A DNA stretch of 64,000 bases from an uncultured bacterium (GTDB lineage Bacteria > Babelota > Babeliae > Babelales > Vermiphilaceae). Under the pieces are notes generated by a model that saw only the letters and a list, made by a program, of their open reading frames with translations, was not told the origin of the DNA and made no database searches. Positions 1 to 64,000 of the stretch are shown piece by piece (within the stretch, counting starts at the first letter, position 1; each line of letters begins with the position of its first letter). The DNA lies in contig OY970212.1 of assembly GCA_963713925.1 (NCBI GenBank), positions 640,001 to 704,000 on the forward strand, read 5' to 3'. The position numbers and the translations under genes were made by a program.

Positions 1-128
1 CGTTCCGTTAAGTGCTTGCTGTTGTCCAGACACCCAGGGGATGCATTTATGTGCAATGCACAATTGATGAGAATGATACTCGCTATAATCCACACAGGAA
101 TCAGTTTGTTTGACCTGATATGGGTCAT
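1..128 (-). CDS. Partial CDS running off the window start; probable small secreted protein
   Basis: ATG at 128 opens MTHIRSNKLIPVWIIASIILINCALHINASPGCLDNSKH..., open to the window edge and signal-peptide-like. Confidence 0.45.
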   Translation of the reverse strand, partial: MTHIRSNKLIPVWIIASIILINCALHINASPGCLDNSKHLTE

Positions 129-147
129 GATGTAGGTGATTATCTTG

Positions 148-399
148 TTATTCATGAGACCCTCCACACTGAGTACACTCTTCGTTTGAGTGATCCATTT
201 CTCGCGCTATGTTGCGCTCAAGCGGGGTGCCTTCATAAGTAGACTCAGGCATAACATGGGCAAAAAAGGGTTGCCCGATGGTATGCGCGCTTATTGAACA
301 GTCTGGACAGGCATGTATATTTAGCGTGCTGAAAAGTAGAAGGCCAGACACGCATATGATTATAAACTTCATTTTTTTATCCTTTTTTCTCATTAGCAC
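148..399 (-). CDS. Small secreted Cys-containing hypothetical protein
   Basis: Signal-like N-terminus and two CxxC motifs (CPDC, CTQC); start probably at the later Met (MKFII). Confidence 0.55.
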   Translation of the reverse strand: MLMRKKDKKMKFIIICVSGLLLFSTLNIHACPDCSISAHTIGQPFFAHVMPESTYEGTPLERNIAREMDHSNEECTQCGGSHE

Positions 400-467
400 T
401 ATTGATATTACAATATAAAATATTCAATTTGCAATAGAATTGAAAGGATAATGTGACAAGTAGTTAA

Positions 468-1334
468 TCAACGCATGTTTTTTATGATAGTTTTCACCTG
501 CTCCGCATAGACGGGATGATTGAGTCCAATGGCCACTAACGCCTGAAACCAGCCAATAGGGTTGCCAATATCGTATCGATTTCCTGTCAACGTTACGGCA
601 ATGAGCGGTTCTCCGGTTTGTAAAAGCGTTGAAAGGGCTTGGGTCAGTTGTATTTCTCCCCCTACCGTTGGTGGAGTATCGGCCAGTATGTCAAAAATTG
701 TGCGAGAAATAATATAACGGCCGACAATAGCAAGTCGCGAGGGGGCATTTGAGATATCCGGTTTTTCAACCAAGCCTTTGACTGAGTACACGCCATTTTG
801 CAACGTATCTTTAACGTCAATGATGCCATATGAAGATACCTTATCCATAGGCACTTCTTGAACAGCGATGACTGAGCATTTATATTCATCAGCGTATTTT
901 TTGAGTTGAGCGAGCGCGGAGGGAGTTTGATCTATAATGTCATCGGGCAAGATTATGGAAAAATAATCATCTTTTACAAACGGTTTTGCCATGAGAATAG
1001 CATGTCCAAGCCCATGCGCTTCATGTTGCATCGCATAATCGAACTGTACGTCTTTTATGAGATTATTAAGAGAATCAATCAGATGGAGTTTGTTCTTTTT
1101 TTCAAGAAAGGTAGTTAATTTGGCATCCGGCGAAAAATAATGTTCGATGGCATCTTTTTCTTCATTGGTGACAACCACCAGATGATTGCAGTGAGCATCG
1201 AGCGCTTCTCTGATGATATAGGCGAGGGCGGGCTCATCAAACAGAGGAATAAGTTCTTTGGGAACTGATTTTGAGATCGGTAAAAAACGAGTGCCATAAC
1301 CTGCAGCCGGAATTACAACAGTATCATTTTTCAT
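468..1334 (-). CDS. galU: UTP--glucose-1-phosphate uridylyltransferase
   Basis: VIPAAGYGTRFLP..K..PKE, GLGHA, VEKP and GEIQLT motifs. Confidence 0.93.
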   Translation of the reverse strand: MKNDTVVIPAAGYGTRFLPISKSVPKELIPLFDEPALAYIIREALDAHCNHLVVVTNEEKDAIEHYFSPDAKLTTFLEKKNKLHLIDSLNNLIKDVQFDYAMQHEAHGLGHAILMAKPFVKDDYFSIILPDDIIDQTPSALAQLKKYADEYKCSVIAVQEVPMDKVSSYGIIDVKDTLQNGVYSVKGLVEKPDISNAPSRLAIVGRYIISRTIFDILADTPPTVGGEIQLTQALSTLLQTGEPLIAVTLTGNRYDIGNPIGWFQALVAIGLNHPVYAEQVKTIIKNMR

Positions 1335-1348
1335 AGTGGCATCCCCAG

Positions 1349-2383
1349 CTAAAATTGTTTGAGGAAGTCGATAGTGCCGCTATGAAAAAGCCTGATATCG
1401 GTTATTTTATGACGAAGCATAGCAAGTCGCTCAATGCCGAATCCAAATGCAAAACCTTGATATTCCTCCGGGTTAATCCCACTCTTTTTCAAAACATTGG
1501 GATGCACAAGGCCGGCGCCCAAGAGCTCAACCCACCCGGTTCGTTTGCATACCGAACATCCGCCCGTGCAGAATGGGCAGGTGGCGTCAATTTCAAGGCC
1601 TGGCTCAACAAAAGGGAAAAAACCTGGCCTTACTCTGATTTTGAGTGATTCCTTTTTAAAAAATTTTTGTAAAAAAGTCTGAGCCGTTGCAAGCAAATGG
1701 GATAGAGAAACTTTTTTATCAATGACCATGCATTCACCCTGGGTGAACATAAAATCATGGGTTGCATCAGTGGCTTCATTGCGAAAACATCGACCGGGGG
1801 CAAAAATGGCAAGGGGCGGTGTGGTATTTTCAAGACAATGTGCTTGCGTACTGGAAGTGTGTGTGCGCATAAGCATGCCAGGGACATTGAGCCAAAAAGT
1901 ATCATGCATATCACGCGCAGGGTGATCGGTGGGGATATTGAGCGCGTCAAAGTTGTAAAATTCATTTTCAACTTCGGCACCATCAACGACCTGGAAGCCC
2001 ATGCTTATGAAAATATCTTCCAATTCCTCAACCAACTGAGTGTAAATATGCAACGATCCTTGCTGTAGATGAGATTTACTTGCAGTGACATCAAAAGAAC
2101 GCATTTTTTCTTCTTTGGCACTGTTTTCCTGTTTTTCAACGCGTGCCAGAGCTGCTTCAATTGCTTGAGCGCAGAAACTTTTCAGTTCGTTGAGCTGAGG
2201 TCCAGAGGCGCGTTTTTCTTCAGTTGAAAGAGATTTGAGCGTTTCCATCAAAGCAGCAACATGTCCGGACCTGCCGATATAGGCTATTTTAATACGATCC
2301 ACTTCTGGCAGAGTTCCGGCAGACGCCAGTTCACTTTCCAGTTGCGTTTTGAGGCTGTTGATTGATTCATTAAGGTTTTTCAT
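1349..2383 (-). CDS. pheS: Phenylalanine--tRNA ligase alpha subunit
   Basis: NFDALNIP..HPARDMHDTF, RTHTS, FPFVEP and GFAFGFGIERLAM. Confidence 0.97.
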   Translation of the reverse strand: MKNLNESINSLKTQLESELASAGTLPEVDRIKIAYIGRSGHVAALMETLKSLSTEEKRASGPQLNELKSFCAQAIEAALARVEKQENSAKEEKMRSFDVTASKSHLQQGSLHIYTQLVEELEDIFISMGFQVVDGAEVENEFYNFDALNIPTDHPARDMHDTFWLNVPGMLMRTHTSSTQAHCLENTTPPLAIFAPGRCFRNEATDATHDFMFTQGECMVIDKKVSLSHLLATAQTFLQKFFKKESLKIRVRPGFFPFVEPGLEIDATCPFCTGGCSVCKRTGWVELLGAGLVHPNVLKKSGINPEEYQGFAFGFGIERLAMLRHKITDIRLFHSGTIDFLKQF

Positions 2384-2548
2384 GGGGGACTTTTCTAAAT
2401 TTCAATAATTTTAAAGCTTTTATGAGCAATCGTATCAGAGGGAGGCTTCTCTGGCAAATAAAGGGTCCCATGCAAAGCGTAGCGCAGCATGGGTTTAATA
2501 CTGGGTCCTCTCCTGTTACACCAAAAGTAAAAAGTCGATTTTAAATGA

Positions 2549-2582
2549 AAAAACGAGCAGATTTTAAAAGTCTACTCGTTTT
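2549..2582 (-). terminator. Hairpin terminator downstream of tRNA-Phe
   Basis: AAAACGAGCAGA-TTTTAAAAG-TCTACTCGTTTT inverted repeat with A/T tails. Confidence 0.55.
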
Positions 2583-2595
2583 ATTACTAAACTAG

Positions 2596-2670
2596 TGGTG
2601 CCGAGGGTCGGAATTGAACCAACGACGCCAAGCTCTTCAGGCTTGCGCTCTACCACTGAGCTACCCCGGC
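2596..2670 (-). tRNA. tRNA-Phe(GAA)
   Basis: Cloverleaf GCCGGGG...CTCGGCACCA; anticodon arm CAAGC-CTGAAGA-GCTTG; CCA encoded. Confidence 0.96.
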
Positions 2671-2930
2671 ACATAATAAAAAGCAAATTAAAAGACAAGA
2701 TCATATTTTTAACGGCTCCCAGCGTAATATGGGACCAAATAAAGCGAAGCTCAATTTGGGTATAGTACTTGGGTGTTAAAGATGTTTGTATGATACCCTT
2801 TTGAGCTATTTTGTCAATATATTCTACGCATTGTGTATTGAGACAGAACCCCGGACAGGGGGTAGCGCTTTTTCATGAATATGTTATACTAATAGAAATA
2901 AAGACAAATGAGGTTCAATGGAGGTATAAC

Positions 2931-3713
2931 ATGGTAAAAAATCTATCTATTTTTACCTTTCTTTTCTTAATGCTCTCTGCTCAAGCAGCAGATACGATGA
3001 CTCCCGCAGAGCGTTTTGAAGAAGCTGTTCTGGAAAACAGGGTTACATTAGTTGATACATTATTAAAATCAGGAGTCGACGTTAATACTCTCATTACTTC
3101 TTTCAGTGATACGCCTGCTTTGCTCATAGCAGCTGAGGAATTTAATGTTCCGATGATGAATGTGCTCGTGAATCATGGTGTGGATGTTACAGCCACCGAT
3201 TGGGATGGTAATACGGTTTTGCACGCTTTGGCAAACTCACGCTATTATCGTCCAAGAATCAAAGAGGGCGAAGTCGCTTCCGTTATGCGTTTTTTTATTG
3301 AAAAAGGGGCCAATGCATCAGCAAAAAATAACGACAGAGTGACTGCATTATCGATAGTGGCCGAGCGGCCATCCAGCAGCTCTTGCGTTGACGCGCTTAT
3401 GGTTGATGACTTGAATGATAGGAAAGATGCTTTAAGGGATGCGATTGAATCTTGTGAGGAAGCAAATATTTTGAAATTGTTCCTGCATGGAATACCAATA
3501 AATCAAGACCATAAAGAGGGCGCGGAATACGCGTTTGATTCGAGCAATTTCAAACTTCCTAAAAAAGAAAAAAAGATTCGCCATCTTATCAAGCATGGAA
3601 CGCAATCAAAATATTTTGTGAAACATTGTTTCGGAGAATTCAGAGAACGATTACGTGATAAACGAAATATAGTTCAGATTTTAAAAACTCGTCAAATTGG
3701 CAAGAAGAAGTAA
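2931..3713 (+). CDS. Secreted ankyrin repeat protein
   Basis: ATG 2931 after GGAGG, signal peptide, ankyrin motifs (GVDVTATDWDGNTVLH, GANASAKNN..TAL). Confidence 0.85.
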   Translation: MVKNLSIFTFLFLMLSAQAADTMTPAERFEEAVLENRVTLVDTLLKSGVDVNTLITSFSDTPALLIAAEEFNVPMMNVLVNHGVDVTATDWDGNTVLHALANSRYYRPRIKEGEVASVMRFFIEKGANASAKNNDRVTALSIVAERPSSSSCVDALMVDDLNDRKDALRDAIESCEEANILKLFLHGIPINQDHKEGAEYAFDSSNFKLPKKEKKIRHLIKHGTQSKYFVKHCFGEFRERLRDKRNIVQILKTRQIGKKK

Positions 3714-3749
3714 TCGTGATCCTAAAAATGAAAAATGAAAGGTTATAAA

Positions 3750-4541
3750 ATGGTAAAAAACCTATCTATTATTGTTCTTTTTTTCTCAACGCTCTGCATG
3801 CATGCTGCTGATAATCAAAATGCCGTACAGATGTTTAAAAAGGCAGTTTTGAAAGGAAAAGCTAATTTAGTTGATACATTGTTAAGAACGGAACCCGTCT
3901 CTGTCGATACCCCTATTAAATTTTTTGATAAAGATGTCCCTGCTTTGCTCGTGGCAGCAGAAGAAGTTGATGTACCGATGATGAATACATTGATGAATCA
4001 TGGCGCAAACATAAAGGCGGTTGATTCAGATGGTAATACGGTATTGCACTATCTCGCAAATTCGCGCCATCAAAATATAGACATCGAAGATGGTACAGTT
4101 GCTTCTTTGATACGTTTTTTTGTTAAAAACGGGGTAGATACATCAGCGAAAAATAATGACCAAGAGACCGCGTTGTTTTTAGCAGCTGCGCAAAAGTCCA
4201 GTAGCTCTTGCGTTGACGAACTTATGACCGATAACATTGAAGACAGGCATGATGCTTTGCTTGAGGCAATTAGTTATTATCAACCGAAGAATATCTCAAA
4301 ATTGCTGTTGTATGGAACGCCGATACATCAAGATCATAAAGAGTGCGCGGAAGAAAAGCTTAATTCGACGGATATCAAACTTCTTAAAAAAGACAAAAAG
4401 ACCCGTCATCTTATCAAGCATGGAACACAATCTGAATATTTTGTGAAACGTTGTTTTGGCGAGTTTCGTGAACGATTGAAGGATAAACGAAGTCCTTTTC
4501 AGATTTTAAAAGCTCGTCAAATTGGTAAAAGAAAGAATTGA
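3750..4541 (+). CDS. Secreted ankyrin repeat protein, tandem paralog of 2931-3713
   Basis: GANIKAVDSDGNTVLH; C-terminus nearly identical to the upstream gene. Confidence 0.85.
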   Translation: MVKNLSIIVLFFSTLCMHAADNQNAVQMFKKAVLKGKANLVDTLLRTEPVSVDTPIKFFDKDVPALLVAAEEVDVPMMNTLMNHGANIKAVDSDGNTVLHYLANSRHQNIDIEDGTVASLIRFFVKNGVDTSAKNNDQETALFLAAAQKSSSSCVDELMTDNIEDRHDALLEAISYYQPKNISKLLLYGTPIHQDHKECAEEKLNSTDIKLLKKDKKTRHLIKHGTQSEYFVKRCFGEFRERLKDKRSPFQILKARQIGKRKN

Positions 4542-4811
4542 GAAAGAAAAAATAATGTCACGTTATTCAAGTTGGCAGAAAGGCATATGTAATTTTACAT
4601 ATGCCTTTTATTTTTTACGACATCAAAAATATATCTGCACGAAATCCTTGATAGTTTTTTCCTATCGTTGCAGACTGACTATATATTATATCAAACAAAT
4701 TCAAACTGACAAAGTCACCTGTTGCGACGGTTCTTTGAGTAAAAAGGGAAGAATCAGAGTGAATAAACGGGTCCCAAACGAGCTGTCGAGTTTGGGTAAA
4801 AAGGAGTGTAT

Positions 4812-5468
4812 ATGAAGCACAATACTGATAAATATAATGTAGCATGGTATCGGCTATCTGAATGTGTGGCAAAAGGTGAGCGTGAGCGTGCGCTTGGCAT
4901 GTATCGGCTGCTTGCCCATTCAATTGATAATCAAGCCTTGGTAAAACAGCTTGAGGGAGATATTTTGTATCTCTTTCACGATGAGATGGCCTTTGAGCGA
5001 TATAAAGAAGCCGCGCATCTCTATCGTGAGCGTGGTCACTATTTGCAGGCGCTTGCGCTCCTTGAACAAGTCGTTCAAACGCCCTGCGCAACACTCAAAG
5101 ATCGAGTCACTTTGATAGAACTTTATGGCAAAACAGGAGCCGAAGATCGCGCTGAGAATTATGCATTACAAGTCCAGGAGGACCTCATCAAGCGTGGAAG
5201 TATCGCGGAAACCATTCAATTGCTGTCCCTCATTTGCGCACATAGTAAATCAATTCTTGTGCCGGGAATCATGAGATTGTCGTGCGAAGATCTTGTGATG
5301 GTAGATAATAAGCATCTTTTGCCTCACTTGATTGGTTTGGCAGTTGAGCATATTCTCGCTCATTCTGATACGCATGCTCTCGATAGATTTGTGCAACATG
5401 TACGAGCGCATAATACGTATCTTTCTGACATTGCGCGAGAATATCTTGATAATCCCAAGTTAAAATAA
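4812..5468 (+). CDS. TPR-like helical hypothetical protein
   Basis: AAGGAG RBS; A..Y/A.L helical repeat pattern. Confidence 0.65.
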   Translation: MKHNTDKYNVAWYRLSECVAKGERERALGMYRLLAHSIDNQALVKQLEGDILYLFHDEMAFERYKEAAHLYRERGHYLQALALLEQVVQTPCATLKDRVTLIELYGKTGAEDRAENYALQVQEDLIKRGSIAETIQLLSLICAHSKSILVPGIMRLSCEDLVMVDNKHLLPHLIGLAVEHILAHSDTHALDRFVQHVRAHNTYLSDIAREYLDNPKLK

Positions 5469-5547
5469 ATTTCTGCCTTCGCATAAAGCTATGGCGCAAC
5501 AGGATGGCGGGAAAGGGCCGCTTGGGGGGCTCTAGATTTATAATTAA

Positions 5548-5690
5548 GAGCTTATATGAAAATTAAGCATTCTAAGTACAAAGGGTTGGTTGTCATGCTG
5601 AACTTGTTTCAGCATCCAGGTTAAGTAGATCCTGAAATAAATTCAGGATGACGTAGCAAAAAGGAACTTCTGGGATTTTCGGATAAGCTC
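5548..5690. mobile_element. 143-bp MITE (empty copy) with TAA target duplication
   Basis: TIRs GAGCTTATATGAAAA / TTTTCGGATAAGCTC; TAA at 5545-5547 and 5691-5693; second copy at 38411-39748. Confidence 0.85.
5592..5652. repeat. REP-doublet-like palindrome inside the MITE
   Basis: GTCATGCTGAACTTGTTTCAGCATC ... GATCCTGAAATAAATTCAGGATGAC: two hairpins that are inverted copies of each other; repeated at about 39650-39710. Confidence 0.75.
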
Positions 5691-8600
5691 TAAAGTGTGC
5701 ATCGACTCATAACATGATGAGAAGCAAGCGTGTTAAGAAGATCAAATGATACTGACACTTTCAATTGTGTGCTGATTGCAATTTGAACACTGTTTTCAGT
5801 CAAAGAAACGATCAATGGCACAGAGCCATTACTCAAAAGAGCTTTGATTGATTGTAACAGTGATGCATCTGCGCTGTCAGGAATGGACAACTCAATATGT
5901 GACATATCATTCCAGTGCTCAAAGAGAAGTTCTATTGGAACCATCTGGTTTGCTTTAATTTTACATTTTTGGACTGATGTGCCATCAACGCCGCCTTTGA
6001 CCAAGAAGACTTGGTGTGTTCCCAGCCACGGCTCAATTTTTTGATACAGTTTTGGAAACACAATAATTTCAGCCGTGTTAGAGCCATCTTCTAATGTCAA
6101 AAATGACATGCGCTCACCTTTTTTGGTGACAATATCCTTGCGTCCTTTTAATAACCCGGTTACGCAAACGACGGTTTCTTTATCGGGGGGGAGATTGATG
6201 CCAGCCGTAAGGGCCTGCTCAAAAGAGATTGTTTTGAAATAACGCAACTGATTTTGATATGTCTCAAGGGGATGCGAACTCAAGTAACATCCAATAACTT
6301 CCTGTTCTTTTTCTAATTTTTCTTTATCAGTAAATTCCGCGCGTTGCGCGAAGCCATATTCTTGTTGATCGGCACCTGGTTTTTTGAGCATGCCAAACAA
6401 ATCCATTTGACCGGTTAGTTCAGCTTTCTTTTGTGCGAGCGCCTGTTCGATAATGATTCCCAGTTCCTCAGTTTTTTGTGCGCGGTTGCCCGGAAGACCA
6501 TCAAGAGCTCCTGCCCAAATCAAATGTTCAATGACTCGTTTGTTTGCAGTGCGCAGATCAACTCGTTTGCAAAAATCGAGCATGCCGCTGAATGGTTTTT
6601 TATTTCGCTGTTCAATAACATTTTCAAGCGCGGCCAATCCAACATTTTTGATCCCCTGTAATCCAAACAGAATTTCCCTGTTGACTACGCTGAAATGAAT
6701 ATCAGATTTATTAATATCGGGGGCAACAATGGTAAGCCCCAAAGCTTTTGCCTCTTGGATGTAAAACACCATTTTCTCAGCGTTGGTTGCTTCAAGGGAG
6801 ATGAGGCATGCCAAGAATTCTGCCGGGTAATTTGCTTTCAAATAGGCGGTTTGATATGCAATAAGGGCGTAGGCGGCTGAGTGGGACTTATTAAAACCGT
6901 AGCCTGCAAAATATTCCATCAAATCAAACAGTTCACCGGCTTTTTTTGTATCAAATTGCTTTGATTGCGCACGTTCTAAAAATATGGCACGTTGTTTTGC
7001 CATCTCTTCAGCTTTTTTCTTACCCATTGCGCGGCGTAAAATGTCTGCTTCTCCAAGGGAATAGCCACCAATTGCTGATGCAATTTTCATAACCTGTTCT
7101 TGGTAGACAATCACGCCATACGTTTCTTGCAAAATCGGCTCAAGATCTGAAAATAGATATGAAATTTTTTGACGGCCATGGCGACGTTCGATATAATCGT
7201 CAACCATTCCAGAGCCAAGCGGCCCCGGTCGATAGAGTGCGTTAACGGCGATAATGTCTTCAAATTTATCCGGCTTGAGCTTGCGCAATACATCTTTCAA
7301 TCCATCAGATTCAAGTTGGAATACGCCTGACGTTTTTCCCTCGCAGATGAGTTTGAATGTTTTTTCATCATCAAGAGGCAGCTTATCAATATCAAGATCA
7401 ACGCCATGATTTTTTTTAATCATCGCAACTGCATGATCAATGAGCGTTAAGTTTTTGAGTCCCAAAAGATCGATTTTAAGAAATCCTAAACTCTCAAGCT
7501 CGGTCATGGCATATTGTGTGACGAGCTCATTCGTTTTTGGGGGCACATAAACCGGCAATACATCTTCAATCGGTTCGGGAGATATCACGATTCCGGCAGC
7601 ATGTTTTGACGCATGGCGTGTGATGCCTTCTAGGCGAAATGCAAGGTCAAAGAGTTTATGCGCACGGGGATTTTGCTCGATAAGTTCTTTCAGTCGCGGT
7701 TCTTGTTCAAGTGCTTCTGTGAGCGTTATTTTCAATTGCTCCGGGATGAGGTTTGTGATGCTGTTTGAATCTTCAAATGAAAACCCGAGCGCGCGCGCAA
7801 CATCTTTGATAACACCTTTTGCAAGCATGGTTCCAAAAGTGATGATTTGACACACCTTATCATGTCCGTAGCGATCACGAATGTATTGAATGACCCGTTC
7901 ACGCCCATTAATGCAAAAATCGATATCGATATCAGGCATGGTGATACGTTCAGGATTCAAAAACCGCTCAAAGAGCAAATTATATTTAATGGGATCGATA
8001 TTGGTGATTTCAAGGGTCCATGCAACGAGTGATCCGGCTGCCGATCCACGACCCGGGCCAACAGGAATTCCATTGCGTCGAGACCATTGAATAAAATCGG
8101 AAACAACTAAAAAATATCCAACAAATCCCATGGAAATAATGAGCTTGATTTCAAGTTCCAATCGATCTTTATACAATTCCTTTTGCGACACCGGAATGCG
8201 CCCTTGCGATACAAGCGTCTCAAATCCACGATAGCAGAGATGGCTGAAATAAGTCTCTGGAGTATGATCATCGGGAATTTGAAATTTTGGGAAAAAAAGT
8301 TTTCCTGTTTCAAAATCAAAGGTGCAGCGATCTGCAATTTTACCGCTGTTCCACACTGCTTCCGGACGGTCTTTGAAAATTTCTAGCATTTCTTCTTGGG
8401 TGCGCATATATACACGACAATCGCCAAAAGTATAGCGATCAGGATTGCTCATTTGATCATGCGTTTGAATGGCAAGCATGACCTCATGCGCTTCATGATC
8501 TTGCAGTGTTGGATAGTGGCAATCACCGGCTGCAACGAGCTGAATGTTTTTGCGCGCACTCCACTCATACAATCTTTGATTTAAAACGGCTTGCTCTTTT

Positions 8601-9136
8601 TGATCTTCCGGCTGCACTTCAAAATAAAAACGATCTGGTCCGAACACGCGCAAAAACCAGTCCATGCGATCTGCTGCCAGTTCATATTTTTCTTGCATGA
8701 GCAGTTGCGGGATATGTCCGCCCAGACATGCGGTGGTGACAATAAGGCCTTCGTTATATTTTTCAAGCAATTGATAATCGATTCGCGGTTTAAAATAAAA
8801 ACCCGCTTGAAACGAATATGATATGAGCTTGCACAGATTTTTATATCCGATCTGATTTTCAACAATAATCAACAAGTGATAGTATTTTTTTTCAGCATCT
8901 TTGATCGCAGTGTCTTCAGTTAAATATGCTTCAATGCCCAAAACCGGCTTGATACCGGCTTTTTTGGCCATCTGGAAGAATTTTACCGCACCGAAAATAT
9001 TGCCATGATCACTAATTCCAAGCGCCTTGACTTTGTTGTCTTTTCCAAACTTGATCAGCTTATCGAGCGTGATCGCGCCATCAAGGAGTGAATAGTCTGT
9101 ATGCAAATGAAGATGAGTAAAGTGTTGATTTGACAT
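5690..9136 (-). CDS. dnaE: DNA polymerase III alpha subunit
   Basis: PHP HLHLHTDYSLLDG, GPGRGSAAGS, MPDIDIDF, YGFNKSH and C-terminal OB fold. Confidence 0.98.
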   Translation of the reverse strand: MSNQHFTHLHLHTDYSLLDGAITLDKLIKFGKDNKVKALGISDHGNIFGAVKFFQMAKKAGIKPVLGIEAYLTEDTAIKDAEKKYYHLLIIVENQIGYKNLCKLISYSFQAGFYFKPRIDYQLLEKYNEGLIVTTACLGGHIPQLLMQEKYELAADRMDWFLRVFGPDRFYFEVQPEDQKEQAVLNQRLYEWSARKNIQLVAAGDCHYPTLQDHEAHEVMLAIQTHDQMSNPDRYTFGDCRVYMRTQEEMLEIFKDRPEAVWNSGKIADRCTFDFETGKLFFPKFQIPDDHTPETYFSHLCYRGFETLVSQGRIPVSQKELYKDRLELEIKLIISMGFVGYFLVVSDFIQWSRRNGIPVGPGRGSAAGSLVAWTLEITNIDPIKYNLLFERFLNPERITMPDIDIDFCINGRERVIQYIRDRYGHDKVCQIITFGTMLAKGVIKDVARALGFSFEDSNSITNLIPEQLKITLTEALEQEPRLKELIEQNPRAHKLFDLAFRLEGITRHASKHAAGIVISPEPIEDVLPVYVPPKTNELVTQYAMTELESLGFLKIDLLGLKNLTLIDHAVAMIKKNHGVDLDIDKLPLDDEKTFKLICEGKTSGVFQLESDGLKDVLRKLKPDKFEDIIAVNALYRPGPLGSGMVDDYIERRHGRQKISYLFSDLEPILQETYGVIVYQEQVMKIASAIGGYSLGEADILRRAMGKKKAEEMAKQRAIFLERAQSKQFDTKKAGELFDLMEYFAGYGFNKSHSAAYALIAYQTAYLKANYPAEFLACLISLEATNAEKMVFYIQEAKALGLTIVAPDINKSDIHFSVVNREILFGLQGIKNVGLAALENVIEQRNKKPFSGMLDFCKRVDLRTANKRVIEHLIWAGALDGLPGNRAQKTEELGIIIEQALAQKKAELTGQMDLFGMLKKPGADQQEYGFAQRAEFTDKEKLEKEQEVIGCYLSSHPLETYQNQLRYFKTISFEQALTAGINLPPDKETVVCVTGLLKGRKDIVTKKGERMSFLTLEDGSNTAEIIVFPKLYQKIEPWLGTHQVFLVKGGVDGTSVQKCKIKANQMVPIELLFEHWNDMSHIELSIPDSADASLLQSIKALLSNGSVPLIVSLTENSVQIAISTQLKVSVSFDLLNTLASHHVMSRCTL

Positions 9137-9166
9137 AGCGTGGTTGATAAAGCTGATATGACTGAT

Positions 9167-9601
9167 TTACTTTTTATACTCATACATCGGGAGGACGTCA
9201 ATGCTTGGCTCTTCGTACGGATGAACTTCTTTAATGGCCGCTATCACTTGATCAAGAATAGTAATCGGACATGGCATTTGAATCGTTTCTTCGGGAACCA
9301 CTTCTAAAGTGCCTTTTTTCCCGATAGCCGGATTCGCTTTATCATTTGGTAAGAATCTGCCAAAGCCTTTATAGGAAAAACTGCAATGTGTATAGTTGCC
9401 AATAACTCCCGCCCCAGCCTTTCCCATTGCTTCTCGCACGGCATCCGCATGTTCTTCAGGAACAGTGACGACGACAGTCACCGTTGATGAAAATGGAAGC
9501 TGCGATCGTGAAGGCATTTTAGACATGAAAATAAATCCTATTATGCCCGTAAATACTAACCAAAAAATTATTATAAAGGGTATATTCATACTATGCCTCA
9601 A
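9167..9601 (-). CDS. YqfO/NIF3 insert-like (CutA/PII-like) domain protein with N-terminal TM segment
   Basis: V.VP..HAD.VREAMGKAGAG.IGNY..CSF...G.GRF and HPYEEP. Confidence 0.8.
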   Translation of the reverse strand: MRHSMNIPFIIIFWLVFTGIIGFIFMSKMPSRSQLPFSSTVTVVVTVPEEHADAVREAMGKAGAGVIGNYTHCSFSYKGFGRFLPNDKANPAIGKKGTLEVVPEETIQMPCPITILDQVIAAIKEVHPYEEPSIDVLPMYEYKK

Positions 9602-10488
9602 ACGATGTTTTGAATTTGTTCACGAATCTTTTCAAGCTCAACTTTGATGTTGATGGCATGTGAACTAATGGTAGCATCGGAGCATTTCGCCGTGATTGTG
9701 TTAATTTCTCTGCCGAGTTCTTGCAACGTAAAATCAAGTCGTTTGCCTTTTTCAATCGTTGAAGATTGTAACAATTTTTGTATCGCTTCTAAATGGCTTT
9801 TGAATCGAACAATCTCTTCATGAATATCAATCTTATCTAAATAAGCAAACAAAGCATTTTTTTGAGCATCGGCGAATTTGCTTTCATCGGTGCCCAGCTC
9901 TTTCATGGTTTGTGCGATTTTCTGCTTTTGAGCCTCAACAAGAGCGACTGACAGCGATTGTATAGTATCGATCTCTTTTTGAATGATACTCAAGCGATAG
10001 GTAATATCTTTTAAAAGAGTAGCGCCTTCTTTTTCTTGCGCCGTAATTAATTTTTGAATGGTACTCGCAATCAAGTTAAAAATGATCTGCTTCGACTTTT
10101 CATCAAGTGCAACTTCTTCTGAGGTGAAAACATTCGGTAATGTCACGAGTGTATCTATGGTAAGTGAACCCTCAGGATTGAATTCTTTTTTGATGTTCTT
10201 GACAGCATCAAGATAACCGGCAATCACTTCCAGAGAGGGTTCAACACGAGCTTTTAATACGTGCTGATTGCTCATGTTGATGCCGACAAACAGATTCCCA
10301 CGAATCAATTTCTCTTTCAGTAACGACTGAATGTCTGTTTCAAGCGAATTCAATGCGTAGGGGAGTTTGAATGTTGTTTCAAAAAAACGAGCATTCAGCG
10401 ACTTTAGTGAGAGGGTTAATTGTGATTTTGTTTTTTCATCACGAGAAAGCGTTGTCGTTTCTGTGGCAAATCCGGTCATACTGCGCAT
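9598..10488 (-). CDS. yicC: YicC/YloC family endoribonuclease
   Basis: MRSMTGF, DI.EEI.R..H, GKRLDF..QE..REINT and EKIREQIQNI. Confidence 0.92.
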   Translation of the reverse strand: MRSMTGFATETTTLSRDEKTKSQLTLSLKSLNARFFETTFKLPYALNSLETDIQSLLKEKLIRGNLFVGINMSNQHVLKARVEPSLEVIAGYLDAVKNIKKEFNPEGSLTIDTLVTLPNVFTSEEVALDEKSKQIIFNLIASTIQKLITAQEKEGATLLKDITYRLSIIQKEIDTIQSLSVALVEAQKQKIAQTMKELGTDESKFADAQKNALFAYLDKIDIHEEIVRFKSHLEAIQKLLQSSTIEKGKRLDFTLQELGREINTITAKCSDATISSHAINIKVELEKIREQIQNIV

Positions 10489-10502
10489 TTTTCTTATTCT
10501 CC

Positions 10503-11216
10503 CTACTCCATATTGGCGTAAACGTTTTTGACATCTTCATGCTCTTGAACAGCGTCTAAAAACGCAACGACCTTTTCGGTTTGCTCAGGAGTGAGGCTTG
10601 TGGTATTTTTTGGGACCCATTCCATTTCGGCACTCTCGACTTTTAACCCTTTGTTTGCAAGGGTATTTTTGATTTTATCAAGTGCTTTTGGATCACAAGT
10701 GATAGTAAATATCCCCTCGGAACTTGATATGTCTTTAATCTCATAATCGAGTAACAATTCAAGCAGTTCATCTTCTGATGTTTTTCCGCTAACGCGAATG
10801 ACCCCGAGTCGTTCAAACATCCAGCTCACCGATCCAGTCTCGCCAAGCGTTCCGCCGTTGCTTGAAAAAAGGAAACGAAGTTCTGCGACGGTTCTATTTT
10901 TATTATCTGAAAGAGTTTCAAGCATGACGGCAACTCCATACGGGCCATAGCCCTCATAGGTGAATTCTTCATAGCTTTGTCCGGGAAGTTCACCGGTTCC
11001 TTTTTTGATTGCGCGTGTTGTGTTTTCAAGCGGCATGTTAATATCGCGCGCTTTATCCATTAAAAGGCGAAGCCGTGGATTACCGTCAGGATCGCCACCG
11101 CCCACGCGTGCTGCAACCGTAATTTCTTTGATTAATTTAGTGAATGCTTGTCCACGTTTTGCATCTTCTTTGGCTTTTTTATGCTTAATCGTCGCCCAAT
11201 GGGAATGCCCTGCCAT
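10503..11216 (-). CDS. yebC: YebC/PmpR family protein
   Basis: MAGHSHWATIKHKK, YEGYGPYG and DNKNRT. Confidence 0.95.
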   Translation of the reverse strand: MAGHSHWATIKHKKAKEDAKRGQAFTKLIKEITVAARVGGGDPDGNPRLRLLMDKARDINMPLENTTRAIKKGTGELPGQSYEEFTYEGYGPYGVAVMLETLSDNKNRTVAELRFLFSSNGGTLGETGSVSWMFERLGVIRVSGKTSEDELLELLLDYEIKDISSSEGIFTITCDPKALDKIKNTLANKGLKVESAEMEWVPKNTTSLTPEQTEKVVAFLDAVQEHEDVKNVYANME

Positions 11217-11335
11217 GTGCAGTCCTCTCTAAAATTTCGATTCTGTTTGATAATGGTATTTGTTATATTCTTTATGGTATCCTGTAAATTAAATTCTGTC
11301 GATATGAAATCTGAGTGAGGCTTTCATTCACGATT

Positions 11336-11450
11336 GGGGTCCCCAATTGAGGGTCCCATGCGTAAGCCCGGCGATAGCATGGGTAAAGTGGGAGCGAAGC
11401 GAAGTTGGGCCCCATACGAAGCCCCTGAAGTATGGGTAAAAAGTTGGGGT
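11336..11450. repeat. Nested cluster of GGNCCC-arm...arm-GGGT palindromic repeats (family A)
   Basis: Outer GGGGTCCCCAATT...AGTTGGGGT encloses inner units at 11351-11384 and 11407-11437. Confidence 0.65.
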
Positions 11451-11471
11451 AACAAAAAGGAGTATTTCGCT

Positions 11472-11711
11472 ATGAAATATTGTTGTATGCCATGTTCTAT
11501 CAAATCGCGCATGAGAACCATAGCATTAGTATTCATGCTGGTATGTTGTCCAAAGTCTGTTCAATCAAATCCACCGCTTCCAACAATCCCCGGTGAACAG
11601 ATTGTAAAAATGATTCCGTATGAAGCGGGGTGGCTGACAGTGTTTTCCGTTCTGAGTATATTATGGATTGGATATGCGATAAAGGGCGATTTTGAAGAAG
11701 ATGGAGAGTAA
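11472..11711 (+). CDS. Small membrane protein
   Basis: AAGGAG RBS, signal-like segment and a C-terminal TM helix; the longer upstream ORF extension is repeat DNA. Confidence 0.5.
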   Translation: MKYCCMPCSIKSRMRTIALVFMLVCCPKSVQSNPPLPTIPGEQIVKMIPYEAGWLTVFSVLSILWIGYAIKGDFEEDGE

Positions 11712-11732
11712 AAACTAAAAATACATCTCATT

Positions 11733-13760
11733 TTATTTTTTTCCCAAATCAGTTGAAACGAGTGACGTCGAAGCAGCAGCATGCGCAGTTGGGTTTTCAT
11801 TTTCTTTTATCTTCTTTTTTCCGTCTGCCAACTTTGCTCTTTCAATACTCAGATCAAAGTATGCTTTCAATGCTTTTTTCGCCATTTCATCATTTTTCGT
11901 GCTGATTTCGTGCCCTTCCGCCAGCCATCCCTTTAATCTTTTTTCATCCAGTGATGCTGCAAATTTCATAAGCTCCAATTGTATCATTTGATTAAGCATG
12001 CCTTTTTTATTGACTCTTTTTAGAATAGGGTTCGTCATCTCAGAGACAAATCGAATCAATGCTAACATGGTAAATGAAAGCGGATAAGCACTATTGTTAA
12101 AAAGAATAGGTAATTTCCATTTACCTGGCGACGGGAGAATTGCCGATTGTTCTGCAAAGATTTGATCAAACGGCCGCGCACATTGAACCGTTGCCCTTCT
12201 TATCCTTGTTGCAATATCATAAACAGAAATTGTTTTACCAGTATCAGAAAGAGCTGCAATATTCCTGTTGCCCAAAAAAGCTAAAGATTTCGCAGGACGC
12301 GTTTCTCCCTCTCCTTCTCTTCCCAATTGAAAGGCGGTTACATTCGATAAATCATTTAAATCATGTTCAAAAACTATCACGGGGACACGATCGACGAGTG
12401 CACTGAATGTAAACATGCTTGAAAAAGGATCTTTTGGAAAAGCGAGAGCCCGAGCATACGACGTAAGCGCCTGGGTATCAGGACTATTTTCTTTTGTTGC
12501 AATAGTATGCACCACAATTCTTCCATTCATTCCTAATGCAATGCATTTTTTTGAGTCATTCGAAAATCTGATGTCGGTTATCAAATCACCTACCGGAATA
12601 ACAGCCACATTAGTTTCAGAAATACGCCTAACAGCCATTTGGTTATCTTCTATCGCACGAGCAAGGTATTTACCATCAGGAGAAATATCAAATGCTTTCG
12701 ATGGACCACTCATTTCATAAAGCTTTATTGCGGGGTCGCCTGGAATCACAAGTGCGATTTTTTTCTTGTCTTGCGCAAGCAATAAAATTCGAGGATTACC
12801 AATTGAACTTACCCTAACTTTGTCGCCCGATACATCCGGATTCAGAGAAAAACTTATTGGTTTATCGTCATTTAAATTTAATATTAATTGCCTTCTGTCA
12901 TTATCTAAGGCGACCTTATAATTTCCTTTCGCAGAAACTGCGTATGACACGATGTCCTTACGATCTTCAACAAAATCAGGAGATTCAAGAATTATATCAT
13001 TTATGTCAGACGCTAAACGAGATTCTGTAGAAGAAGAAACAATTCCCTCATGATCAAGCAATTCTCGGGGGGAGATATTAAACCTTGCTCCCATGTAGAC
13101 TTTAAAAATATCCGGATCATACGTTTCAAAGGAAGTGAGATATGAAAAAAAGCTCTTTTTGAATCCTTTTTGATTGATAATTTTTTCATAAAAATCCCCC
13201 CATAGAAATCCGTCACGCCCGGTCTTGATATCAAGATCATGTACCGTTTTTAAAAGCCGCGTAGAGTCTTGCTCGTTCGTTGTCTTGGGAAAAACCGGTA
13301 TATTTGAAGACGCTGAACCAGAACCAAGAAGATTGTCATATATAAATTTAAAATCGTCGACTCTTACTCCCGGAAGATGAATTATCGGCTTGAGGTCGAT
13401 GTTTGTCTTCAGTTTATAACCATACTTTTTTCTCATTTCTTCATTTTCAGGCTTATTTAACTGAGCGTGAAGTTCTTTTGCCCGCTTCTCTTTTTCCTGT
13501 TGCTTTAACTTTGACAAAAAATAGAAAGGGCTTTCCATGTAGGCGCGACTCTCTATTCTTCTTTTCAGTGATTGTGACCCCGATAAAACTGATGTCTCTG
13601 CAACGGGAAACTCTCCATCAGTAAGTTTAATTTTAAATCGCTCGGGAATTTTTTTTGCAGTTATCTCACTCGCTTTTGGCTGGTCAGATTTCGCTTCCGG
13701 TCTATCGGCCGCATAAACAAATGAGTTCAAAAAAAGGAATGCAATAATATATTTTATCAT
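11733..13760 (-). CDS. Secreted beta-propeller (WD40-like) protein with a divergent BTB/Skp1-like N-terminal region
   Basis: Signal peptide ..VYAAD; FDISPDGKYLA and ITDIRFSNDSK repeats. Confidence 0.7.
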   Translation of the reverse strand: MIKYIIAFLFLNSFVYAADRPEAKSDQPKASEITAKKIPERFKIKLTDGEFPVAETSVLSGSQSLKRRIESRAYMESPFYFLSKLKQQEKEKRAKELHAQLNKPENEEMRKKYGYKLKTNIDLKPIIHLPGVRVDDFKFIYDNLLGSGSASSNIPVFPKTTNEQDSTRLLKTVHDLDIKTGRDGFLWGDFYEKIINQKGFKKSFFSYLTSFETYDPDIFKVYMGARFNISPRELLDHEGIVSSSTESRLASDINDIILESPDFVEDRKDIVSYAVSAKGNYKVALDNDRRQLILNLNDDKPISFSLNPDVSGDKVRVSSIGNPRILLLAQDKKKIALVIPGDPAIKLYEMSGPSKAFDISPDGKYLARAIEDNQMAVRRISETNVAVIPVGDLITDIRFSNDSKKCIALGMNGRIVVHTIATKENSPDTQALTSYARALAFPKDPFSSMFTFSALVDRVPVIVFEHDLNDLSNVTAFQLGREGEGETRPAKSLAFLGNRNIAALSDTGKTISVYDIATRIRRATVQCARPFDQIFAEQSAILPSPGKWKLPILFNNSAYPLSFTMLALIRFVSEMTNPILKRVNKKGMLNQMIQLELMKFAASLDEKRLKGWLAEGHEISTKNDEMAKKALKAYFDLSIERAKLADGKKKIKENENPTAHAAASTSLVSTDLGKK

Positions 13761-13797
13761 GAAATTTCCCTTAAAAAATCCCTATTTTGTTATCAGC

Positions 13798-14823
13798 TCA
13801 CAATAATGTTCGTTGTCCCATAAAGCGCTGTTTTAAAAAGGGCAATGTTGCATGAGGGATTTGCCTACCGCGCGCGGTTTTTTCCAAATATCCCTTGCGC
13901 ATGAGATATGGTTCATAGACCGTTTCAATGGTTTCTTTATCTTCACCAATCATAGAAGCAATCGTTTCAAGCCCAACAGGGCCCCCCTGAAATTGCACAA
14001 CGATCTTTTCAAGAATCATAAGATCAACAGTGCTCAAGCCTTCACTATCGATACCCAAAAATGAAAGTGCTTGCCGCACAAATGCTTCATTCACCGCAAG
14101 TTCATTTTTTACTTGGGCAAAATCGCGCACACGTCGGAGTAACTTTTTGGCTATACGAGGCGTGCCCCGTGCCCCTTTAGCGATCATGAGAGCCGATTCA
14201 TGTGAAAGAGCAAAATCTAAAAACGAGGCACTTTGTAAAACAATCTGTGCCAAATCATCATCAGTATAATAATCAAGTCGTTCAATAATGCCAAAACGGC
14301 TATGCAGCGGAGCAGAAATCATACCGCTTTTGGTAGTTGCGCCCACCAAAGTGAATGGATTCACCGGCAAATTCATCGATTTAGCGCCCGCACCTTGGCC
14401 AATAATGATATCAACACGAAATTGTTCCATAGCGGTGTAGAGTACTTCTTCAACATTCGCGCTCATACGATGAATTTCATCGATAAATAAAATATCTCGC
14501 TTTTCAAGTGATGATAAAATGGCTACCAAATCGCCCGTTCGCTCAAGCATAGGGCCGGAACATATTTTAATACCGACGCCCATCACAGAAGCCATAATTT
14601 GCGAAAGTGTTGTTTTGCCCAATCCCGGAGGCCCAAAAAGAAGCAGGTGATCGAGTGGTTCGCCGCGCATTTTTGCTGCCTGCGTGTAGATATGTAATTT
14701 TTCTTTGAGGTCTTTTTGACCGAGATAGTGATCAAAAGTTGTGGGCCTAAACTCATGATGAGCTTCTTCCTGCGTTTGAGCAAAAGAAACAATATCTATT
14801 CCTTCAAATGATTCATTATTCAT
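13798..14823 (-). CDS. ruvB: Holliday junction branch migration helicase RuvB
   Basis: GPPGLGKTT, LFIDEIHR, GATT, SRFGI and GGPVG. Confidence 0.97.
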   Translation of the reverse strand: MNNESFEGIDIVSFAQTQEEAHHEFRPTTFDHYLGQKDLKEKLHIYTQAAKMRGEPLDHLLLFGPPGLGKTTLSQIMASVMGVGIKICSGPMLERTGDLVAILSSLEKRDILFIDEIHRMSANVEEVLYTAMEQFRVDIIIGQGAGAKSMNLPVNPFTLVGATTKSGMISAPLHSRFGIIERLDYYTDDDLAQIVLQSASFLDFALSHESALMIAKGARGTPRIAKKLLRRVRDFAQVKNELAVNEAFVRQALSFLGIDSEGLSTVDLMILEKIVVQFQGGPVGLETIASMIGEDKETIETVYEPYLMRKGYLEKTARGRQIPHATLPFLKQRFMGQRTLL

Positions 14824-15122
14824 GAGTAAGCCTCTTAATACAAATTACTTATTGCATTATCTTTGCTTAAGCATACTGAATTTGCGCACATACTTGAAGA
14901 GAAGATAGAGAGTCTGCAAATATAATAAAAGAAAGGAAGTACGCTTTAAAAGATTAACTTTGAAATTTTGTTCGGAAATTTGACAGGGCAACCATTTTTA
15001 AGGTGCGATTTAAATACCTTAATACCAATATTATCGGGCTCCCCAACGACTTGTCACGCCATAGCCTTGGGGCGAAGGCTGAAGCAGAGCGTTGTTGGGG
15101 CATGTTTACCGGGGAGAGCAGG

Positions 15123-15473
15123 ATGAAGAAGGTAGTAATGATACTCAACATCACCATGATAGGACTGACAACAATTGATGCGGCCGACAATGATTCTCAA
15201 TCAATGAATGCTGTTCAGCCAGATGATGAGAATAATCTTAAATTATATTTGGCAGTTGGTTTGGATAAAGTTCCTGATCAGTCTGATGGTGTCGATGCGA
15301 CACCTGATGCAATTGAAAATAGTAAAAAATTTTCTCTGAGATTTTCCAGAGGAAGGGTGAAATCAATGGATTTTTCCAAGAATGAATCGACCGTTCGAAG
15401 AAGTAAATCAATTCAAGAGCTCTTTCCAGAATTACAGTGGCCGGCACCTCAAAAAGATGAAAAAACAAAATGA
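15123..15473 (+). CDS. Secreted hypothetical protein
   Basis: MKKVVMIL..IDAAD signal peptide; upstream ORF extension is repeat DNA. Confidence 0.55.
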   Translation: MKKVVMILNITMIGLTTIDAADNDSQSMNAVQPDDENNLKLYLAVGLDKVPDQSDGVDATPDAIENSKKFSLRFSRGRVKSMDFSKNESTVRRSKSIQELFPELQWPAPQKDEKTK

Positions 15474-15668
15474 TCACAATTCCACGCGCGCGTGTATCAT
15501 TGAAATGGAATTAAAAGTCCGAGTAAGCGTATCTCATTTGCACCACATACCCGAAGAGAATCAGAAAATACAAGCTGAAGTGAAGGGATTTTTCATTGCA
15601 GTATTGTTGTTTTATATTCTATTATAAAAAAGCGATGCCAGTAAGGATGAATTCATGCGAGGGGTGCT

Positions 15669-17369
15669 ATGAAAAAGATGTTATTTGTTTTGTTCTCGGC
15701 CATTGTTTTTCTGCGCGCAGCAGATATTGATCAAAAAGAATCGGTACATATTCGTAATAAGCCTTCAGATAAAACGACTGTTATTTTCAGTGACGGAAAG
15801 AAATGGAATGACGCTGAAATAGATGTCTTGAAAGTTTCAGAAACGTTACGAAATATGGGCGAAGATATCGGAAATTTTGATGATATGCAGGTGAATCATA
15901 TCTCTTCGAAATTATTTATCGATATTTTATATCCGTTGATGAAAATCGCGAAAAATAAAAATATGGCGCAACAAGAACCGCTGAGCGAAAAAGATATGCG
16001 CAAAAAGCTTAAGGCCGACTTTCGAGCCTTGAATTTCGACGAAATAACCGAGCTTTTAAAAGCGGCCAATTTTTTTGACATTCAACCTGCGTTGCAACTT
16101 CTTGTAGATCGATGCGTTGAGCTGCTGCCGCTCAATTCACGGCAATTCGCGGGAGCCCCTGAACAATTTATACAATCTGTCGGTATACCTTCAGATTTAC
16201 AACCTTACTTTCAAAAATCTCCGCGCGTACTGAATAAGATATGGTCCGTGTTCATGGCAAAGCCGATCGCAACATTAAAGGACAACTATTCTCCCATCTT
16301 TTCCCCCAACGGAAAGTTGTTGGCAACAGTAAACCCAGTTACCAATTTACTATCTCGTAGGTCGATTAAAATATGGGATACTGAGACATGGAAGGTATTG
16401 CGTACATTAATCGGACATAAAGCACCAATAACGGATATCGCATTTTCACCGGATGGAAAATTATTGGCAGCCGGTTATAACAGCGGAATGATAAAATTAT
16501 GGGATGTTCAGACAGAAACCGTATCGCGCACCTTGACCGGTCATGCGAGTGCAGTAGGCAAAGTTGTTTTTTCCCCGGATGGATCTTTATTGGCAGCTGC
16601 TTCAAAAGACATGACGGTAAAAGTATGGGATACGCGGACATTGACCATCTTAAACACATTGACTGATCACAGGGGAGAAATAAAAGGAATAGCTTTTTCA
16701 CCCGACGGAACATTATTGATAACCGGTTCTCCTCATGATAAGGATGTAAAAGTTTGGAATGTTCAGACATGGAAATTGTCACACTCGTTACCCGGTCATA
16801 CTGATGGAATAAGAGCTGTTTGCTTTTCAAAAGATGGAAAATTATTGGCAACGGGTTCTGCTGATAATACGGCAAAAGTATGGGATACGCGGACATGGAC
16901 AGTATTGAGTACATTGGCCGGTCATACGAAACAGATACAAAGCATTTCATTTTCACCCGGTGGAACAATATTGGCAACAAAAGCCGCTGATGGGACGGCA
17001 AAAGTGTGGGATGTACCAACCGGGACGCTATTGCATACGTTGACCGGTTTTAAAGAAGACAGCGCACCTTCCATTTCGTTTTCTCCCAATGGAGCATTAT
17101 TGGCAACGGGAAGCTACGATATGAGCAAACTATGGAAAATGCCCGTTTCGCTGCCGATTGATATATTGTTAACTATGATGTTACTAACCGATCCTGAAGA
17201 TCAAAAGACAGACTTGTCGAAGGCAAAACAGTTTGCCCGTGATAAGATTAAAACCATTGGCGATAAAAAAACGAGACAGATATTACAAAACTATTTTGAT
17301 GGATTGTCTGGTTGGCCCGTTCCTATAAAATCTTTTTTGCGCAAGCTTATGCCCGCAAAGGAATCGTAA
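15669..17369 (+). CDS. Secreted BTB/Skp1-like + WD40 repeat protein
   Basis: SETLRNMGEDIG and LLKAANFFDIQPALQL, followed by several canonical GH...FSPDG...KVWD repeats. Confidence 0.88.
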   Translation: MKKMLFVLFSAIVFLRAADIDQKESVHIRNKPSDKTTVIFSDGKKWNDAEIDVLKVSETLRNMGEDIGNFDDMQVNHISSKLFIDILYPLMKIAKNKNMAQQEPLSEKDMRKKLKADFRALNFDEITELLKAANFFDIQPALQLLVDRCVELLPLNSRQFAGAPEQFIQSVGIPSDLQPYFQKSPRVLNKIWSVFMAKPIATLKDNYSPIFSPNGKLLATVNPVTNLLSRRSIKIWDTETWKVLRTLIGHKAPITDIAFSPDGKLLAAGYNSGMIKLWDVQTETVSRTLTGHASAVGKVVFSPDGSLLAAASKDMTVKVWDTRTLTILNTLTDHRGEIKGIAFSPDGTLLITGSPHDKDVKVWNVQTWKLSHSLPGHTDGIRAVCFSKDGKLLATGSADNTAKVWDTRTWTVLSTLAGHTKQIQSISFSPGGTILATKAADGTAKVWDVPTGTLLHTLTGFKEDSAPSISFSPNGALLATGSYDMSKLWKMPVSLPIDILLTMMLLTDPEDQKTDLSKAKQFARDKIKTIGDKKTRQILQNYFDGLSGWPVPIKSFLRKLMPAKES

Positions 17370-17399
17370 ACGATTAATGTTTTCAAAACTCAACAGAAT

Positions 17400-18755
17400 T
17401 TAACAAAAACTGTTGACCGTAACTGCCTGTGCTGCAGATTGACTTCCGGATGCCCCGACACCGACAATATAATAGGTATCGATAACAAACGGATGTCTGT
17501 TATGGTCAAAAAATTGCAATGGTTCGGTTGCAGGTATAGTAGCAGCGACTTGAGTCAGAGCGGCATCTCGAAAAATGATATATGAAACGGGAATATTTGT
17601 AGCGGGAGACGACCAGGTAATTTTGTTGATAAAATCAGTTTGTGTTAAGAAGATGTTGGCAAATCGACATCCTTGAACATTTGTTGGCCCGTTAACGGGA
17701 GTAGCAGGACAACCGAGCACGTAGACGGTGCTAGAGCTTTGTGAAGCAACATAGGCAAACTGGCCATTGGGGGTTATTGCTACTCCTCGGGGGGTAGGAA
17801 TACCTGTAACTGTTGCCACAACTGCGTTAGTAGTCGTGTTTATAATGCTCACGGTATTGTCACCAAAATTTGTGACATACGCGAATTGGCCATCAGGGGT
17901 TACGGTTACTCCTATAGGATTTACCCCAACGGGGATCGTCGCCACAACGGTGTTGGTAGCGGCATCAATAACGCTCACACTATTGCCACCAAAATTTGTG
18001 ACATAAACAAATAGACCGTCGGGAGTTATTGCTACTGCCATAGGCTCACTTCCAACGGGAATCGTTGTCACTGCCTCAGTAGTGGTGTTTATAACACTCA
18101 CGTTACTGCTTCCAGAATTTGCGACATATGCAAATTGGCCAGTGACAGGAGTTATGGCTATTCCCACAGGCCCAATTCCAACGGGGATTGTTGCCACAAG
18201 CGTGTTAGTGGTATCATAAACATCCACCACGTTAGTTTCATTATCTGTGATCCAGGCGAATAAGTCACTGGGATTTATTGCTACCCCTTCAAAGATGACG
18301 GTTCCAGTAGAACTGAACGACGCGCTAACCGTGTTGGTAGCGGTGTTTATAATGCTTACCTGGTCACTGGCGGGCGTCCCGGAATTACTTGCAATAGTTA
18401 CATAGACAGATTGACCGTCAGGAGTAATAGCTAGTGCCGATAAAGCAGGTTGTGGTATGCTGCCGATTAAGGGGACTGTAATGGTGCCCACCGCGTTAGT
18501 AGCGGTATTAATAAACCTGACTATCACACTACTTGTTCCTGCCTCTTTATTTATGACATACGCGAATTGGCCGTTAGGAGTTATGGCTATTGCTGTAGGG
18601 AGAGCTCCAACAGGGATCGTTTCTACAATTTCAGTCGGCATGTCGCATCCGCGCAACCACACAGTTGTTAAAAAAACCAAAGCGTGCAACATTCCAAAGC
18701 CAAAGGATTTAAACGTCATAAAAGTTCCTTTAATTATACCCAAGTTCATTTTCAT
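17400..18755 (-). CDS. YncE/YVTN beta-propeller repeat protein
   Basis: Repeated TIPVG..P..IAITPDGQFAYVTN....VSVI. Confidence 0.88.
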   Translation of the reverse strand: MKMNLGIIKGTFMTFKSFGFGMLHALVFLTTVWLRGCDMPTEIVETIPVGALPTAIAITPNGQFAYVINKEAGTSSVIVRFINTATNAVGTITVPLIGSIPQPALSALAITPDGQSVYVTIASNSGTPASDQVSIINTATNTVSASFSSTGTVIFEGVAINPSDLFAWITDNETNVVDVYDTTNTLVATIPVGIGPVGIAITPVTGQFAYVANSGSSNVSVINTTTEAVTTIPVGSEPMAVAITPDGLFVYVTNFGGNSVSVIDAATNTVVATIPVGVNPIGVTVTPDGQFAYVTNFGDNTVSIINTTTNAVVATVTGIPTPRGVAITPNGQFAYVASQSSSTVYVLGCPATPVNGPTNVQGCRFANIFLTQTDFINKITWSSPATNIPVSYIIFRDAALTQVAATIPATEPLQFFDHNRHPFVIDTYYIVGVGASGSQSAAQAVTVNSFC

Positions 18756-18891
18756 TCACTTGGAGCCCATTATTTTAAATTCAGAACATTTTGGGGCTTA
18801 GTTTTAGGTTTTTTCTTATACTTTATGAAATTACTTTTTGTGGGAATTCGAAATCAAGAGATTGAGTTTTGCATCTTGTAACGTGAAAAAA

Positions 18892-19995
18892 TTACAATTC
18901 CACGTGCGCGTGCACCATTGAAATGGCATTGAAAAGCCCGAGTGTTGCAAATGTGATGAGTAAATTGCTCAATCCATAACTCACAAATGGAAGTGGTATG
19001 CCCACGATGGGCAACAAGCCCGTTACCATTGCGATGTTAATGATCATCGAAAGAAGTGCGTGAATAATAAGGCCAAAAGCACACACCTGAATAATTGGCT
19101 GATCTACTTTATACAAAATGCTTAACAGACGCGCAAAAAGAAGTATGTACAATAACAATAATCCAAGCGCGCCTAAAAAGCCCCATTCTTCGCAGATGAC
19201 GGCAAAAATAAAGTCGGTCCTGCTCTCGGGTAAAAAATGAAGTTTGTTTTGTGTGCCGGCCAGATATCCTTTGCCGGAAAATCCGCCTGATCCAATGGCA
19301 ATTTTAGACTGTTCAATCTGGTACCGCTCTTTGCGTTGATCGCCCTGGCCTAAGAATACGAGCACTCGCTTTTTTTGATAATCGCGCAAAATGTGCCATG
19401 AAAGCGGCGCAGTAATCAGACAGAAAATAAATCCATATAAGAAAAATTTTTTTGAAATTCCTGATAACCACAAGAGCATAAGCGCCGAAAATAAAAAAAT
19501 AAGCGCTGTTCCCAAATCGGGTTGTTTTAAAATGAGAAGAAAGCTGGTGACAATGGTGGCAAGCAGTGGAACAAACTCGGTAAATGTAAATCTAAAAGTC
19601 TCTTTGCGCGTGTAGAGGTAGCCTGAGGCAAAAATAGGAAAGGCGAGTTTAATAAGTTCTGCCGGTTGTATTTTTAAGATTCCCAAATCAATCCAGCGCT
19701 GGGCTCCCATACCGATGCTGCCTTTGATAATGGTGAATAGCAACAGCCCAATAACACTCAAATATAAAAGGCTTCCCCACGGCATAAGCGAACGATAATC
19801 AATAAAAGAACACAGCCAATACAAACTGATTCCGGCGATAAAACCGATAAATTGCTTTTTAAAAAAGATTGAATAGATCATGTCAGGTCTGTAGGTCGCA
19901 CTTAACACAAAAGACAAGCCAAAGAGGCAAATGCACACGATCAGGAAGAAGCTGATCCAATCAAAGTAACGGAGGTAGCGCAGCGAAAGGAACAT
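18892..19995 (-). CDS. rodA: Rod shape-determining protein RodA (SEDS)
   Basis: GAQRWI, QPAE..K, QPDLGT, PESRTDFIF and G.PLPFVSYG; start at MFLSLR because the upstream extension is repeat DNA. Confidence 0.93.
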   Translation of the reverse strand: MFLSLRYLRYFDWISFFLIVCICLFGLSFVLSATYRPDMIYSIFFKKQFIGFIAGISLYWLCSFIDYRSLMPWGSLLYLSVIGLLLFTIIKGSIGMGAQRWIDLGILKIQPAELIKLAFPIFASGYLYTRKETFRFTFTEFVPLLATIVTSFLLILKQPDLGTALIFLFSALMLLWLSGISKKFFLYGFIFCLITAPLSWHILRDYQKKRVLVFLGQGDQRKERYQIEQSKIAIGSGGFSGKGYLAGTQNKLHFLPESRTDFIFAVICEEWGFLGALGLLLLYILLFARLLSILYKVDQPIIQVCAFGLIIHALLSMIINIAMVTGLLPIVGIPLPFVSYGLSNLLITFATLGLFNAISMVHAHVEL

Positions 19996-20043
19996 GGTGA
20001 TCCATACCCAATAAGGTGGTGTTAATTTTTTTAAAAGTTGTTG

Positions 20044-20200
20044 CCCCTGCGCGGGGCGTGCGCCAAAGAGGGATGCTGCCATCCCCTTTGGAATCCAAGC
20101 ACTTAAAACCAAGGTTTTAAGAAATCCTTCATCCGTTTCAAACCTCGACGCACACAATTTCTTCGAAATTGCTTCGGTCTCGAGAAACTACCGGATTTTT
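20044..20200 (-). repeat. Structured repeat family D, copy 1 (inverted relative to the other copies)
   Basis: Core TTAAAACCTTGGTTTTAA (20103-20120) followed by two GC-rich hairpins. Confidence 0.7.
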
Positions 20201-20271
20201 TTATTTTACCATAGCCGATCTTGGGTCATTGTCAATTAGTTTGGAATTGTAAATCTCGCATTAATAAAGAA

Positions 20272-20431
20272 AAAAAGTCTGATGAGGTTCACCGAACCAA
20301 TGGAACAATTTTGTTAAAAATTGTGTATGGTGAGTTGAAGCTCAAGGAATTTTTAAAACCTTGGTTTTAAACGCCCGAAATGCAAAAACGGTGGCGAGAC
20401 CGTTTTTGCCGCCTGCCCACGCGCAGTGGGC
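20272..20431 (+). repeat. Structured repeat family D, copy 2
   Basis: GAGGTTCACCGAACCAATG...AAGGAATTTTTAAAACCTTGGTTTTAAACGCCCGAA, shared with 47560-47768. Confidence 0.8.
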
Positions 20432-20548
20432 TAAATGTTCTTCTGGTGCTCGCCCCTGCATAAGGGGCTAAAACGTTCTCTTGCCCTCCCGCGGGGAGCG
20501 GGATTTCCAAAAGGGTTTCCTTTGTGGTGACCGACCCTCACGCAAGGT

Positions 20549-20938
20549 CTAACTCATCTTTTTACACTCAGCAATAGTTGCCTTAAGCGCCATAATACTG
20601 TCTTCTGCTTTTGATACACATTTTTCATCGCCGGATTTGCAGGAGCGAACAAGCTCGTTACATTCCTCAACGCATTCTTTGCATACTTCAATGCAGTTAA
20701 CGAGCATTTGCTTTTTCTTGCGATCGGTTTCCTGCGCAAGAGCACTGTTGCATTCCGCCATGCAAGCATTGCATGCATTGATTGATTGTGTGACTTGCGC
20801 AGTGGTTTTTCCAATTTCGCGCGCACATTCTTGGAGATCTGAGCCAACGCATTTTGCGATTAAGATTTGTAATTCATTAATTGATTTTTCACTTTGATTG
20901 ATGCAATGTTGGCAGGCTTGTTTGAGAGAGTTGTTCAT
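20549..20938 (-). CDS. Cys-rich four-helix-bundle protein (copper storage Csp/DUF326-like)
   Basis: Repeated CxxC/CxxxC on helices (CNACMAEC, CIEVCKECVEEC); GAGG RBS. Confidence 0.7.
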   Translation of the reverse strand: MNNSLKQACQHCINQSEKSINELQILIAKCVGSDLQECAREIGKTTAQVTQSINACNACMAECNSALAQETDRKKKQMLVNCIEVCKECVEECNELVRSCKSGDEKCVSKAEDSIMALKATIAECKKMS

Positions 20939-21038
20939 AATAATTTCCTCATTTATACCCAAACGTCGTTAGCACTTCGTTTGGGGCCCATTAATAATGA
21001 TTTTAGTTTGTTTTATCATGCCGTAAAATCTTGCGGCT

Positions 21039-21977
21039 TTACAAGTCTAATGTGTGCGGCAATAGAACAGTATGTCCATCAGTCGATTGATGAAGTGGCA
21101 TGATTTCGTGGTCACCTGCAGCTTGATATAAGCGCTCATACGCATATTTCAACACGCGAGCACGAGCCGTTTCAACGGCTCTCCAGACAGCATTGCTTGC
21201 ACATTGCGTGTTATACAACAATGACCAATGAGAATCACTCGCTTTGACATAATTGATATCAGCTTTGACGAATGTATCGAAAGCAATGATTGGCAATTTT
21301 TCGCGGATGGTTTCAAGTAAGGAACGATTAACCGGTTCTTCCGTATGTTCTGTGCTATCAAGTTCGTCGATATCGATTTCGGCTAGCTCATCACCCAGGC
21401 GAGTCACCCCTTTAAATATCCAATTGAGGCTTGAACATTCTTCTATGAGCGCTTTTACGTCAGTGAGCGCAGCAGTAATTTGAACGCGCGTTTCTGCCTT
21501 GACCGCTTCAAGAAATGTTTGAATGGTTTTATTTTTAATGCAGTGTGCGGTGAAGATGCGTGTTGAGAGGGCGTCATAATCATCAAGAATTTTTTCATAC
21601 TGTTCAAGAGTTTGATGCGTTTGTTCTGATAGATGAGTCAGTTTCTGCAAGGCATCGGCATGGGGGGCAGACTTTGAGGGATTTCTTCGTCGATGCGTTA
21701 TAATTTGCCAGCTTTTCCAACTTGCATCCAACAGCTCAAGAGTTGCTTTTTGGGCATGTATCGTGCCCATCGATCGTTGGTACCCGGCATGGAGCCAGTT
21801 GAGTGCATATGAAATATCGTCAGGATTAATGTCATCCGAGAGTCCAATGTCATCGGTCATTCGGTCAAAGAGTGGAAAGTTTGCGTATGCATTGTGCACA
21901 AGGCATAAAAGGGATATCGAAAAAGTATTGAATAAAAATTGTTTCATTGCATTCCTATTGAAAAATGGTGGTCTCAA
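21039..21977 (-). CDS. Secreted hypothetical protein
   Basis: 312-aa ORF with a signal peptide from MKQFLF. Confidence 0.65.
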   Translation of the reverse strand: MRPPFFNRNAMKQFLFNTFSISLLCLVHNAYANFPLFDRMTDDIGLSDDINPDDISYALNWLHAGYQRSMGTIHAQKATLELLDASWKSWQIITHRRRNPSKSAPHADALQKLTHLSEQTHQTLEQYEKILDDYDALSTRIFTAHCIKNKTIQTFLEAVKAETRVQITAALTDVKALIEECSSLNWIFKGVTRLGDELAEIDIDELDSTEHTEEPVNRSLLETIREKLPIIAFDTFVKADINYVKASDSHWSLLYNTQCASNAVWRAVETARARVLKYAYERLYQAAGDHEIMPLHQSTDGHTVLLPHTLDL

Positions 21978-22207
21978 AGCCGTAGGCTCAATATACCTTT
22001 TTTACAAAAAAAGATGCAATAACGATTTTAAACTTGATGAACGAAATAGTGGATTGAAATGTTGAAATGGCTTTTAAAAATGGCCGTGCCAGGCGTAGCT
22101 TCCAGCCGCCGCTCTTTCGAGCTATGGCGGACACGTGCCGAGCCAAAATTGGGCCCCAAGTGAAGCAATGCGTAACTTGGGTAAATAAGGCCCGGATAAG
22201 CGTAGAC

Positions 22208-22283
22208 TGGTCGGGGCGGCCAGACTCGAACTGGCAACCCCTCGCTCCCAAAGCGAGTGCGCTACCAATTGCGCCACGCCCCG
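22208..22283 (-). tRNA. tRNA-Pro(TGG)
   Basis: CGGGGCG...CGCCCCGACCA; anticodon arm CTCGC-TTTGGGA-GCGAG. Confidence 0.96.
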
Positions 22284-22502
22284 AAAATATACCCCACGCT
22301 CCGCGCGGGGACCCCGAAATACACCTATGCTACCCGCCTTCGCCTTTTGGCTATTGCGGGACAGGCTATTTGGGATTCCGACCAAATTATGATATTTCAA
22401 ATTTTTGACCGACATCTGAATTGCGTAAGTAAACTGATGCCGTATAAAGTTGTATAAAATTTATATGTTTTTTTGCGTGCTTGCAAGTCTTTTTTTAACG
22501 CT

Positions 22503-22883
22503 TTACCCGACAACCGTATACTCATCTTCGTGATGACACTGCTTTTTTGAACGTTTGTTGAAAATCGAAAGCCCATGAAAGAGTAAGGCATAAATGCCGA
22601 CAAATGAGGTGACCCCAATAAAGGCCGCAAGTTTCGGATTTTTTTGTGTAAAAGCAGAGATGTTTTGCGCTGATGGATTCTTTTTCAAGAAGGTGCAGAG
22701 ATCTGTATATGCTTTTATAATATCATCCGGAACAGTGAGGTTAAAAAGGGGAAGTCTGTATGATCGATTTGATAAAGCATTTTCAAGCATTTTATTGACC
22801 TCAATGGGTGACGATGTATTGGTGGAAGCATTGAGGCTGGTGATGGTAACTAAAAAAAACGTCATTTTCAGAAGGGTAAACAT
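22503..22883 (-). CDS. Hypothetical secreted/membrane protein
   Basis: Signal peptide and a C-terminal TM segment. Confidence 0.6.
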   Translation of the reverse strand: MFTLLKMTFFLVTITSLNASTNTSSPIEVNKMLENALSNRSYRLPLFNLTVPDDIIKAYTDLCTFLKKNPSAQNISAFTQKNPKLAAFIGVTSFVGIYALLFHGLSIFNKRSKKQCHHEDEYTVVG

Positions 22884-22995
22884 AGCTTATTCTCAATTAA
22901 AGGGATTAATAGCTTACTATATAAAACATAGCCGGTTTTGGAATAAGTGTAAAAAAAAAGACACCCGAAAGTCGGGTGTCCCAGAATTGATGAAG

Positions 22996-24087
22996 TTACT
23001 TTCGTTTGACTGAAGCTGCGCCGGATTTCTCAATAAAATTGCGAGCATTTCCAGAATAACGTACTGAGCTACATCCAGATGCATCTCCCGTGATATTTTT
23101 TTCTGCATTTATGAGCACTTCTGATGCCCCGGATGCATCGACTGATGTGAAATCAGTTTTCAATGCATGAGCGTCGAGTTTGCTGGCGCCGGATGATTCA
23201 TTTTTGTGGCTTTCAACTAGTCCGTCTACTTTTATATCACTTGCACCAGAAATATGAGTTTTCAAAGTCATTGCTAATATATTTTTAATTCGCATCTTCG
23301 AGGCGCCATCTGAAACAACTGTAACACGATTGGTTTTTTCTCCGGTATGATCAGAACTAATGTGTGAAGCTCCGGAACTTATGATTCGGGCATCCTGAGA
23401 AAATCGATTGTTTAAAAGAGCCTCAATGCGAGAGCTGCCACGAGCCGAAAGCTTTTTTATTTCAGAATTGCTGATGACCACATTTGATTGGCCTTCAGAA
23501 GAAAATACATTTTTTGTTGAGAGGCGAGCGAGTATTTTGCACGGAGTTGTTGTGAAATTGCTGCTGTAGATTCCCTCAGGCATATCAAAGGTTAGTTTGC
23601 CGTCTATATTTGAGAATGTAAAAATATCTTTTACGCCCTCGTCGCAAATAACTTCGCCAGTATGGGCGGGATCCAGATGAACGTGGGCAACTGTAGATGG
23701 AACGTCTGCAGAAGTGACTTCCGGATTTATTTTTGTTGAAAATGTCTTGCCAGTTTGTTTTATGGACTTGATATCTGATTCGTTAACTTTTTTGTTATTG
23801 ACGTATGGCTGTCCATTAATAAAGTTTATGTTTTTTCCACGAGCAAAATATTGCTTGCCATTGATGGTAACAAAGCTAATTCCTTGCCCATAAAAGCTGG
23901 CGCTTGAATTTACCATATTGTTGCCAAACATAGTTTGTGTTATGGTTGACCCATTGCCAAAGGTGGCGGAAAATTGAACATTGTTATGGCCGTCAGAACT
24001 TCCAAACCAACCAAAGGCGGATTGTGTCAATAACAGACCTGTTAAAGCAGGGATAAACATCTTCTTTGAGAACATACTGAACTCCAT
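22996..24087 (-). CDS. DUF2807/GIN-domain beta-helix protein (putative adhesin head)
   Basis: Repeated SGAS.I motifs and the G.ASG.SSVRYSGN terminus. Confidence 0.8.
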   Translation of the reverse strand: MEFSMFSKKMFIPALTGLLLTQSAFGWFGSSDGHNNVQFSATFGNGSTITQTMFGNNMVNSSASFYGQGISFVTINGKQYFARGKNINFINGQPYVNNKKVNESDIKSIKQTGKTFSTKINPEVTSADVPSTVAHVHLDPAHTGEVICDEGVKDIFTFSNIDGKLTFDMPEGIYSSNFTTTPCKILARLSTKNVFSSEGQSNVVISNSEIKKLSARGSSRIEALLNNRFSQDARIISSGASHISSDHTGEKTNRVTVVSDGASKMRIKNILAMTLKTHISGASDIKVDGLVESHKNESSGASKLDAHALKTDFTSVDASGASEVLINAEKNITGDASGCSSVRYSGNARNFIEKSGAASVKRK

Positions 24088-24175
24088 TAAAATATTGATT
24101 TTTTCTCTATATAATAGAGCATATCAGAAATAAAAAAAGTGTCAATTTGAATAATCTTCAGGTTGGGTAGATGTT

Positions 24176-24565
24176 TTACACAATATGTAGAGCGGAACAA
24201 AGGACATGAATAGAAAGGGTGAGCTCGGGAGTCGCTCCTGGATGGGTCTCAAAGGCCATCGAAGATTGATGTCCCTGACCTTTGCCAATGATGGTTACGG
24301 AACTGGCGGTTGATTTGATAATGATTTTGGTTGGTGTGTTGGGAGAAAGTTTGAAACTCACATCACTGAAATATGCATGATACACATGTGTGCCGCGGAA
24401 TCGATCGGTATCGATATAGGCCATGGTGAATGCAGCTGAATTGTCATTCGGATTTGATCGGATAAATCGCCTGTAGAGCCAGACAAGCACAAGCGCAAGA
24501 CCGGCAATAATAAAAAGAGGAATAATGATAAGGCTTAGTTTCATACGAAAATCCAAGTCGGTCAT
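24176..24565 (-). CDS. Hypothetical membrane-anchored protein
   Basis: ORF downstream of tRNA-His with an N-terminal TM helix; start uncertain. Confidence 0.5.
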   Translation of the reverse strand: MTDLDFRMKLSLIIIPLFIIAGLALVLVWLYRRFIRSNPNDNSAAFTMAYIDTDRFRGTHVYHAYFSDVSFKLSPNTPTKIIIKSTASSVTIIGKGQGHQSSMAFETHPGATPELTLSIHVLCSALHIV

Positions 24566-24576
24566 GAAATATATTT

Positions 24577-24653
24577 TGGGGTGAGCGATGGGGCTCGAAC
24601 CCACGACCCTCAGAGCCACAACCTGATGCTCTACCAACTGAGCTACGCTCACC
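24577..24653 (-). tRNA. tRNA-His(GTG)
   Basis: G-1 GTGAGCG...CGCTCACCCCA; anticodon GTG. Confidence 0.96.
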
Positions 24654-24851
24654 ACACCAAATATTTGAACCCAAGCGAATGCTAGAGGTTTAATTGTGAT
24701 GATAGTATACGCATTTTAGATAAAAAATCAAAACGATTTTTTGAGAATTTTGCGTTGCAAAGAGGATTATTAATAAAAAGCCCTATTTGTGATTTTTTTA
24801 AAATACTGTAGCATCGGTGGTAACAACATTCTTTTATATGTGGAGTTATCT

Positions 24852-25553
24852 ATGAACTCATTCCTACGATATATATCAATAGTGCTGCTTTGTGCCGGAA
24901 CGACCGGCGTGCAAGCGCGAGCGAAAAGAAACATTCAATGGCCAACAATGAGCTATCATGCAAACCAAGAAGGAATGGTTGTTGATGCGCGAGTGCTTGG
25001 CAAGCAAGAGGCCAACGACCTTTTTGACAATCGCGGATACAAACTCCTTGGCAGAAAGCCCATTATTCCAATCGAAATTTCGATCACCAATAGTTCTGAA
25101 ACGCCGCGCATTATTAAGACTATTGCAACCCCATTCGCACTAATTGATCAACAATTGATTGCAGATCGCCTGCACAGACAAAGCTACACCAAGGTCGTTT
25201 TATGGGCATTGGCCGGGGGGCTTGCCGGCATAGTTGGCGGAGCTGTTTTTGGGTCAATGGGCGTATTTGCACTGACAACTGGGTTGTACGGCTATATTGG
25301 AATGGAAGTGCTGCCAGTGATATTGGTCGGCGGATTTGCAGGAGCATTTACCGGATATCCGATCGGATCATATCTATTGGCCCGAAGTGAATATGATGCT
25401 CAGTTGTTCAATAATAAAGCGATCAAAAAACAGCTTGTTTGCAAAATGGTTGATACTGAAATCGTCATCAAGCCGGGGCGCACTTATAGTGGCTATCTTT
25501 TTACCAAAGATTACGATGCTCTTATGAAGGATTTTTCGATTAGTGTGGCATAA
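24852..25553 (+). CDS. Secreted protein with a Gly-rich hydrophobic hairpin
   Basis: Signal peptide and GxxxG-rich hydrophobic stretch; paralog of 25586-26251. Confidence 0.7.
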   Translation: MNSFLRYISIVLLCAGTTGVQARAKRNIQWPTMSYHANQEGMVVDARVLGKQEANDLFDNRGYKLLGRKPIIPIEISITNSSETPRIIKTIATPFALIDQQLIADRLHRQSYTKVVLWALAGGLAGIVGGAVFGSMGVFALTTGLYGYIGMEVLPVILVGGFAGAFTGYPIGSYLLARSEYDAQLFNNKAIKKQLVCKMVDTEIVIKPGRTYSGYLFTKDYDALMKDFSISVA

Positions 25554-25585
25554 ATTTTTCATCCTATGATCATGAAGGGAATACT

Positions 25586-26251
25586 ATGGATACATGCATA
25601 CGTATTGTTTTCTTAGCATTAGTAGGGGTGAGTAGTGTGCAAGCGGCGCGAGCAAAAAAAATTGTATGGCCGACAACAACATATCATGCCGTTGATAGAG
25701 ATATTTCCATTGACGCGCGTGTGCTCAGCAAAGAAGAAACGAAAGAACTTTTTAATGGCAAAGGGCGCAAACTTTTGGGCAGCAAACCGATTATGCCGAT
25801 TGAAGTAGTTCTTACCAATCAGTCAGATGAAACTCGAACAATAAACAACATAGTGTCGCCGTGCACATTAGTAACTGATCATCAGCTTCAAAGCCGTTTG
25901 CGCAGCAGCGTTTTAAAATCGATTGCTTCCGGCTTGTTGAATTTCACCGTGATCGGCATTTCAGGTGTAGCTCTCGGCTGCGTGGGGGGTCTTGTTGGCG
26001 GGCTTGCTGCATGGGGACTGTCGACATGTCCATGTCCGTGCGGCGCGATTTTTGGTATTACGGCCGGAGCGCCGATCGGATTCGTGAGCGGAGTTGTTGT
26101 GAGTTCGCATTATCTATTTAGGTCGGGATCAGAGGATGAGACGCAAGAACAGGATCCGATTATCTTACAACCAGGTGAGCGATATACGTGTCTGTTGTTC
26201 TCCAAAGATTACGATGCTCTTGTGAATGATTTTTCGATTACACTTGCTTAA
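25586..26251 (+). CDS. Tandem paralog of 24852-25553
   Basis: Shared DARVL.K.E...LF...G.KLLG.KPI.PIE and F.KDYDAL..DFSI. Confidence 0.7.
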   Translation: MDTCIRIVFLALVGVSSVQAARAKKIVWPTTTYHAVDRDISIDARVLSKEETKELFNGKGRKLLGSKPIMPIEVVLTNQSDETRTINNIVSPCTLVTDHQLQSRLRSSVLKSIASGLLNFTVIGISGVALGCVGGLVGGLAAWGLSTCPCPCGAIFGITAGAPIGFVSGVVVSSHYLFRSGSEDETQEQDPIILQPGERYTCLLFSKDYDALVNDFSITLA

Positions 26252-26267
26252 ATTATCAGGAATACAT

Positions 26268-26699
26268 ATGAAATACATTTTATTATGTTCATTTTTAGCA
26301 ACCGCTTGCGGTGCTAATGATTTGCACCTTGAGAAATTTGAATCGCTGAGCGCAAAATATCAACCGGGAGCGAGCACAGACCGCATTATGAACGGACATT
26401 CACATGAAACAACGCATCAAGATTTGTTTCATGACGCATTGGCGCACGTTGCAAATGGGAACCATACACATCATATACCGGCGCATGATTCATTGGACGG
26501 AACAAGCTCATTGCAACTACAGATAGCGACAGTTGCACTATTGGGCATTATTGCCTATATGTTGAAAGTGCTGCATCAAAAAGGGTATCGTTGCAACACA
26601 GATACTGTTGTTGCATACCTCAAACGATGCGGTGTTACCATCAAAGACAGTGACGTTCAATATGATTTGATTAAACGTTATATGAAAAATGTACAATAA
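26268..26699 (+). CDS. His-rich hypothetical membrane protein
   Basis: AGGA RBS, signal-like N-terminus and a TM helix. Confidence 0.6.
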   Translation: MKYILLCSFLATACGANDLHLEKFESLSAKYQPGASTDRIMNGHSHETTHQDLFHDALAHVANGNHTHHIPAHDSLDGTSSLQLQIATVALLGIIAYMLKVLHQKGYRCNTDTVVAYLKRCGVTIKDSDVQYDLIKRYMKNVQ

Positions 26700-26776
26700 A
26701 CCTCAATCTACGTAATCTGATGGCTAGAAAATAGATATTTTTTGAAAAAGGTGCTTGATTGTTTGTCGGAGTTTTT

Positions 26777-27691
26777 ATGAAAATACGATTCTTTCTTCCG
26801 GTGATTATAGCTTGTTTTGTTCTCTGTTATGCCCAAACGGCAGTTGCTGGAGAGCAGTCAAGAACCTGGTCTGAATATTTGTATAAAAATTTTAACCTCT
26901 TTAGATCGATCGCTTTGTTTCACGTCAGCAGGTTGTATAATCGCTATTGGTATGGCAATGCATTTACGCATCATCGAATTGCCGGCGATATGATTTCAGA
27001 AAGTGAGTTGGGAAAATTCTTGATTGAGTTTGATGCATCAGGAAATATCACAAAAATTCAAGATTCAAAACAATCTTCGCCCATCATTTTATCAAGTATT
27101 CCAACTTCACAGGATGATATAACAGCACTGAAAAAAGCATATTGCCCAAATAATCCAGCGGTACAGATTGATATCTACACCTTAAATCGTGATTTTGAAA
27201 TCAACTGGGCCGGACTAAACCTTCTTTTGCAACAAAATCCAGCTATCAGGCAACGTCGCTACCCGACGATCGATTATAGCGCCCCATCACTTATCAATAT
27301 CATGCGCTATGTTGATCATATGATAACTCGCGATGAGAATTCTATAGCGGTCACGCATTGCAAAGCCGGTCGCGGCCGCAGTGCATGCGTGAAAGCCGCC
27401 TATTTGCTTACACAAGCTCATGAAGCCCGTTATACTGTAAAGGTTTCTATTGATGAAAATGATTCTGCTGAAGTGGTTTCTATTGATAAAATTGAAAACT
27501 ATATGAAAACAAAACGGCCACAAGTCTCTTTCAACAGAGGACATAAAGCAGGTCTTGCTCAATTTGTGAATGAGCTCAAAAAAGCCAAATCATTTAAGAC
27601 TCACCTGGAAAACTATGAAAAAATCATAACCGCGCGAGAAAAGATATATGGCGCATGGGCTCGACCCGATCTTGTAAAAAAGCTCCAGTAA
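26777..27691 (+). CDS. Secreted dual-specificity/PTP-family phosphatase
   Basis: HCKAGRGRSA CX5R loop, PTIDY acid loop and a signal peptide. Confidence 0.85.
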   Translation: MKIRFFLPVIIACFVLCYAQTAVAGEQSRTWSEYLYKNFNLFRSIALFHVSRLYNRYWYGNAFTHHRIAGDMISESELGKFLIEFDASGNITKIQDSKQSSPIILSSIPTSQDDITALKKAYCPNNPAVQIDIYTLNRDFEINWAGLNLLLQQNPAIRQRRYPTIDYSAPSLINIMRYVDHMITRDENSIAVTHCKAGRGRSACVKAAYLLTQAHEARYTVKVSIDENDSAEVVSIDKIENYMKTKRPQVSFNRGHKAGLAQFVNELKKAKSFKTHLENYEKIITAREKIYGAWARPDLVKKLQ

Positions 27692-27815
27692 TTCGGGGTT
27701 ATTCTTCGAAAAATGCCCATATTTTACATCCTCGGCCACCCCCCCTTTTTTTGCTTATTGACAAATTGAAATGTTTTGATATGCTATTTAGACAAGTACT
27801 TAAATGGAGTCTTTT

Positions 27816-28556
27816 ATGAAAAAAGTAATTAAATATATCTCAATGCTGGCCATAACAGCCTTTTCATCGCTTTTACCGGTCGATATAGGCAATTTCAGGT
27901 ATATATCAAATAAATATCGCACCTATTTTCCGGGCAAACAATTATCAGTGCAAAGCCAAGATTCTTCTTTAGATAAGACTGCGTGGAATGTTATCAAAGC
28001 ACATTGGCCAATACTAACCCAAGCAACCCTCATTGCTGCTGGATCTGCGGTAGGTTATGTGGCGCCAAAATACGACAATGTTTCACGATTGACAGGAATT
28101 TTTTTGGGTGGAGGTATAGCTCTCTTCTCTTCAGATCCTAAACGTAAACAATATCGTCTTGATTACAAACGATACTCGAAAATACACTCGGAACAAGTAG
28201 AAAAAATACGTTTTTTAGATTTAAAAAAGATCCAAGAGCGGGTTGTTCAAAAAAGAGGACAAGCAGCGTATGAAAAAGAGTTACGCGACTACAAGTCGAC
28301 ATTGGAAGAATATGACGTGTTGAGTAGATATCCAAAGAAAAAAAATGTTGAACGATTTTCGACATATAATGGAATTGGAGCATTTGCCTTATTTGCCGGA
28401 TCGCTTTTTAGAGAATGGTATAGCAAAATATATATAGTTCATAGCACCATTTTTTATGGCGGAAGTCAAAGCAAAAGAGAGGCTTTGGAAGCAACAGCTA
28501 ACAATTACAGAGCCTTTATCAATACCGACGCTAATTATCGTCACGCAGAAAGATAA
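27816..28556 (+). CDS. Secreted hypothetical protein with hydrophobic segments
   Basis: N-terminal block shared with 28578-29327. Confidence 0.7.
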   Translation: MKKVIKYISMLAITAFSSLLPVDIGNFRYISNKYRTYFPGKQLSVQSQDSSLDKTAWNVIKAHWPILTQATLIAAGSAVGYVAPKYDNVSRLTGIFLGGGIALFSSDPKRKQYRLDYKRYSKIHSEQVEKIRFLDLKKIQERVVQKRGQAAYEKELRDYKSTLEEYDVLSRYPKKKNVERFSTYNGIGAFALFAGSLFREWYSKIYIVHSTIFYGGSQSKREALEATANNYRAFINTDANYRHAER

Positions 28557-28577
28557 TACAGTACAAATGGAGTTTTT

Positions 28578-29327
28578 ATGAAAAAGACAATTTTTATATC
28601 ATTATTGGGTTCAATGTTCAGCCTTTTATCAGTCGACGTGGGCAATTTCAGATATATATCAAATAAATATCGCCCCTATTTTCCGGGCAAACAATTATCA
28701 GTGCAAAGCCAAACGTTAACTCAAAATAAAACCGATTGGTGCGGAGTGCAAACAGGAATTTTGGCAGCTGGTGCTGCAGTAGCAACCATGGTGCCGACGG
28801 ACTATCAAGGCTATGTGCGATCAGCAGCTATTACAGCCGGAGCAGTTGCCGGTTTGGGTGGGATGATCATCAGTGGAAAAAATGAAGATAAGCTCTACAG
28901 CCTGGAACATAAAAGATATTCTCGTACTCACCAACAGTTCGTTCAAAAACTTCTTAATCCAAATAAAGAAAAGGAGTTTGAACGGATGACTCAGCTTCTA
29001 AATTGGAATGAAGCGGTTGTTGAAGAATACGATCTCATAAGCAGATATCCAAAAAAAGAAATGCCAGCTTTACATGATCATATGAAGACAAGAGAATCTC
29101 ATGCGATCAATAGTCTTTTGATTACAGCAGCTTCGATTGCGTGGGGAGTTTGGGAAGTAAGTAAAAGACATCAGGGACGGCTAGCCGCAATCCAAGAAAG
29201 TGATGATGCAGAAGTGAGAAGGATGAACAATAGGCGTGCTTCTTTTCAAAATGCGGCGGGCAACATGCAACACCAAAATCCTCAGTTGCCTCAAAATCCA
29301 CCAAACCAACCACAAGGCAATAATTAA
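28578..29327 (+). CDS. Tandem paralog of 27816-28556 with a Q/N/P-rich tail
   Basis: VD.GNFRYISNKYR.YFPGKQLSVQSQ and EEYD..SRYPKK shared. Confidence 0.7.
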   Translation: MKKTIFISLLGSMFSLLSVDVGNFRYISNKYRPYFPGKQLSVQSQTLTQNKTDWCGVQTGILAAGAAVATMVPTDYQGYVRSAAITAGAVAGLGGMIISGKNEDKLYSLEHKRYSRTHQQFVQKLLNPNKEKEFERMTQLLNWNEAVVEEYDLISRYPKKEMPALHDHMKTRESHAINSLLITAASIAWGVWEVSKRHQGRLAAIQESDDAEVRRMNNRRASFQNAAGNMQHQNPQLPQNPPNQPQGNN

Positions 29328-29461
29328 TCGCCAAGTGTTTGATTTCTATTTGTAATATATAAACCTTTAAAAAATATCAATTTCTGTCATACTTAGATAA
29401 AACCTTCAATTATTAGGGTTCCCGATCCTTAGATTGGGATGTAATCAATGGGGCATGCCAT

Positions 29462-32026
29462 ATGACAAAACAAAAATTTTCTAATTGGATCAAGATTTCG
29501 GGGGCGCGTGAGCATAACCTGAAAAATGTATCCGTTTCCATTCCAAAAGACACATTAACGGTTGTGACTGGGCCATCAGGTTCGGGCAAAAGTTCGTTAG
29601 CTTTGGATATCCTGTATACCGAAGGAAAACGTCGGTATATGGAGTCTTTATCTTCCTATGCCCGTCAGTTTTTGGGTATTGTCAAAAAGCCTGAAGTTGA
29701 TCATATTGATGGCTTATGCCCGGCAATTGCCATTGAGCAAAAGACGGTTGGGTCAAACCCTCGATCGACGGTGGGCACCATCACTGAAATTTATGACTAT
29801 TTACGGGTGCTCTATGCGCGAGTAGGCACCGTTCATTGCCCTGAATGTTTCTCTCCAATTAAGGCTGAGTCTCCCGAGAGCATCACGAGCATGCTCATGA
29901 ACAGTTTTGAGGGCAGCACCATCACTATCGCTGCTCCCATTGCGCATCAGAAAAAGGGCGAATTCTTTAATGAATTAAGCGAACTATTCAAAAAAGGATA
30001 TTATCGATTCCGTATTGATGGGCAAAACCATCGCTTCCGATCAGAAGATGAGATTCGGGCATTAAAGCTACAAAAAACCTATAAACATACCATTGATCTA
30101 TTAATCGATTCACTTGAAGTGCAATCGGAAAAACGTTCACGCGTGCAAGAAGCGATTGAAACATCATTCAAGCTTGCAAACGGTATGTGTAAAATTATTG
30201 TCGGTCATGAAGAACATTTGTATTCTTCTGAACGTATGTGCCTCAACTGCGCCACCTCAATTCCAGAGCTCGAGCCGCGATCATTCTCATTCAACTCGCC
30301 TATTGGCGCCTGCTCGACATGCCATGGTCTTGGTATTATTCACGAATGGCCATGGAACCCGAATGATCCGGAAGCATGGAAAGCAAATTATCCCGATTTC
30401 TTTGGCAAATATGCGCAAGAAAAAAGTTGTTCAGCTTGTCATGGCAAGCGCTTAAATCCGTTTGCACTCGCAGTCACTGTTGGCGATAAAGATATTTCTG
30501 AAATGGGACAGATTTCCATCAAAGATATGATTCCCTTTATGCGAAAGCTGAAGTTATCGGCACAACAGCAAGAAATTGCAGCAGGGTTGTTGCATGAAAT
30601 TATCACCCGACTCACTTTTTTATATGATGTTGGCCTTGGGTACCTTAATTTAAATCGAAAAGCACGCACACTTTCAGGCGGAGAAGGGCAGCGCATTCGG
30701 CTTGCAACGCAAATCGGCTCAGCCTTGTCAGGAGTGCTCTATGTGCTTGATGAACCGAGCATCGGGTTACATCAACGCGATAACGATCGTTTGATCGCAA
30801 TGCTCAAAAAATTACGCGATCAGGGTAACACCGTGGTGGTCGTTGAACATGATATGGATACCATGATGCAATCGGATTATTTAATTGATATGGGTCCGGC
30901 AGCGGGTGTGTTGGGCGGGCAAGTGACTGCGGTCGGAACACCGGCAGAGCTTGTGGCAAATCCAAAATCATTAACCGGGCAATATTTGAGTGGCAAGCGC
31001 GGAATCGCGGTGCCAAAAAAATTACGTACGCCAACCGGCTACATGACGCTTTCGCATGCGAGCAAAAATAACTTAAAAGACGTAACGGTAAAGTTTCCGC
31101 TCGGAGTCATGTGCGGGATTTCCGGAGTTTCCGGCTCGGGCAAGAGTACGCTTATTATGCAAGAGCTGGTGCCCGCGGTCACTCGTGAACTTGAAGGGGC
31201 AAAAGGAATAGATGCCCATTCAGATTTAACGGGCGCTGACAATCTTGAGCATATGGTCGTTATTGATCAGACGCCGATTGGCAGAACGCCTCGCTCAAAC
31301 CCGGCAACCTATTTAGGCATTTTTGACGAGATTCGAAAATTATTTGCAGCGCTTCCTGAAAGCCAGGCTCGCGGATACAAAGTCGGTCGCTTCAGCTTCA
31401 ACGTTGCTGAAGGGCGTTGTTACGAATGTAATGGTGACGGCATCATCAAAGTGACCATGCATTTCTTGCCGGAAGTCACCATGGTGTGCAAATCATGCAA
31501 CGGTGCACGCTACAATAAAGAAACGCTCAGCGTTACCTACAAAGGCAAAAATATTGCGCAAGTGCTTGATATGACTGCCTATGAAGCAAAAAGCTTCTTC
31601 GATGCGCATTTGACGATTGCAAAACGACTCAACCTGATGTGTGAAGTCGGGCTCGATTATGTCAAACTCGGCCAACCGTCAACCACATTGTCTGGCGGTG
31701 AAGCGCAGCGTATCAAACTCGTCGACGAGCTTGCAAAGCGCGGAAGATCGACGCTCTATATTCTCGATGAGCCGACAACCGGATTGCACACAAGCGATAT
31801 TGAAAAGTTGCTCCAAGTGCTTAATACCTTGATCAACAAAGGTAACTCAATGATCATTATTGAGCATAACATTGATGTGCTCAAAACGGTTGATTATCTG
31901 ATCGATATGGGCCCTGAAGGCGGCGAGCTCGGAGGAACGGTCGTTGCACAAGGAACTCCGGCCAAGGTGGCGCAGTCTAAAGAAAGTTGGACGGGGAAAT
32001 ATTTGAAGCCGTTTTTTAAGAGCTGA
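29462..32026 (+). CDS. uvrA: Excinuclease ABC subunit A (compact form)
   Basis: GAREHNLKNV, two Walker A motifs, two LSGGE.QRI signatures and zinc-finger Cys pairs. Confidence 0.97.
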   Translation: MTKQKFSNWIKISGAREHNLKNVSVSIPKDTLTVVTGPSGSGKSSLALDILYTEGKRRYMESLSSYARQFLGIVKKPEVDHIDGLCPAIAIEQKTVGSNPRSTVGTITEIYDYLRVLYARVGTVHCPECFSPIKAESPESITSMLMNSFEGSTITIAAPIAHQKKGEFFNELSELFKKGYYRFRIDGQNHRFRSEDEIRALKLQKTYKHTIDLLIDSLEVQSEKRSRVQEAIETSFKLANGMCKIIVGHEEHLYSSERMCLNCATSIPELEPRSFSFNSPIGACSTCHGLGIIHEWPWNPNDPEAWKANYPDFFGKYAQEKSCSACHGKRLNPFALAVTVGDKDISEMGQISIKDMIPFMRKLKLSAQQQEIAAGLLHEIITRLTFLYDVGLGYLNLNRKARTLSGGEGQRIRLATQIGSALSGVLYVLDEPSIGLHQRDNDRLIAMLKKLRDQGNTVVVVEHDMDTMMQSDYLIDMGPAAGVLGGQVTAVGTPAELVANPKSLTGQYLSGKRGIAVPKKLRTPTGYMTLSHASKNNLKDVTVKFPLGVMCGISGVSGSGKSTLIMQELVPAVTRELEGAKGIDAHSDLTGADNLEHMVVIDQTPIGRTPRSNPATYLGIFDEIRKLFAALPESQARGYKVGRFSFNVAEGRCYECNGDGIIKVTMHFLPEVTMVCKSCNGARYNKETLSVTYKGKNIAQVLDMTAYEAKSFFDAHLTIAKRLNLMCEVGLDYVKLGQPSTTLSGGEAQRIKLVDELAKRGRSTLYILDEPTTGLHTSDIEKLLQVLNTLINKGNSMIIIEHNIDVLKTVDYLIDMGPEGGELGGTVVAQGTPAKVAQSKESWTGKYLKPFFKS

Positions 32027-32042
32027 TTTTTTTGGAGGTTTC

Positions 32043-33056
32043 ATGAATAAGCTAGTTAAATATATATTTTTTTCTTGTTTCGTAACAAACATTCCTGCGC
32101 ATGCTTTTTGGCATGAGGTTCAGCGTGGAGTTGCAGAGTTGCAATCGAAACGGCTTAGAGATGAAGTAGCTCAATCAGATTCATTTACTATGACAATACA
32201 TCGCGTCTCTAAACCGATAGAGCAATGGGTTACACAAGCAGTGAATTCTTTCGGTGTCTCGGGAAATATTGATACATATGTTGATTCAACTGCTGAGTTT
32301 GCGTCAGCTCATGGAGCCAGGTCTGTTCGTGTGAGTCCTAATATAGCATCATTCATTGCGCTTGATGCAGCAAAACAAAATAATCCAAAATTGTGGTACC
32401 CATGGTCCAAAAAAAGCAACATTCAATGCATAGACCATAATAATCGAGACTTATCTTCATCTCATCTGTTTTTTCAAAGCAACCAATTTAAATCGGCATT
32501 TAGTAAAAAATATCTCGTCAAATTTGGAGATATTGATCAGCGATCACTGATACGTGGTATCCTTGCGCATGAAGCAGGCCATTTAAAACATTATGATTCA
32601 GCGTCGATTTTGCTCACGGTTGCGCAAAGCTTAACAGGGGGAACCATAGCCCTTATTAAATTAGGGGTTTTGATAGTGGGAGGAAGCTTTGTGACCGGGA
32701 TTGGAGCAACGAAATGTATGGAAAGTAAAGATGATAAAGTACAAATCGGAGCTGTGGGAGCGATTTTGGGCGCTATGACTGGGTTTGGTATAGCTGAGGT
32801 CTCATCAGGCCTTTGTAATTTGAAATTGAAAGCTACTGAGCGCGCTGCTGATGCAAATGTTCCGAACGATCCTGAACTTCTTTTTGCAAACTATCAATGG
32901 CTTAATCAAAATCCTTCTAACGCAGAGGATCGGGATTACCGAAAAGTCGGTGGTTTTTTTGATTTAAGTAATCATCCATCAGATCAAGAACGAGCTGCAT
33001 ATTTCAAAAAGCGATATGAAGAGTATATGAAGAATAATTCTGCAGAATCAAAATAA
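32043..33056 (+). CDS. M48-like zinc metalloprotease
   Basis: GILAHEAGH, ERAAD and HPS..ER motifs. Confidence 0.8.
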   Translation: MNKLVKYIFFSCFVTNIPAHAFWHEVQRGVAELQSKRLRDEVAQSDSFTMTIHRVSKPIEQWVTQAVNSFGVSGNIDTYVDSTAEFASAHGARSVRVSPNIASFIALDAAKQNNPKLWYPWSKKSNIQCIDHNNRDLSSSHLFFQSNQFKSAFSKKYLVKFGDIDQRSLIRGILAHEAGHLKHYDSASILLTVAQSLTGGTIALIKLGVLIVGGSFVTGIGATKCMESKDDKVQIGAVGAILGAMTGFGIAEVSSGLCNLKLKATERAADANVPNDPELLFANYQWLNQNPSNAEDRDYRKVGGFFDLSNHPSDQERAAYFKKRYEEYMKNNSAESK

Positions 33057-33077
33057 TTCGATTTCAAAGTTAATGTA

Positions 33078-33121
33078 AAAAAACTTTTAAGTCTCTATAA
33101 AACGGGACTTAAAAGTTTTTT
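33078..33121. terminator. Bidirectional hairpin terminator
   Basis: AAAAAAACTTTTAAGTC...GACTTAAAAGTTTTTT. Confidence 0.6.
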
Positions 33122-33174
33122 ACGTTATGATACCATTAATGCATCGTATTACAATGTAAAAAAAGGTATTTCTT

Positions 33175-33939
33175 GTGTTATTCATAATCCTAATCGCCTT
33201 TATGGCATGTGGCGGAGCGAATGCAATTAGTAGAGAAGATGTTGTTGAGCAGGAATGCGTTAAGGCATATGAGAGTGCCAAAAGCATGTCTCGCACGAAC
33301 AAACTACAGCGTGGTGCGATTGTGCTAACGGTGAGCGGAAGCATCTTGTATCTTGCGTATCGCGTTTTGAACCATAAATCTGAAACTGATCGAGAAACCG
33401 GGACGCTGTTGCATCCATCATTTGCAACTTTAGGGTGGTGGTATAAAATTGGCGTTTTATCGCGAGATCTTTTTATCGCTATGGCCTGTGCTGATGGCGG
33501 CATTATGTGCGCGCGCAGCTTTCTGAAATCTTTTTTTCATTCGGGCGATTTGCAATGGTTTGTTACGACGCATGCGAACATATATGAAACCTACAAACAG
33601 CTTGAAAGATTAAGAGGGAAAGAGGGCGATTACATTGAGAGCATGCGCTGTATGTATGCACAAGCACTATTTAAAGAACTAGTCGCTATTGATGGCTTTA
33701 TTCGATACAAAATAGAGCAACTGTATAAGCAGGGAGATCGATATGCACAACAGCTTGAAACTCGATTGAAGCGAAGCATCACGCATATATTATATATGAT
33801 TTCTGACCAGCAAGTGCGTGATATTTCAAAAGAATGGGAATTTATTGATTCAGTGTGCATCAATTTTGCTCAATGGGAATATTATCAAATGGCATCGTTA
33901 GAAGACCGTGGCCCATCGTCTCATTTATGGATGGAATGA
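33175..33939 (+). CDS. Hypothetical membrane protein
   Basis: 254-aa ORF with signal/TM segments; GTG start uncertain. Confidence 0.6.
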   Translation: MLFIILIAFMACGGANAISREDVVEQECVKAYESAKSMSRTNKLQRGAIVLTVSGSILYLAYRVLNHKSETDRETGTLLHPSFATLGWWYKIGVLSRDLFIAMACADGGIMCARSFLKSFFHSGDLQWFVTTHANIYETYKQLERLRGKEGDYIESMRCMYAQALFKELVAIDGFIRYKIEQLYKQGDRYAQQLETRLKRSITHILYMISDQQVRDISKEWEFIDSVCINFAQWEYYQMASLEDRGPSSHLWME

Positions 33940-33942
33940 AAA

Positions 33943-34332
33943 ATGAACAAGACAGATTCTCTGCAAGCGCTTGTTACGCGTATTGACACATTTATGAAAG
34001 AGCGCACGTGGCGAGCGTTTCATGATCAACAAAGCATGCTCATGGCTTTATCGGTGGAAGTCGGTGAACTTATGGAGCATTTTTTGTGGCATAAAAAAGA
34101 AGATTTGCCGCGTGTGATGCGCGACAAGAAAGAACTGATTTCGCACGAATTTGCTGATGTATTTGTTGCATTGATAGAATTCGCACTGATTAGTGATATT
34201 TCTATAGAGCAATCGGTTGAGCAAAAGCTTGCCATTTTAGAGAAAAGATACCCTGCGAAAGAAGTATCAGATATGAACCCTGATCAGTTGCGTTCTTATA
34301 AAGAAAAAAGAAAAAAAGACGGATACAAATAA
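33943..34332 (+). CDS. MazG-like nucleotide pyrophosphohydrolase
   Basis: ERTW..FH...ALSVEVGELMEHFLW...EFADV...K...RYP. Confidence 0.88.
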   Translation: MNKTDSLQALVTRIDTFMKERTWRAFHDQQSMLMALSVEVGELMEHFLWHKKEDLPRVMRDKKELISHEFADVFVALIEFALISDISIEQSVEQKLAILEKRYPAKEVSDMNPDQLRSYKEKRKKDGYK

Positions 34333-34336
34333 GGAG

Positions 34337-34558
34337 GTTCGAATGGTTCGACTTCACTACGTTTTAACCCCAATCTACGCTACGCTACGATCGGAGACCC
34401 CGTTACGCTCACCACGAACGCGGTTTAGTCTCCATTTGTTTGATATTGATCAAAATCCGTGCAGGCAATTTCCGAGAAAAAACGAATTTTCTCTAGGGAA
34501 TATGCGATAATCCCTCCGTTCGTGGTGAGCGGAGTGCAACGAGTCGAACCATTCGAAC
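34337..34558. repeat. Inverted REP-like pair (family C) with a family A unit inserted in the left arm
   Basis: GTTCGAATGGTTCGACT..CGCTCACCACGAACG is inverted to CGTTCGTGGTGAGCG..AGTCGAACCATTCGAAC. Confidence 0.75.
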
Positions 34559-34606
34559 GTACGAAAAAGATGTTGAATCTTGAGAAATATTTTAAAATAG
34601 GATCAC

Positions 34607-37195
34607 ATGCTCGAACAATTGCAACAAGCTGAATACACGCCCTTAATGAAGCAGTATTTTCAGATTAAAAATGAGTTTCCCGATGCGCTTCTTTTTTTCC
34701 AAGTCGGTGATTTTTATGAGCTCTTTTTTCAAGACGCAGTCACCGCATCTTCGTTTCTGGGCATCGCGCTCACCAAACGTGGAAAAATAAATGGCGAACC
34801 GATTCCTTTGTGCGGTGTGCCGATTCATGCATTAGATCATTATTTGACCAAACTTGTTAAAGCGGGATATAAAATTGCACTGTGTGACCAGCTTGAGCCG
34901 GCGGTTGCCGGAAAGGTGGTTTCCCGCGGCGTTACGAAAGTTTTGACTCCCGCGACAGTAACGCAAGATACATTGCTTGATGCAAAAAGTGCTTCCTATT
35001 TGCTTTCATGCGCGACTGAGAATGGTCAGTGTGCACTGGTGTTCGCAGAACTGCTTACCGCGCAATTATATGCGACAGCCATTCCGGTTGATCAATTGAA
35101 GACGATTGAAGCAGAACTTTCCCGCTTTTTCCCCAGTGAAGTGGTGATTGATCAGAATGATCAATCAGATTTGAAATCATACTTTAAACGCATGGGATAT
35201 TTTGTATCAACCGTCGACAAGGCGACTGTCGATGAGCAGAAATCAGATGGATGGAAGACGCAATTAAAAGGCGTTTCCAATGATCTTTCAATCGAACGTA
35301 AAAATGCGTTTGATGTCGCTCTTTCCGCTTTTTATGCTTACATGAGCAAAAATCAACAAAGCGCGATTGATCAATTTCGCCTCATTAATTGGTACGAATC
35401 TGATGATTTTCTCATTCTGGATGCACCGACGGTGCGCAATTTAGAGCTTGTGGCAAATAATCATGATGGCAGTAGTAAGAACTCATTGTTCAGTGTTCTT
35501 GACCATGCATGCACCCCAATGGGCTCTCGCATGATCAAAAAATGGATTTTGCGCCCGTTGACTGCTCGTGAACCGATTCTGCAGCGGCAAGCAATTGTGC
35601 AGCAGTATGTTCAAAATTCGCAGTTGTGTGAAGCGACACGAAACGTGTTACTTCATATTGGAGACCTTGAGCGCATTGTCGGACGAATGGCGCTTTATCG
35701 ATCACCACTGTCAGATTATCGATCATTACTTGATATCCTGCGCGTGTTGCCCGAATGTGTGAGCATCACCAAAAGCCTTGAGCATTTGCCACTCATGAAG
35801 GTCATCAGATCATACATCAGTGATTTTGCACAACTGCATGAGCTTCTTGAGCGTGCGATAAATATTGATCCAATGCATGAGTGGATGATTAAAGCGGGAT
35901 TTGATGCGACGCTTGATAGTTATCGTGAACTCATTGCTCATGCACATGAAAAAATTGTTGATCTTGAACGGGCCGAACAGGGGCGGCTTGGCATCAATTC
36001 GCTCAAAATCAGATACAATCAAGTTACGGGTTATAGCATAGAGATTACCAAAACACATCTTGAAAAAATTCCCGATGATTACAAACGATTGCAAACATTA
36101 GTCGGCAAAGAGCGTTACATCACGCCTGCGCTTGCGCAATTGCAGCACGATATTAATGCCGCACGCAATAGCATTGAACAGCTGGAAAAAGAATTATTCG
36201 ACTCAGTCAAGCGATCAGTGGCTGCGCAAAGTTCGCGTCTGCGTAAATGTGCGCATGCATTGGCACATTTGGATGCGCTGATTTCATTTGCTGACTCGGC
36301 ATATCATCAGGGCTATGTGTGTCCGACATTTATTTCTGAAAAAAGGTTTTCAATCGTGGGTGGCAAACATCCACTTCTCTCGCAAACATTGAGCCATAGC
36401 TTTATTGCCAATGACACGGAGCTCGATGCGCTTCAGGCGATTCATATCATCACGGGGCCTAACATGGGCGGTAAATCGACCTATTTGCGCCAAACGGCAC
36501 TCATTGCCATCATGGCACATACGGGTAGTTTTGTGCCGGCATCAAGCTGTGAGCTCTCCTTGATCGATCGTATTTTCACTCGAATTGGCTCAGGGGATAA
36601 CTTGGCACAAGGAAAGAGCACATTCTTGGTTGAGATGGAAGAAACGGCAACGATTTGCACGCAAGCAACAGCCCGCTCGCTGGTGATTCTTGATGAGGTC
36701 GGTCGCGGCACCAGCACCTTTGATGGACTTGCTCTCGCACAAGCGATTGTTGAATTTTTAAGCGAGCGTGCAGTGTCGACATTATTTGCGACACATTATC
36801 ATGAATTAGCACTTTTAGAAAAGACACGCCCGGGCATCGTGAGCTTCCATGCTGCATGCAAAAAAGCTGATAGAGGCATTTTGTTTTTACATAAAATTGT
36901 CAAAGGGGTGGGCGACGGGAGCTTTGGAATTGAAGTTGCCAAACTTGCCAATGTGCCGGAAGCTATTATTGAGCGCGCACAAGAAATTGCGCTGTCGCTA
37001 GAAATGACGCCAACACATTCTTATCAACCGGCACAGCGAGACGTGCCGAATAGCGAATCGGGAATGCATCAAAAAGAATTAGAATCTCGATTGAAAGCTT
37101 ATGAAGACAAGTTGGCAATATTTAATAGTATCAACATTGATGATTTATCCCCACGTCAGGCTTTTGATTTGGTACTAAAAATAAAAGCGATGTAA
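34607..37195 (+). CDS. mutS: DNA mismatch repair protein MutS
   Basis: TPLMKQY, GDFYELF, TGPNMGGKSTYLRQ, STFLVEM, DEVGRGT and FATHYHEL. Confidence 0.97.
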   Translation: MLEQLQQAEYTPLMKQYFQIKNEFPDALLFFQVGDFYELFFQDAVTASSFLGIALTKRGKINGEPIPLCGVPIHALDHYLTKLVKAGYKIALCDQLEPAVAGKVVSRGVTKVLTPATVTQDTLLDAKSASYLLSCATENGQCALVFAELLTAQLYATAIPVDQLKTIEAELSRFFPSEVVIDQNDQSDLKSYFKRMGYFVSTVDKATVDEQKSDGWKTQLKGVSNDLSIERKNAFDVALSAFYAYMSKNQQSAIDQFRLINWYESDDFLILDAPTVRNLELVANNHDGSSKNSLFSVLDHACTPMGSRMIKKWILRPLTAREPILQRQAIVQQYVQNSQLCEATRNVLLHIGDLERIVGRMALYRSPLSDYRSLLDILRVLPECVSITKSLEHLPLMKVIRSYISDFAQLHELLERAINIDPMHEWMIKAGFDATLDSYRELIAHAHEKIVDLERAEQGRLGINSLKIRYNQVTGYSIEITKTHLEKIPDDYKRLQTLVGKERYITPALAQLQHDINAARNSIEQLEKELFDSVKRSVAAQSSRLRKCAHALAHLDALISFADSAYHQGYVCPTFISEKRFSIVGGKHPLLSQTLSHSFIANDTELDALQAIHIITGPNMGGKSTYLRQTALIAIMAHTGSFVPASSCELSLIDRIFTRIGSGDNLAQGKSTFLVEMEETATICTQATARSLVILDEVGRGTSTFDGLALAQAIVEFLSERAVSTLFATHYHELALLEKTRPGIVSFHAACKKADRGILFLHKIVKGVGDGSFGIEVAKLANVPEAIIERAQEIALSLEMTPTHSYQPAQRDVPNSESGMHQKELESRLKAYEDKLAIFNSINIDDLSPRQAFDLVLKIKAM

Positions 37196-37214
37196 TTATT
37201 TTGCAATAATGGTT

Positions 37215-38255
37215 CTAGTGTAGATCTATTTTATGAATAGTTACTCTATTATGGCCGTAATTGCAAACCGCTAAATAGTTCCCGTCAGGAGAAATTGAAA
37301 AGCCATGAGGGAAGCTCAATTGGGCATCCGGATTAGTCAGCGCACATTCCTTATGGAGTATATGACCGGTACTTGAATCAAAAGCATATACCACGATTGA
37401 ATCATTTCCTTGATTTGAGATAAAGATATGAGATCCGTTTGGATGAAATGCAATATTTTCCGGCACATCAAGATCCAAGGATTGAGAATAAAAGACGGGT
37501 TGAGGATTGAGAGATCCGCCCTGAGCATCAAACTTGAACGTTGCAACAGCTGCAATCGTATTGTTAGCAATAGTGCTTGCCCGTAAAGAATAGACTGCTG
37601 CTAGATAACGAGAATCAGGCGAGAAGTCTATGCCTTTGGGTTTCAGGGGATAAAAAACATTTTCCAAAGATGAGCAGAACTCAAAATTATCAGTTCCCTC
37701 TTTCTTTTTACACATATGTATGTAACCGGGTCTATTAATAGTGGTGTATGCCAAGAATTGGCAACTCGGAGAAAATCTAACGCCATGGGTGTTATATTCG
37801 CCATTTATCCCCTGTATAGTTTTTAAAAAATGTAATTGACTATCAGGACTGAGCGAATAGAGGTTTATTTTTGCACGGCTTTCTTTGAGTGGCACGTGAT
37901 CATACAAACTAACAGCATAATATTTTTTATCTTTTGATACATGATCCAGTTCAGGATTACCATTTAGATTTTGCATGACTTGTACAATTTCTGCATGAGA
38001 GCCATTAATGCGATATACATAAATCGATTTATCATAGAGGTTTGAAATAATTAACGTATGTTCGTCAAACCAACTTACACTCGTGCAGGTAGAATATCTT
38101 GATTTGCTTTCTTTAACCTGTAAGCGAAAATCAGAACTAATATTTTCCATCGTGCTGGCGGGCAGAGTGATGGAAAATAATGGTTTGTTATCTATGGTTA
38201 AGCAGTTAATAAAATTACACGCAAACAGGCTTACTATAATCATTTTATTGTTCAT
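37215..38255 (-). CDS. Lactonase-like beta-propeller protein
   Basis: HGVRFSP, PKGIDFSPD, PENIAFHPNG and PHGFSISPDG repeats. Confidence 0.8.
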   Translation of the reverse strand: MNNKMIIVSLFACNFINCLTIDNKPLFSITLPASTMENISSDFRLQVKESKSRYSTCTSVSWFDEHTLIISNLYDKSIYVYRINGSHAEIVQVMQNLNGNPELDHVSKDKKYYAVSLYDHVPLKESRAKINLYSLSPDSQLHFLKTIQGINGEYNTHGVRFSPSCQFLAYTTINRPGYIHMCKKKEGTDNFEFCSSLENVFYPLKPKGIDFSPDSRYLAAVYSLRASTIANNTIAAVATFKFDAQGGSLNPQPVFYSQSLDLDVPENIAFHPNGSHIFISNQGNDSIVVYAFDSSTGHILHKECALTNPDAQLSFPHGFSISPDGNYLAVCNYGHNRVTIHKIDLH

Positions 38256-38472
38256 ACAATTCTCTTTTTTTAAGCAGATCGTTAAAAAATTTATCTGGCA
38301 TTCGCTTGTTCTCGATCGAATTAGGATTCTTTTCTAAAAATTTTTTAAATGTAACTTCGATTTGAGCATAGCAAACAATTTTTTGAGAGCCAATCCCGTA
38401 TTTTGGATAAGAGCTTATACGAAAATTAAGCTTTCTAGCTAAAAAGTAATTGTGTTAAAAGTCAATTAATTT

Positions 38473-39414
38473 TTAAGCACTACATACTTCGCCCTTTTTC
38501 AAGATAACATTTGCAATGATGATCAGCTTTCGCATTACTGCAACAATAGCTACTTTAAAGCTTTTTTTGTTTGCTATTAGTCGATCATAAAAGGATTTTA
38601 AAGGAGCATAATACTTAATAGTCGTTATAGCACACATATATAATGCATTTCGAGGAATAATCCTACCGCCTTGAATGAACCGTTTGCCTGTATAGTTGCC
38701 ACTTTCTCGATCGTAAGGACAAACTCCGACAAGGGCTGCTATTTCATTATTGCTTACAGATCCAAGTTCAGGCACAAACGAAATCAATATCGCGGCCGAA
38801 GATTTACCGATTCCCGGGATTGATTCCAAAAGCTCTGTCCGTTTCTGCAGTACCGCATCTTGATCAATCAATTCTTCAATTTGTTCATCCAAAGCCTTGA
38901 TCTCTTTATTTAAAAAGAGGATCATTCTTTCGATACTTGAAACACCGAGTGCATGCGAGGGGTGTTTAAGTCGAGTTTTTTCAGTTGCCAAAAATTTGGT
39001 CAAATCCTGCTTTCGATTAACCAAAGATAGCAATGTTTCTTGGTTATGAGTTCTGCTGACTGGCTCATAATCTTGAGAATTCTTCGATGCAAATTCAGCA
39101 ATTTTTTGTGCGTCTATTTTGTCTGTTTTGCTTTTGCAACCAGTTGCGATTATAAAACCCTTTATCCTCCGTGGATCAACTATCCAACAACTATAGGAAT
39201 GTTCCTGTAATACCCGAGTAAGCAATTTTTCGTAACCACCGGTTGCCTCACATGCAATTTGCTTAATACTGTAATTGGATAATTGCTTCACAAACTTTTT
39301 TATTCCGCTTTCTGTATTGGGTATTTTAACCCATTGCTTCAACGGATGAATAAAAATGTCCAAATTGTTCTTTGAAATATCGACGCCGATAAATACTTCT
39401 GGTAGGGTAATCAT
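38473..39414 (-). CDS. IS110 family DEDD recombinase/transposase
   Basis: FIGVDISK, CEATGGY, KTDKIDA (RuvC-like DEDD), SIPGIG and P..RESG catalytic Ser. Confidence 0.96.
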   Translation of the reverse strand: MITLPEVFIGVDISKNNLDIFIHPLKQWVKIPNTESGIKKFVKQLSNYSIKQIACEATGGYEKLLTRVLQEHSYSCWIVDPRRIKGFIIATGCKSKTDKIDAQKIAEFASKNSQDYEPVSRTHNQETLLSLVNRKQDLTKFLATEKTRLKHPSHALGVSSIERMILFLNKEIKALDEQIEELIDQDAVLQKRTELLESIPGIGKSSAAILISFVPELGSVSNNEIAALVGVCPYDRESGNYTGKRFIQGGRIIPRNALYMCAITTIKYYAPLKSFYDRLIANKKSFKVAIVAVMRKLIIIANVILKKGEVCSA

Positions 39415-39625
39415 AAATACCTCATCCTTGTAAACATTCGAGGTCGTATTAATACGCCTCTAGTAATTGTTCGAGGTAATTTCGTATAAGCTGATAGTCT
39501 CAAACTTTTTAGCAATCGATTACGATTAGGGTTGGCGCGAGCTCTATCAGCTTTTCCCGAGCAACTAATTTGTGAAACAATATACCGATCACAAATTAAT
39601 ACATTATCTATCAAAATTTGAATCA
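39415..39625 (-). ncRNA. Predicted bridge RNA (5' hairpin, target-binding loop, donor-binding loop)
   Basis: Guides match the target (39528-39535, 39505-39513) and donor (39462-39470, 39427-39432) and each pair is enclosed by stems; ends approximate. Confidence 0.88.
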
Positions 39626-39631
39626 ATTTTT

Positions 39632-39637
39632 AACATA
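39632..39637 (-). promoter_or_regulatory. -10 box (TATGTT) of the circle-junction promoter; -35 TTGACT at 38460-38465
   Basis: Joining the two ends gives TTGACT-17 bp-TATGTT. Confidence 0.75.
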
Positions 39638-39771
39638 CAAGGGTTGGTTGTCATGCCGAACTTGTTTCAGCACCAAGGTTAAGTAGATCCTGAAATAAAT
39701 TCAGGATGACGTAACAATAAGGAACTTCTGGGATTTTCGGATAAGCTCTAAAATAAATGGGAAATCAAAGA

Positions 39772-40290
39772 TTATTGCTTATAAGCCACATGTGCTTTTG
39801 AAATCACATCGAGCGCCGTCTTTTTATCATGCCAATCCCTGACTGTGCACGATTTGCCGGCCTCAAGTTGTTTATAGGTAGCAAAGAAGTGCTGAATTTC
39901 TCGTTTAAGCTGCGAGTTAACTTGATCGATGCTCTCTATGTGTCCATAATAGGGATCATCTTGCGCAACTGCCAAAATCTTCCAATCGTGGCCCGCTTCG
40001 TCTTCCATATCAAGTGCGCCGATAGGGCGTGCTTTCAAAACGCAGCCGGGAAATGTTGGCTGGGTAATGAGCACTAAGATATCAACATGATCCCCATCGT
40101 CGGAGCGTGTTTGCGGGATAAATCCATAATCACTCGGATAAAAGAGAGTTGAATGAAGCACGCGGTCAAGATGGATCAATTCGGTATCTTCATTATATTC
40201 ATATTTGTTTCGCGATCCGCGCGGGATTTCAATCACAACGTTGACTGATTCCGGGAATTTATTACCGATGGTGAGTTTTGAAAACGACAT
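39772..40290 (-). CDS. ppa: Inorganic pyrophosphatase (family I)
   Basis: IEIP.GSRNKYE, YP.DYGFIPQT..DDGD..D, DEAG.DWK. Confidence 0.96.
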   Translation of the reverse strand: MSFSKLTIGNKFPESVNVVIEIPRGSRNKYEYNEDTELIHLDRVLHSTLFYPSDYGFIPQTRSDDGDHVDILVLITQPTFPGCVLKARPIGALDMEDEAGHDWKILAVAQDDPYYGHIESIDQVNSQLKREIQHFFATYKQLEAGKSCTVRDWHDKKTALDVISKAHVAYKQ

Positions 40291-40389
40291 TTTAACTGTC
40301 CCCTTGTTCTTCGACTTGTTAAGCCATAGCCCTTATCGGGCGACGGCGAAAGCCCCCATTTTTAAATGGAGCGAAAGTAGAATTTAAGC

Positions 40390-40426
40390 AAAATCAGGAG
40401 CAGTTTTATCTGCTCCTGATTTTTTT
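40390..40426. terminator. Hairpin terminator downstream of the nucleotide translocase
   Basis: AAAATCAGGAGCAG-TTTTAT-CTGCTCCTGATTTT. Confidence 0.7.
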
Positions 40427-40474
40427 ATAACGATCCAATTTTAATATAAATTATTTGAATTCGGTTCAAATAAT

Positions 40475-41896
40475 TTACTCAACAATCTTACCTTCTTTGG
40501 TCAATTGAGCATTCTTACGACCAACATACAATGCTGCGGCCATCCAAATACCCACAAGGCCAAATCCGATGAATGTACCATACATCATCAAGTCGCCGAG
40601 ATTGTGTTTGAACATATCGCTCACACGTGCACCGCCCGCTTTTGACATACGGCCACCGAACATATCAATCCAACCTTTTGATTTGAATTTAGCATCTTTG
40701 CTGGTTGGGATGTACATCATTTCTTTGGTTGGGTTACTGACTGCATATGAAAGACCTTTTGCAAGCATCATCACACCAAAAGTAGCCCACAGGAGTTGGC
40801 CTGCGTCTGGAGAGGTTAAGAAATAACCATAGAGAATTGCAAGCGCAACGCCCAAGCAAGTAGGGAACACAAGCAATGAGAAGGTCAAGCCATATTTTTT
40901 AATAATGTAGCTGGTTCCAAGCAATGCCATAACAAGCGCAAGTCCGTTGGTTGCCATTCCGTAGATTGAGAGGAATTGTTGGAAGTTTTCTTTCAACCCG
41001 TAGACTGGGTGAAGGGAAGCTTGAGACTTCATTTGGTAGTCAACGATAGTGTTGATCACTTCGTAGAAAGTTGAAACAACCAAAATACCGAGCAAATAAC
41101 CGCGAGTTAAGAGCAATTTGATACCTGCCAAGAATCCTTCAAGGAATCCTTCTTTTTTCTTTTCCGTAGCATGAGCAGTTTTGTTACCCAAACGTTCATT
41201 TTCGGGAATGACAGTCATGAACATGTTGATTGCAAACATAATAGCAAATAAGCACAGTGTGCAGAGCAAGAATAATTGCCATGGTCCGACAAAGTAGTTC
41301 AATGCTGATCCCGCAATCGCCCCAAATTGTCCCAAGGCGATGATCATCGGATAACCCTTTTTAGCGCTGTCTGCAGTGATCACACTTGCGCAGAAAGACC
41401 AGAAAAGAGCAACCAAGATTGATCCGAAAGATTCAATGGCAAAATAAGAAACCCAGCCAATTGCAGCAAGTGTTGTTTTTCCAAGGTATGCGCTACCATA
41501 TTGCGCTTGTAAGAACAAGCCGGCAACAACGCCACCAAAAATGAGAGCGTAGAATCCGCAGAGAATGTAAAACAATTTGTGTTTTTCAAATAAGTCAACG
41601 AGCTTGGAATAGACAATAACGAGCGCAAACACTACAACAACGGATAGTGTTTTTGCGAGTGGTTGGTAAAGTTGACCTTGGTGTGCAGCCCATCCGAGCT
41701 CAGCAGGGAAAGCGAGTTTGAAGAAAATTACGTCTTTTAACAAACGGACAGCCCAATAGGCGCCGATTGTAAAAAAGAATGCAAGTGCTAATATCCCGAA
41801 CTTTTTAATTTCGTCTTTTCGTAAGTCGGGATAAAAGTAGGTAACCATACTCGTAAACATAGTGTTCTCACCTTTCCAAGGCAGATTATAAATCAA
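40475..41896 (-). CDS. Npt1/Npt2 (TLC) family ATP/ADP or nucleotide translocase
   Basis: Multi-TM protein with R.LKD, LFW, K...Y....PTKEMMYIP and K.K.WID.FGGR..KAGG; start probably MFTSM. Confidence 0.9.
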   Translation of the reverse strand: MIYNLPWKGENTMFTSMVTYFYPDLRKDEIKKFGILALAFFFTIGAYWAVRLLKDVIFFKLAFPAELGWAAHQGQLYQPLAKTLSVVVVFALVIVYSKLVDLFEKHKLFYILCGFYALIFGGVVAGLFLQAQYGSAYLGKTTLAAIGWVSYFAIESFGSILVALFWSFCASVITADSAKKGYPMIIALGQFGAIAGSALNYFVGPWQLFLLCTLCLFAIMFAINMFMTVIPENERLGNKTAHATEKKKEGFLEGFLAGIKLLLTRGYLLGILVVSTFYEVINTIVDYQMKSQASLHPVYGLKENFQQFLSIYGMATNGLALVMALLGTSYIIKKYGLTFSLLVFPTCLGVALAILYGYFLTSPDAGQLLWATFGVMMLAKGLSYAVSNPTKEMMYIPTSKDAKFKSKGWIDMFGGRMSKAGGARVSDMFKHNLGDLMMYGTFIGFGLVGIWMAAALYVGRKNAQLTKEGKIVE

Positions 41897-42283
41897 TCAT
41901 TTTTTCAAAAATGGATGATTTATGTAATGTTATTAATTCTATTAACTTAAGATAGTTTACAGGGAATTTTCCATTCTGCAAAGAAATTTCAGCGGAGTAG
42001 GGCTTTAACGGTCGAGGTTTTCAGACTGAAAAGATCAACGCCGGACCCCCGATTTAATTATAGGATCAGAATGCAAGCCACTCCAATCAATCCATAATGA
42101 GATTGGGCAAAATAATGCGATTTTGATCTTTTGGTGAGGTTGCGAGGTCCCTAATTGAGTTTTTTTAACGAAATTGGGGTTTAATTGTCACTTTGGGGTG
42201 TACATCTTTGTATCTTATGGTACAATTAATGAAAATTGTAAAAAATTTATGACTCACGTCTATTTCTCTTCAGGATATATCAT

Positions 42284-42649
42284 ATGAAAGCGGCAAAAAC
42301 GACCCGTCAATTGACCACAAGCGATTCAATCCCGTCATTTGACAAATATGCCATTTTTAAGACCGGCGGTAAGCAATATCAAGCTATCGAAGGCAAAACT
42401 GTTGCTATTGAAAAAATCGAGGGTGAAAATGGTGCTACCCTTGAATTTAAAGAAGTATTGTTCAAAAAATCAGGTGACAGCAAGTTCGAAGTGGGCACCC
42501 CATTCTTGAGCTCCCCGGTAAAAGCTTCTATCGTTAAGCAAACCCGCGGGCCAAAAGTGATCGCCTTCCGCTTCAAACGCCGTCACAAAGTTCGCGTCAA
42601 ACGCGGCCACCGTCAAGATTTGACCGTGATTCGCATCGAAAGCATCTAA
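42284..42649 (+). CDS. rplU: 50S ribosomal protein L21
   Basis: YAIFKTGGKQY, VGTPF and RGHRQ.LT.IRI. Confidence 0.95.
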   Translation: MKAAKTTRQLTTSDSIPSFDKYAIFKTGGKQYQAIEGKTVAIEKIEGENGATLEFKEVLFKKSGDSKFEVGTPFLSSPVKASIVKQTRGPKVIAFRFKRRHKVRVKRGHRQDLTVIRIESI

Positions 42650-42652
42650 GTT

Positions 42653-42682
42653 AAAAAACCTCGGCCAAAACCGAGGTTTTTT
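42653..42682. terminator. Bidirectional intrinsic terminator
   Basis: AAAAAACCTCGG-CCAAAA-CCGAGGTTTTTT between convergent genes. Confidence 0.85.
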
Positions 42683-42695
42683 GTTGTCTTATTTT

Positions 42696-43562
42696 TCATC
42701 TTGCATAATCATTTGGTAGTCGATCATGAACCGCATACCAAGCAAGTGCGGCGGCAAAATAGCCCGAGATTGCAGTAAGCAAGCCGGTGCCAAAAATTGA
42801 TCCAACTGAGCTTATGAAATCAGCAATAAATGAGGCCTCTTGCTCTGCTATTGCTGGTGCGATTTTTGATATAAGCCACAAAGAGCCAATTGTAAGGCCA
42901 AGTAACAGCGGTAGCATTAGTAGTATGAGTAGAATATAGTTCAGCATCCATACAAAAAAAGCAATAATTGTTTTTGGCAGTGTAGTTGTCCATCGTTTAA
43001 AGGTTGCCATTAATGAACCAGTTTCAATAATGCTCATGGCAAATAGGTAATCGATTAGAAAAAAGACTGCGCCAGCCACCAATCCGGCTAATAATGCAAG
43101 TGCGAGTGTGCTTAGCGAACTAGTGACCAATAAATAAAACGCAAACAGTGTGAGTGTGCTTAGTGAACTATTGACCGTGTCATTAAATACAAACTTGTTT
43201 TGCCCTGTGAGCAAAACAAGTGCCCATCCCATCAAAAATAATATGGTTGCAAGAAGCATTGCAATACCAATTATATATATAAAACGATCAAAAAGTTGAT
43301 TAAAGGCAGTTTTGAAATGCGGTTGTTTTCCTTCAAAACGAACCTTTGCATAACAACAAGCAAGTGCTGCAAAAAGGAATTGAAAGAATAAGTGAATATT
43401 TGGGTAAGCGGTCTTAATATCGTTATATTGTGTGCCGGCAACCGTAAAAGCAAGGCTCAATATGACTGAAATCAGCAATAATATACCCGACATGTCTTTG
43501 AATGCGTGAGCAATGCTTTTACCAAATATCCGCTCGCTCTGTGAAAATGAAACCATTTTCAT
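42696..43562 (-). CDS. Multi-pass membrane protein
   Basis: About 6 hydrophobic helices; short internal SSLSTL duplication. Confidence 0.7.
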   Translation of the reverse strand: MKMVSFSQSERIFGKSIAHAFKDMSGILLLISVILSLAFTVAGTQYNDIKTAYPNIHLFFQFLFAALACCYAKVRFEGKQPHFKTAFNQLFDRFIYIIGIAMLLATILFLMGWALVLLTGQNKFVFNDTVNSSLSTLTLFAFYLLVTSSLSTLALALLAGLVAGAVFFLIDYLFAMSIIETGSLMATFKRWTTTLPKTIIAFFVWMLNYILLILLMLPLLLGLTIGSLWLISKIAPAIAEQEASFIADFISSVGSIFGTGLLTAISGYFAAALAWYAVHDRLPNDYAR

Positions 43563-43738
43563 ACATTTCCCCTCTGATAATTCACATACTTTCTCTGAAA
43601 GTGTAACAAAAGCGTCGATGTTGTCGCAAGAACATTGAACCCGCTCCGCGCGGGTGAGCGCCCATGCGTCGCCTTTCCACGCCTTCCGGCTTGGCAGGCT
43701 ATGCAGGCACGGCCAAAAGAAGGTGCTGTCACCTCCTT

Positions 43739-43810
43739 TTTACCATTTTCGGCCAGTCCTGTGGCCACTTGATAACCAAATAGGCCAAGGCCAATCACAC
43801 AAAATTTCAT
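43739..43810 (-). pseudogene. 5' fragment (24 codons) of a trkA homolog
   Basis: 66/72 nt identical to 48356-48427, then unrelated or repeat sequence. Confidence 0.85.
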
Positions 43811-44280
43811 AGTTCATTCCTATCATTGTTATACACTATGCTATCAATTGTAGGTGTTTTGCGTTCCGGTTGGCAAGTTTCTTCGGGCAAAGCGAAAATA
43901 TGAAGGTCACCGCTATCATCCCGTTGGATCATTATTCTTGAAGGGCGAATTTTTAGGGCATTTCCCCATTGTCTAAATGCATCAATTAATTGATCTCTTG
44001 TACATTTTAAGAAATTTTCGCATTGATTTTCCATCTCATCTAATTCACACCCAATTATTACATCAGTATCCCCTTCGCATTTGATAAATGCATAATTGTT
44101 ATAAAAGGATTTAAAACTGGGGCTAAGAAGATGGTTGATGTACTTTTCCACATCACCATACATCTCGCTAAAAAACTCGTAAAGATATAGTAAATTATTG
44201 CATGGATTATGATTTTTTGGGTAATAGTGATTGTTCAATGATTGCAAAAGCAATGTTTGCGTTTCGACATAAGACCCCAT
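43807..44280 (-). CDS. Putative immunity protein paralog 3
   Basis: Shares LYEFF, IIG, C..DQL....QW...LK..P..I..Q.D..GD.HIFALP with its neighbours. Confidence 0.7.
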   Translation of the reverse strand: MGSYVETQTLLLQSLNNHYYPKNHNPCNNLLYLYEFFSEMYGDVEKYINHLLSPSFKSFYNNYAFIKCEGDTDVIIGCELDEMENQCENFLKCTRDQLIDAFRQWGNALKIRPSRIMIQRDDSGDLHIFALPEETCQPERKTPTIDSIVYNNDRNEL

Positions 44281-44732
44281 TAATCGGTCTCCCGTTTTTC
44301 TGGCAAGGCAAAAATATGAAAATCACCATCATCATCTCGTTGGATCATGATTGGATGAGGTGCGTTTTTCAGGGCTTCTTTCCATTGTTGAAGCGCACTA
44401 ACGAGCTGATCTATTGAACATTCAAATGCCCAGTCTTCAGGCTCATCGGTATGCATACATCCCATGATCATTTTGTCCTTGGGAAGTTTTTCAATATATG
44501 AAAAATTGCCGTGTGTATAATCGTATGACGTGTTATGGAGCCAAGCAATTGCCCTATCGATGTGAGGACCAACATCATCTATCAAATAATAATAAAATAA
44601 TTTTAAATCAGCATGGTCTGCAAAAACTTTGTCATAGTGTTTGTTTTTATATTCTAAAATCATTTTTTGCATATTATTTTTCGATTTCCTTGTGATCAGG
44701 CAAAGCAAAAATATGAAAATCGCCATTTTCAT
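44280..44732 (-). CDS. Putative immunity protein paralog 2
   Basis: Same family motif; start probably at MQKMILE. Confidence 0.7.
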   Translation of the reverse strand: MKMAIFIFLLCLITRKSKNNMQKMILEYKNKHYDKVFADHADLKLFYYYLIDDVGPHIDRAIAWLHNTSYDYTHGNFSYIEKLPKDKMIMGCMHTDEPEDWAFECSIDQLVSALQQWKEALKNAPHPIMIQRDDDGDFHIFALPEKRETD

Positions 44733-45078
44733 CTTGTTGAAGTATGATTTTTTGAGGTTTATTTTTCAAAACATTCCTCCATTGTTGGAGAACATCAATG
44801 AGCTGCTGGGGTGTGCACTGCAGTGTGTTTTTGTATTGATCTTCATAATCGATAACAAGGTGGGAACCTATTATCATAGTATCTCCCTCACGTTCGATAA
44901 ATGTGAAGTCGGTTTGAGTATACTCAAAATCGGGGTTAGAAAAAATTTTAATATATTCATCAAATTCGTCAAAAATATCACGAAAAAATTCGTAAAGAAA
45001 TAATAAATTGTTATTTGGGTTATAATTGATTGGCTGATAATAGCGATTCTGAGATAGTTCTAAGATCAAATTTTCCAT
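44674..45078 (-). CDS. Putative cognate immunity protein
   Basis: Small acidic ORF overlapping the toxin stop codon. Confidence 0.72.
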   Translation of the reverse strand: MENLILELSQNRYYQPINYNPNNNLLFLYEFFRDIFDEFDEYIKIFSNPDFEYTQTDFTFIEREGDTMIIGSHLVIDYEDQYKNTLQCTPQQLIDVLQQWRNVLKNKPQKIILQQDENGDFHIFALPDHKEIEK

Positions 45079-47504
45079 TTTTCCAAGTCCGGGTATGAAG
45101 TGATGTGTTGTCCTATTTCCGAAAATACATTTCTTATTTCAATGCCACGGTTTGTGTATCCCGTTACAATGTATGCACGATCTTCTTTGGCAATTTTTTT
45201 AACTTTATCAAGTGATTCTAAAATCAGATCAAAAACTTCCGTAGGTGTTAAGTCGGAAGGAAACATTGTGTTTTTTGTACAAGTTTCACCCATATAAGTA
45301 ACTGCGCAACGGTATGTGCCGTCGGGAAAAGTTTGCGTTGTCCTAATATCAAAGACTTTTCCTATTTCGAGATTTTTTTGGTAATCATGGTGAAAGCCGC
45401 CCCATTTTTGAATTATCTTTCCCGAAGGCTTTTTGAATTTTGTTTGTTCAAATGCAAATACATGTTTTAATTGCTTTTCTGTGAAATATACCTTGTCAAA
45501 CGGTAGGTCGCTTCTATTTGCAAGATTATAAGAATCCTCTTTGAGTTTCAATAGCTCTTCAAACAGACATTCATCGGAAAATACATAGCTTTTAATAGGA
45601 ATATTTTTTTCTGGCCCCGGTCCTCCGGCTGCGGCAGTTCCCGCTTTTGCGGCAGCGGTTGCTTGAGCCGCCACGTTGACGGCCCTCTTGGCCTTATTCG
45701 CCGCTTCTTGCGTCAGGGCAATAGTTTGACCGACTTCGGCAACTTCGATGCCACCCAGTTGCATACCTGCTTGAATGGCAATAGAATCGGCTCCTTCTAT
45801 GATGGAAAAAGCATCCGGTTGTCCGGAAGAAAAAAAGCCCTTGAAAAAGTTTTTTACCTGATTGAAGAAACCTTTTGAGGTGTCGGCAGATTCAGCAAGC
45901 GCAGCGGCATCGACGGCGGCTAAGCCTTGCAAGGCCTTGCCTATTATTTTGCCCGAACCAAGCGTTAATACCGTTTCAGTTCCCAAGGCGAGCGATGCTT
46001 CCAAAAATTCTTCATTGCTCATGCTTGTTAGTTTTTCGCATACTTCCAGTTCAAAGTCTCTGAAATCAAATGATGCTTGTTTGGCGACTTCAATACCCGC
46101 CAACGGTCCTCGCAACACAGTTGTTCCGGCAATGACTCCCGCATTGAGGCAAAATTTAACCGCGACATATGAAATGACACCTGCAGCTCCTTGTGCAGTT
46201 TGAATCGGATGTTCAATCATGTTCCCAAAGCCTTCAAGACCTTGAAGAATCCCTTTTCCTATGCGCACGTAAGTGTTTCTGTTTGCGCGATTTTTCCACA
46301 AGGATTTGATGGAACTGGCAATCTTGTCGATGAGTTTTCCGGTTACGTCTAAACATCTGTCATTCCAATATTCATCGGGCCATTTTTTCAGTGCATCGGC
46401 AACGGCCCAACAATAATCAAGTGCGGCTCCCGTTAATCGATGTTGTGATTTTTCATTGCACGTCACGGCAGTGAACAGCATTTGGGAAAATTGAAACAGT
46501 TCTAATTCTTCATATTTGCGTGTTCGAGCAGCCAAATCACCGATTTGCAAAATTTCTTTGTGAAATGCATGTTGAAGCGCCGTGCCATATTTATGCTTTA
46601 ATAATTCGCAGTTTTTTTTCACGTCACCGAGAAATTCAGCAAACACATCCGACATCATATATTCCTGATATCTAAAATCTTGAGACTCTTCTTGAGCGCA
46701 TTGTGCCGCATGGCGTTCTTTCCAGGCTTCTTGAATGCATTCGGGCATGTCGTCGTAATCATCGGCGACCGCTTCGGGTCGATCATGATCTTCGATGCCG
46801 CCAATTTCGCGCGCGGATTGTTGAGTGGTGATTTGTCTGCTTTTTTCCCGCTCCGCTTGTTCGTCCAATCGCTTGGCGTTTTGTTTTGCTTCTTTTGAAA
46901 CATATTTATGAATTTTGCTCGATTGTAGTGCTGCCGCGACAGCGGGCATATAATCATGAAATCGCGGCATTGTTCTCAATGTTAAGATAAAGCGCGGATA
47001 TTCATACAAATGGAGCATTCCGTAAATTTTGCGTAAGTCATTATCATTAAAACATAAGGTTTGATTTCCTCTTGAAAACCAGGGGTATACATTGTTCTGG
47101 TGAGATCCGCGTGTGACAATGGTTCCAATTTGTTGTTCAGCCAATGCGTTCGCATAATTGTGAATATCCCAATCTTTACAAGCAGCGTGATTTTTTGAGA
47201 GCATCACCGAGCTTGGCAAAAAACGCAGGTATTGTGCTTGCGAAAGCGGAATGGGGTCCGGAATATGGAGCGTAACTTGATTGTGTCCATACACGTGGTT
47301 TTTCGTGTCATTGGCATGAAAAATGTGTTCTGAAGATTGATGAGTCGGCTGCTCAAAATTGTAATTTGGAATGACGGGGCTGAGATCAACCGGTTGATTA
47401 TCTTGATCACAAGAAATGCCGAACACAAGAAAGAGTAAAGAAAAAATAAAAATGTGCGTCATGCTACAAGCCATTAAGAGTTGTTTGTTTGACACACTAT
47501 ACAA
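45066..47504 (-). CDS. Polymorphic toxin-like secreted protein with a C-terminal bacterial EndoU RNase domain
   Basis: KHVF...GGFHHD...KNTMFPSD...G.T..G..I...ITSYP; signal/lipobox-like FGISC; Ala/Gly-rich pre-toxin helices. Confidence 0.82.
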   Translation of the reverse strand: MYSVSNKQLLMACSMTHIFIFSLLFLVFGISCDQDNQPVDLSPVIPNYNFEQPTHQSSEHIFHANDTKNHVYGHNQVTLHIPDPIPLSQAQYLRFLPSSVMLSKNHAACKDWDIHNYANALAEQQIGTIVTRGSHQNNVYPWFSRGNQTLCFNDNDLRKIYGMLHLYEYPRFILTLRTMPRFHDYMPAVAAALQSSKIHKYVSKEAKQNAKRLDEQAEREKSRQITTQQSAREIGGIEDHDRPEAVADDYDDMPECIQEAWKERHAAQCAQEESQDFRYQEYMMSDVFAEFLGDVKKNCELLKHKYGTALQHAFHKEILQIGDLAARTRKYEELELFQFSQMLFTAVTCNEKSQHRLTGAALDYCWAVADALKKWPDEYWNDRCLDVTGKLIDKIASSIKSLWKNRANRNTYVRIGKGILQGLEGFGNMIEHPIQTAQGAAGVISYVAVKFCLNAGVIAGTTVLRGPLAGIEVAKQASFDFRDFELEVCEKLTSMSNEEFLEASLALGTETVLTLGSGKIIGKALQGLAAVDAAALAESADTSKGFFNQVKNFFKGFFSSGQPDAFSIIEGADSIAIQAGMQLGGIEVAEVGQTIALTQEAANKAKRAVNVAAQATAAAKAGTAAAGGPGPEKNIPIKSYVFSDECLFEELLKLKEDSYNLANRSDLPFDKVYFTEKQLKHVFAFEQTKFKKPSGKIIQKWGGFHHDYQKNLEIGKVFDIRTTQTFPDGTYRCAVTYMGETCTKNTMFPSDLTPTEVFDLILESLDKVKKIAKEDRAYIVTGYTNRGIEIRNVFSEIGQHITSYPDLEKWKI

Positions 47505-47559
47505 CGGCTTGCGTGTTTGCGCAATTTGATCATAACTACTGAACGTGAATTGTAATGTA

Positions 47560-47768
47560 AAGTCTAATGAGGTTCACCGAACCAATGAAAGCGATTTAAT
47601 TAAAAAGTATGGCCTGCCCGCCGTAGTTTGCCAAGCCGGAACGCCTGGATAAACGTAGGCTGGGTGAGTTGAACCTCAAGGAATTTTTAAAACCTTGGTT
47701 TTAAACGCCCGAATTGCAAAAGGGTTGGCGAGAACCCTTTTGCCGCATGCTCTGCGCAGGAGCAAAAA
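47560..47768 (+). repeat. Structured repeat family D, copy 3, carrying a 52-bp family B insertion (47611-47662)
   Basis: Aligns with 20272-20431 apart from the insert. Confidence 0.8.
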
Positions 47769-47785
47769 AGTGACCGGGAGTCACT

Positions 47786-48427
47786 CTACTCCCTAGCTAC
47801 TCTCTCTAATGCCTCAGCTTCACCGGCACACACCAGCTCATCACCGGGCGTGATAATGTATTCAGGATGCGGCGGCAAAATTTCATCTCGCTGTCTGATT
47901 CCAATGCAGGTGACTTTAAATTCATGTGTCAAATCAAGCTCCTGGATTGATCGGCCCAAAAAGCTTTCCGGGGCATCAATAGGAGTGATTGCAAAATTTT
48001 TAGACAAACGCACCAACTCAGGAAATGGTGAGCTTAAGTTGTCGGCCAGGCGAATACCGATTTCTTTTTCGGGCAAAATGGTGCGATCTGCGCCGATCAA
48101 CTCCAAGACTTCCGCGTGAATATCATCAATGGCGCGGGCGATGACTGTTTTGACATGTAATCTTTTTTTGAGCAATGCTGTTAACAAAATTGATTCTGCA
48201 TAGCTTTCCGCCATGGCGACAATCACAGTATCCTTTTCATCAACACCAATGCTGCGCAAGGCTGCCTCTGTCGTGACTCTGACGCAAATTGCTTGAGTAA
48301 CTTGATCTTTGATTGACCCGACAATTGATTCATCGCTGTCAATTGCCAAGACATCTTTACCATTTTCCGCCAGTCCTGTGGCTACTTGATAACCAAATCG
48401 GCCAAGACCGATAACACAAAATTTCAT
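47786..48427 (-). CDS. trkA: Trk/Ktr potassium uptake NAD-binding subunit
   Basis: VIGLGRFG RCK_N, GAD...PE and RCK_C domain. Confidence 0.92.
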   Translation of the reverse strand: MKFCVIGLGRFGYQVATGLAENGKDVLAIDSDESIVGSIKDQVTQAICVRVTTEAALRSIGVDEKDTVIVAMAESYAESILLTALLKKRLHVKTVIARAIDDIHAEVLELIGADRTILPEKEIGIRLADNLSSPFPELVRLSKNFAITPIDAPESFLGRSIQELDLTHEFKVTCIGIRQRDEILPPHPEYIITPGDELVCAGEAEALERVARE

Positions 48428-48491
48428 GGTGCCTTCCTTATAATATGTAATCTATTAAAAATGCCGCTTTTTTCTCAACAGCAACGATCTA

Positions 48492-49850
48492 TTAGCTGAG
48501 CATTACTCGCTCTTCCGGATAGCTAATTGATTCGGAAGTAACATTTTGCGGCTGATTATTACGTTTACGCAATGCGAGAACCAACGTTAATGAGCCGATT
48601 CTTCCTATAATCATCGTGAAAATAATAAGTATTTTACTCGGCAGAGTTAACAAAAATGTCAGCAATCCGGTAGTGAGTTCTATATTTGCAAAAGCAGAAA
48701 CTGCTTCTGAAACAATGTCTAGAAAATTATCATGAGGTTGTGTTATTGACAGGATAAAAATTGTTGATATCACCAATGAGGTACTTAAAATAAAAATTGT
48801 AATTGCCCTCAGTACTTGATCTTTAGGAATTCTTCTTCCTTTAATATTGATCATCGTCATATTACTGAGAGCTGATTTTATAGTAGTAGCTAGTATAACT
48901 AAGGTGGTAATTTTGATACCACTTCCCGTAGAACCCGGGGCAGCACCTATAAACGAAACTGTCATGAAAAGTAATAGCGTTGATGTATGCAATGCGCTTA
49001 TTGAAACACTGAAAAATCCAGTACTTCTTAAGGCAAATGAATTAAAAAAAGCATTAATAATTTTATCTGGCCAGGACAAATCCGCAAAGGCATGGTTATA
49101 CTCAAGCGCGAGCATGAGAAGTGCTGGGATGACAATCAGAAAAAAAGATCCCATAAATATTATTTTAATTAAAAGTGAAAATCGAAACCGTTTTTTTAAA
49201 AGGAGAGATTTGGTTGCCTTTACTACTTCTATCCAGGTAATAAATCCCGCACCTCCGATAAACATGAGAAGTGCAGTAATAAGTTGAAGGCCGTAATCTG
49301 AATGAATGTGTCGTAAATGATGAGGGCTGAATAATGTGATCCCGGCGTTGCAGAATGAAGAGATGGAATGAAAAATCGAAAAGAAGACAGCATCGTTCAG
49401 TGGATAATACTGCTTAATCGAAAAAAAAATAAAAATTGCCCCGACGAATTCAACAATGAAAGTAATACCCATAATATATATGAGGAATTTTCTCACTTCT
49501 TTCCAGCTTTCAATTTCTAATATTTGGCTCACTAAAATTTGTGTGCCGAATCTCAGGTCAAAAAAGAGATAGAGAAGAAAGAAGGTGAGCGTTATGAGAC
49601 CAACGCCACCAATTTGTATCAAAAAAAGAATAATACAATGTCCAAAATAAGTGAAACTATCAAGGGGAACCGTAAAGATTCCGGTGGCACAGGTGCTGGA
49701 AGTTGCGGTGAAAAATACGTCTATGAGAGCTAAGTCTGTTGTTCGAGCGATTGGCAACGAAAGCAGCAGTGTTCCCGTTACAATAGTGAGAAAGGTGAAT
49801 ATTAGAATTGCTCTTGCCGGAGATAAACGAGCAAAGGAATTACTAATCAT
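48492..49850 (-). CDS. trkH: Trk/Ktr potassium uptake membrane subunit
   Basis: FTATS..C.TG, LIQIGG.G, SSFCNAG, FIGAAPGSTGSGIK and M..GRIG. Confidence 0.92.
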   Translation of the reverse strand: MISNSFARLSPARAILIFTFLTIVTGTLLLSLPIARTTDLALIDVFFTATSSTCATGIFTVPLDSFTYFGHCIILFLIQIGGVGLITLTFFLLYLFFDLRFGTQILVSQILEIESWKEVRKFLIYIMGITFIVEFVGAIFIFFSIKQYYPLNDAVFFSIFHSISSFCNAGITLFSPHHLRHIHSDYGLQLITALLMFIGGAGFITWIEVVKATKSLLLKKRFRFSLLIKIIFMGSFFLIVIPALLMLALEYNHAFADLSWPDKIINAFFNSFALRSTGFFSVSISALHTSTLLLFMTVSFIGAAPGSTGSGIKITTLVILATTIKSALSNMTMINIKGRRIPKDQVLRAITIFILSTSLVISTIFILSITQPHDNFLDIVSEAVSAFANIELTTGLLTFLLTLPSKILIIFTMIIGRIGSLTLVLALRKRNNQPQNVTSESISYPEERVMLS

Positions 49851-49929
49851 AATTACCTCAGTTGGAAAAGTTACGCTTTTAAAACAATCATATACATAGA
49901 TCTATCGCCTGGTGTATAGATTAATATTC

Positions 49930-51264
49930 TTATACGTTTATAGCAGCTTTTAAATATGCTTCAACCTGATCAATTGCAATTCGTTCTTGTTTGAGTGAGT
50001 CTCGAGAGCGAACGGTGACTGAATTGTCATTTTCCGAATCGAAATCATACGTGAAGCAAAATGGTGTTCCGATTTCATCTTGTCTGCGATATCGTTTACC
50101 AATAGAGCCTGTTTCATCAAATTGGATAGAAATCCCGGTTTTTCTGATGGCTTGGTAGATTGTGTTCATCGGTTCCGTTTGTTTTTTAGTCAAAGGGAGG
50201 AATGCTGCTTTAATTGGTGCAATTTTTGGATTCAATTTGAGCATGATACGTGGTTCACCGTCGACCACATCTTCATGGTAGCTGTCAAACAAGAGTGTTA
50301 AAAACAAACGATCAACACCGACCGAACATTCAACGACATCCGGAAGGTAACTTGTTTTTGTTTCTTCATCAAAGACGGCCAAGTCTTTTCCTGAATGCTT
50401 GGTGTGCTGTGACAGGTCAAAGTTTCCTCGGTGTGCGATTCCTTCAAGCTCTTTCCAGCCAAATGGGTAGTGGTATTCAACGTCGAAACAATCAACTGAA
50501 TAGTGTGCGAGCTCATGCTTTTCGTGTGCGCGGAGACGGATTTTGTCTGCGGCGATGCCGATATCAACGAAATACTGTTTGCGAGCTTCGGACCATTTTT
50601 TGAAAAATTCGGGGGCGGTTTCTCGTTTGCAGAAGAACTCTATTTCCATTTGTTCAAATTCTCTCATGCGAAAGAGGAACTGTTTTGGAGTAATTTCATT
50701 GCGGAACGCTTTACCGATCTGCGCGATTCCAAATGGCACCTTGATGCGATTGGTCGAGAGCACGTTTTTAAAGTTAACAAAAATGGCTTGCGCTGTTTCA
50801 GGACGTAAATAGGCGATAGAGCTTTGATCGGAGGTTGCGCCAAGATTGGTTTGGAACATCATGTTAAACTGACGCACTTGCGTCCATGCTGTTTTGCCAC
50901 AATGAGGGCATGCTTTTGCAAGGTCAATATCATCGGCACGATAGCGGTGTTTGCAGTTTAAGCAGTCAACCATTGGGTCGCTAAAATGTTCAACGTGTCC
51001 TGAAGCTTGCCAGACTTGTTGCGCGCCAAGCAAGGCACCATCAAGAAAAAGGATGTCTTCATAGGTGTTCATAATTGAACGTTTCCACGTTTCTTTGATA
51101 TTTTGGCGCATAAGATACCCAAGATGTCCAAAATCGTAAACTCCATTGAGTCCGCCGTAAATTTCAGCTGATTGATAGGCAAATCCGCGACGCTTGGCCA
51201 ATGCGACGATTTTTTCAAGAGTAACAGGGGTATTCATGAGTTTTATATGCTCCAAAATGATCAT
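49930..51264 (-). CDS. glyQS: Glycine--tRNA ligase (alpha2 homodimer type)
   Basis: EIYGG, YLRPETAQ, GKAFRNEI, FRMREFEQME and SIGKRYRRQDEIGTP. Confidence 0.96.
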   Translation of the reverse strand: MIILEHIKLMNTPVTLEKIVALAKRRGFAYQSAEIYGGLNGVYDFGHLGYLMRQNIKETWKRSIMNTYEDILFLDGALLGAQQVWQASGHVEHFSDPMVDCLNCKHRYRADDIDLAKACPHCGKTAWTQVRQFNMMFQTNLGATSDQSSIAYLRPETAQAIFVNFKNVLSTNRIKVPFGIAQIGKAFRNEITPKQFLFRMREFEQMEIEFFCKRETAPEFFKKWSEARKQYFVDIGIAADKIRLRAHEKHELAHYSVDCFDVEYHYPFGWKELEGIAHRGNFDLSQHTKHSGKDLAVFDEETKTSYLPDVVECSVGVDRLFLTLLFDSYHEDVVDGEPRIMLKLNPKIAPIKAAFLPLTKKQTEPMNTIYQAIRKTGISIQFDETGSIGKRYRRQDEIGTPFCFTYDFDSENDNSVTVRSRDSLKQERIAIDQVEAYLKAAINV

Positions 51265-51316
51265 AATGTAATGCTATTTAGAGTACTGGTGAATCAAATT
51301 TTTGGCAAACGAAGAC

Positions 51317-51350
51317 AAAAAGAGGCCGCATGTTTATGAGGCCTCTTTTT
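51317..51350. terminator. Hairpin terminator
   Basis: AAAAAGAGGCC...GGCCTCTTTTT. Confidence 0.6.
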
Positions 51351-51366
51351 GGATGATTTGTTATTT

Positions 51367-52488
51367 TTAAAGAATAGGATCTTCTTTCGCATTTACTAGT
51401 ACATCTTTTGCATACGGATTTGTTGGCGCCGCGGCGGATGCTGGGGAGGTTGGGACACGAGCAGTTGAGTTTTGCTTGTTTCTTCTGAATTGGGTTTGTC
51501 GCTCTCGGGCGTTATTTTTTATTTTATCTAAGGCCGGAGTAAGCGCTTTTTTGGAAAATGCAGTCGTTTGTTCTATGTTGATTCTGAGTTTGGCAAGTTC
51601 TGGGTGAACCTGTTCATCTGCCATCTGCGTTTCATACCGAGCGGCTATCTCAGTCTCACCGTTTCCGATGAGAGTTGTAGTCATGAGATTAATATTTCTC
51701 TGGGCATATTCTGAATCTCGCTCTGTAATAGCTTTTTTACCTTTGCTCGTGCGGATGAATTTTCCGGGCGTATTTGTAACACCGAACACTGGAATAAGAA
51801 ATTCTTCATATTTCAATTTAAGATATTTGATCCTGTCTGGGAGATATTGCCTTACCGTTTTGCCCACGGCTGCACCTTGCTCGCCGGCGTATTTCAAATT
51901 CAGCACGCTTTCAATGGGAAAGTCTTTTTTTGCAGATTCAGGATTGAATTTGAATTTATTAAGTGTCATGCGGTTAACAAACTTGTTCCATGCTTTGGCA
52001 GTTTCTTCCGCTCTTAGGTTGCCTTCTTGTTCTGTTCGATACTTCCAGAAATTTTGTTCTTTTTCTTTTTGCTTGTCAGATTTGTTTGTTTCAAGCTTTT
52101 CGTTTGCTTGATCTGGATCTTCAATGTTCCAAACATTCTTCCATGCTGTGGCAGTTTCTTCCGCTCGGCGGTTCCCATTTTCACGGTTTGGGTATTTCCA
52201 GAAGCCTTTGCTTTCTTCTCTGTCGGCTTGTTTAGGAGGTCTATTACCATGGTTGAGCACTTCTACTTGTGAAAGGTTTAATGCGTCATCAGCCGGATTG
52301 ATGAAAAGGCTTCTGAGAGTCTCTTCTTCTGTTTGATAATCTTGCACGTGCCTTGACGCCAAAGGTTGTTTAGCGTTGCGAAATAATGCTACAAAATGCA
52401 TTGCTTTTGCTTTTACCCATTCCATTGAATATGCATTCTGAGTCATAAGGCCGACCAGCAAAACAATGATTATGCTCTTTTTATTCAT
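51367..52488 (-). CDS. Secreted hypothetical protein with an internal repeat
   Basis: Signal peptide; FWKY....GN.RAEETA.AW occurs twice. Confidence 0.7.
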   Translation of the reverse strand: MNKKSIIIVLLVGLMTQNAYSMEWVKAKAMHFVALFRNAKQPLASRHVQDYQTEEETLRSLFINPADDALNLSQVEVLNHGNRPPKQADREESKGFWKYPNRENGNRRAEETATAWKNVWNIEDPDQANEKLETNKSDKQKEKEQNFWKYRTEQEGNLRAEETAKAWNKFVNRMTLNKFKFNPESAKKDFPIESVLNLKYAGEQGAAVGKTVRQYLPDRIKYLKLKYEEFLIPVFGVTNTPGKFIRTSKGKKAITERDSEYAQRNINLMTTTLIGNGETEIAARYETQMADEQVHPELAKLRINIEQTTAFSKKALTPALDKIKNNARERQTQFRRNKQNSTARVPTSPASAAAPTNPYAKDVLVNAKEDPIL

Positions 52489-52512
52489 AAAAACCTCTCT
52501 TACGTGGTTTAT

Positions 52513-53388
52513 TTACATCTGTTTTTTCAATGCTTCATACCGTTCTTTCATTCTATCAATTTTTCTACCGAGGGTCTTAAGATTCGGATTGACAGACTCA
52601 AGCATTTCTCTCGTTCGATATTTCTGATAGGTGAAATCTTGTGGATCATTCTTTTTTTTCAGTTCTTCTCCCGTTTCAGAGTCAACAAAAGAGAAGCTTG
52701 AGCTCACATTAAATGCAATATCGTTTTCAATTTTTGTCTCAGGTTTGCCGGGCACTAGATATGCACCCTTCAATGATGTGCCGTGCGCTTTTTTGTAATA
52801 CTTTTGTTCTGCCGCATTTATTCTTTGCGCGAGCCTAGGAGTTACATTTTTTAGCGTTGCACGCATCACACCCGAGATGTCGTCTTTTGGTTCAATGGGC
52901 AGCTGTTCGGGGAAGAGCGGTTTTGGCTCGATTATAGTAGTTGGTAATTGTGCAAGATTAATCCTAGTCACTGGCTCTTTTGGTTTGATTGATTTTCTAT
53001 TTAATTGACGGTTTGACGTTGTCTCTGTAAAAATAAATTTTTTCTGCAAATGTGTGAACCGACGAAAATCCGCAGGGGCCATGCGGATAAAATATCCTAT
53101 GTTGCTCTGGCGGTTTTGCTTTTTGATTGTCGGCTCAGATATGGTCGAGGTTGGTTCCGGTTGGGGCTGCTTGGGTGCGTCTTGAATATCTATTCTATTG
53201 GCGTTTTGGCTGTCTGCCCTTAAAAATAGGTTTTTAATCTTTGCAACAAGCATGCTCACATGCTGCTTGGTCAATTGCACATAGGCATCCAAAGACGGCG
53301 GTTCCTGAGCAACATACCCATCATGGGCATACCCGCAGGCAATTGTTGCATTGAGCAATAGAAGGAGGAAAAAATACGTATTCTTCAT
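52513..53388 (-). CDS. Secreted hypothetical protein
   Basis: Signal peptide, 291 aa. Confidence 0.65.
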   Translation of the reverse strand: MKNTYFFLLLLLNATIACGYAHDGYVAQEPPSLDAYVQLTKQHVSMLVAKIKNLFLRADSQNANRIDIQDAPKQPQPEPTSTISEPTIKKQNRQSNIGYFIRMAPADFRRFTHLQKKFIFTETTSNRQLNRKSIKPKEPVTRINLAQLPTTIIEPKPLFPEQLPIEPKDDISGVMRATLKNVTPRLAQRINAAEQKYYKKAHGTSLKGAYLVPGKPETKIENDIAFNVSSSFSFVDSETGEELKKKNDPQDFTYQKYRTREMLESVNPNLKTLGRKIDRMKERYEALKKQM

Positions 53389-53546
53389 GCTTTTTAGATT
53401 GCCTTAAAATATCCTATTTGTCAAGTTGATTTCGGGAGGTATTTCTGTATTCTCATTTGCCTGACTTTGCAGTAGGATTGAGTTTCGTAAACATATTTCT
53501 TTAGACCCATAGTGCCAATTTCAGGCCTATAAAAAAGGGCATTGTT

Positions 53547-55223
53547 ATGATGTATGAACAACGATCTCGCTTCTCATTTGCAACTCTCCTGACGCTCGTG
53601 TGTATGGCCGGCGGGGGATATTTCTACTATGGCTTGCGCCAAGATCAGCAACAAATGCGGGCAATGCTTGCTCAACGGGCTGCCTACGAGGCTGATCTAC
53701 AGAAACATATTGCCGTCCAGGAAGCTGAACCCGAGAGAGTGGTGGTCAAAGGCGACGCTTGGAGAAATATTCAAGATAATGTGAAAAACACCGTTGTGCA
53801 GGTCTTTGCGCAAATTTCTGAGATTGATATTTTACAGCCCTATAAAGCTCCGCATCAATATGGTGCGTGCGGAAGCGCGTTCTTTATCAATGAACAGGGA
53901 GATATGATCACTAATGCCCATGTGGTCAATCAAGCTCTTTCCATTTGGGTGCAAATTCCCTGCCTTGGCAAACGCATCCTTGATGTAGAGCTTGTGGGCG
54001 TGAGCGAGCGAGATATCGCGCTTTTGCGTCTCAAGCCTGAAGGGTTAGCGCTCGTGCGGAAAGAATTGGGTTCAATTCCTTGTCTATCCCTCGGCAATTC
54101 AGATTCCATTCGACGTGCTGACGAGGCTATGGCGCTCGGCTACCCTCTCGGTCAACAATCACTCAAGAGCACGACAGGTGTAATTAGTGGAAAAGAACAA
54201 GGAATGGTGCAAATGAGCGCCGCGATCAATCCAGGCAGCTCCGGTGGGCCATTGCTCAACACAAAAGGAGAAGTGATCGGTATTAACACCTCAGGCATTA
54301 TGGAAGCAAACAATGTGGGTTATGCATTGCCAATTAATGATTTGAAAGTGGTGTTATCTGATTTGTATACTAATAAATTGTTGCGTAAGCCATTTTTGGG
54401 AGTTTACTACAATAATGGAACCGAAGCATTGACTGAATATCTGGGTAATCCGCAGCCAGGCGGTTGTTATGTGGTCGATGTTGTTAAAAACAGTGCGTTA
54501 GCAAAAGCGGGCGTGCAACGAGCAGACATGATTTATGAGATTAACGGTCACAAGCTTGATATTTTCGGCGATATGAATGTGCCGTGGTCTGAAGATAAAA
54601 TGTCATTAATTGAATACACCGCGCGACTTGCAAAAGGACAAGACATACATTTAGTGATTTATCGCAACGGGCACAGAAAAGATATTCAGCTCACATTGAA
54701 TCAGTCTGAATTGCCTGCAATTCGCAAAATGTATCCCGGTTTTGAAGAAATTGATTATGAAATTTTCGCCGGCATGGTGGTTATGCCGCTTTCACTGAAT
54801 CATATTCAGGCATTGATGAATGTGGCGCCCGGTCTGACACGCTATGCCGAAACAAAATCGCAAGGCGAGCAAGCACTGGTCGTGACCCATATGTTCCCCG
54901 GCTCCCAAATTCAAAGAAGCCGAGCTATGTTGGTCGGATCCGTGTTGCATGAAGTCAACGGTGTCTCGGTGAGCACGCTTGATGAATTGCGCTCAGTACT
55001 AAAAAAGACAGCAGATAATCCATTCCTCACGCTCAAGGCGGTAGACAATGTTACTCGATCAACGGACAATCTCTTTGTTGTGTTGACCTCAGACAAGGTG
55101 CTCAGTGAAGAGCGCATGCTCGCGCGCGATTGCAGATTCCCGATAACGCCAGCAATGCAAGCCGCACTCGCGGATTATGATCAGAAAAAAGGCACGATCA
55201 AAAAATCGAGCATTACGGCGTAA
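53547..55223 (+). CDS. Trypsin-like (HtrA/DegP) serine protease with PDZ domains
   Basis: TNAHVV, DIALL, AINPGSSGGPL triad motifs; N-terminal TM. Confidence 0.9.
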   Translation: MMYEQRSRFSFATLLTLVCMAGGGYFYYGLRQDQQQMRAMLAQRAAYEADLQKHIAVQEAEPERVVVKGDAWRNIQDNVKNTVVQVFAQISEIDILQPYKAPHQYGACGSAFFINEQGDMITNAHVVNQALSIWVQIPCLGKRILDVELVGVSERDIALLRLKPEGLALVRKELGSIPCLSLGNSDSIRRADEAMALGYPLGQQSLKSTTGVISGKEQGMVQMSAAINPGSSGGPLLNTKGEVIGINTSGIMEANNVGYALPINDLKVVLSDLYTNKLLRKPFLGVYYNNGTEALTEYLGNPQPGGCYVVDVVKNSALAKAGVQRADMIYEINGHKLDIFGDMNVPWSEDKMSLIEYTARLAKGQDIHLVIYRNGHRKDIQLTLNQSELPAIRKMYPGFEEIDYEIFAGMVVMPLSLNHIQALMNVAPGLTRYAETKSQGEQALVVTHMFPGSQIQRSRAMLVGSVLHEVNGVSVSTLDELRSVLKKTADNPFLTLKAVDNVTRSTDNLFVVLTSDKVLSEERMLARDCRFPITPAMQAALADYDQKKGTIKKSSITA

Positions 55224-55231
55224 ATTACAAT

Positions 55232-55257
55232 GAAACCCCCTTGGCTTCAAGGGGGTT
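55232..55257. terminator. Hairpin between convergent genes
   Basis: AACCCCCTTG-GCTT-CAAGGGGGTT. Confidence 0.65.
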
Positions 55258-55289
55258 AGCTCTTTCGTTTCCGATCTCAGATTAAAAAA

Positions 55290-56957
55290 TTAACGAGGTG
55301 GCGTGATTGGATTGATAACTTTGTCAACATAGGTGCGAATTGTCGGTGCCATGTGCTGTGAGGTAATATATTTCTTGAGAGCTTCCTTTTGTTCTTGTGT
55401 TTTTCCGCCATAGAGGAGTGCGGACAAACCAAGATTGATTTCCAACGGAAGGAATATTTGTTTGTTTGAAATATCCCATATGTTTCCGAAATTATTTGCG
55501 AGCAAATTTCCATGAATGCATAAGCGTTGAGGCATATTTTGAGCGGCTGATCCCGCAAGAGTCATCAAAAAACGTGCGTCATCTATTTTGTTAATAGTAA
55601 TCGTATTATCTCCGGAGTTGATGGCAAATATATTATCGTCGCTCAGCGAAGTAACTATGTGGGAAGCATTATCCGTATCAATTTTGCGCAGTAACTGCTT
55701 ATTTTGGAAATCCCAAATGATGAATTGATTTTTGTTATCCGGAAATCTGTTTTTCCAGAGCAGATATTTTCCGCTTACTGAAAAACTAATTTCGGTAACG
55801 TGAGTTGTATCAGGAGTTTTGATGGGAGCGATTTTTTCAGGCGGCAATGGATCGAATTTAAAGAGTTCAATGTCACCACCCCGATCCTTAAAAATAGGGT
55901 GGGTTAATGCAAATAGACGACTATCCACAGATAAACACGCCGCCAAGGTTTGTTCTTCTGGATAAGTATCTGGAGAAAAGTAACCCATGTTTTGAACAGG
56001 ATTGTTCTGAACTAGATGAGCGCACCCATTATCATATTGAATGAAGAAATATTTATTTGAAGCGGTTGTGAATTCGATTTTTTTCGGGGGTAGTAGTTCT
56101 ATTCCGGCCGAATTAAATTTTTTGAAAATAGGAGATAGTGATACGCAGCTATTATGAGCGGAACATATTTGAGATCTATTTCTAAATGGATAATAAAGAT
56201 GCGCGGTTGGAAGATTGACTCGAGCAGGCTGAAGATTAAGATTATTTATAATAAAATAGCTTCCATTTGGGCAGACTGCGTCGGGAGCTTTTCCTTGCCA
56301 AGTATCTTGTTTGTCTATCAATCCTCGTGTACTCAGATCAAATTTGCGTATTTCATTTTTGGAGAAAAAGAGAAGAAATTCACCATCATCGGAAAAGGTC
56401 ACTTGAGTCGTCGCATTATCGCGCAAAGCAAGGGTCGATGGACTCAAATAACTGATGGGGAAAGATTCAGTCAACTCATGGGAAAGTGCGTCTTTGATGT
56501 CATGGGGAATCTCCAATGAATTCAAATACTCTTCGGGAATTTCAGAAAAAAATTCGGACGTTGAAATCAACTCTTTGATTCGACGCGCGAGCCTGTGAAG
56601 CAATTTGGGAATTCCTAAATAATTGGCACCTCGAAAGAGCAGGATGCCTTCATCAAGCGGGGTATCCAAAGAAGATGTGGCAGGAAGTTGCGCCAGCCGT
56701 AATAATTTTTTAAATCGTTTTTCTGTTATGTTCGATTTATCCGAAGGAAAATCGCTAAATTGGTATTTGTTTGATGTAACCGGATTGATATCAAAATGAA
56801 ATTTTAAAAATTGGATGTTTTCGAGCAAATCGCGATCATATGTGGCAAGTGATCCATCTCCGAATTGAATAGTATATGATGAAGGAGGAGTCTCCGGTTT
56901 GTCGGCGGCATATACACTATTGAGCGCAATGCAGATAATGAATGAAATATTTTTCAT
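55290..56957 (-). CDS. Secreted BTB/Skp1-like + degenerate WD40 protein
   Basis: VYAAD signal, LFRGANYLGIPKL, VTFSDDGEFL and ISFSVSGKYL. Confidence 0.78.
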   Translation of the reverse strand: MKNISFIICIALNSVYAADKPETPPSSYTIQFGDGSLATYDRDLLENIQFLKFHFDINPVTSNKYQFSDFPSDKSNITEKRFKKLLRLAQLPATSSLDTPLDEGILLFRGANYLGIPKLLHRLARRIKELISTSEFFSEIPEEYLNSLEIPHDIKDALSHELTESFPISYLSPSTLALRDNATTQVTFSDDGEFLLFFSKNEIRKFDLSTRGLIDKQDTWQGKAPDAVCPNGSYFIINNLNLQPARVNLPTAHLYYPFRNRSQICSAHNSCVSLSPIFKKFNSAGIELLPPKKIEFTTASNKYFFIQYDNGCAHLVQNNPVQNMGYFSPDTYPEEQTLAACLSVDSRLFALTHPIFKDRGGDIELFKFDPLPPEKIAPIKTPDTTHVTEISFSVSGKYLLWKNRFPDNKNQFIIWDFQNKQLLRKIDTDNASHIVTSLSDDNIFAINSGDNTITINKIDDARFLMTLAGSAAQNMPQRLCIHGNLLANNFGNIWDISNKQIFLPLEINLGLSALLYGGKTQEQKEALKKYITSQHMAPTIRTYVDKVINPITPPR

Positions 56958-57133
56958 TATGATACCTGTAGTTTTTAAAATGAGGAAAGTTGATTTTTGT
57001 AATATATAATAATTGAATTTATTCAAAAAAGTCTAGCGTTATCACATAAAAGCAATTTAAACTTTCACGTATCTATTCTATTGACAGCTTCCGGATTTTC
57101 AGAGGCTGTTTTGTTATTTCGGGAGAGTTTTTA

Positions 57134-58561
57134 ATGAAGCGAGCGCATAAAGGTTCTTATCAAGTCACTGCCGAAGATGCTGTGGTGCATCTGTATGTCT
57201 ATTGCGCAAAATTTAATTGGGCTGAGCCGTATAAAATTCGTGAACAGACGCAATCGATGGGAACCGGATTTTTTATTGATCAAGAAGGACATATCGTCAC
57301 CACGGCACATGTGGTCTTGGAAGCGTGGCGAATTGAAGTGCGGCTGCCTTCAATGGGACATGCGCCTTTGTATGCCGAGCTTGTTGGCATTTCGCCTGAG
57401 CGAGATTTGGCTCTTTTAAAACTCGTTGAGCAAGATCGTAAAAAAGTGATTGATTTGTGTGGGTTGATTCCAACGCTCCCGCTGGGTGATTCGGATCATG
57501 TTGAGCGCAGTGAACCGGTACTCGTGTTGGGCTATCCACTAGGACAATACAATTTAAAAGGCTCAACGGGAATTGTCAGCGGTCGTGAACCGATTTTGTG
57601 GCAAACAGTGTTGCAAATCACCGCTCCGGTCAATCCGGGAAATTCTGGTGCTCCGGTAATCAATCAAAAAGGAGAAGTGATTGGCATCACGCAGGCGGTC
57701 ACTCCCCAGGCAGCCAATATGGGATATGCAATTCCTTCAAATGATTTTCGTTTGATTGCTGCACAATTGAATGCAGATCACGCGCTCGTACGGCTACCCA
57801 ATCTGGGGCTTATGTATGCTGTCACCACGGATCAAGAGGCTCATTATTTGGGAAATCCCGTTCCCGGTGGATTATATGTGTGTGATGTTATTCCTGATTC
57901 GATCTCCGCTCGAGCTGGTGTGCAAGAGGGCGATATGATCTATGAGATGAGCGGATTTTCGATTGATAGTTACGGATCGGTTGCGGTGAGCTGGGCGAAG
58001 GAGCGGGTCACTATTTTAGATTTACTAGTTCGATTGGCGCATGTAAAGAAGAATAGTATCGTTGTCTATCGAAAAGGAAGTAAGCTTGTCATGCCATTTT
58101 CATTTGATGAAGAGGTTGCATTACCCATTCGGCAGGTGTATCCCGATTATGAATCGGTTGATTATGAGATCGTTGCCGGCATGGTGCTTATGGAATTGAC
58201 TGAGAATCATGTGGAGCTTCTTGCCGAACAAAATCCGGCATTGGCTTGTTATGAGCGAGCACAAGAACGCCATAAGCAGCGAGTGGTCATTAGTTACGTG
58301 ATTCCCGTTTCAATGGCTGACGATCGAGAAAGTTTTGCGCCTGGGCATGTTATTGCTTCTCTCAATGACAAAGCGATAAAGACGATTGCTGATGTAAGAA
58401 AAGCGCTTATGCTTAGCCTTGAAACCGGCGTTGTCACCTGCAAGACACAAGAGCATATCTTTGGTGCATTCCCATTACAACAGATGCTTGAGCAAGCTGA
58501 AAGGTTTCATAAAGAATTTTCATACCCAATCACGCCGGCAATCAGAAAGTTAATGAAGTAA
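57134..58561 (+). CDS. Trypsin-like serine protease with PDZ; paralog of 53547-55223
   Basis: TTAHVV, DLALL and VNPGNSGAP. Confidence 0.9.
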   Translation: MKRAHKGSYQVTAEDAVVHLYVYCAKFNWAEPYKIREQTQSMGTGFFIDQEGHIVTTAHVVLEAWRIEVRLPSMGHAPLYAELVGISPERDLALLKLVEQDRKKVIDLCGLIPTLPLGDSDHVERSEPVLVLGYPLGQYNLKGSTGIVSGREPILWQTVLQITAPVNPGNSGAPVINQKGEVIGITQAVTPQAANMGYAIPSNDFRLIAAQLNADHALVRLPNLGLMYAVTTDQEAHYLGNPVPGGLYVCDVIPDSISARAGVQEGDMIYEMSGFSIDSYGSVAVSWAKERVTILDLLVRLAHVKKNSIVVYRKGSKLVMPFSFDEEVALPIRQVYPDYESVDYEIVAGMVLMELTENHVELLAEQNPALACYERAQERHKQRVVISYVIPVSMADDRESFAPGHVIASLNDKAIKTIADVRKALMLSLETGVVTCKTQEHIFGAFPLQQMLEQAERFHKEFSYPITPAIRKLMK

Positions 58562-58567
58562 GCGATG

Positions 58568-60250
58568 TTATCGTTTGAATATTTTTTGTAAAACTGATTT
58601 TTTAGACACTTGCTCAAGCTTTTGCATTAAGTAATGGTGTAAAAGAGCTTTATCTTTCTCATCACCTATTGTCGATAGAAGCGAGAGGATGAGTTCTCGG
58701 ATCTTCTTTTTATCAAATTGTGGTATCACATTTTGGTTAAATGCAGAGATGAGCATCGATACTCCAAATGGTAGTTGGCGTTTGGTGATTGATATATCCC
58801 AGATTTTCACAATTGGTGTCGAACACGAAACAAAAAAGGTCCCATCCGTAGAGAAAAGATCTGATCCATGCCGAGGAAAAGAATTGATATTTTCGAGAAT
58901 GTTTCCCGTTTGTATATTCCAAATATCAGTGTCTTCATGAAATTCGTGACATGCAAGCCACCGATTACCAGCAGAAAAATCTAATGATTGTATGTAAGAC
59001 TGAGGCGCATATTGCTTTCTGCGTATAGTTTGTAATTCATGTGCGGATATTGTGTTGTCTTTATAAATAAGTTCATAGACCATGATTGTTCTATTCATAA
59101 ATCCAATTGCAATACGGGTGTTATCATGGGAAAAATTTACTGTTGAAATTCCAGCAGTTATGCCGGTTTGTATGGTTCCAATCAACGGGAGTTCGAGCAA
59201 ATTCATATCTGACAAATTACGCAGTTCGATGGTTCCATCAGCGCACGCAATTGCAAGATAACCGTTCGAAGCGCAGTCGACTGCTTGGGCGTTGCTACCA
59301 ATATTCCCAAGCGTTTTGCGATAATTTGTTTTGATGATATCGAAGATTTTGAGCCCGGCGTCTTCGGCAGCCCAAACTAGATATTTATTATCGGTTGAGA
59401 AACGCATCATATGTTTAAAAAAATTTCTATCATAGTGTAGTGGACTGGTCAAAATTCTTGGGGGCTCGCCGGTTTGTATGTCCCAAAAATAGATTTTTTC
59501 GTTGCGATACGCAGCCGCAAGTTCCTTCCCATCGGGAGAAAAATTCATTGTGAATGCACCATGAGCGTCTTGTGCTGGGGTGAGAACTTTTATTATGTTT
59601 TTTGTTTGCAGATCAAAAATAGTGATATGTCCACTTGCATAGCCGAGCGCAAGATGATTATTGTTTGGGGAAAGAGCCATGCATCTGATGGTGGCATCTT
59701 GTTTGCCCCTAATCTGGTAGGGCTCTTGGCCTAACGCTACTTGTAGCAATGTATCTTGCACGGCGTTAGTATTAAAAAGTTTTTTTGCAAGTATAGGTGA
59801 AATACCAACATTAAATTGCGAAAGGAACGTCTGTGGATTTGACAAGAAATAGATGAGCGCTCCCGGACTTAGAATAAGATCAAATAATCGCTGCGTAAGG
59901 ATTTCTTCTATCTGTGGCAGGTTGAGAAACTTTGCGACTTCAAGCAGTTTAATGGTTTCATCATTATTTTTTGACGCCGCTTCTCGAATAATATTTTTGT
60001 CCTTTTTCTTTTTCATCCAATTATATAATATCTCAAACGTTTGCTGATCGAGTTGCTCCAAAGGTATCGGCTCATTTGACTCGCCGATGTCTTCTAGTAC
60101 ATGTTTTAGTGTTTCGGCCTTATTTAAAATCTCATTCTTATAGGTTCCTTTTTTGTTGCCAGCGAAGATCAGTGTTGTTGTCTTATCTGCAATGTCGGCA
60201 CTAAAGACAGCCGTCGTTATGCATATAAAAACAGGCAATAAATATTTCAT
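58568..60250 (-). CDS. Secreted BTB/Skp1-like + WD40 protein
   Basis: AETLKHVLEDIG..NEPIPL, LLEVAKFLNLPQI and WD repeats; start MKYLLP. Confidence 0.85.
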   Translation of the reverse strand: MKYLLPVFICITTAVFSADIADKTTTLIFAGNKKGTYKNEILNKAETLKHVLEDIGESNEPIPLEQLDQQTFEILYNWMKKKKDKNIIREAASKNNDETIKLLEVAKFLNLPQIEEILTQRLFDLILSPGALIYFLSNPQTFLSQFNVGISPILAKKLFNTNAVQDTLLQVALGQEPYQIRGKQDATIRCMALSPNNNHLALGYASGHITIFDLQTKNIIKVLTPAQDAHGAFTMNFSPDGKELAAAYRNEKIYFWDIQTGEPPRILTSPLHYDRNFFKHMMRFSTDNKYLVWAAEDAGLKIFDIIKTNYRKTLGNIGSNAQAVDCASNGYLAIACADGTIELRNLSDMNLLELPLIGTIQTGITAGISTVNFSHDNTRIAIGFMNRTIMVYELIYKDNTISAHELQTIRRKQYAPQSYIQSLDFSAGNRWLACHEFHEDTDIWNIQTGNILENINSFPRHGSDLFSTDGTFFVSCSTPIVKIWDISITKRQLPFGVSMLISAFNQNVIPQFDKKKIRELILSLLSTIGDEKDKALLHHYLMQKLEQVSKKSVLQKIFKR

Positions 60251-60427
60251 GAGAGCTCTTCTTTTTTGGATTTTTGTTTTATTTGATACTACTATAAAAA
60301 AAGAGAGAGTCATTACGCTAGGTTTCATTGTGTTGTAATACCACGGAACTTGTATCATATCAACAGGTAACCAAAATCTCTCGCTTTAGCCGTTTTACCC
60401 ACGCTTTCGCAGGGGACTCAGATCTTT

Positions 60428-60528
60428 TGTGGTGTGCGAAGTTTCGGGCCCCATGCGAATTCGGGGCCCCGCACGTAAGTGTGGGGTATAAGCTTGGGCA
60501 AAAGTGAAATGAGTCGAACCATACGAAC
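60428..60528. repeat. Family C REP-like unit containing nested family A units
   Basis: TGTGGTGTGCGAAG...GAGTCGAACCATACGAAC encloses GGGCCCCATGC[GGGGCCCCGCAC..GTGTGGGGT]..GCTTGGGC. Confidence 0.6.
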
Positions 60529-60532
60529 TTTT

Positions 60533-62197
60533 TTATCGTTTGAATATTTTTTGTAAAACTGATTTTTTAGACGCTTGCTCAAGTCTTTGCATAAAGTAAT
60601 GGTGTAAAAGAGTTCTATCTTTCTCATCGCCTATTGTTGATAGAAGCGAGAGAATGAGTTCTCGGATCTTCTTTTTATCAAATTGTGGTATCACATTTTG
60701 GTTAAATGCATTGATGAGCATCGATACTCCAAATGGTAGTTGGCGTTTTGTGATTGATATGTCCCAGATTTTCACAATTGGAGTCGAACATGAAACAAAA
60801 AAGGTTCCATCTGGACTGAAAAGATCTGATCCTTGGTTTACTAGAGAATCGATCTTTGTGAGAATGTTTCCAGCTTGTATATTCCAAATATCCGCATGGT
60901 TTTCATATTCGTGACATGCAAGCCAGCGATTATCGGCTGAAAAATCTAATGATTGCATATAAATTTCAGATGCATACCCCAGTGGTTTTTGCATTGTTTG
61001 CAACTCGTACGCGGATATTTTGTTTTCTTCATAAGTGAGCGCATAGACCTTGATTGTTCTATTCATAAATCCAATTGCAATACGGGTGTTATCATGAGAA
61101 AAATTGACCGTTGAAATTCCTGATTTGATATCGGTTTTGATGGATCCGACGGAAGTGAAGTCTGACAGATCAAGTAGATCGATGATTCCATCAGCGCATC
61201 CGATTGCAAGATATCCATTGGAAGAGCAGTCAACTGCATGAGGGTTGTGCGGATACATAAGGTTTTTGCTAGGATTTTTTTGAGTCGTATCAACTATTTT
61301 GACAGAAGTATCTCTCGGCGTCCAAATGAGATATCTATTATCGCGAGAGAAGCAAATTGAACGTTTTTCAGGATATTTACTATATTGTATTGGGCTCGTA
61401 AAAATTCTTGGCGGATTGTCCGTTTGGATATCCCAAAAATAGATTTTTCCGTTGGCATATGCGGCTGCAAGCTCTTTACCATCAGGGGAAAAATTGATTG
61501 TGAAGACCACAGTAGCATCTCCTGTCGGCGTGAGATCTTTTATGATGTTTTTTGTTTGCAGATCAAAAATGGTAACGTGTCCATTTGTATGGCTGAGCGC
61601 AAGATAATTATTGCCTGAGGAAAGAGCCATAGAGCTGATCATAGGGTCTTGTTTGGTACCAATAATAGAGGGGGCTTGGCCTAACGTAGCTTGTAGCAAT
61701 GTACCTTGCACGGCGTTAGTATTAAAAAGCTTTTTTGCAAGAATAGGTGAAATGCCAATATTAAATTGCGCAAGGAACGCCTGTGGATTTGACAAGAAAT
61801 AGGTGAGCGCTCCCGGACTTAGAATAAGATCAAATAATCGCTGTGTAAGGATTTCTTCTATCTGTGGCAGGATGAGAAACTTTGCGACTTCAAGCAGTTT
61901 AATGGTTTCATCATTATTTTTTGACGCCACTTCTCGAATAATATTTTTGTCCTTTTTCTTTTTCATCCAATTATATAATATCTCAAACGTTTGCTGATCG
62001 AGTTGCTCCAAAGGTATCGGCTCATTTGACTCGCCGATGTCTTCTAGTACATGTTTTAGTGTTTCGGCCTTATTTAAAATCTCATTCTTATAGGTTCCTT
62101 TTTTGTTGCCAGCGAAGATCAGTGTTGTTGTCTCTTCTTTATCAGCGCAAAAGAGGGTTGTTGATATACATATCACTATAAGTAATAGATGTTTCAT
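60533..62197 (-). CDS. Secreted BTB/Skp1-like + WD40 protein; tandem paralog of 58568-60250
   Basis: Near-identical N- and C-termini with a diverged propeller. Confidence 0.87.
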   Translation of the reverse strand: MKHLLLIVICISTTLFCADKEETTTLIFAGNKKGTYKNEILNKAETLKHVLEDIGESNEPIPLEQLDQQTFEILYNWMKKKKDKNIIREVASKNNDETIKLLEVAKFLILPQIEEILTQRLFDLILSPGALTYFLSNPQAFLAQFNIGISPILAKKLFNTNAVQGTLLQATLGQAPSIIGTKQDPMISSMALSSGNNYLALSHTNGHVTIFDLQTKNIIKDLTPTGDATVVFTINFSPDGKELAAAYANGKIYFWDIQTDNPPRIFTSPIQYSKYPEKRSICFSRDNRYLIWTPRDTSVKIVDTTQKNPSKNLMYPHNPHAVDCSSNGYLAIGCADGIIDLLDLSDFTSVGSIKTDIKSGISTVNFSHDNTRIAIGFMNRTIKVYALTYEENKISAYELQTMQKPLGYASEIYMQSLDFSADNRWLACHEYENHADIWNIQAGNILTKIDSLVNQGSDLFSPDGTFFVSCSTPIVKIWDISITKRQLPFGVSMLINAFNQNVIPQFDKKKIRELILSLLSTIGDEKDRTLLHHYFMQRLEQASKKSVLQKIFKR

Positions 62198-62282
62198 GAG
62201 GACTCTTCTTTTTTGGTTTTTTGTTTGTTTGATATTATTATAAAAAAAGTGAAGGTCTTCGCGCTAGATATAAGGATTTTTT

Positions 62283-63050
62283 ATGGCAAAACAACGACTC
62301 GATGTCAGACTGCTGGAATTATTGCCACAGTATAGTCGCGCTCAAATCCAAAGCTGGATTATGCAGGGCAAAGTAAAGGTAGATGGAACAGTGGTCAGCA
62401 AGGCGGGGATGGCCGTTTCTGATGACGCGGTTATCACCTACGATATTGCCGAGCCAAAATATGTGAGCCGCGCCGGGTTTAAGCTTGAGAAAATGCTGGA
62501 TGAAGCAGCTCTTGATGTGACCGGATTTGTCGTGCTCGATGCTGGCCTGTCAACCGGTGGATTTACCGACTGTCTTTTACAAAGAGGTGCCTCAAAAATA
62601 TACGGCATCGATGTTGGATATGGGCAAGCGCATGAAAAAATTCGGGCAGACAAGCGCGTTGTTGTTATGGAGCGGGTCAACTTGCGCGAGCTTGATAAGT
62701 TGCCCGAATTGGTTGATCTTGTCACCCTTGATCTTTCTTTTATTTCAGTGCTCAAGGTGATGGACGCAGTAACGCGACAGCTTAAGGAGCGTGGAAAATT
62801 GATTGTGTTGATTAAGCCTCAATTTGAAGCTGAAAAACATGAGGTTGGCAAGGGAGGGATCGTCAGAGATGTGGCAGTGCATGAGCGAGTGGTCAAAACC
62901 GTATGTGATGGTATTATCGCGCATGGGTTTCAGTTGCAAAAGTTGATCGAATCTCCGATAGAAGGGACAATGGGTAATAAGGAGTTTTTGGCCTATTTCG
63001 TTACCGTGTCCGCCATAGCTCATGGGAGCGACGGCTGGAAAACATCGTAG
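62283..63050 (+). CDS. tlyA: TlyA family rRNA 2'-O-methyltransferase
   Basis: S4 domain RLD, YVSRAG.KL, STGGFTDCLLQ.GA, DLSFIS, LIKPQFE and GN.EF. Confidence 0.95.
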   Translation: MAKQRLDVRLLELLPQYSRAQIQSWIMQGKVKVDGTVVSKAGMAVSDDAVITYDIAEPKYVSRAGFKLEKMLDEAALDVTGFVVLDAGLSTGGFTDCLLQRGASKIYGIDVGYGQAHEKIRADKRVVVMERVNLRELDKLPELVDLVTLDLSFISVLKVMDAVTRQLKERGKLIVLIKPQFEAEKHEVGKGGIVRDVAVHERVVKTVCDGIIAHGFQLQKLIESPIEGTMGNKEFLAYFVTVSAIAHGSDGWKTS

Positions 63051-63132
63051 AGGCGGGGGCCTATTTCGTTACCGTGTCCGCCATAGCTCATGGGAGCGAT
63101 GGCTGGAAAACTACGTAGGCCGAGGCCTATTT
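62990..63132 (+). repeat. Tandem direct repeat at the tlyA 3' end (54-bp units at 62990-63043 and 63058-63111, plus GGCCTATTT at 63124)
   Basis: 53/54 identical; each unit contains a family B palindrome. Confidence 0.85.
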
Positions 63133-63217
63133 TATAAAAAATCATAGGCAGAGCTCATTTTTTCTGGTACAAAATATACATCCACTCATATTCAAACAAG
63201 TAATGTTAGAAAATTTT

Positions 63218-63291
63218 GCGCCCGTAGCTCAACTGGATAGAGTAGCGGACTTCGAATCCGTTGGTTGTAGGTTCGAGTCCTACCGGGCGCA
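63218..63291 (+). tRNA. tRNA-Arg(TCG)
   Basis: GCGCCCG...CGGGCGCA; anticodon arm GCGGA-CTTCGAA-TCCGT; CCA not encoded. Confidence 0.95.
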
Positions 63292-63308
63292 TATAAAATG
63301 TCGGGGGT

Positions 63309-63713
63309 ATGCGCGTGAAACAAAGTACGTGTTCTTTTATGTACGCCATTTTATTTGTCGTAACGTTTGTTGCTCCAATAGGATTGTTTGGAGCAGACAG
63401 GCAAAGTAAGCATATCGATAAGATCCCGATATACAAACAGGAATTTCAGCACCCGTTTGGCTATATGCATAAGTTACCCGATGATGGTGAACAGTCTCCT
63501 GAATGTTATGAACTGCTGACAAGGGATCGAAATACAATTGCTAAAGTACATGTTCATACTATCGAACCAAAGCATTTATGGGTTAAATTGATACCGAAAA
63601 CAGAATCGAATAGAAGAGAAGTTGAAGCATTACTTCTATTGTGGCAAAACGAGTATTTTAATTCTGAAGAAATGAAGGTTCAGCTATCGCTTTGTTTGAA
63701 AGAAAAAAAATAA
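63309..63713 (+). CDS. Secreted hypothetical protein between two tRNA-Arg genes
   Basis: Hydrophobic signal ending FGAD; start uncertain. Confidence 0.55.
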   Translation: MRVKQSTCSFMYAILFVVTFVAPIGLFGADRQSKHIDKIPIYKQEFQHPFGYMHKLPDDGEQSPECYELLTRDRNTIAKVHVHTIEPKHLWVKLIPKTESNRREVEALLLLWQNEYFNSEEMKVQLSLCLKEKK

Positions 63714-63762
63714 TATCGGTGTCTCAATCTTGCCACGCACGTTTAAAACGAAGATTTTTTTC

Positions 63763-63840
<78 letters not shown>

Positions 63841-63846
63841 TTTGAA

Positions 63847-64000
63847 TTATTTTGAATTATAGGGTATCTTTTTTTCCGATTTTGCCAATAAAATATCATC
63901 CATTTTAATATCATCCGCTGTGACGGTTCGATTAAGACGGCGATTAAGTTCATCAAATTGATCAGTAATTTCAACAACATCATTGTCAGAGAGGGCTGGG
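63847..64000 (-). CDS. 3' end of a CDS entering from beyond the window
   Basis: Open frame ...PALSDNDVVEITDQFDELNRRL...PYNSK* ending at 63847. Confidence 0.4.
   Translation of the reverse strand, partial: PALSDNDVVEITDQFDELNRRLNRTVTADDIKMDDILLAKSEKKIPYNSK

What the first reader, a model, noticed from the sequence alone, without database searches (positions are those of the whole stretch)
5548..39748. The bridge RNA targets a MITE, with filled and empty alleles in one window
The IS110 sits inside a 143-bp element. An empty copy at 5548-5690 aligns across the junction (core AG at 5582-5583), which fixes the IS ends exactly. The target lies about 8 bp from a REP-like double hairpin inside the MITE. 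IS621 is known to target REP sequences. Here the target is a TIR/TSD-bearing non-autonomous transposon, which would give the IS a self-multiplying intergenic safe harbour and possibly a second route of mobility as MITE cargo (inference).
Basis: partly seen in the sequence, partly recalled or inferred. Interest (0 to 1): 0.8.

Follow-up and report, generated by a model that had tools for sequence, protein, structure and literature searches.

The report
RNA-guided transposon filling an old MITE
All three copies of an RNA-guided IS110 jumping gene in this small bacterial genome sit at the same base inside a short, decayed, non-coding transposon (a MITE), and its predicted guide RNA matches that spot; this is a clean new example of a nesting habit already described in Coxiella, and there is no sign that the two now travel together.

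Summary
Window 5548-5690 is an empty MITE. Window 38411-39748 is the same MITE split at a CT/AG core by a 1195-bp IS110. Genome-wide, 3 of 3 IS copies lie at this core. The MITE has 22 two-ended copies, 15 with identical 3-bp duplications (p=7e-5), and its terminal repeat equals that of an autonomous IS5 in a relative. The IS left end carries guide matches to target and donor. The 14-bp predicted target is perfect at exactly three sites, the three filled ones; 0 of 19 empty copies are perfect.

The speculative half fails. The arms around the three IS copies differ at 10-14 of 129 sites while the IS differs at 0-2 of 1195, which points to independent insertions, not MITE cargo. No IS5 transposase was found in the genome, and MITE copies are 4-23% diverged, so the harbour is not multiplying now.

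Precedent exists: Coxiella IS1111 sits in QMITE2 in 20 of 21 cases. What differs here is that the guide reads the MITE arm, not its REP hairpin. My three look-ups of earlier scan notes returned no report of this arrangement.

The parts
5548..5690 (+). Empty MITE allele, 143 bp, IS5-type 16-bp terminal inverted repeats, TAA duplication at 5545-5547 and 5691-5693
5576..5589 (-). Unoccupied IS110 target (core 5582-5583); 2 mismatches to the 14-bp site predicted from the guides
5592..5652 (.). REP-like hairpin dimer inside the MITE
38411..38444 (+). Left arm of the filled MITE (terminal repeat and right-target half); TAA at 38408-38410
38445..39641 (-). IS110-family element from core to core (1195 bp counting one core); identical to the copy at G000 1.276 Mb, 2 substitutions from the copy at 1.122 Mb
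38473..39414 (-). IS110 recombinase, 313 aa; PF01548 + PF02371, NF033542 over cut-off; D12, E56, D98, D101, S238 invariant in a 5-sequence alignment
38447..38472 (-). Short right end (26 bp); holds the left donor and the -35 half of a predicted circle-junction promoter
39415..39639 (-). Long left end with predicted bridge RNA (39415-39600 folds at z = -4.2 into three stem-loops)
39528..39535 (-). Predicted left target guide (8-nt exact match)
39505..39513 (-). Predicted right target guide (9-nt match to this copy's target, 8 nt to the other two)
39462..39470 (-). Predicted left donor guide (9-nt match)
39427..39432 (-). Predicted right donor guide (6-nt match)
39642..39748 (+). Right part of the filled MITE (left-target half, REP-like dimer, right terminal repeat); TAA at 39749-39751

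Best explanation
An IS621-like IS110 element sits three times at the same CT core in the left arm of an old MITE with IS5-type ends, most likely by three independent insertions guided by a predicted bridge RNA that reads 14 bp of that arm. Inferred order of events: (1) an IS5-family transposase, still intact in relatives, amplified a ~143-bp MITE enclosing a REP-like dimer into TWA sites between genes; (2) that transposase was lost and the copies drifted 4-23% apart; (3) the IS110, whose guides fit this lineage's MITE arm, spread recently by circle-out and recombine-in and took every copy that still matched a long (7-bp or more, core included) right guide. The MITE is a static pool of intergenic landing sites, now without perfect free sites, not a vehicle.
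For: Shown: 3 of 3 IS copies at the same core and orientation. Guide matches of 8, 8-9, 9 and 6 nt lie in the expected loops; both target guides occurred together in 0 of 20000 shuffles of the left end. Against their own targets the guides match 12 of 12 non-core positions, against 9 relatives' targets 1-4 of 12; over 10 distinct guide pairs the cognate mean is 8.8 (18 loci) and the non-cognate mean 3.7 (162 comparisons, maximum 9). The perfect 14-mer occurs at 3 sites, all filled; 0 of 19 empty copies (Fisher p = 6.5e-4). Arms of filled copies differ at 10, 12 and 14 of 129 sites against 0, 2 and 2 of 1195 in the IS (p < 1e-10), and are 143 or 196 bp long. 15 of 22 identical 3-bp flanks, permutation mean 8.4, p = 7e-5. 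Same 16-bp terminal repeat bounds an 882-bp IS5-family element in G014. Established: bridge-RNA mechanism and longer right guides giving more specificity (PMC11208160).
Against: No RNA, circle or transposition was observed. The guide lengths in the 'perfect = filled' test were chosen after seeing the matches: with an IS621-length right target (2 non-core bases) 15 sites are perfect, of which 3 are filled, 7 are empty MITE sites and 5 are empty sites elsewhere; the clean split appears only from 5 non-core bases on. n is only 3. The tree puts the filled copies apart (0% of 200 bootstrap trees group them) but the AU test does not reject a clade (p = 0.108). No close relative was available to show a MITE-free or IS-free orthologous site.
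Confidence: 0.85

Rival explanations
1. MITE cargo: the IS entered one MITE once and the 1.34-1.39 kb composite was then moved by an IS5 transposase.
For: Two of three composites keep near-intact terminal repeats and matching duplications, TAA/TAA and TTA/TTA; 1.3-1.4 kb is not far above the 882-bp autonomous element. The AU test does not reject a clade of filled copies (p = 0.108). Gene conversion could have scrambled the arms afterwards.
Against: Arms differ by 8-11% while the IS differs by at most 0.2%; two internal MITE types are involved; one filled copy shares a diagnostic hairpin variant with empty copies. No IS5 transposase found in G000 by two Pfam families, tblastn and a phylum-wide protein search.
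Confidence: 0.06
2. The IS is really a REP-targeting element like IS621 or ISPpu10: the neighbouring hairpin is the determinant and the MITE is incidental.
For: The hairpin lies 8 bp 5' of the core on the target strand, the side on which ISPpu10 needs a stem-loop (abstract of 10.64898/2026.03.19.712850). Many relatives of this IS sit in REP-like hairpins (by inspection); in G155 one copy lies in a REP dimer inside IS5-type ends while two others lie in REPs without them.
Against: All 14 guide-matched bases lie outside the hairpin. The four REP units outside MITE-related loci lack the site and are empty. The proximal hairpin is weaker at all three filled sites (-4.1 to -5.3 kcal/mol) than at the empty window copy (-7.3), and its stem is disrupted in one.
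Confidence: 0.08
3. The match is accidental: an IS arriving from another host happened to fit a sequence in the MITE.
For: Horizontal spread of this IS clade is plausible from its patchy presence (19 of 261 genomes).
Against: A given 14-mer is expected 0.011 times in this genome by composition. The MITE arm was not found in 40 relatives or by an exact-motif metagenome scan.
Confidence: 0.03

Closest known systems
IS1111 in QMITE2 of Coxiella burnetii (PMC5896051; passages read; also reviewed in PMC10969869)
   Same: An IS110-family element nests at a fixed place in a TIR/direct-repeat MITE that contains a REP (20 of 21 IS copies), with filled and empty alleles used to date insertions.
   Different: IS1111 group rather than IS110 group; the target there is described as the REP inside the MITE; no guide RNA analysis (2018); 7-11 bp direct repeats and no cognate transposase named in the passages read. 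Here the guides read the MITE arm and the ends belong to an identifiable IS5-family element.
IS621 and its bridge RNA (PMC11208160; passages read)
   Same: Long left end, short right end, CT core, two guide loops, promoter rebuilt at the circle junction; recombinase matches IS621 and ISCro4 chains at E about 1e-37.
   Different: IS621 targets REP units with a 4-bp right guide; here the right guide matches 8-9 bp and the target lies outside the hairpin.
IS4321 and IS5075 (known here only from titles in reference lists)
   Same: IS110-family elements that target the ends of another transposable element (Tn21-family terminal repeats).
   Different: IS1111 group; target is the terminal repeat of large autonomous transposons, whereas here it is a subterminal site about 35 bp inside a non-autonomous element.
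ISPpu9/MITEPpu9 (PMC12288879; passages read) and ISPpu10 (abstract only)
   Same: IS110 elements in intergenic repeats; a MITE-like element is part of the picture; ISPpu10 uses a 5' stem-loop beside its target.
   Different: MITEPpu9 is mobilised by the IS110 itself; here the MITE belongs to another family and is the target.

Membership tests
IS110 family, IS110 group | DEDD RuvC domain plus C-terminal domain with conserved serine | tested here: met
   PF01548, PF02371, NF033542 over cut-off; D12/E56/D98/D101/S238 invariant
IS110 family, IS110 group | Long non-coding left end, short right end | tested here: met
   225 bp upstream and 26 bp downstream of the gene
IS110 family, IS110 group | Insertion at a 2-bp core with no further duplication | tested here: met
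   Removing the IS and one core restores a gap-free MITE allele in 3 of 3 copies
IS110 family, IS110 group | Bridge RNA loops complementary to target and donor | tested here: met
   Four guide matches, fold z = -4.2, cognate versus non-cognate test; computational only
IS110 family, IS110 group | Circular intermediate and expressed bridge RNA | not testable with these tools
   Only contigs of DNA runs were available, no joint seen; the junction would form TTGACT-17 bp-TATGTT
MITE | Terminal inverted repeats, short, non-coding, multi-copy | tested here: met
   22 two-ended copies, 140-315 bp when empty, 16-bp repeats
MITE | Target-site duplication | tested here: met
   15 of 22 identical 3-mers; TAA/TAA 11, TTA/TTA 3, GAA/GAA 1; permutation p = 7e-5
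MITE | Ends shared with an autonomous element | tested here: met
   882-bp element in G014, NF033580 IS5 over cut-off; 22 of 23 bp at the right end, up to 19 of 19 at the left; the same repeat bounds other IS5 loci
MITE | Current mobility (helper transposase in the genome, identical recent copies, empty orthologous sites) | tested here: not met
   No helper found; closest pair 3.9% apart; orthologous empty sites could not be examined
CGTC-type REP dimers (PMC3733652) | Head-to-head palindrome pair with a terminal CGTC-like tag | tested here: inconclusive
   The dimer has this layout and occurs free of the MITE in G000, G011, G030, but the paper's consensus figure was not seen (passages only)

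The most novel reading that the evidence does not exclude
The bridge RNA guides were rewritten inside this lineage by copying from the MITE arm itself. The closest relative (72% protein identity) shares 121 of 149 aligned bases over this region, with the differences concentrated in the guides, yet the two match each other's targets at only 1 of 12 positions. This IS clade, hopping between lineage-specific repeats, would then be a natural record of templated guide acquisition.
Probability: 0.12. Interest if true: 0.75.

Novelty: new member of a known kind. Interest (0 to 1): 0.34.

Why it matters
It is a clean natural test of bridge-RNA targeting rules: one genome offers 22 diverged copies of a target, and occupancy follows the length of one A-run and a long right guide. 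It also gives a compact recombinase and guide with natural specificity that could be assayed, and a clade of related elements with nearly one scaffold and many guides, useful for asking how guides change. It does not establish a new mobility route.

Tried and rejected
1. A 13-nt match between the bridge RNA linker and the MITE's left terminal repeat looked like extra target pairing. Rejected: nearly the same linker is present in relatives with unrelated targets.
2. Helper transposase in G000: none with PF01609 or PF13340, best tblastn E = 0.2. Only a 30-codon Y1 transposase remnant was found.
3. Sequencing runs: no RNA holder listed. Laying 4 DNA runs gave contigs only, pieces from 2 runs, no joints, so no circle or empty allele was seen; this is not evidence either way, and X1 may be the source sample.
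4. Metagenome scans with the recombinase and with a MITE arm motif found nothing, so strain-level polymorphism is untested.
5. Tree of MITE copies: weakly resolved, no starred branch; AU test not significant.
6. The sigma-70 scan of the integrated locus found 2 sites against 4.7 expected.
7. Literature: 7 searches. None listed a paper on this element; the search for Dependentiae with insertion sequence terms returned 0. ISfinder, paywalled papers and supplements (such as target tables of PMC11208160) were not seen and may list other MITE-targeting IS110s. A keyword look into 10.64898/2026.08.14.744561 found no mention of MITEs. Of PMC13626964 only the abstract was read; of PMC3184786 and PMC11187229 only passages.
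8. One search failed on a pattern error and was rerun.
Full report
Setting. The window is G000:C1:640001-704000 of a 1.32-Mb, one-contig, 95.75% complete genome. Ankyrin proteins and a TLC ATP/ADP transporter in the window fit an intracellular bacterium. Two earlier scan notes call it Dependentiae; I did not test that label.

Observation. Window 5548-5690 is a 143-bp element with 16-bp inverted ends and TAA on both sides. At 38411-39748 the same element is interrupted by 1195 bp that encode a 313-aa IS110 recombinase (38473-39414, minus strand; PF01548, PF02371, NF033542). The two junctions share a 2-bp core, AG on the plus strand and CT in the sense of the gene, at 38445-46 and 39640-41. Removing the insert and one core gives a 143-bp allele that differs from the empty copy at 8 of 129 compared sites. 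The hairpin dimer begins 8 bp beyond the core.

The IS genome-wide. tblastn and blastn find three copies and no other homologue at E < 0.01. The copy at 1.276 Mb is identical and the copy at 1.122 Mb has two substitutions. All three lie at the same core, in the same orientation, in a MITE with different outer flanks.

Is the host element a MITE? I curated 22 copies with both ends. Left out of the counts were five partial or degenerate copies (141446, 319203, 910282, 933449, 1154468) and two lone end-like motifs (9239, 704575). 15 of 22 have identical 3-bp flanks; shuffling right flanks among copies gives 8.4 on average, p = 7e-5; TAA pairs with TAA 11 times and TTA with TTA 3 times, never mixed. 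The same 16-bp end bounds an 882-bp element with a 257-aa IS5-family transposase in relative G014, and other IS5 loci of the phylum; a 19-nt form of the end motif occurs in 58 of 261 genomes and the transposase in 33 of 261. So the MITE label is earned. All 22 copies lie between ORFs of 100 aa or more; two show overlaps of about 45 bp with my crude ORF calls. The hairpin dimer also occurs free of the MITE in G000, G011 and G030, so it is probably captured cargo (inference). The arms were not matched beyond the terminal repeat in any of 40 relatives.

Is it still multiplying? No IS5 transposase was found in G000. Among 21 aligned copies (993931 left out because of an insert in the arm; variable middles removed) pairwise distance is 3.9-23%, mean 13%. 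The burst is old, while the IS copies are recent.

The guide. The left end folds into three stem-loops, z = -4.2. In the second lie an 8-nt match to the left target plus core (39528-39535) and a 9-nt complement of core plus right target (39505-39513). In the third lie 9-nt and 6-nt matches to the donor junction (39462-39470, 39427-39432). In 20000 dinucleotide shuffles the single matches occurred 5, 172, 22 and 836 times and both target guides together never. This is the layout described for IS621 (PMC11208160). As a cross-species control I examined 30 loci of related elements (19 of 261 genomes carry one). Ends were found by motif in 21, and guides and both flanks were scorable in 18; 9, 2 and 1 loci were dropped at these steps, and L022 and L023 are the same element. 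Over 10 distinct guide pairs, guides match their own targets at 8.8 of 12 non-core positions and others' at 3.7; the G000 guides score 12 of 12 on their own and 1-4 on the rest. The joined ends would rebuild a sigma-70-like promoter, TTGACT-17 bp-TATGTT, as reported for IS110 circles. No RNA or circle was observed.

Occupancy. The site predicted by the guides (6 bases, core, 6 bases) is perfect at exactly three places once the IS copies are taken out in silico, and these are the filled sites; none of 19 empty two-ended copies is perfect (Fisher p = 6.5e-4). Most near misses differ in the length of an A-run. The caveat is that the length was chosen after seeing the data: with 2, 3 or 4 non-core right-target bases, 12, 9 and 5 perfect sites are empty, and only from 5 bases on are there none. 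The pattern fits the reported gain in specificity from long right guides. It also means the window's 'empty allele' is probably empty because it is a poor target (2 mismatches).

Cargo or independent insertion? If a composite had moved, arms and IS should be equally old. The arms differ at 10, 12 and 14 of 129 sites; the IS at 0, 2 and 2 of 1195 (p < 1e-10); the restored alleles are 143, 196 and 196 bp; and one filled copy shares a hairpin variant with empty copies. The tree never groups the three in 200 bootstrap trees, but it is poorly resolved and the AU test gives p = 0.108. Independent insertion is much the simpler reading.

MITE arm or REP? The 14 matched bases lie outside the hairpin; four free REP units lack the site; the nearest hairpin is weaker at the filled sites than at the empty window copy. 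A supporting role for the hairpin, as in ISPpu10 (abstract), is not excluded. By inspection many relatives sit in REP-like hairpins. Among 27 loci from other genomes only G155 L027 has an IS5-type end close by; there the IS lies in a REP dimer inside a degenerate TIR pair, and the two other copies examined lie in REPs without one. G000 is the only examined case in which the guide reads the arm.

Comparison with what is known. The element meets every IS110-group feature testable here. Nesting of an IS110-family element in a REP-containing MITE is published for Coxiella: 20 of 21 IS1111 copies are in QMITE2 (PMC5896051). Targeting of another transposon's ends is known for IS4321 and IS5075 (titles only). 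What this case adds is the guide-level explanation, an identifiable IS5 parent for the MITE, targeting of the arm, and occupancy that follows the long right guide.

Verdict. Real, well supported, and a new member of a known kind. The safe-harbour part holds in the static sense; the self-multiplying and cargo parts do not hold for this genome. Interest 0.34.

Noticed in passing
L072, L088 (G107), L080 (G156), L078 (G056), L085-L087 (G011), L027 (G155): IS5-type terminal repeat pairs enclosing REP-like hairpin dimers recur across the phylum with different REPs and different arms. This suggests repeated capture of REP dimers by IS5 MITEs, a possible DDE route for REP spread; copy families and duplications were not counted.
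   Followed up: partly
G000:C1 168082-168319, 191361-191628, 569148-569462, 873158-873392, 885937-886174, 1190612-1190810 and two filled copies: Longer MITE alleles carry 53-172 bp of extra hairpin modules in the spacer of the dimer; one module resembles the repeat that the 65%-identical IS110 of G156 targets (by eye).
   Followed up: partly
G000:C1 104377-104601, 141659-141874, 353985-354200, 1102706-1102921: Four short GIY-YIG ORFs, each flanked by hairpin repeats; the first lies between units of the same REP as in the MITE, the second next to a lone MITE left arm.
   Followed up: no
window 5690-5692: The stop codon of dnaE (5690-9136, minus) is formed by the last MITE base and the duplication; several other copies also abut a gene end within 1 bp.
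   Followed up: no
   Followed up: no
L043 (G156): One of three examined G156 copies lies at a site with a poor left-guide match, in sequence that looks coding rather than in a repeat: a likely off-target insertion.
   Followed up: no
window 45066-47504 (minus): 812-aa ORF with a C-terminal bacterial EndoU nuclease domain (PF14436, E 3e-10), followed by short ORFs: looks like a polymorphic toxin locus.
   Followed up: no
G000:C1 735855-735944: Short remnant of a Y1 (IS200-like) transposase.
   Followed up: no

Follow-up and report, generated by a model that had tools for sequence, protein, structure and literature searches.

An IS621-type IS110 element with readable bridge-RNA guides, inserted in a dispersed palindromic repeat of an uncultured bacterium

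Introduction

Elements of the IS110 family have already been surveyed across thousands of orthologues. The locus described here, part of a 64,000-nucleotide stretch of DNA from an uncultured bacterium (the window, in whose coordinates positions are given unless stated otherwise), raises the question of whether an individual insertion is an intact RNA-guided recombinase system whose four guides can be read from its leader, and how far each of those guides extends. A first-pass annotation of the window had proposed an intact IS621-type element with a CT core and a compact enzyme, preceded by a leader holding left target, right target, left donor and right donor guides (LTG, RTG, LDG and RDG) in that order, with a long right target guide. 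The names borne by the closest homologues, together with a neighbouring ATP/ADP transporter, suggest a host among the Dependentiae (Babeliales). No report of IS110 in Dependentiae was found in the literature searched; the supplements of PMC11208160, in the portions available, do not carry that name and may list the clade under other identifiers.

Results

The genome (1.32 Mb) contains three copies of the element (genome positions 679641-678445, 1277391-1276195 and 1121218-1122414), and because all three have identical ends its boundaries were fixed without guessing (Table 1). When the flanks of each copy are rejoined without the element, they match empty copies of the surrounding repeat, with a 2-bp CT core and the target restored. 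The copies differ at two sites, both silent changes within the coding sequence, and the encoded protein is 100% identical. The left end, which carries the bridge RNA, is 227 bp long, and the right end (38472-38445) is shorter than 30 bp.

The recombinase scores 69 bits against the RuvC-like DEDD domain PF01548 (cut-off 29) and 51.6 bits against PF02371 (cut-off 21.3), and its residues 8-309 align with ISCro4 (E 2e-38) and IS621 (E 1e-37). Catalytic residues D12, E56, D98, D101 and S238, whose counterparts in IS621 are D11, E60, D102, D105 and S241 (PMC11208158), are invariant in 55 homologues, and hydrophobic wedge residues are found at Y259, M260 and I263. The open frame, the five catalytic residues and the three near-identical copies bear out an intact IS621-type element with a CT core that has transposed recently. 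Combined with the guide covariation and shuffle controls described below, they refute the alternative that the element is decayed or that its resemblance to a bridge-RNA system is due to chance, an explanation that we consider vanishingly improbable. The suggestion of a compact enzyme is not supported: IS621 has 326 amino acids, the published range is 300-460, and the length seen here is usual among the 120 homologues listed.

Relatives matching at E 1e-40 occur in 21 of 261 genomes of the phylum. No relative was found among the viral contigs searched, and the 2,598 plasmid records that match are all below 60% identity, the best among the matches listed being ~38%. A search of Rfam with 38000-40200 gave nothing above the gathering score and four weak matches. 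Upstream of the element, on the same strand, lie genes for a TLC ATP/ADP transporter and an inorganic pyrophosphatase (40475-41896 and 39772-40290, respectively, minus strand), read-through from which could feed the low transcription that excision needs. In one related locus (L016, ~955-991), the first 18 bases of the element are tandemly duplicated at the left end.

Table 1. Features of the element, its bridge RNA and its insertion site (window coordinates)
Feature	Position	Strand	Remarks
IS110 (IS621-type) element, core to core, 1,197 bp	38445..39641	-	three copies, identical ends
Bridge recombinase CDS, 313 aa	38473..39414	-	PF01548 and PF02371 above cut-off; ISCro4/IS621 alignment
5' hairpin of bridge RNA	39566..39598	-	
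Candidate anti-LDG segment, complementary to DBL 5' strand and LDG	39556..39567	-	one mismatch here; putative function
Target-binding loop (TBL): stem, LTG, inner hairpin, RTG, handshake guide	39488..39553	-	
LTG GCCAACCCT, 9 nt	39528..39536	-	
G-containing linker before RTG	39513-39512	-	G39513 in 22/22 leaders
RTG TAAAAAG, 7 nt	39505..39511	-	covariation at positions 10-14
TBL handshake guide TT	39503..39504	-	first base complements donor position 7; 21/22 elements
Donor-binding loop (DBL)	39418..39478	-	
LDG ACAATTACT	39462..39470	-	
RDG, most likely split: AT (39437-39436), 4-nt bulge, ACAAG (39431-39427)	39427..39437	-	
DBL handshake guide GA	39425..39426	-	G complements target position 7
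Likely ribosome-binding site GAGG, DBL closing strand	39423-39420	-	5 nt before ATG
Left donor ACAATTA	38447..38453	-	equals LDG in 22/22 elements with both ends
Right donor TGTAT	39635..39639	-	
Sub-terminal inverted repeat GTTAAAA	39628..39634	-	complementary to TTTTAAC at 38460-38454
-35 box TTGACT	38460..38465	-	junction-promoter motif
-10 box TATGTT	39632..39637	-	junction-promoter motif
Left target ACCAACC and left core CT	39640..39648	-	
Right core CT and right target TTTTA (positions 10-14)	38440..38446	-	
Host palindromic repeat, left part, interrupted by element	39642..39752	-	
Host palindromic repeat, right part, interrupted by element	38407..38444	-	

The element interrupts a dispersed palindromic repeat of ~150 bp, and insertion of IS110 elements into palindromic repeats is already known (PMC11208160). 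Three of the 25 copies that could be anchored are occupied, all at the identical CT position, and these three are the ones that match the guides, an outcome with random odds of 1 in 2,300, or of 1 in 220 if just the 12 perfect or one-mismatch repeat sites are counted. Genome-wide, no empty 14-mer matches the guides even with G:T wobble allowed, and the 14 sites with one mismatch, nine of them within the repeat, are all empty. Every perfectly matching site in the genome is already filled, although the T-run lengths behind this result may carry assembly errors; most mismatches at empty repeat copies are differences in T-run length. Such saturation is not general, as 14 near-matching sites stand empty in genome G155, though none do in genome G156. 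Short parts of the repeat were found in 11 of 60 relatives. We propose that the element uses the repeat as an intergenic safe harbour.

Each of the three copies is situated a few bases 3' of a repeat hairpin arm, and for ISPpu10 a hairpin in the target has been reported to contribute to target choice (bioRxiv 10.64898/2026.03.19.712850), such that recognition here could likewise depend on the DNA hairpin of the repeat besides guide pairing. We think this unlikely, as the guide match alone accounts for occupancy, with every perfect 14-mer in the repeat and filled, and as the one-mismatch sites within the hairpin-bearing repeat are empty; all perfect sites lie in the repeat, with none outside it at which hairpin and guide match could be told apart.

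Individual repeat copies show further peculiarities. In an empty copy at genome positions 873319-873395 (plus strand), 9 nt at the target core are tandemly duplicated and two C's are missing, which may be the scar of an aberrant insertion or excision. At the other two insertions, the repeat copies (1121048-1121217 and 1277392-1277552) contain an extra ~60-bp module between the hairpin arms, and a similar module flanks the insertions of related elements. One of four copies fetched for a relative (L012) matches the right target guide at 4/5 positions and the left guide at 1/6, and resembles an off-target or half-match insertion.

When folded, the leader forms a 5' hairpin followed by two looped stems (z = -3.63; 1 of 200 shuffles was as good). 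The stems listed in the first-pass annotation are present at 39598-39589/39575-39566, 39553-39544/39497-39488 and 39478-39473/39423-39418, its motifs at 39535-39528 (CCAACCCT), 39513-39505 (GCTAAAAAG), 39470-39462 (ACAATTACT) and 39432-39427 (TACAAG), and the LTG-RTG-LDG-RDG order was borne out. In the minimum-energy fold, part of the LTG is drawn as paired. Across 22 leaders, pairing reaches 95-98% in the DBL closing stem (96%), the TBL stem (98%) and the two inner hairpins (95.5% for that of the TBL, in which three of the four pairs have two-sided changes). Two-sided changes also occur in the TBL stem and the other inner hairpin; the DBL closing stem has none. The structure overall is 96% paired and has 12 two-sided pair changes, a total that includes the anti-LDG helix discussed below, compared with 5.3 in shuffled and 2-5 in slid controls.

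Most of the bases that contact the protein in IS621 have counterparts in these leaders. A G is located two bases 5' of each of the four guides in 22/22 leaders, and at three of the four this G is itself preceded, at a distance of five bases, by an invariant A; the bases bound by Tnp in IS621 are G48, G72, G121 and G155, and A43, A67, A116 and A150 (PMC11208158). The position equivalent to A67 is a C in the window element and a G in 13/22 leaders. Leaders of a distant group (L107, L110, L112, L114, L117, L119, L121, L123 and L024) share a recurrent motif in the loop of the 5' hairpin, G(G/A)(A/G)C(G/A)(C/T)T, and the hairpin that carries it directly precedes the target loop.

The first-pass annotation had named a lack of covariation between guides and targets of orthologues as one of the observations that would refute its interpretation; the comparison was carried out here, and covariation is present. 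The close clade (at least 55% identity) supplied 30 sites from 23 distinct elements, with L005 and L102 dropped for want of anchors, and one site per element was used to compare each element's own guides with shuffled partners (usable flanks n=17 on the left and n=20 on the right). Left target positions 5, 6 and 7 match the guides in 12, 14 and 17 of 17 elements (shuffled 5.7, 5.4 and 10.3; p<0.001), positions 2-4 covary weakly (p 0.02, 0.025 and 0.009), and several relatives match their own left target poorly. On the right, positions 10-14 match in 19, 19, 19, 14 and 18 of 20 (shuffled means 6.8, 7.3, 11.8, 4.8 and 7.3; p<0.001). Because the elements are related, these permutation p-values overstate significance. 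When the leader was shuffled 200,000 times, no shuffle combined the three longest guide matches, which arose singly at rates of 0.0006, 0.047 and 0.0019.

The 8-nt match first described for the LTG (CCAACCCT) stands, but the full guide is 9 nt long (GCCAACCCT), and its position 1 pairs perfectly in one copy and by a G:T wobble in the other two. The LTG is shorter in 14 of the 23 clade elements (leaders L002, L011, L020, L091-L101 and L105), where only 6 nt and the core separate linker from inner hairpin; the loop remains ~32 nt long in these, and the linker base may pair at position 1.

The RTG had been described as a long guide of 9 nt, GCTAAAAAG, which would pair over 9 bp (core plus seven) and exceed that of characterised systems. 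The string does match 9/9 in the window copy, eight positions plus a wobble match in the other two copies (which have a T at position 16), and in one relative (L017) positions 15-16 match as well. We nonetheless judge pairing over this length to be very improbable. In the identical rows that yield the signal at positions 10-14, positions 15 and 16 match in 4/20 and 3/20 (shuffled 4.6 and 3.0), that is, at chance level; the two bases are GT in 18, GA in three and GC in two of 23 elements, the G being invariant whatever the target and resembling the protein-bound G72 of IS621 (PMC11208158); and the wedge residues, which delimit a 14-bp bubble in IS621 (PMC11208158), are conserved here. Given the lack of covariation at positions 15-16 and the invariant G, the RTG is therefore of the known 7-bp form, and GCTAAAAAG resolves into a GC linker and a 7-nt guide. 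Natural RTGs of this longer kind have already been reported (PMC11208160), as have longer guides for other bridge-recombinase orthologs.

On the donor side, the LDG is equal to the left donor in all 22 elements compared, across three variants. The RDG is complementary to the right donor, which is nearly invariant, and hence lacks covariation support. It had been taken as a contiguous 6-nt segment (TACAAG), but G39439 and A39444, both invariant, set a register in which the guide begins at A39437, and on this basis the RDG is most likely split (AU...ACAAG) in the manner described for IS621 (PMC11208158). The first base of the TBL handshake guide pairs with the non-cognate position 7 in 21/22 elements, and that of the DBL handshake guide does so in 17/18 (shuffled mean 11.2); the second handshake base gave no signal among the clade elements. 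In the window element, the handshake comprises one pair before and two pairs after strand exchange, and in IS621 a gain of pairs on exchange favours insertion (PMC13626964).

The ends of the element were compared in 41 elements, a set from which 10 loci without an end were left out and in which the mis-anchored L098 and L114 were kept. A putative promoter, TTGACT-17-TATGTT, forms only once the ends are joined by circularisation; it is found in this exact arrangement in 27/41 elements and is thus conserved as a motif. Scanning the locus in its linear form for promoters yielded 3 matches versus 5.1 expected. No RNA run with the element was listed among sequencing runs; contigs from two DNA runs contained no joint of the ends, and since none of these contigs spans the element they do not bear on circle formation. 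The inverted repeat at the ends is 7 bp long and flanks the donor. Its first three positions are complementary in 37, 39 and 39 of the 41 elements, covariation is limited to positions 1 and 4, and beyond 3-4 bp, where it is without covariation, A/T tracts may explain it.

RNAalifold predicted that a segment just 5' of the TBL pairs with the DBL 5' strand and the LDG. Over 22 leaders, this anti-LDG helix (8 bp) shows 94% pairing and varies between A-U and G-U and between C-G and U-G; its duplex energy beats dinucleotide shuffles (p<=0.05) in 20/24 clade elements, as compared with 2/23 and 4/39 for more distant groups in the identical test; and it dominates the predicted ensemble in 17/23 clade elements. 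The clade with the helix has a support of 100/100 in a tree from which L104 was omitted (frameshift). A match in a distant leader with a changed guide (L113; p 0.025) was not counted, since 23 tests would be expected to yield one such result by chance. The segment complements RNA (GAACAATC) better than it does the DNA donor (ACACAATC). The helix is also in competition with the closing stem of the DBL. The 3' strand of that stem is GAGG, a motif kept 5-8 nt before the ATG in 22/23 elements, and this competition with a stem bearing the likely ribosome-binding site suggests a fold switch.

The leader of this clade might accordingly act as a protein-sensing translational switch in addition to its role as a bridge RNA. 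In protein-free RNA, the anti-LDG segment would pair with the LDG, break the DBL closing stem and free the ribosome-binding site; binding of the recombinase would force the DBL fold, bury GAGG and turn off its own translation. The conservation of the helix, its predicted energy and ensemble share, its preference for RNA over donor DNA and the kept position of GAGG are all consistent with such a switch, and ISPpu9 provides a precedent in which leader structure hides the ribosome-binding site (PMC8450116). Several observations point the other way. The helix of the window element is predicted with a probability of 0.03 and has a mismatch that is private among the 22 leaders; the sole two-sided change represents one event (L001 and L017 are sisters), and three other leaders break the pair; the adjacent hairpin arm is about equally conserved (0.85 vs 0.875); GAGG is open at a median of only 0.31 when the helix is forced, in a crude automatic register; and clade members are not independent. 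A literature search for a bridge-RNA fold switch found no report. We therefore put the switch forward as a tentative, rather doubtful addition to the main interpretation.

Discussion

The element is, very probably, an autonomous and recently mobile member of the IS621 type that uses the IS621 cycle. By analogy with IS621, from which transcription, circle formation, tetramer chemistry and programmability are carried over, the recombinase would excise or copy the element to give a circle, a choice between cutting and copying that is unsettled for IS621 itself (bioRxiv 10.64898/2026.08.31.748434). The joined ends would then create the junction promoter, from which the left end would be transcribed as both bridge RNA and recombinase mRNA. 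The target loop would pair with the 14-bp target (A/G)CCAACC-CT-TTTTA within the host repeat, and ACAATTA-CT-TGTAT would pair with the donor loop. At the CT cores, two recombinase dimers with bound RNA would cleave through serine 238, forming serine-linked intermediates, and exchange strands prior to resolution, with the handshake bases expected to favour insertion over excision.

Apart from the possible extra RNA fold of its clade, the element follows the textbook design, and it leaves the known mechanism unchanged; the anti-LDG helix, if real, would matter more, as it would account for the use of a single transcript as both mRNA and guide. A switch of this kind, if true, would set the ratio of RNA to protein automatically, with one transcript shared between the two uses, and RNAs of this clade would best be engineered without the anti-LDG segment. 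The ortholog is also a distant bridge recombinase with a natural 7-bp RTG and with target, donor and guides resolved, and could be included in genome-editing screens. It represents a clean natural case of specificity, in which three perfect sites are filled and one-mismatch sites are empty. Guides in the clade have been retargeted many times, often to apparently different palindromic repeats, and this natural variation, together with IS621, suggests that RNA guidance is reprogrammable here.

Comparison with known systems

Elements of the IS1111 group (seekRNA; PMC11187229) share the protein families found here and have sub-terminal inverted repeats of at least 7 bp. Their left end is short and their RNA is located in the right end, however, whereas the arrangement here is the reverse, and membership of that group is ruled out by the RNA-bearing left end of 227 bp and the right end of less than 30 bp.

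ISPpu9 and ISPpu10 of Pseudomonas putida are IS110 elements that, as here, reside in palindromic repeats (PMC8450116, PMC12288879, bioRxiv 10.64898/2026.03.19.712850). In ISPpu9, leader structure limits translation by hiding the ribosome-binding site, an effect relieved by an antisense RNA (PMC8450116, PMC12288879). Besides that antisense RNA, ISPpu9 has a promoter of its own and AG as its core, whereas the candidate regulator here is a segment in cis. For ISPpu10, a target hairpin adds specificity (bioRxiv 10.64898/2026.03.19.712850).

The best match to a solved structure is ISCro4, or IS622 (PDB 9T56; E 2e-38), which is alike in architecture but distant in sequence. ISCro4 is reported to be active in human cells (bioRxiv 10.1101/2025.05.14.653916), whereas the element described here is known from sequence alone.

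The closest parallels are with IS621 of E. coli (PDB 8WT6), as described in PMC11208160, PMC11208158 and PMC13626964. Common to both are a recombinase with RuvC-DEDD and Tnp-serine domains, a bridge RNA at the left end with a 5' hairpin, TBL and DBL, a CT core, 14-bp sites, a G two bases before the guides, a split RDG, a position-7 handshake, a junction promoter and insertion into palindromic repeats. The two differ in several dimensions: the natural RTG is 7 bp here versus 4 bp (extendable to 7) in IS621, the RDG bulge 4 nt versus 2, the handshake 1 and 2 pairs before and after exchange versus 1 and 3, and the end repeat 7 bp versus 2-3. The host phylum and the target repeat also differ, and comparison of the anti-LDG segment was confined to leaders other than that of IS621. 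Those features defining the IS621 type that could be compared are all present in this element, except for the A at position A67, which IS621 has and this element does not.
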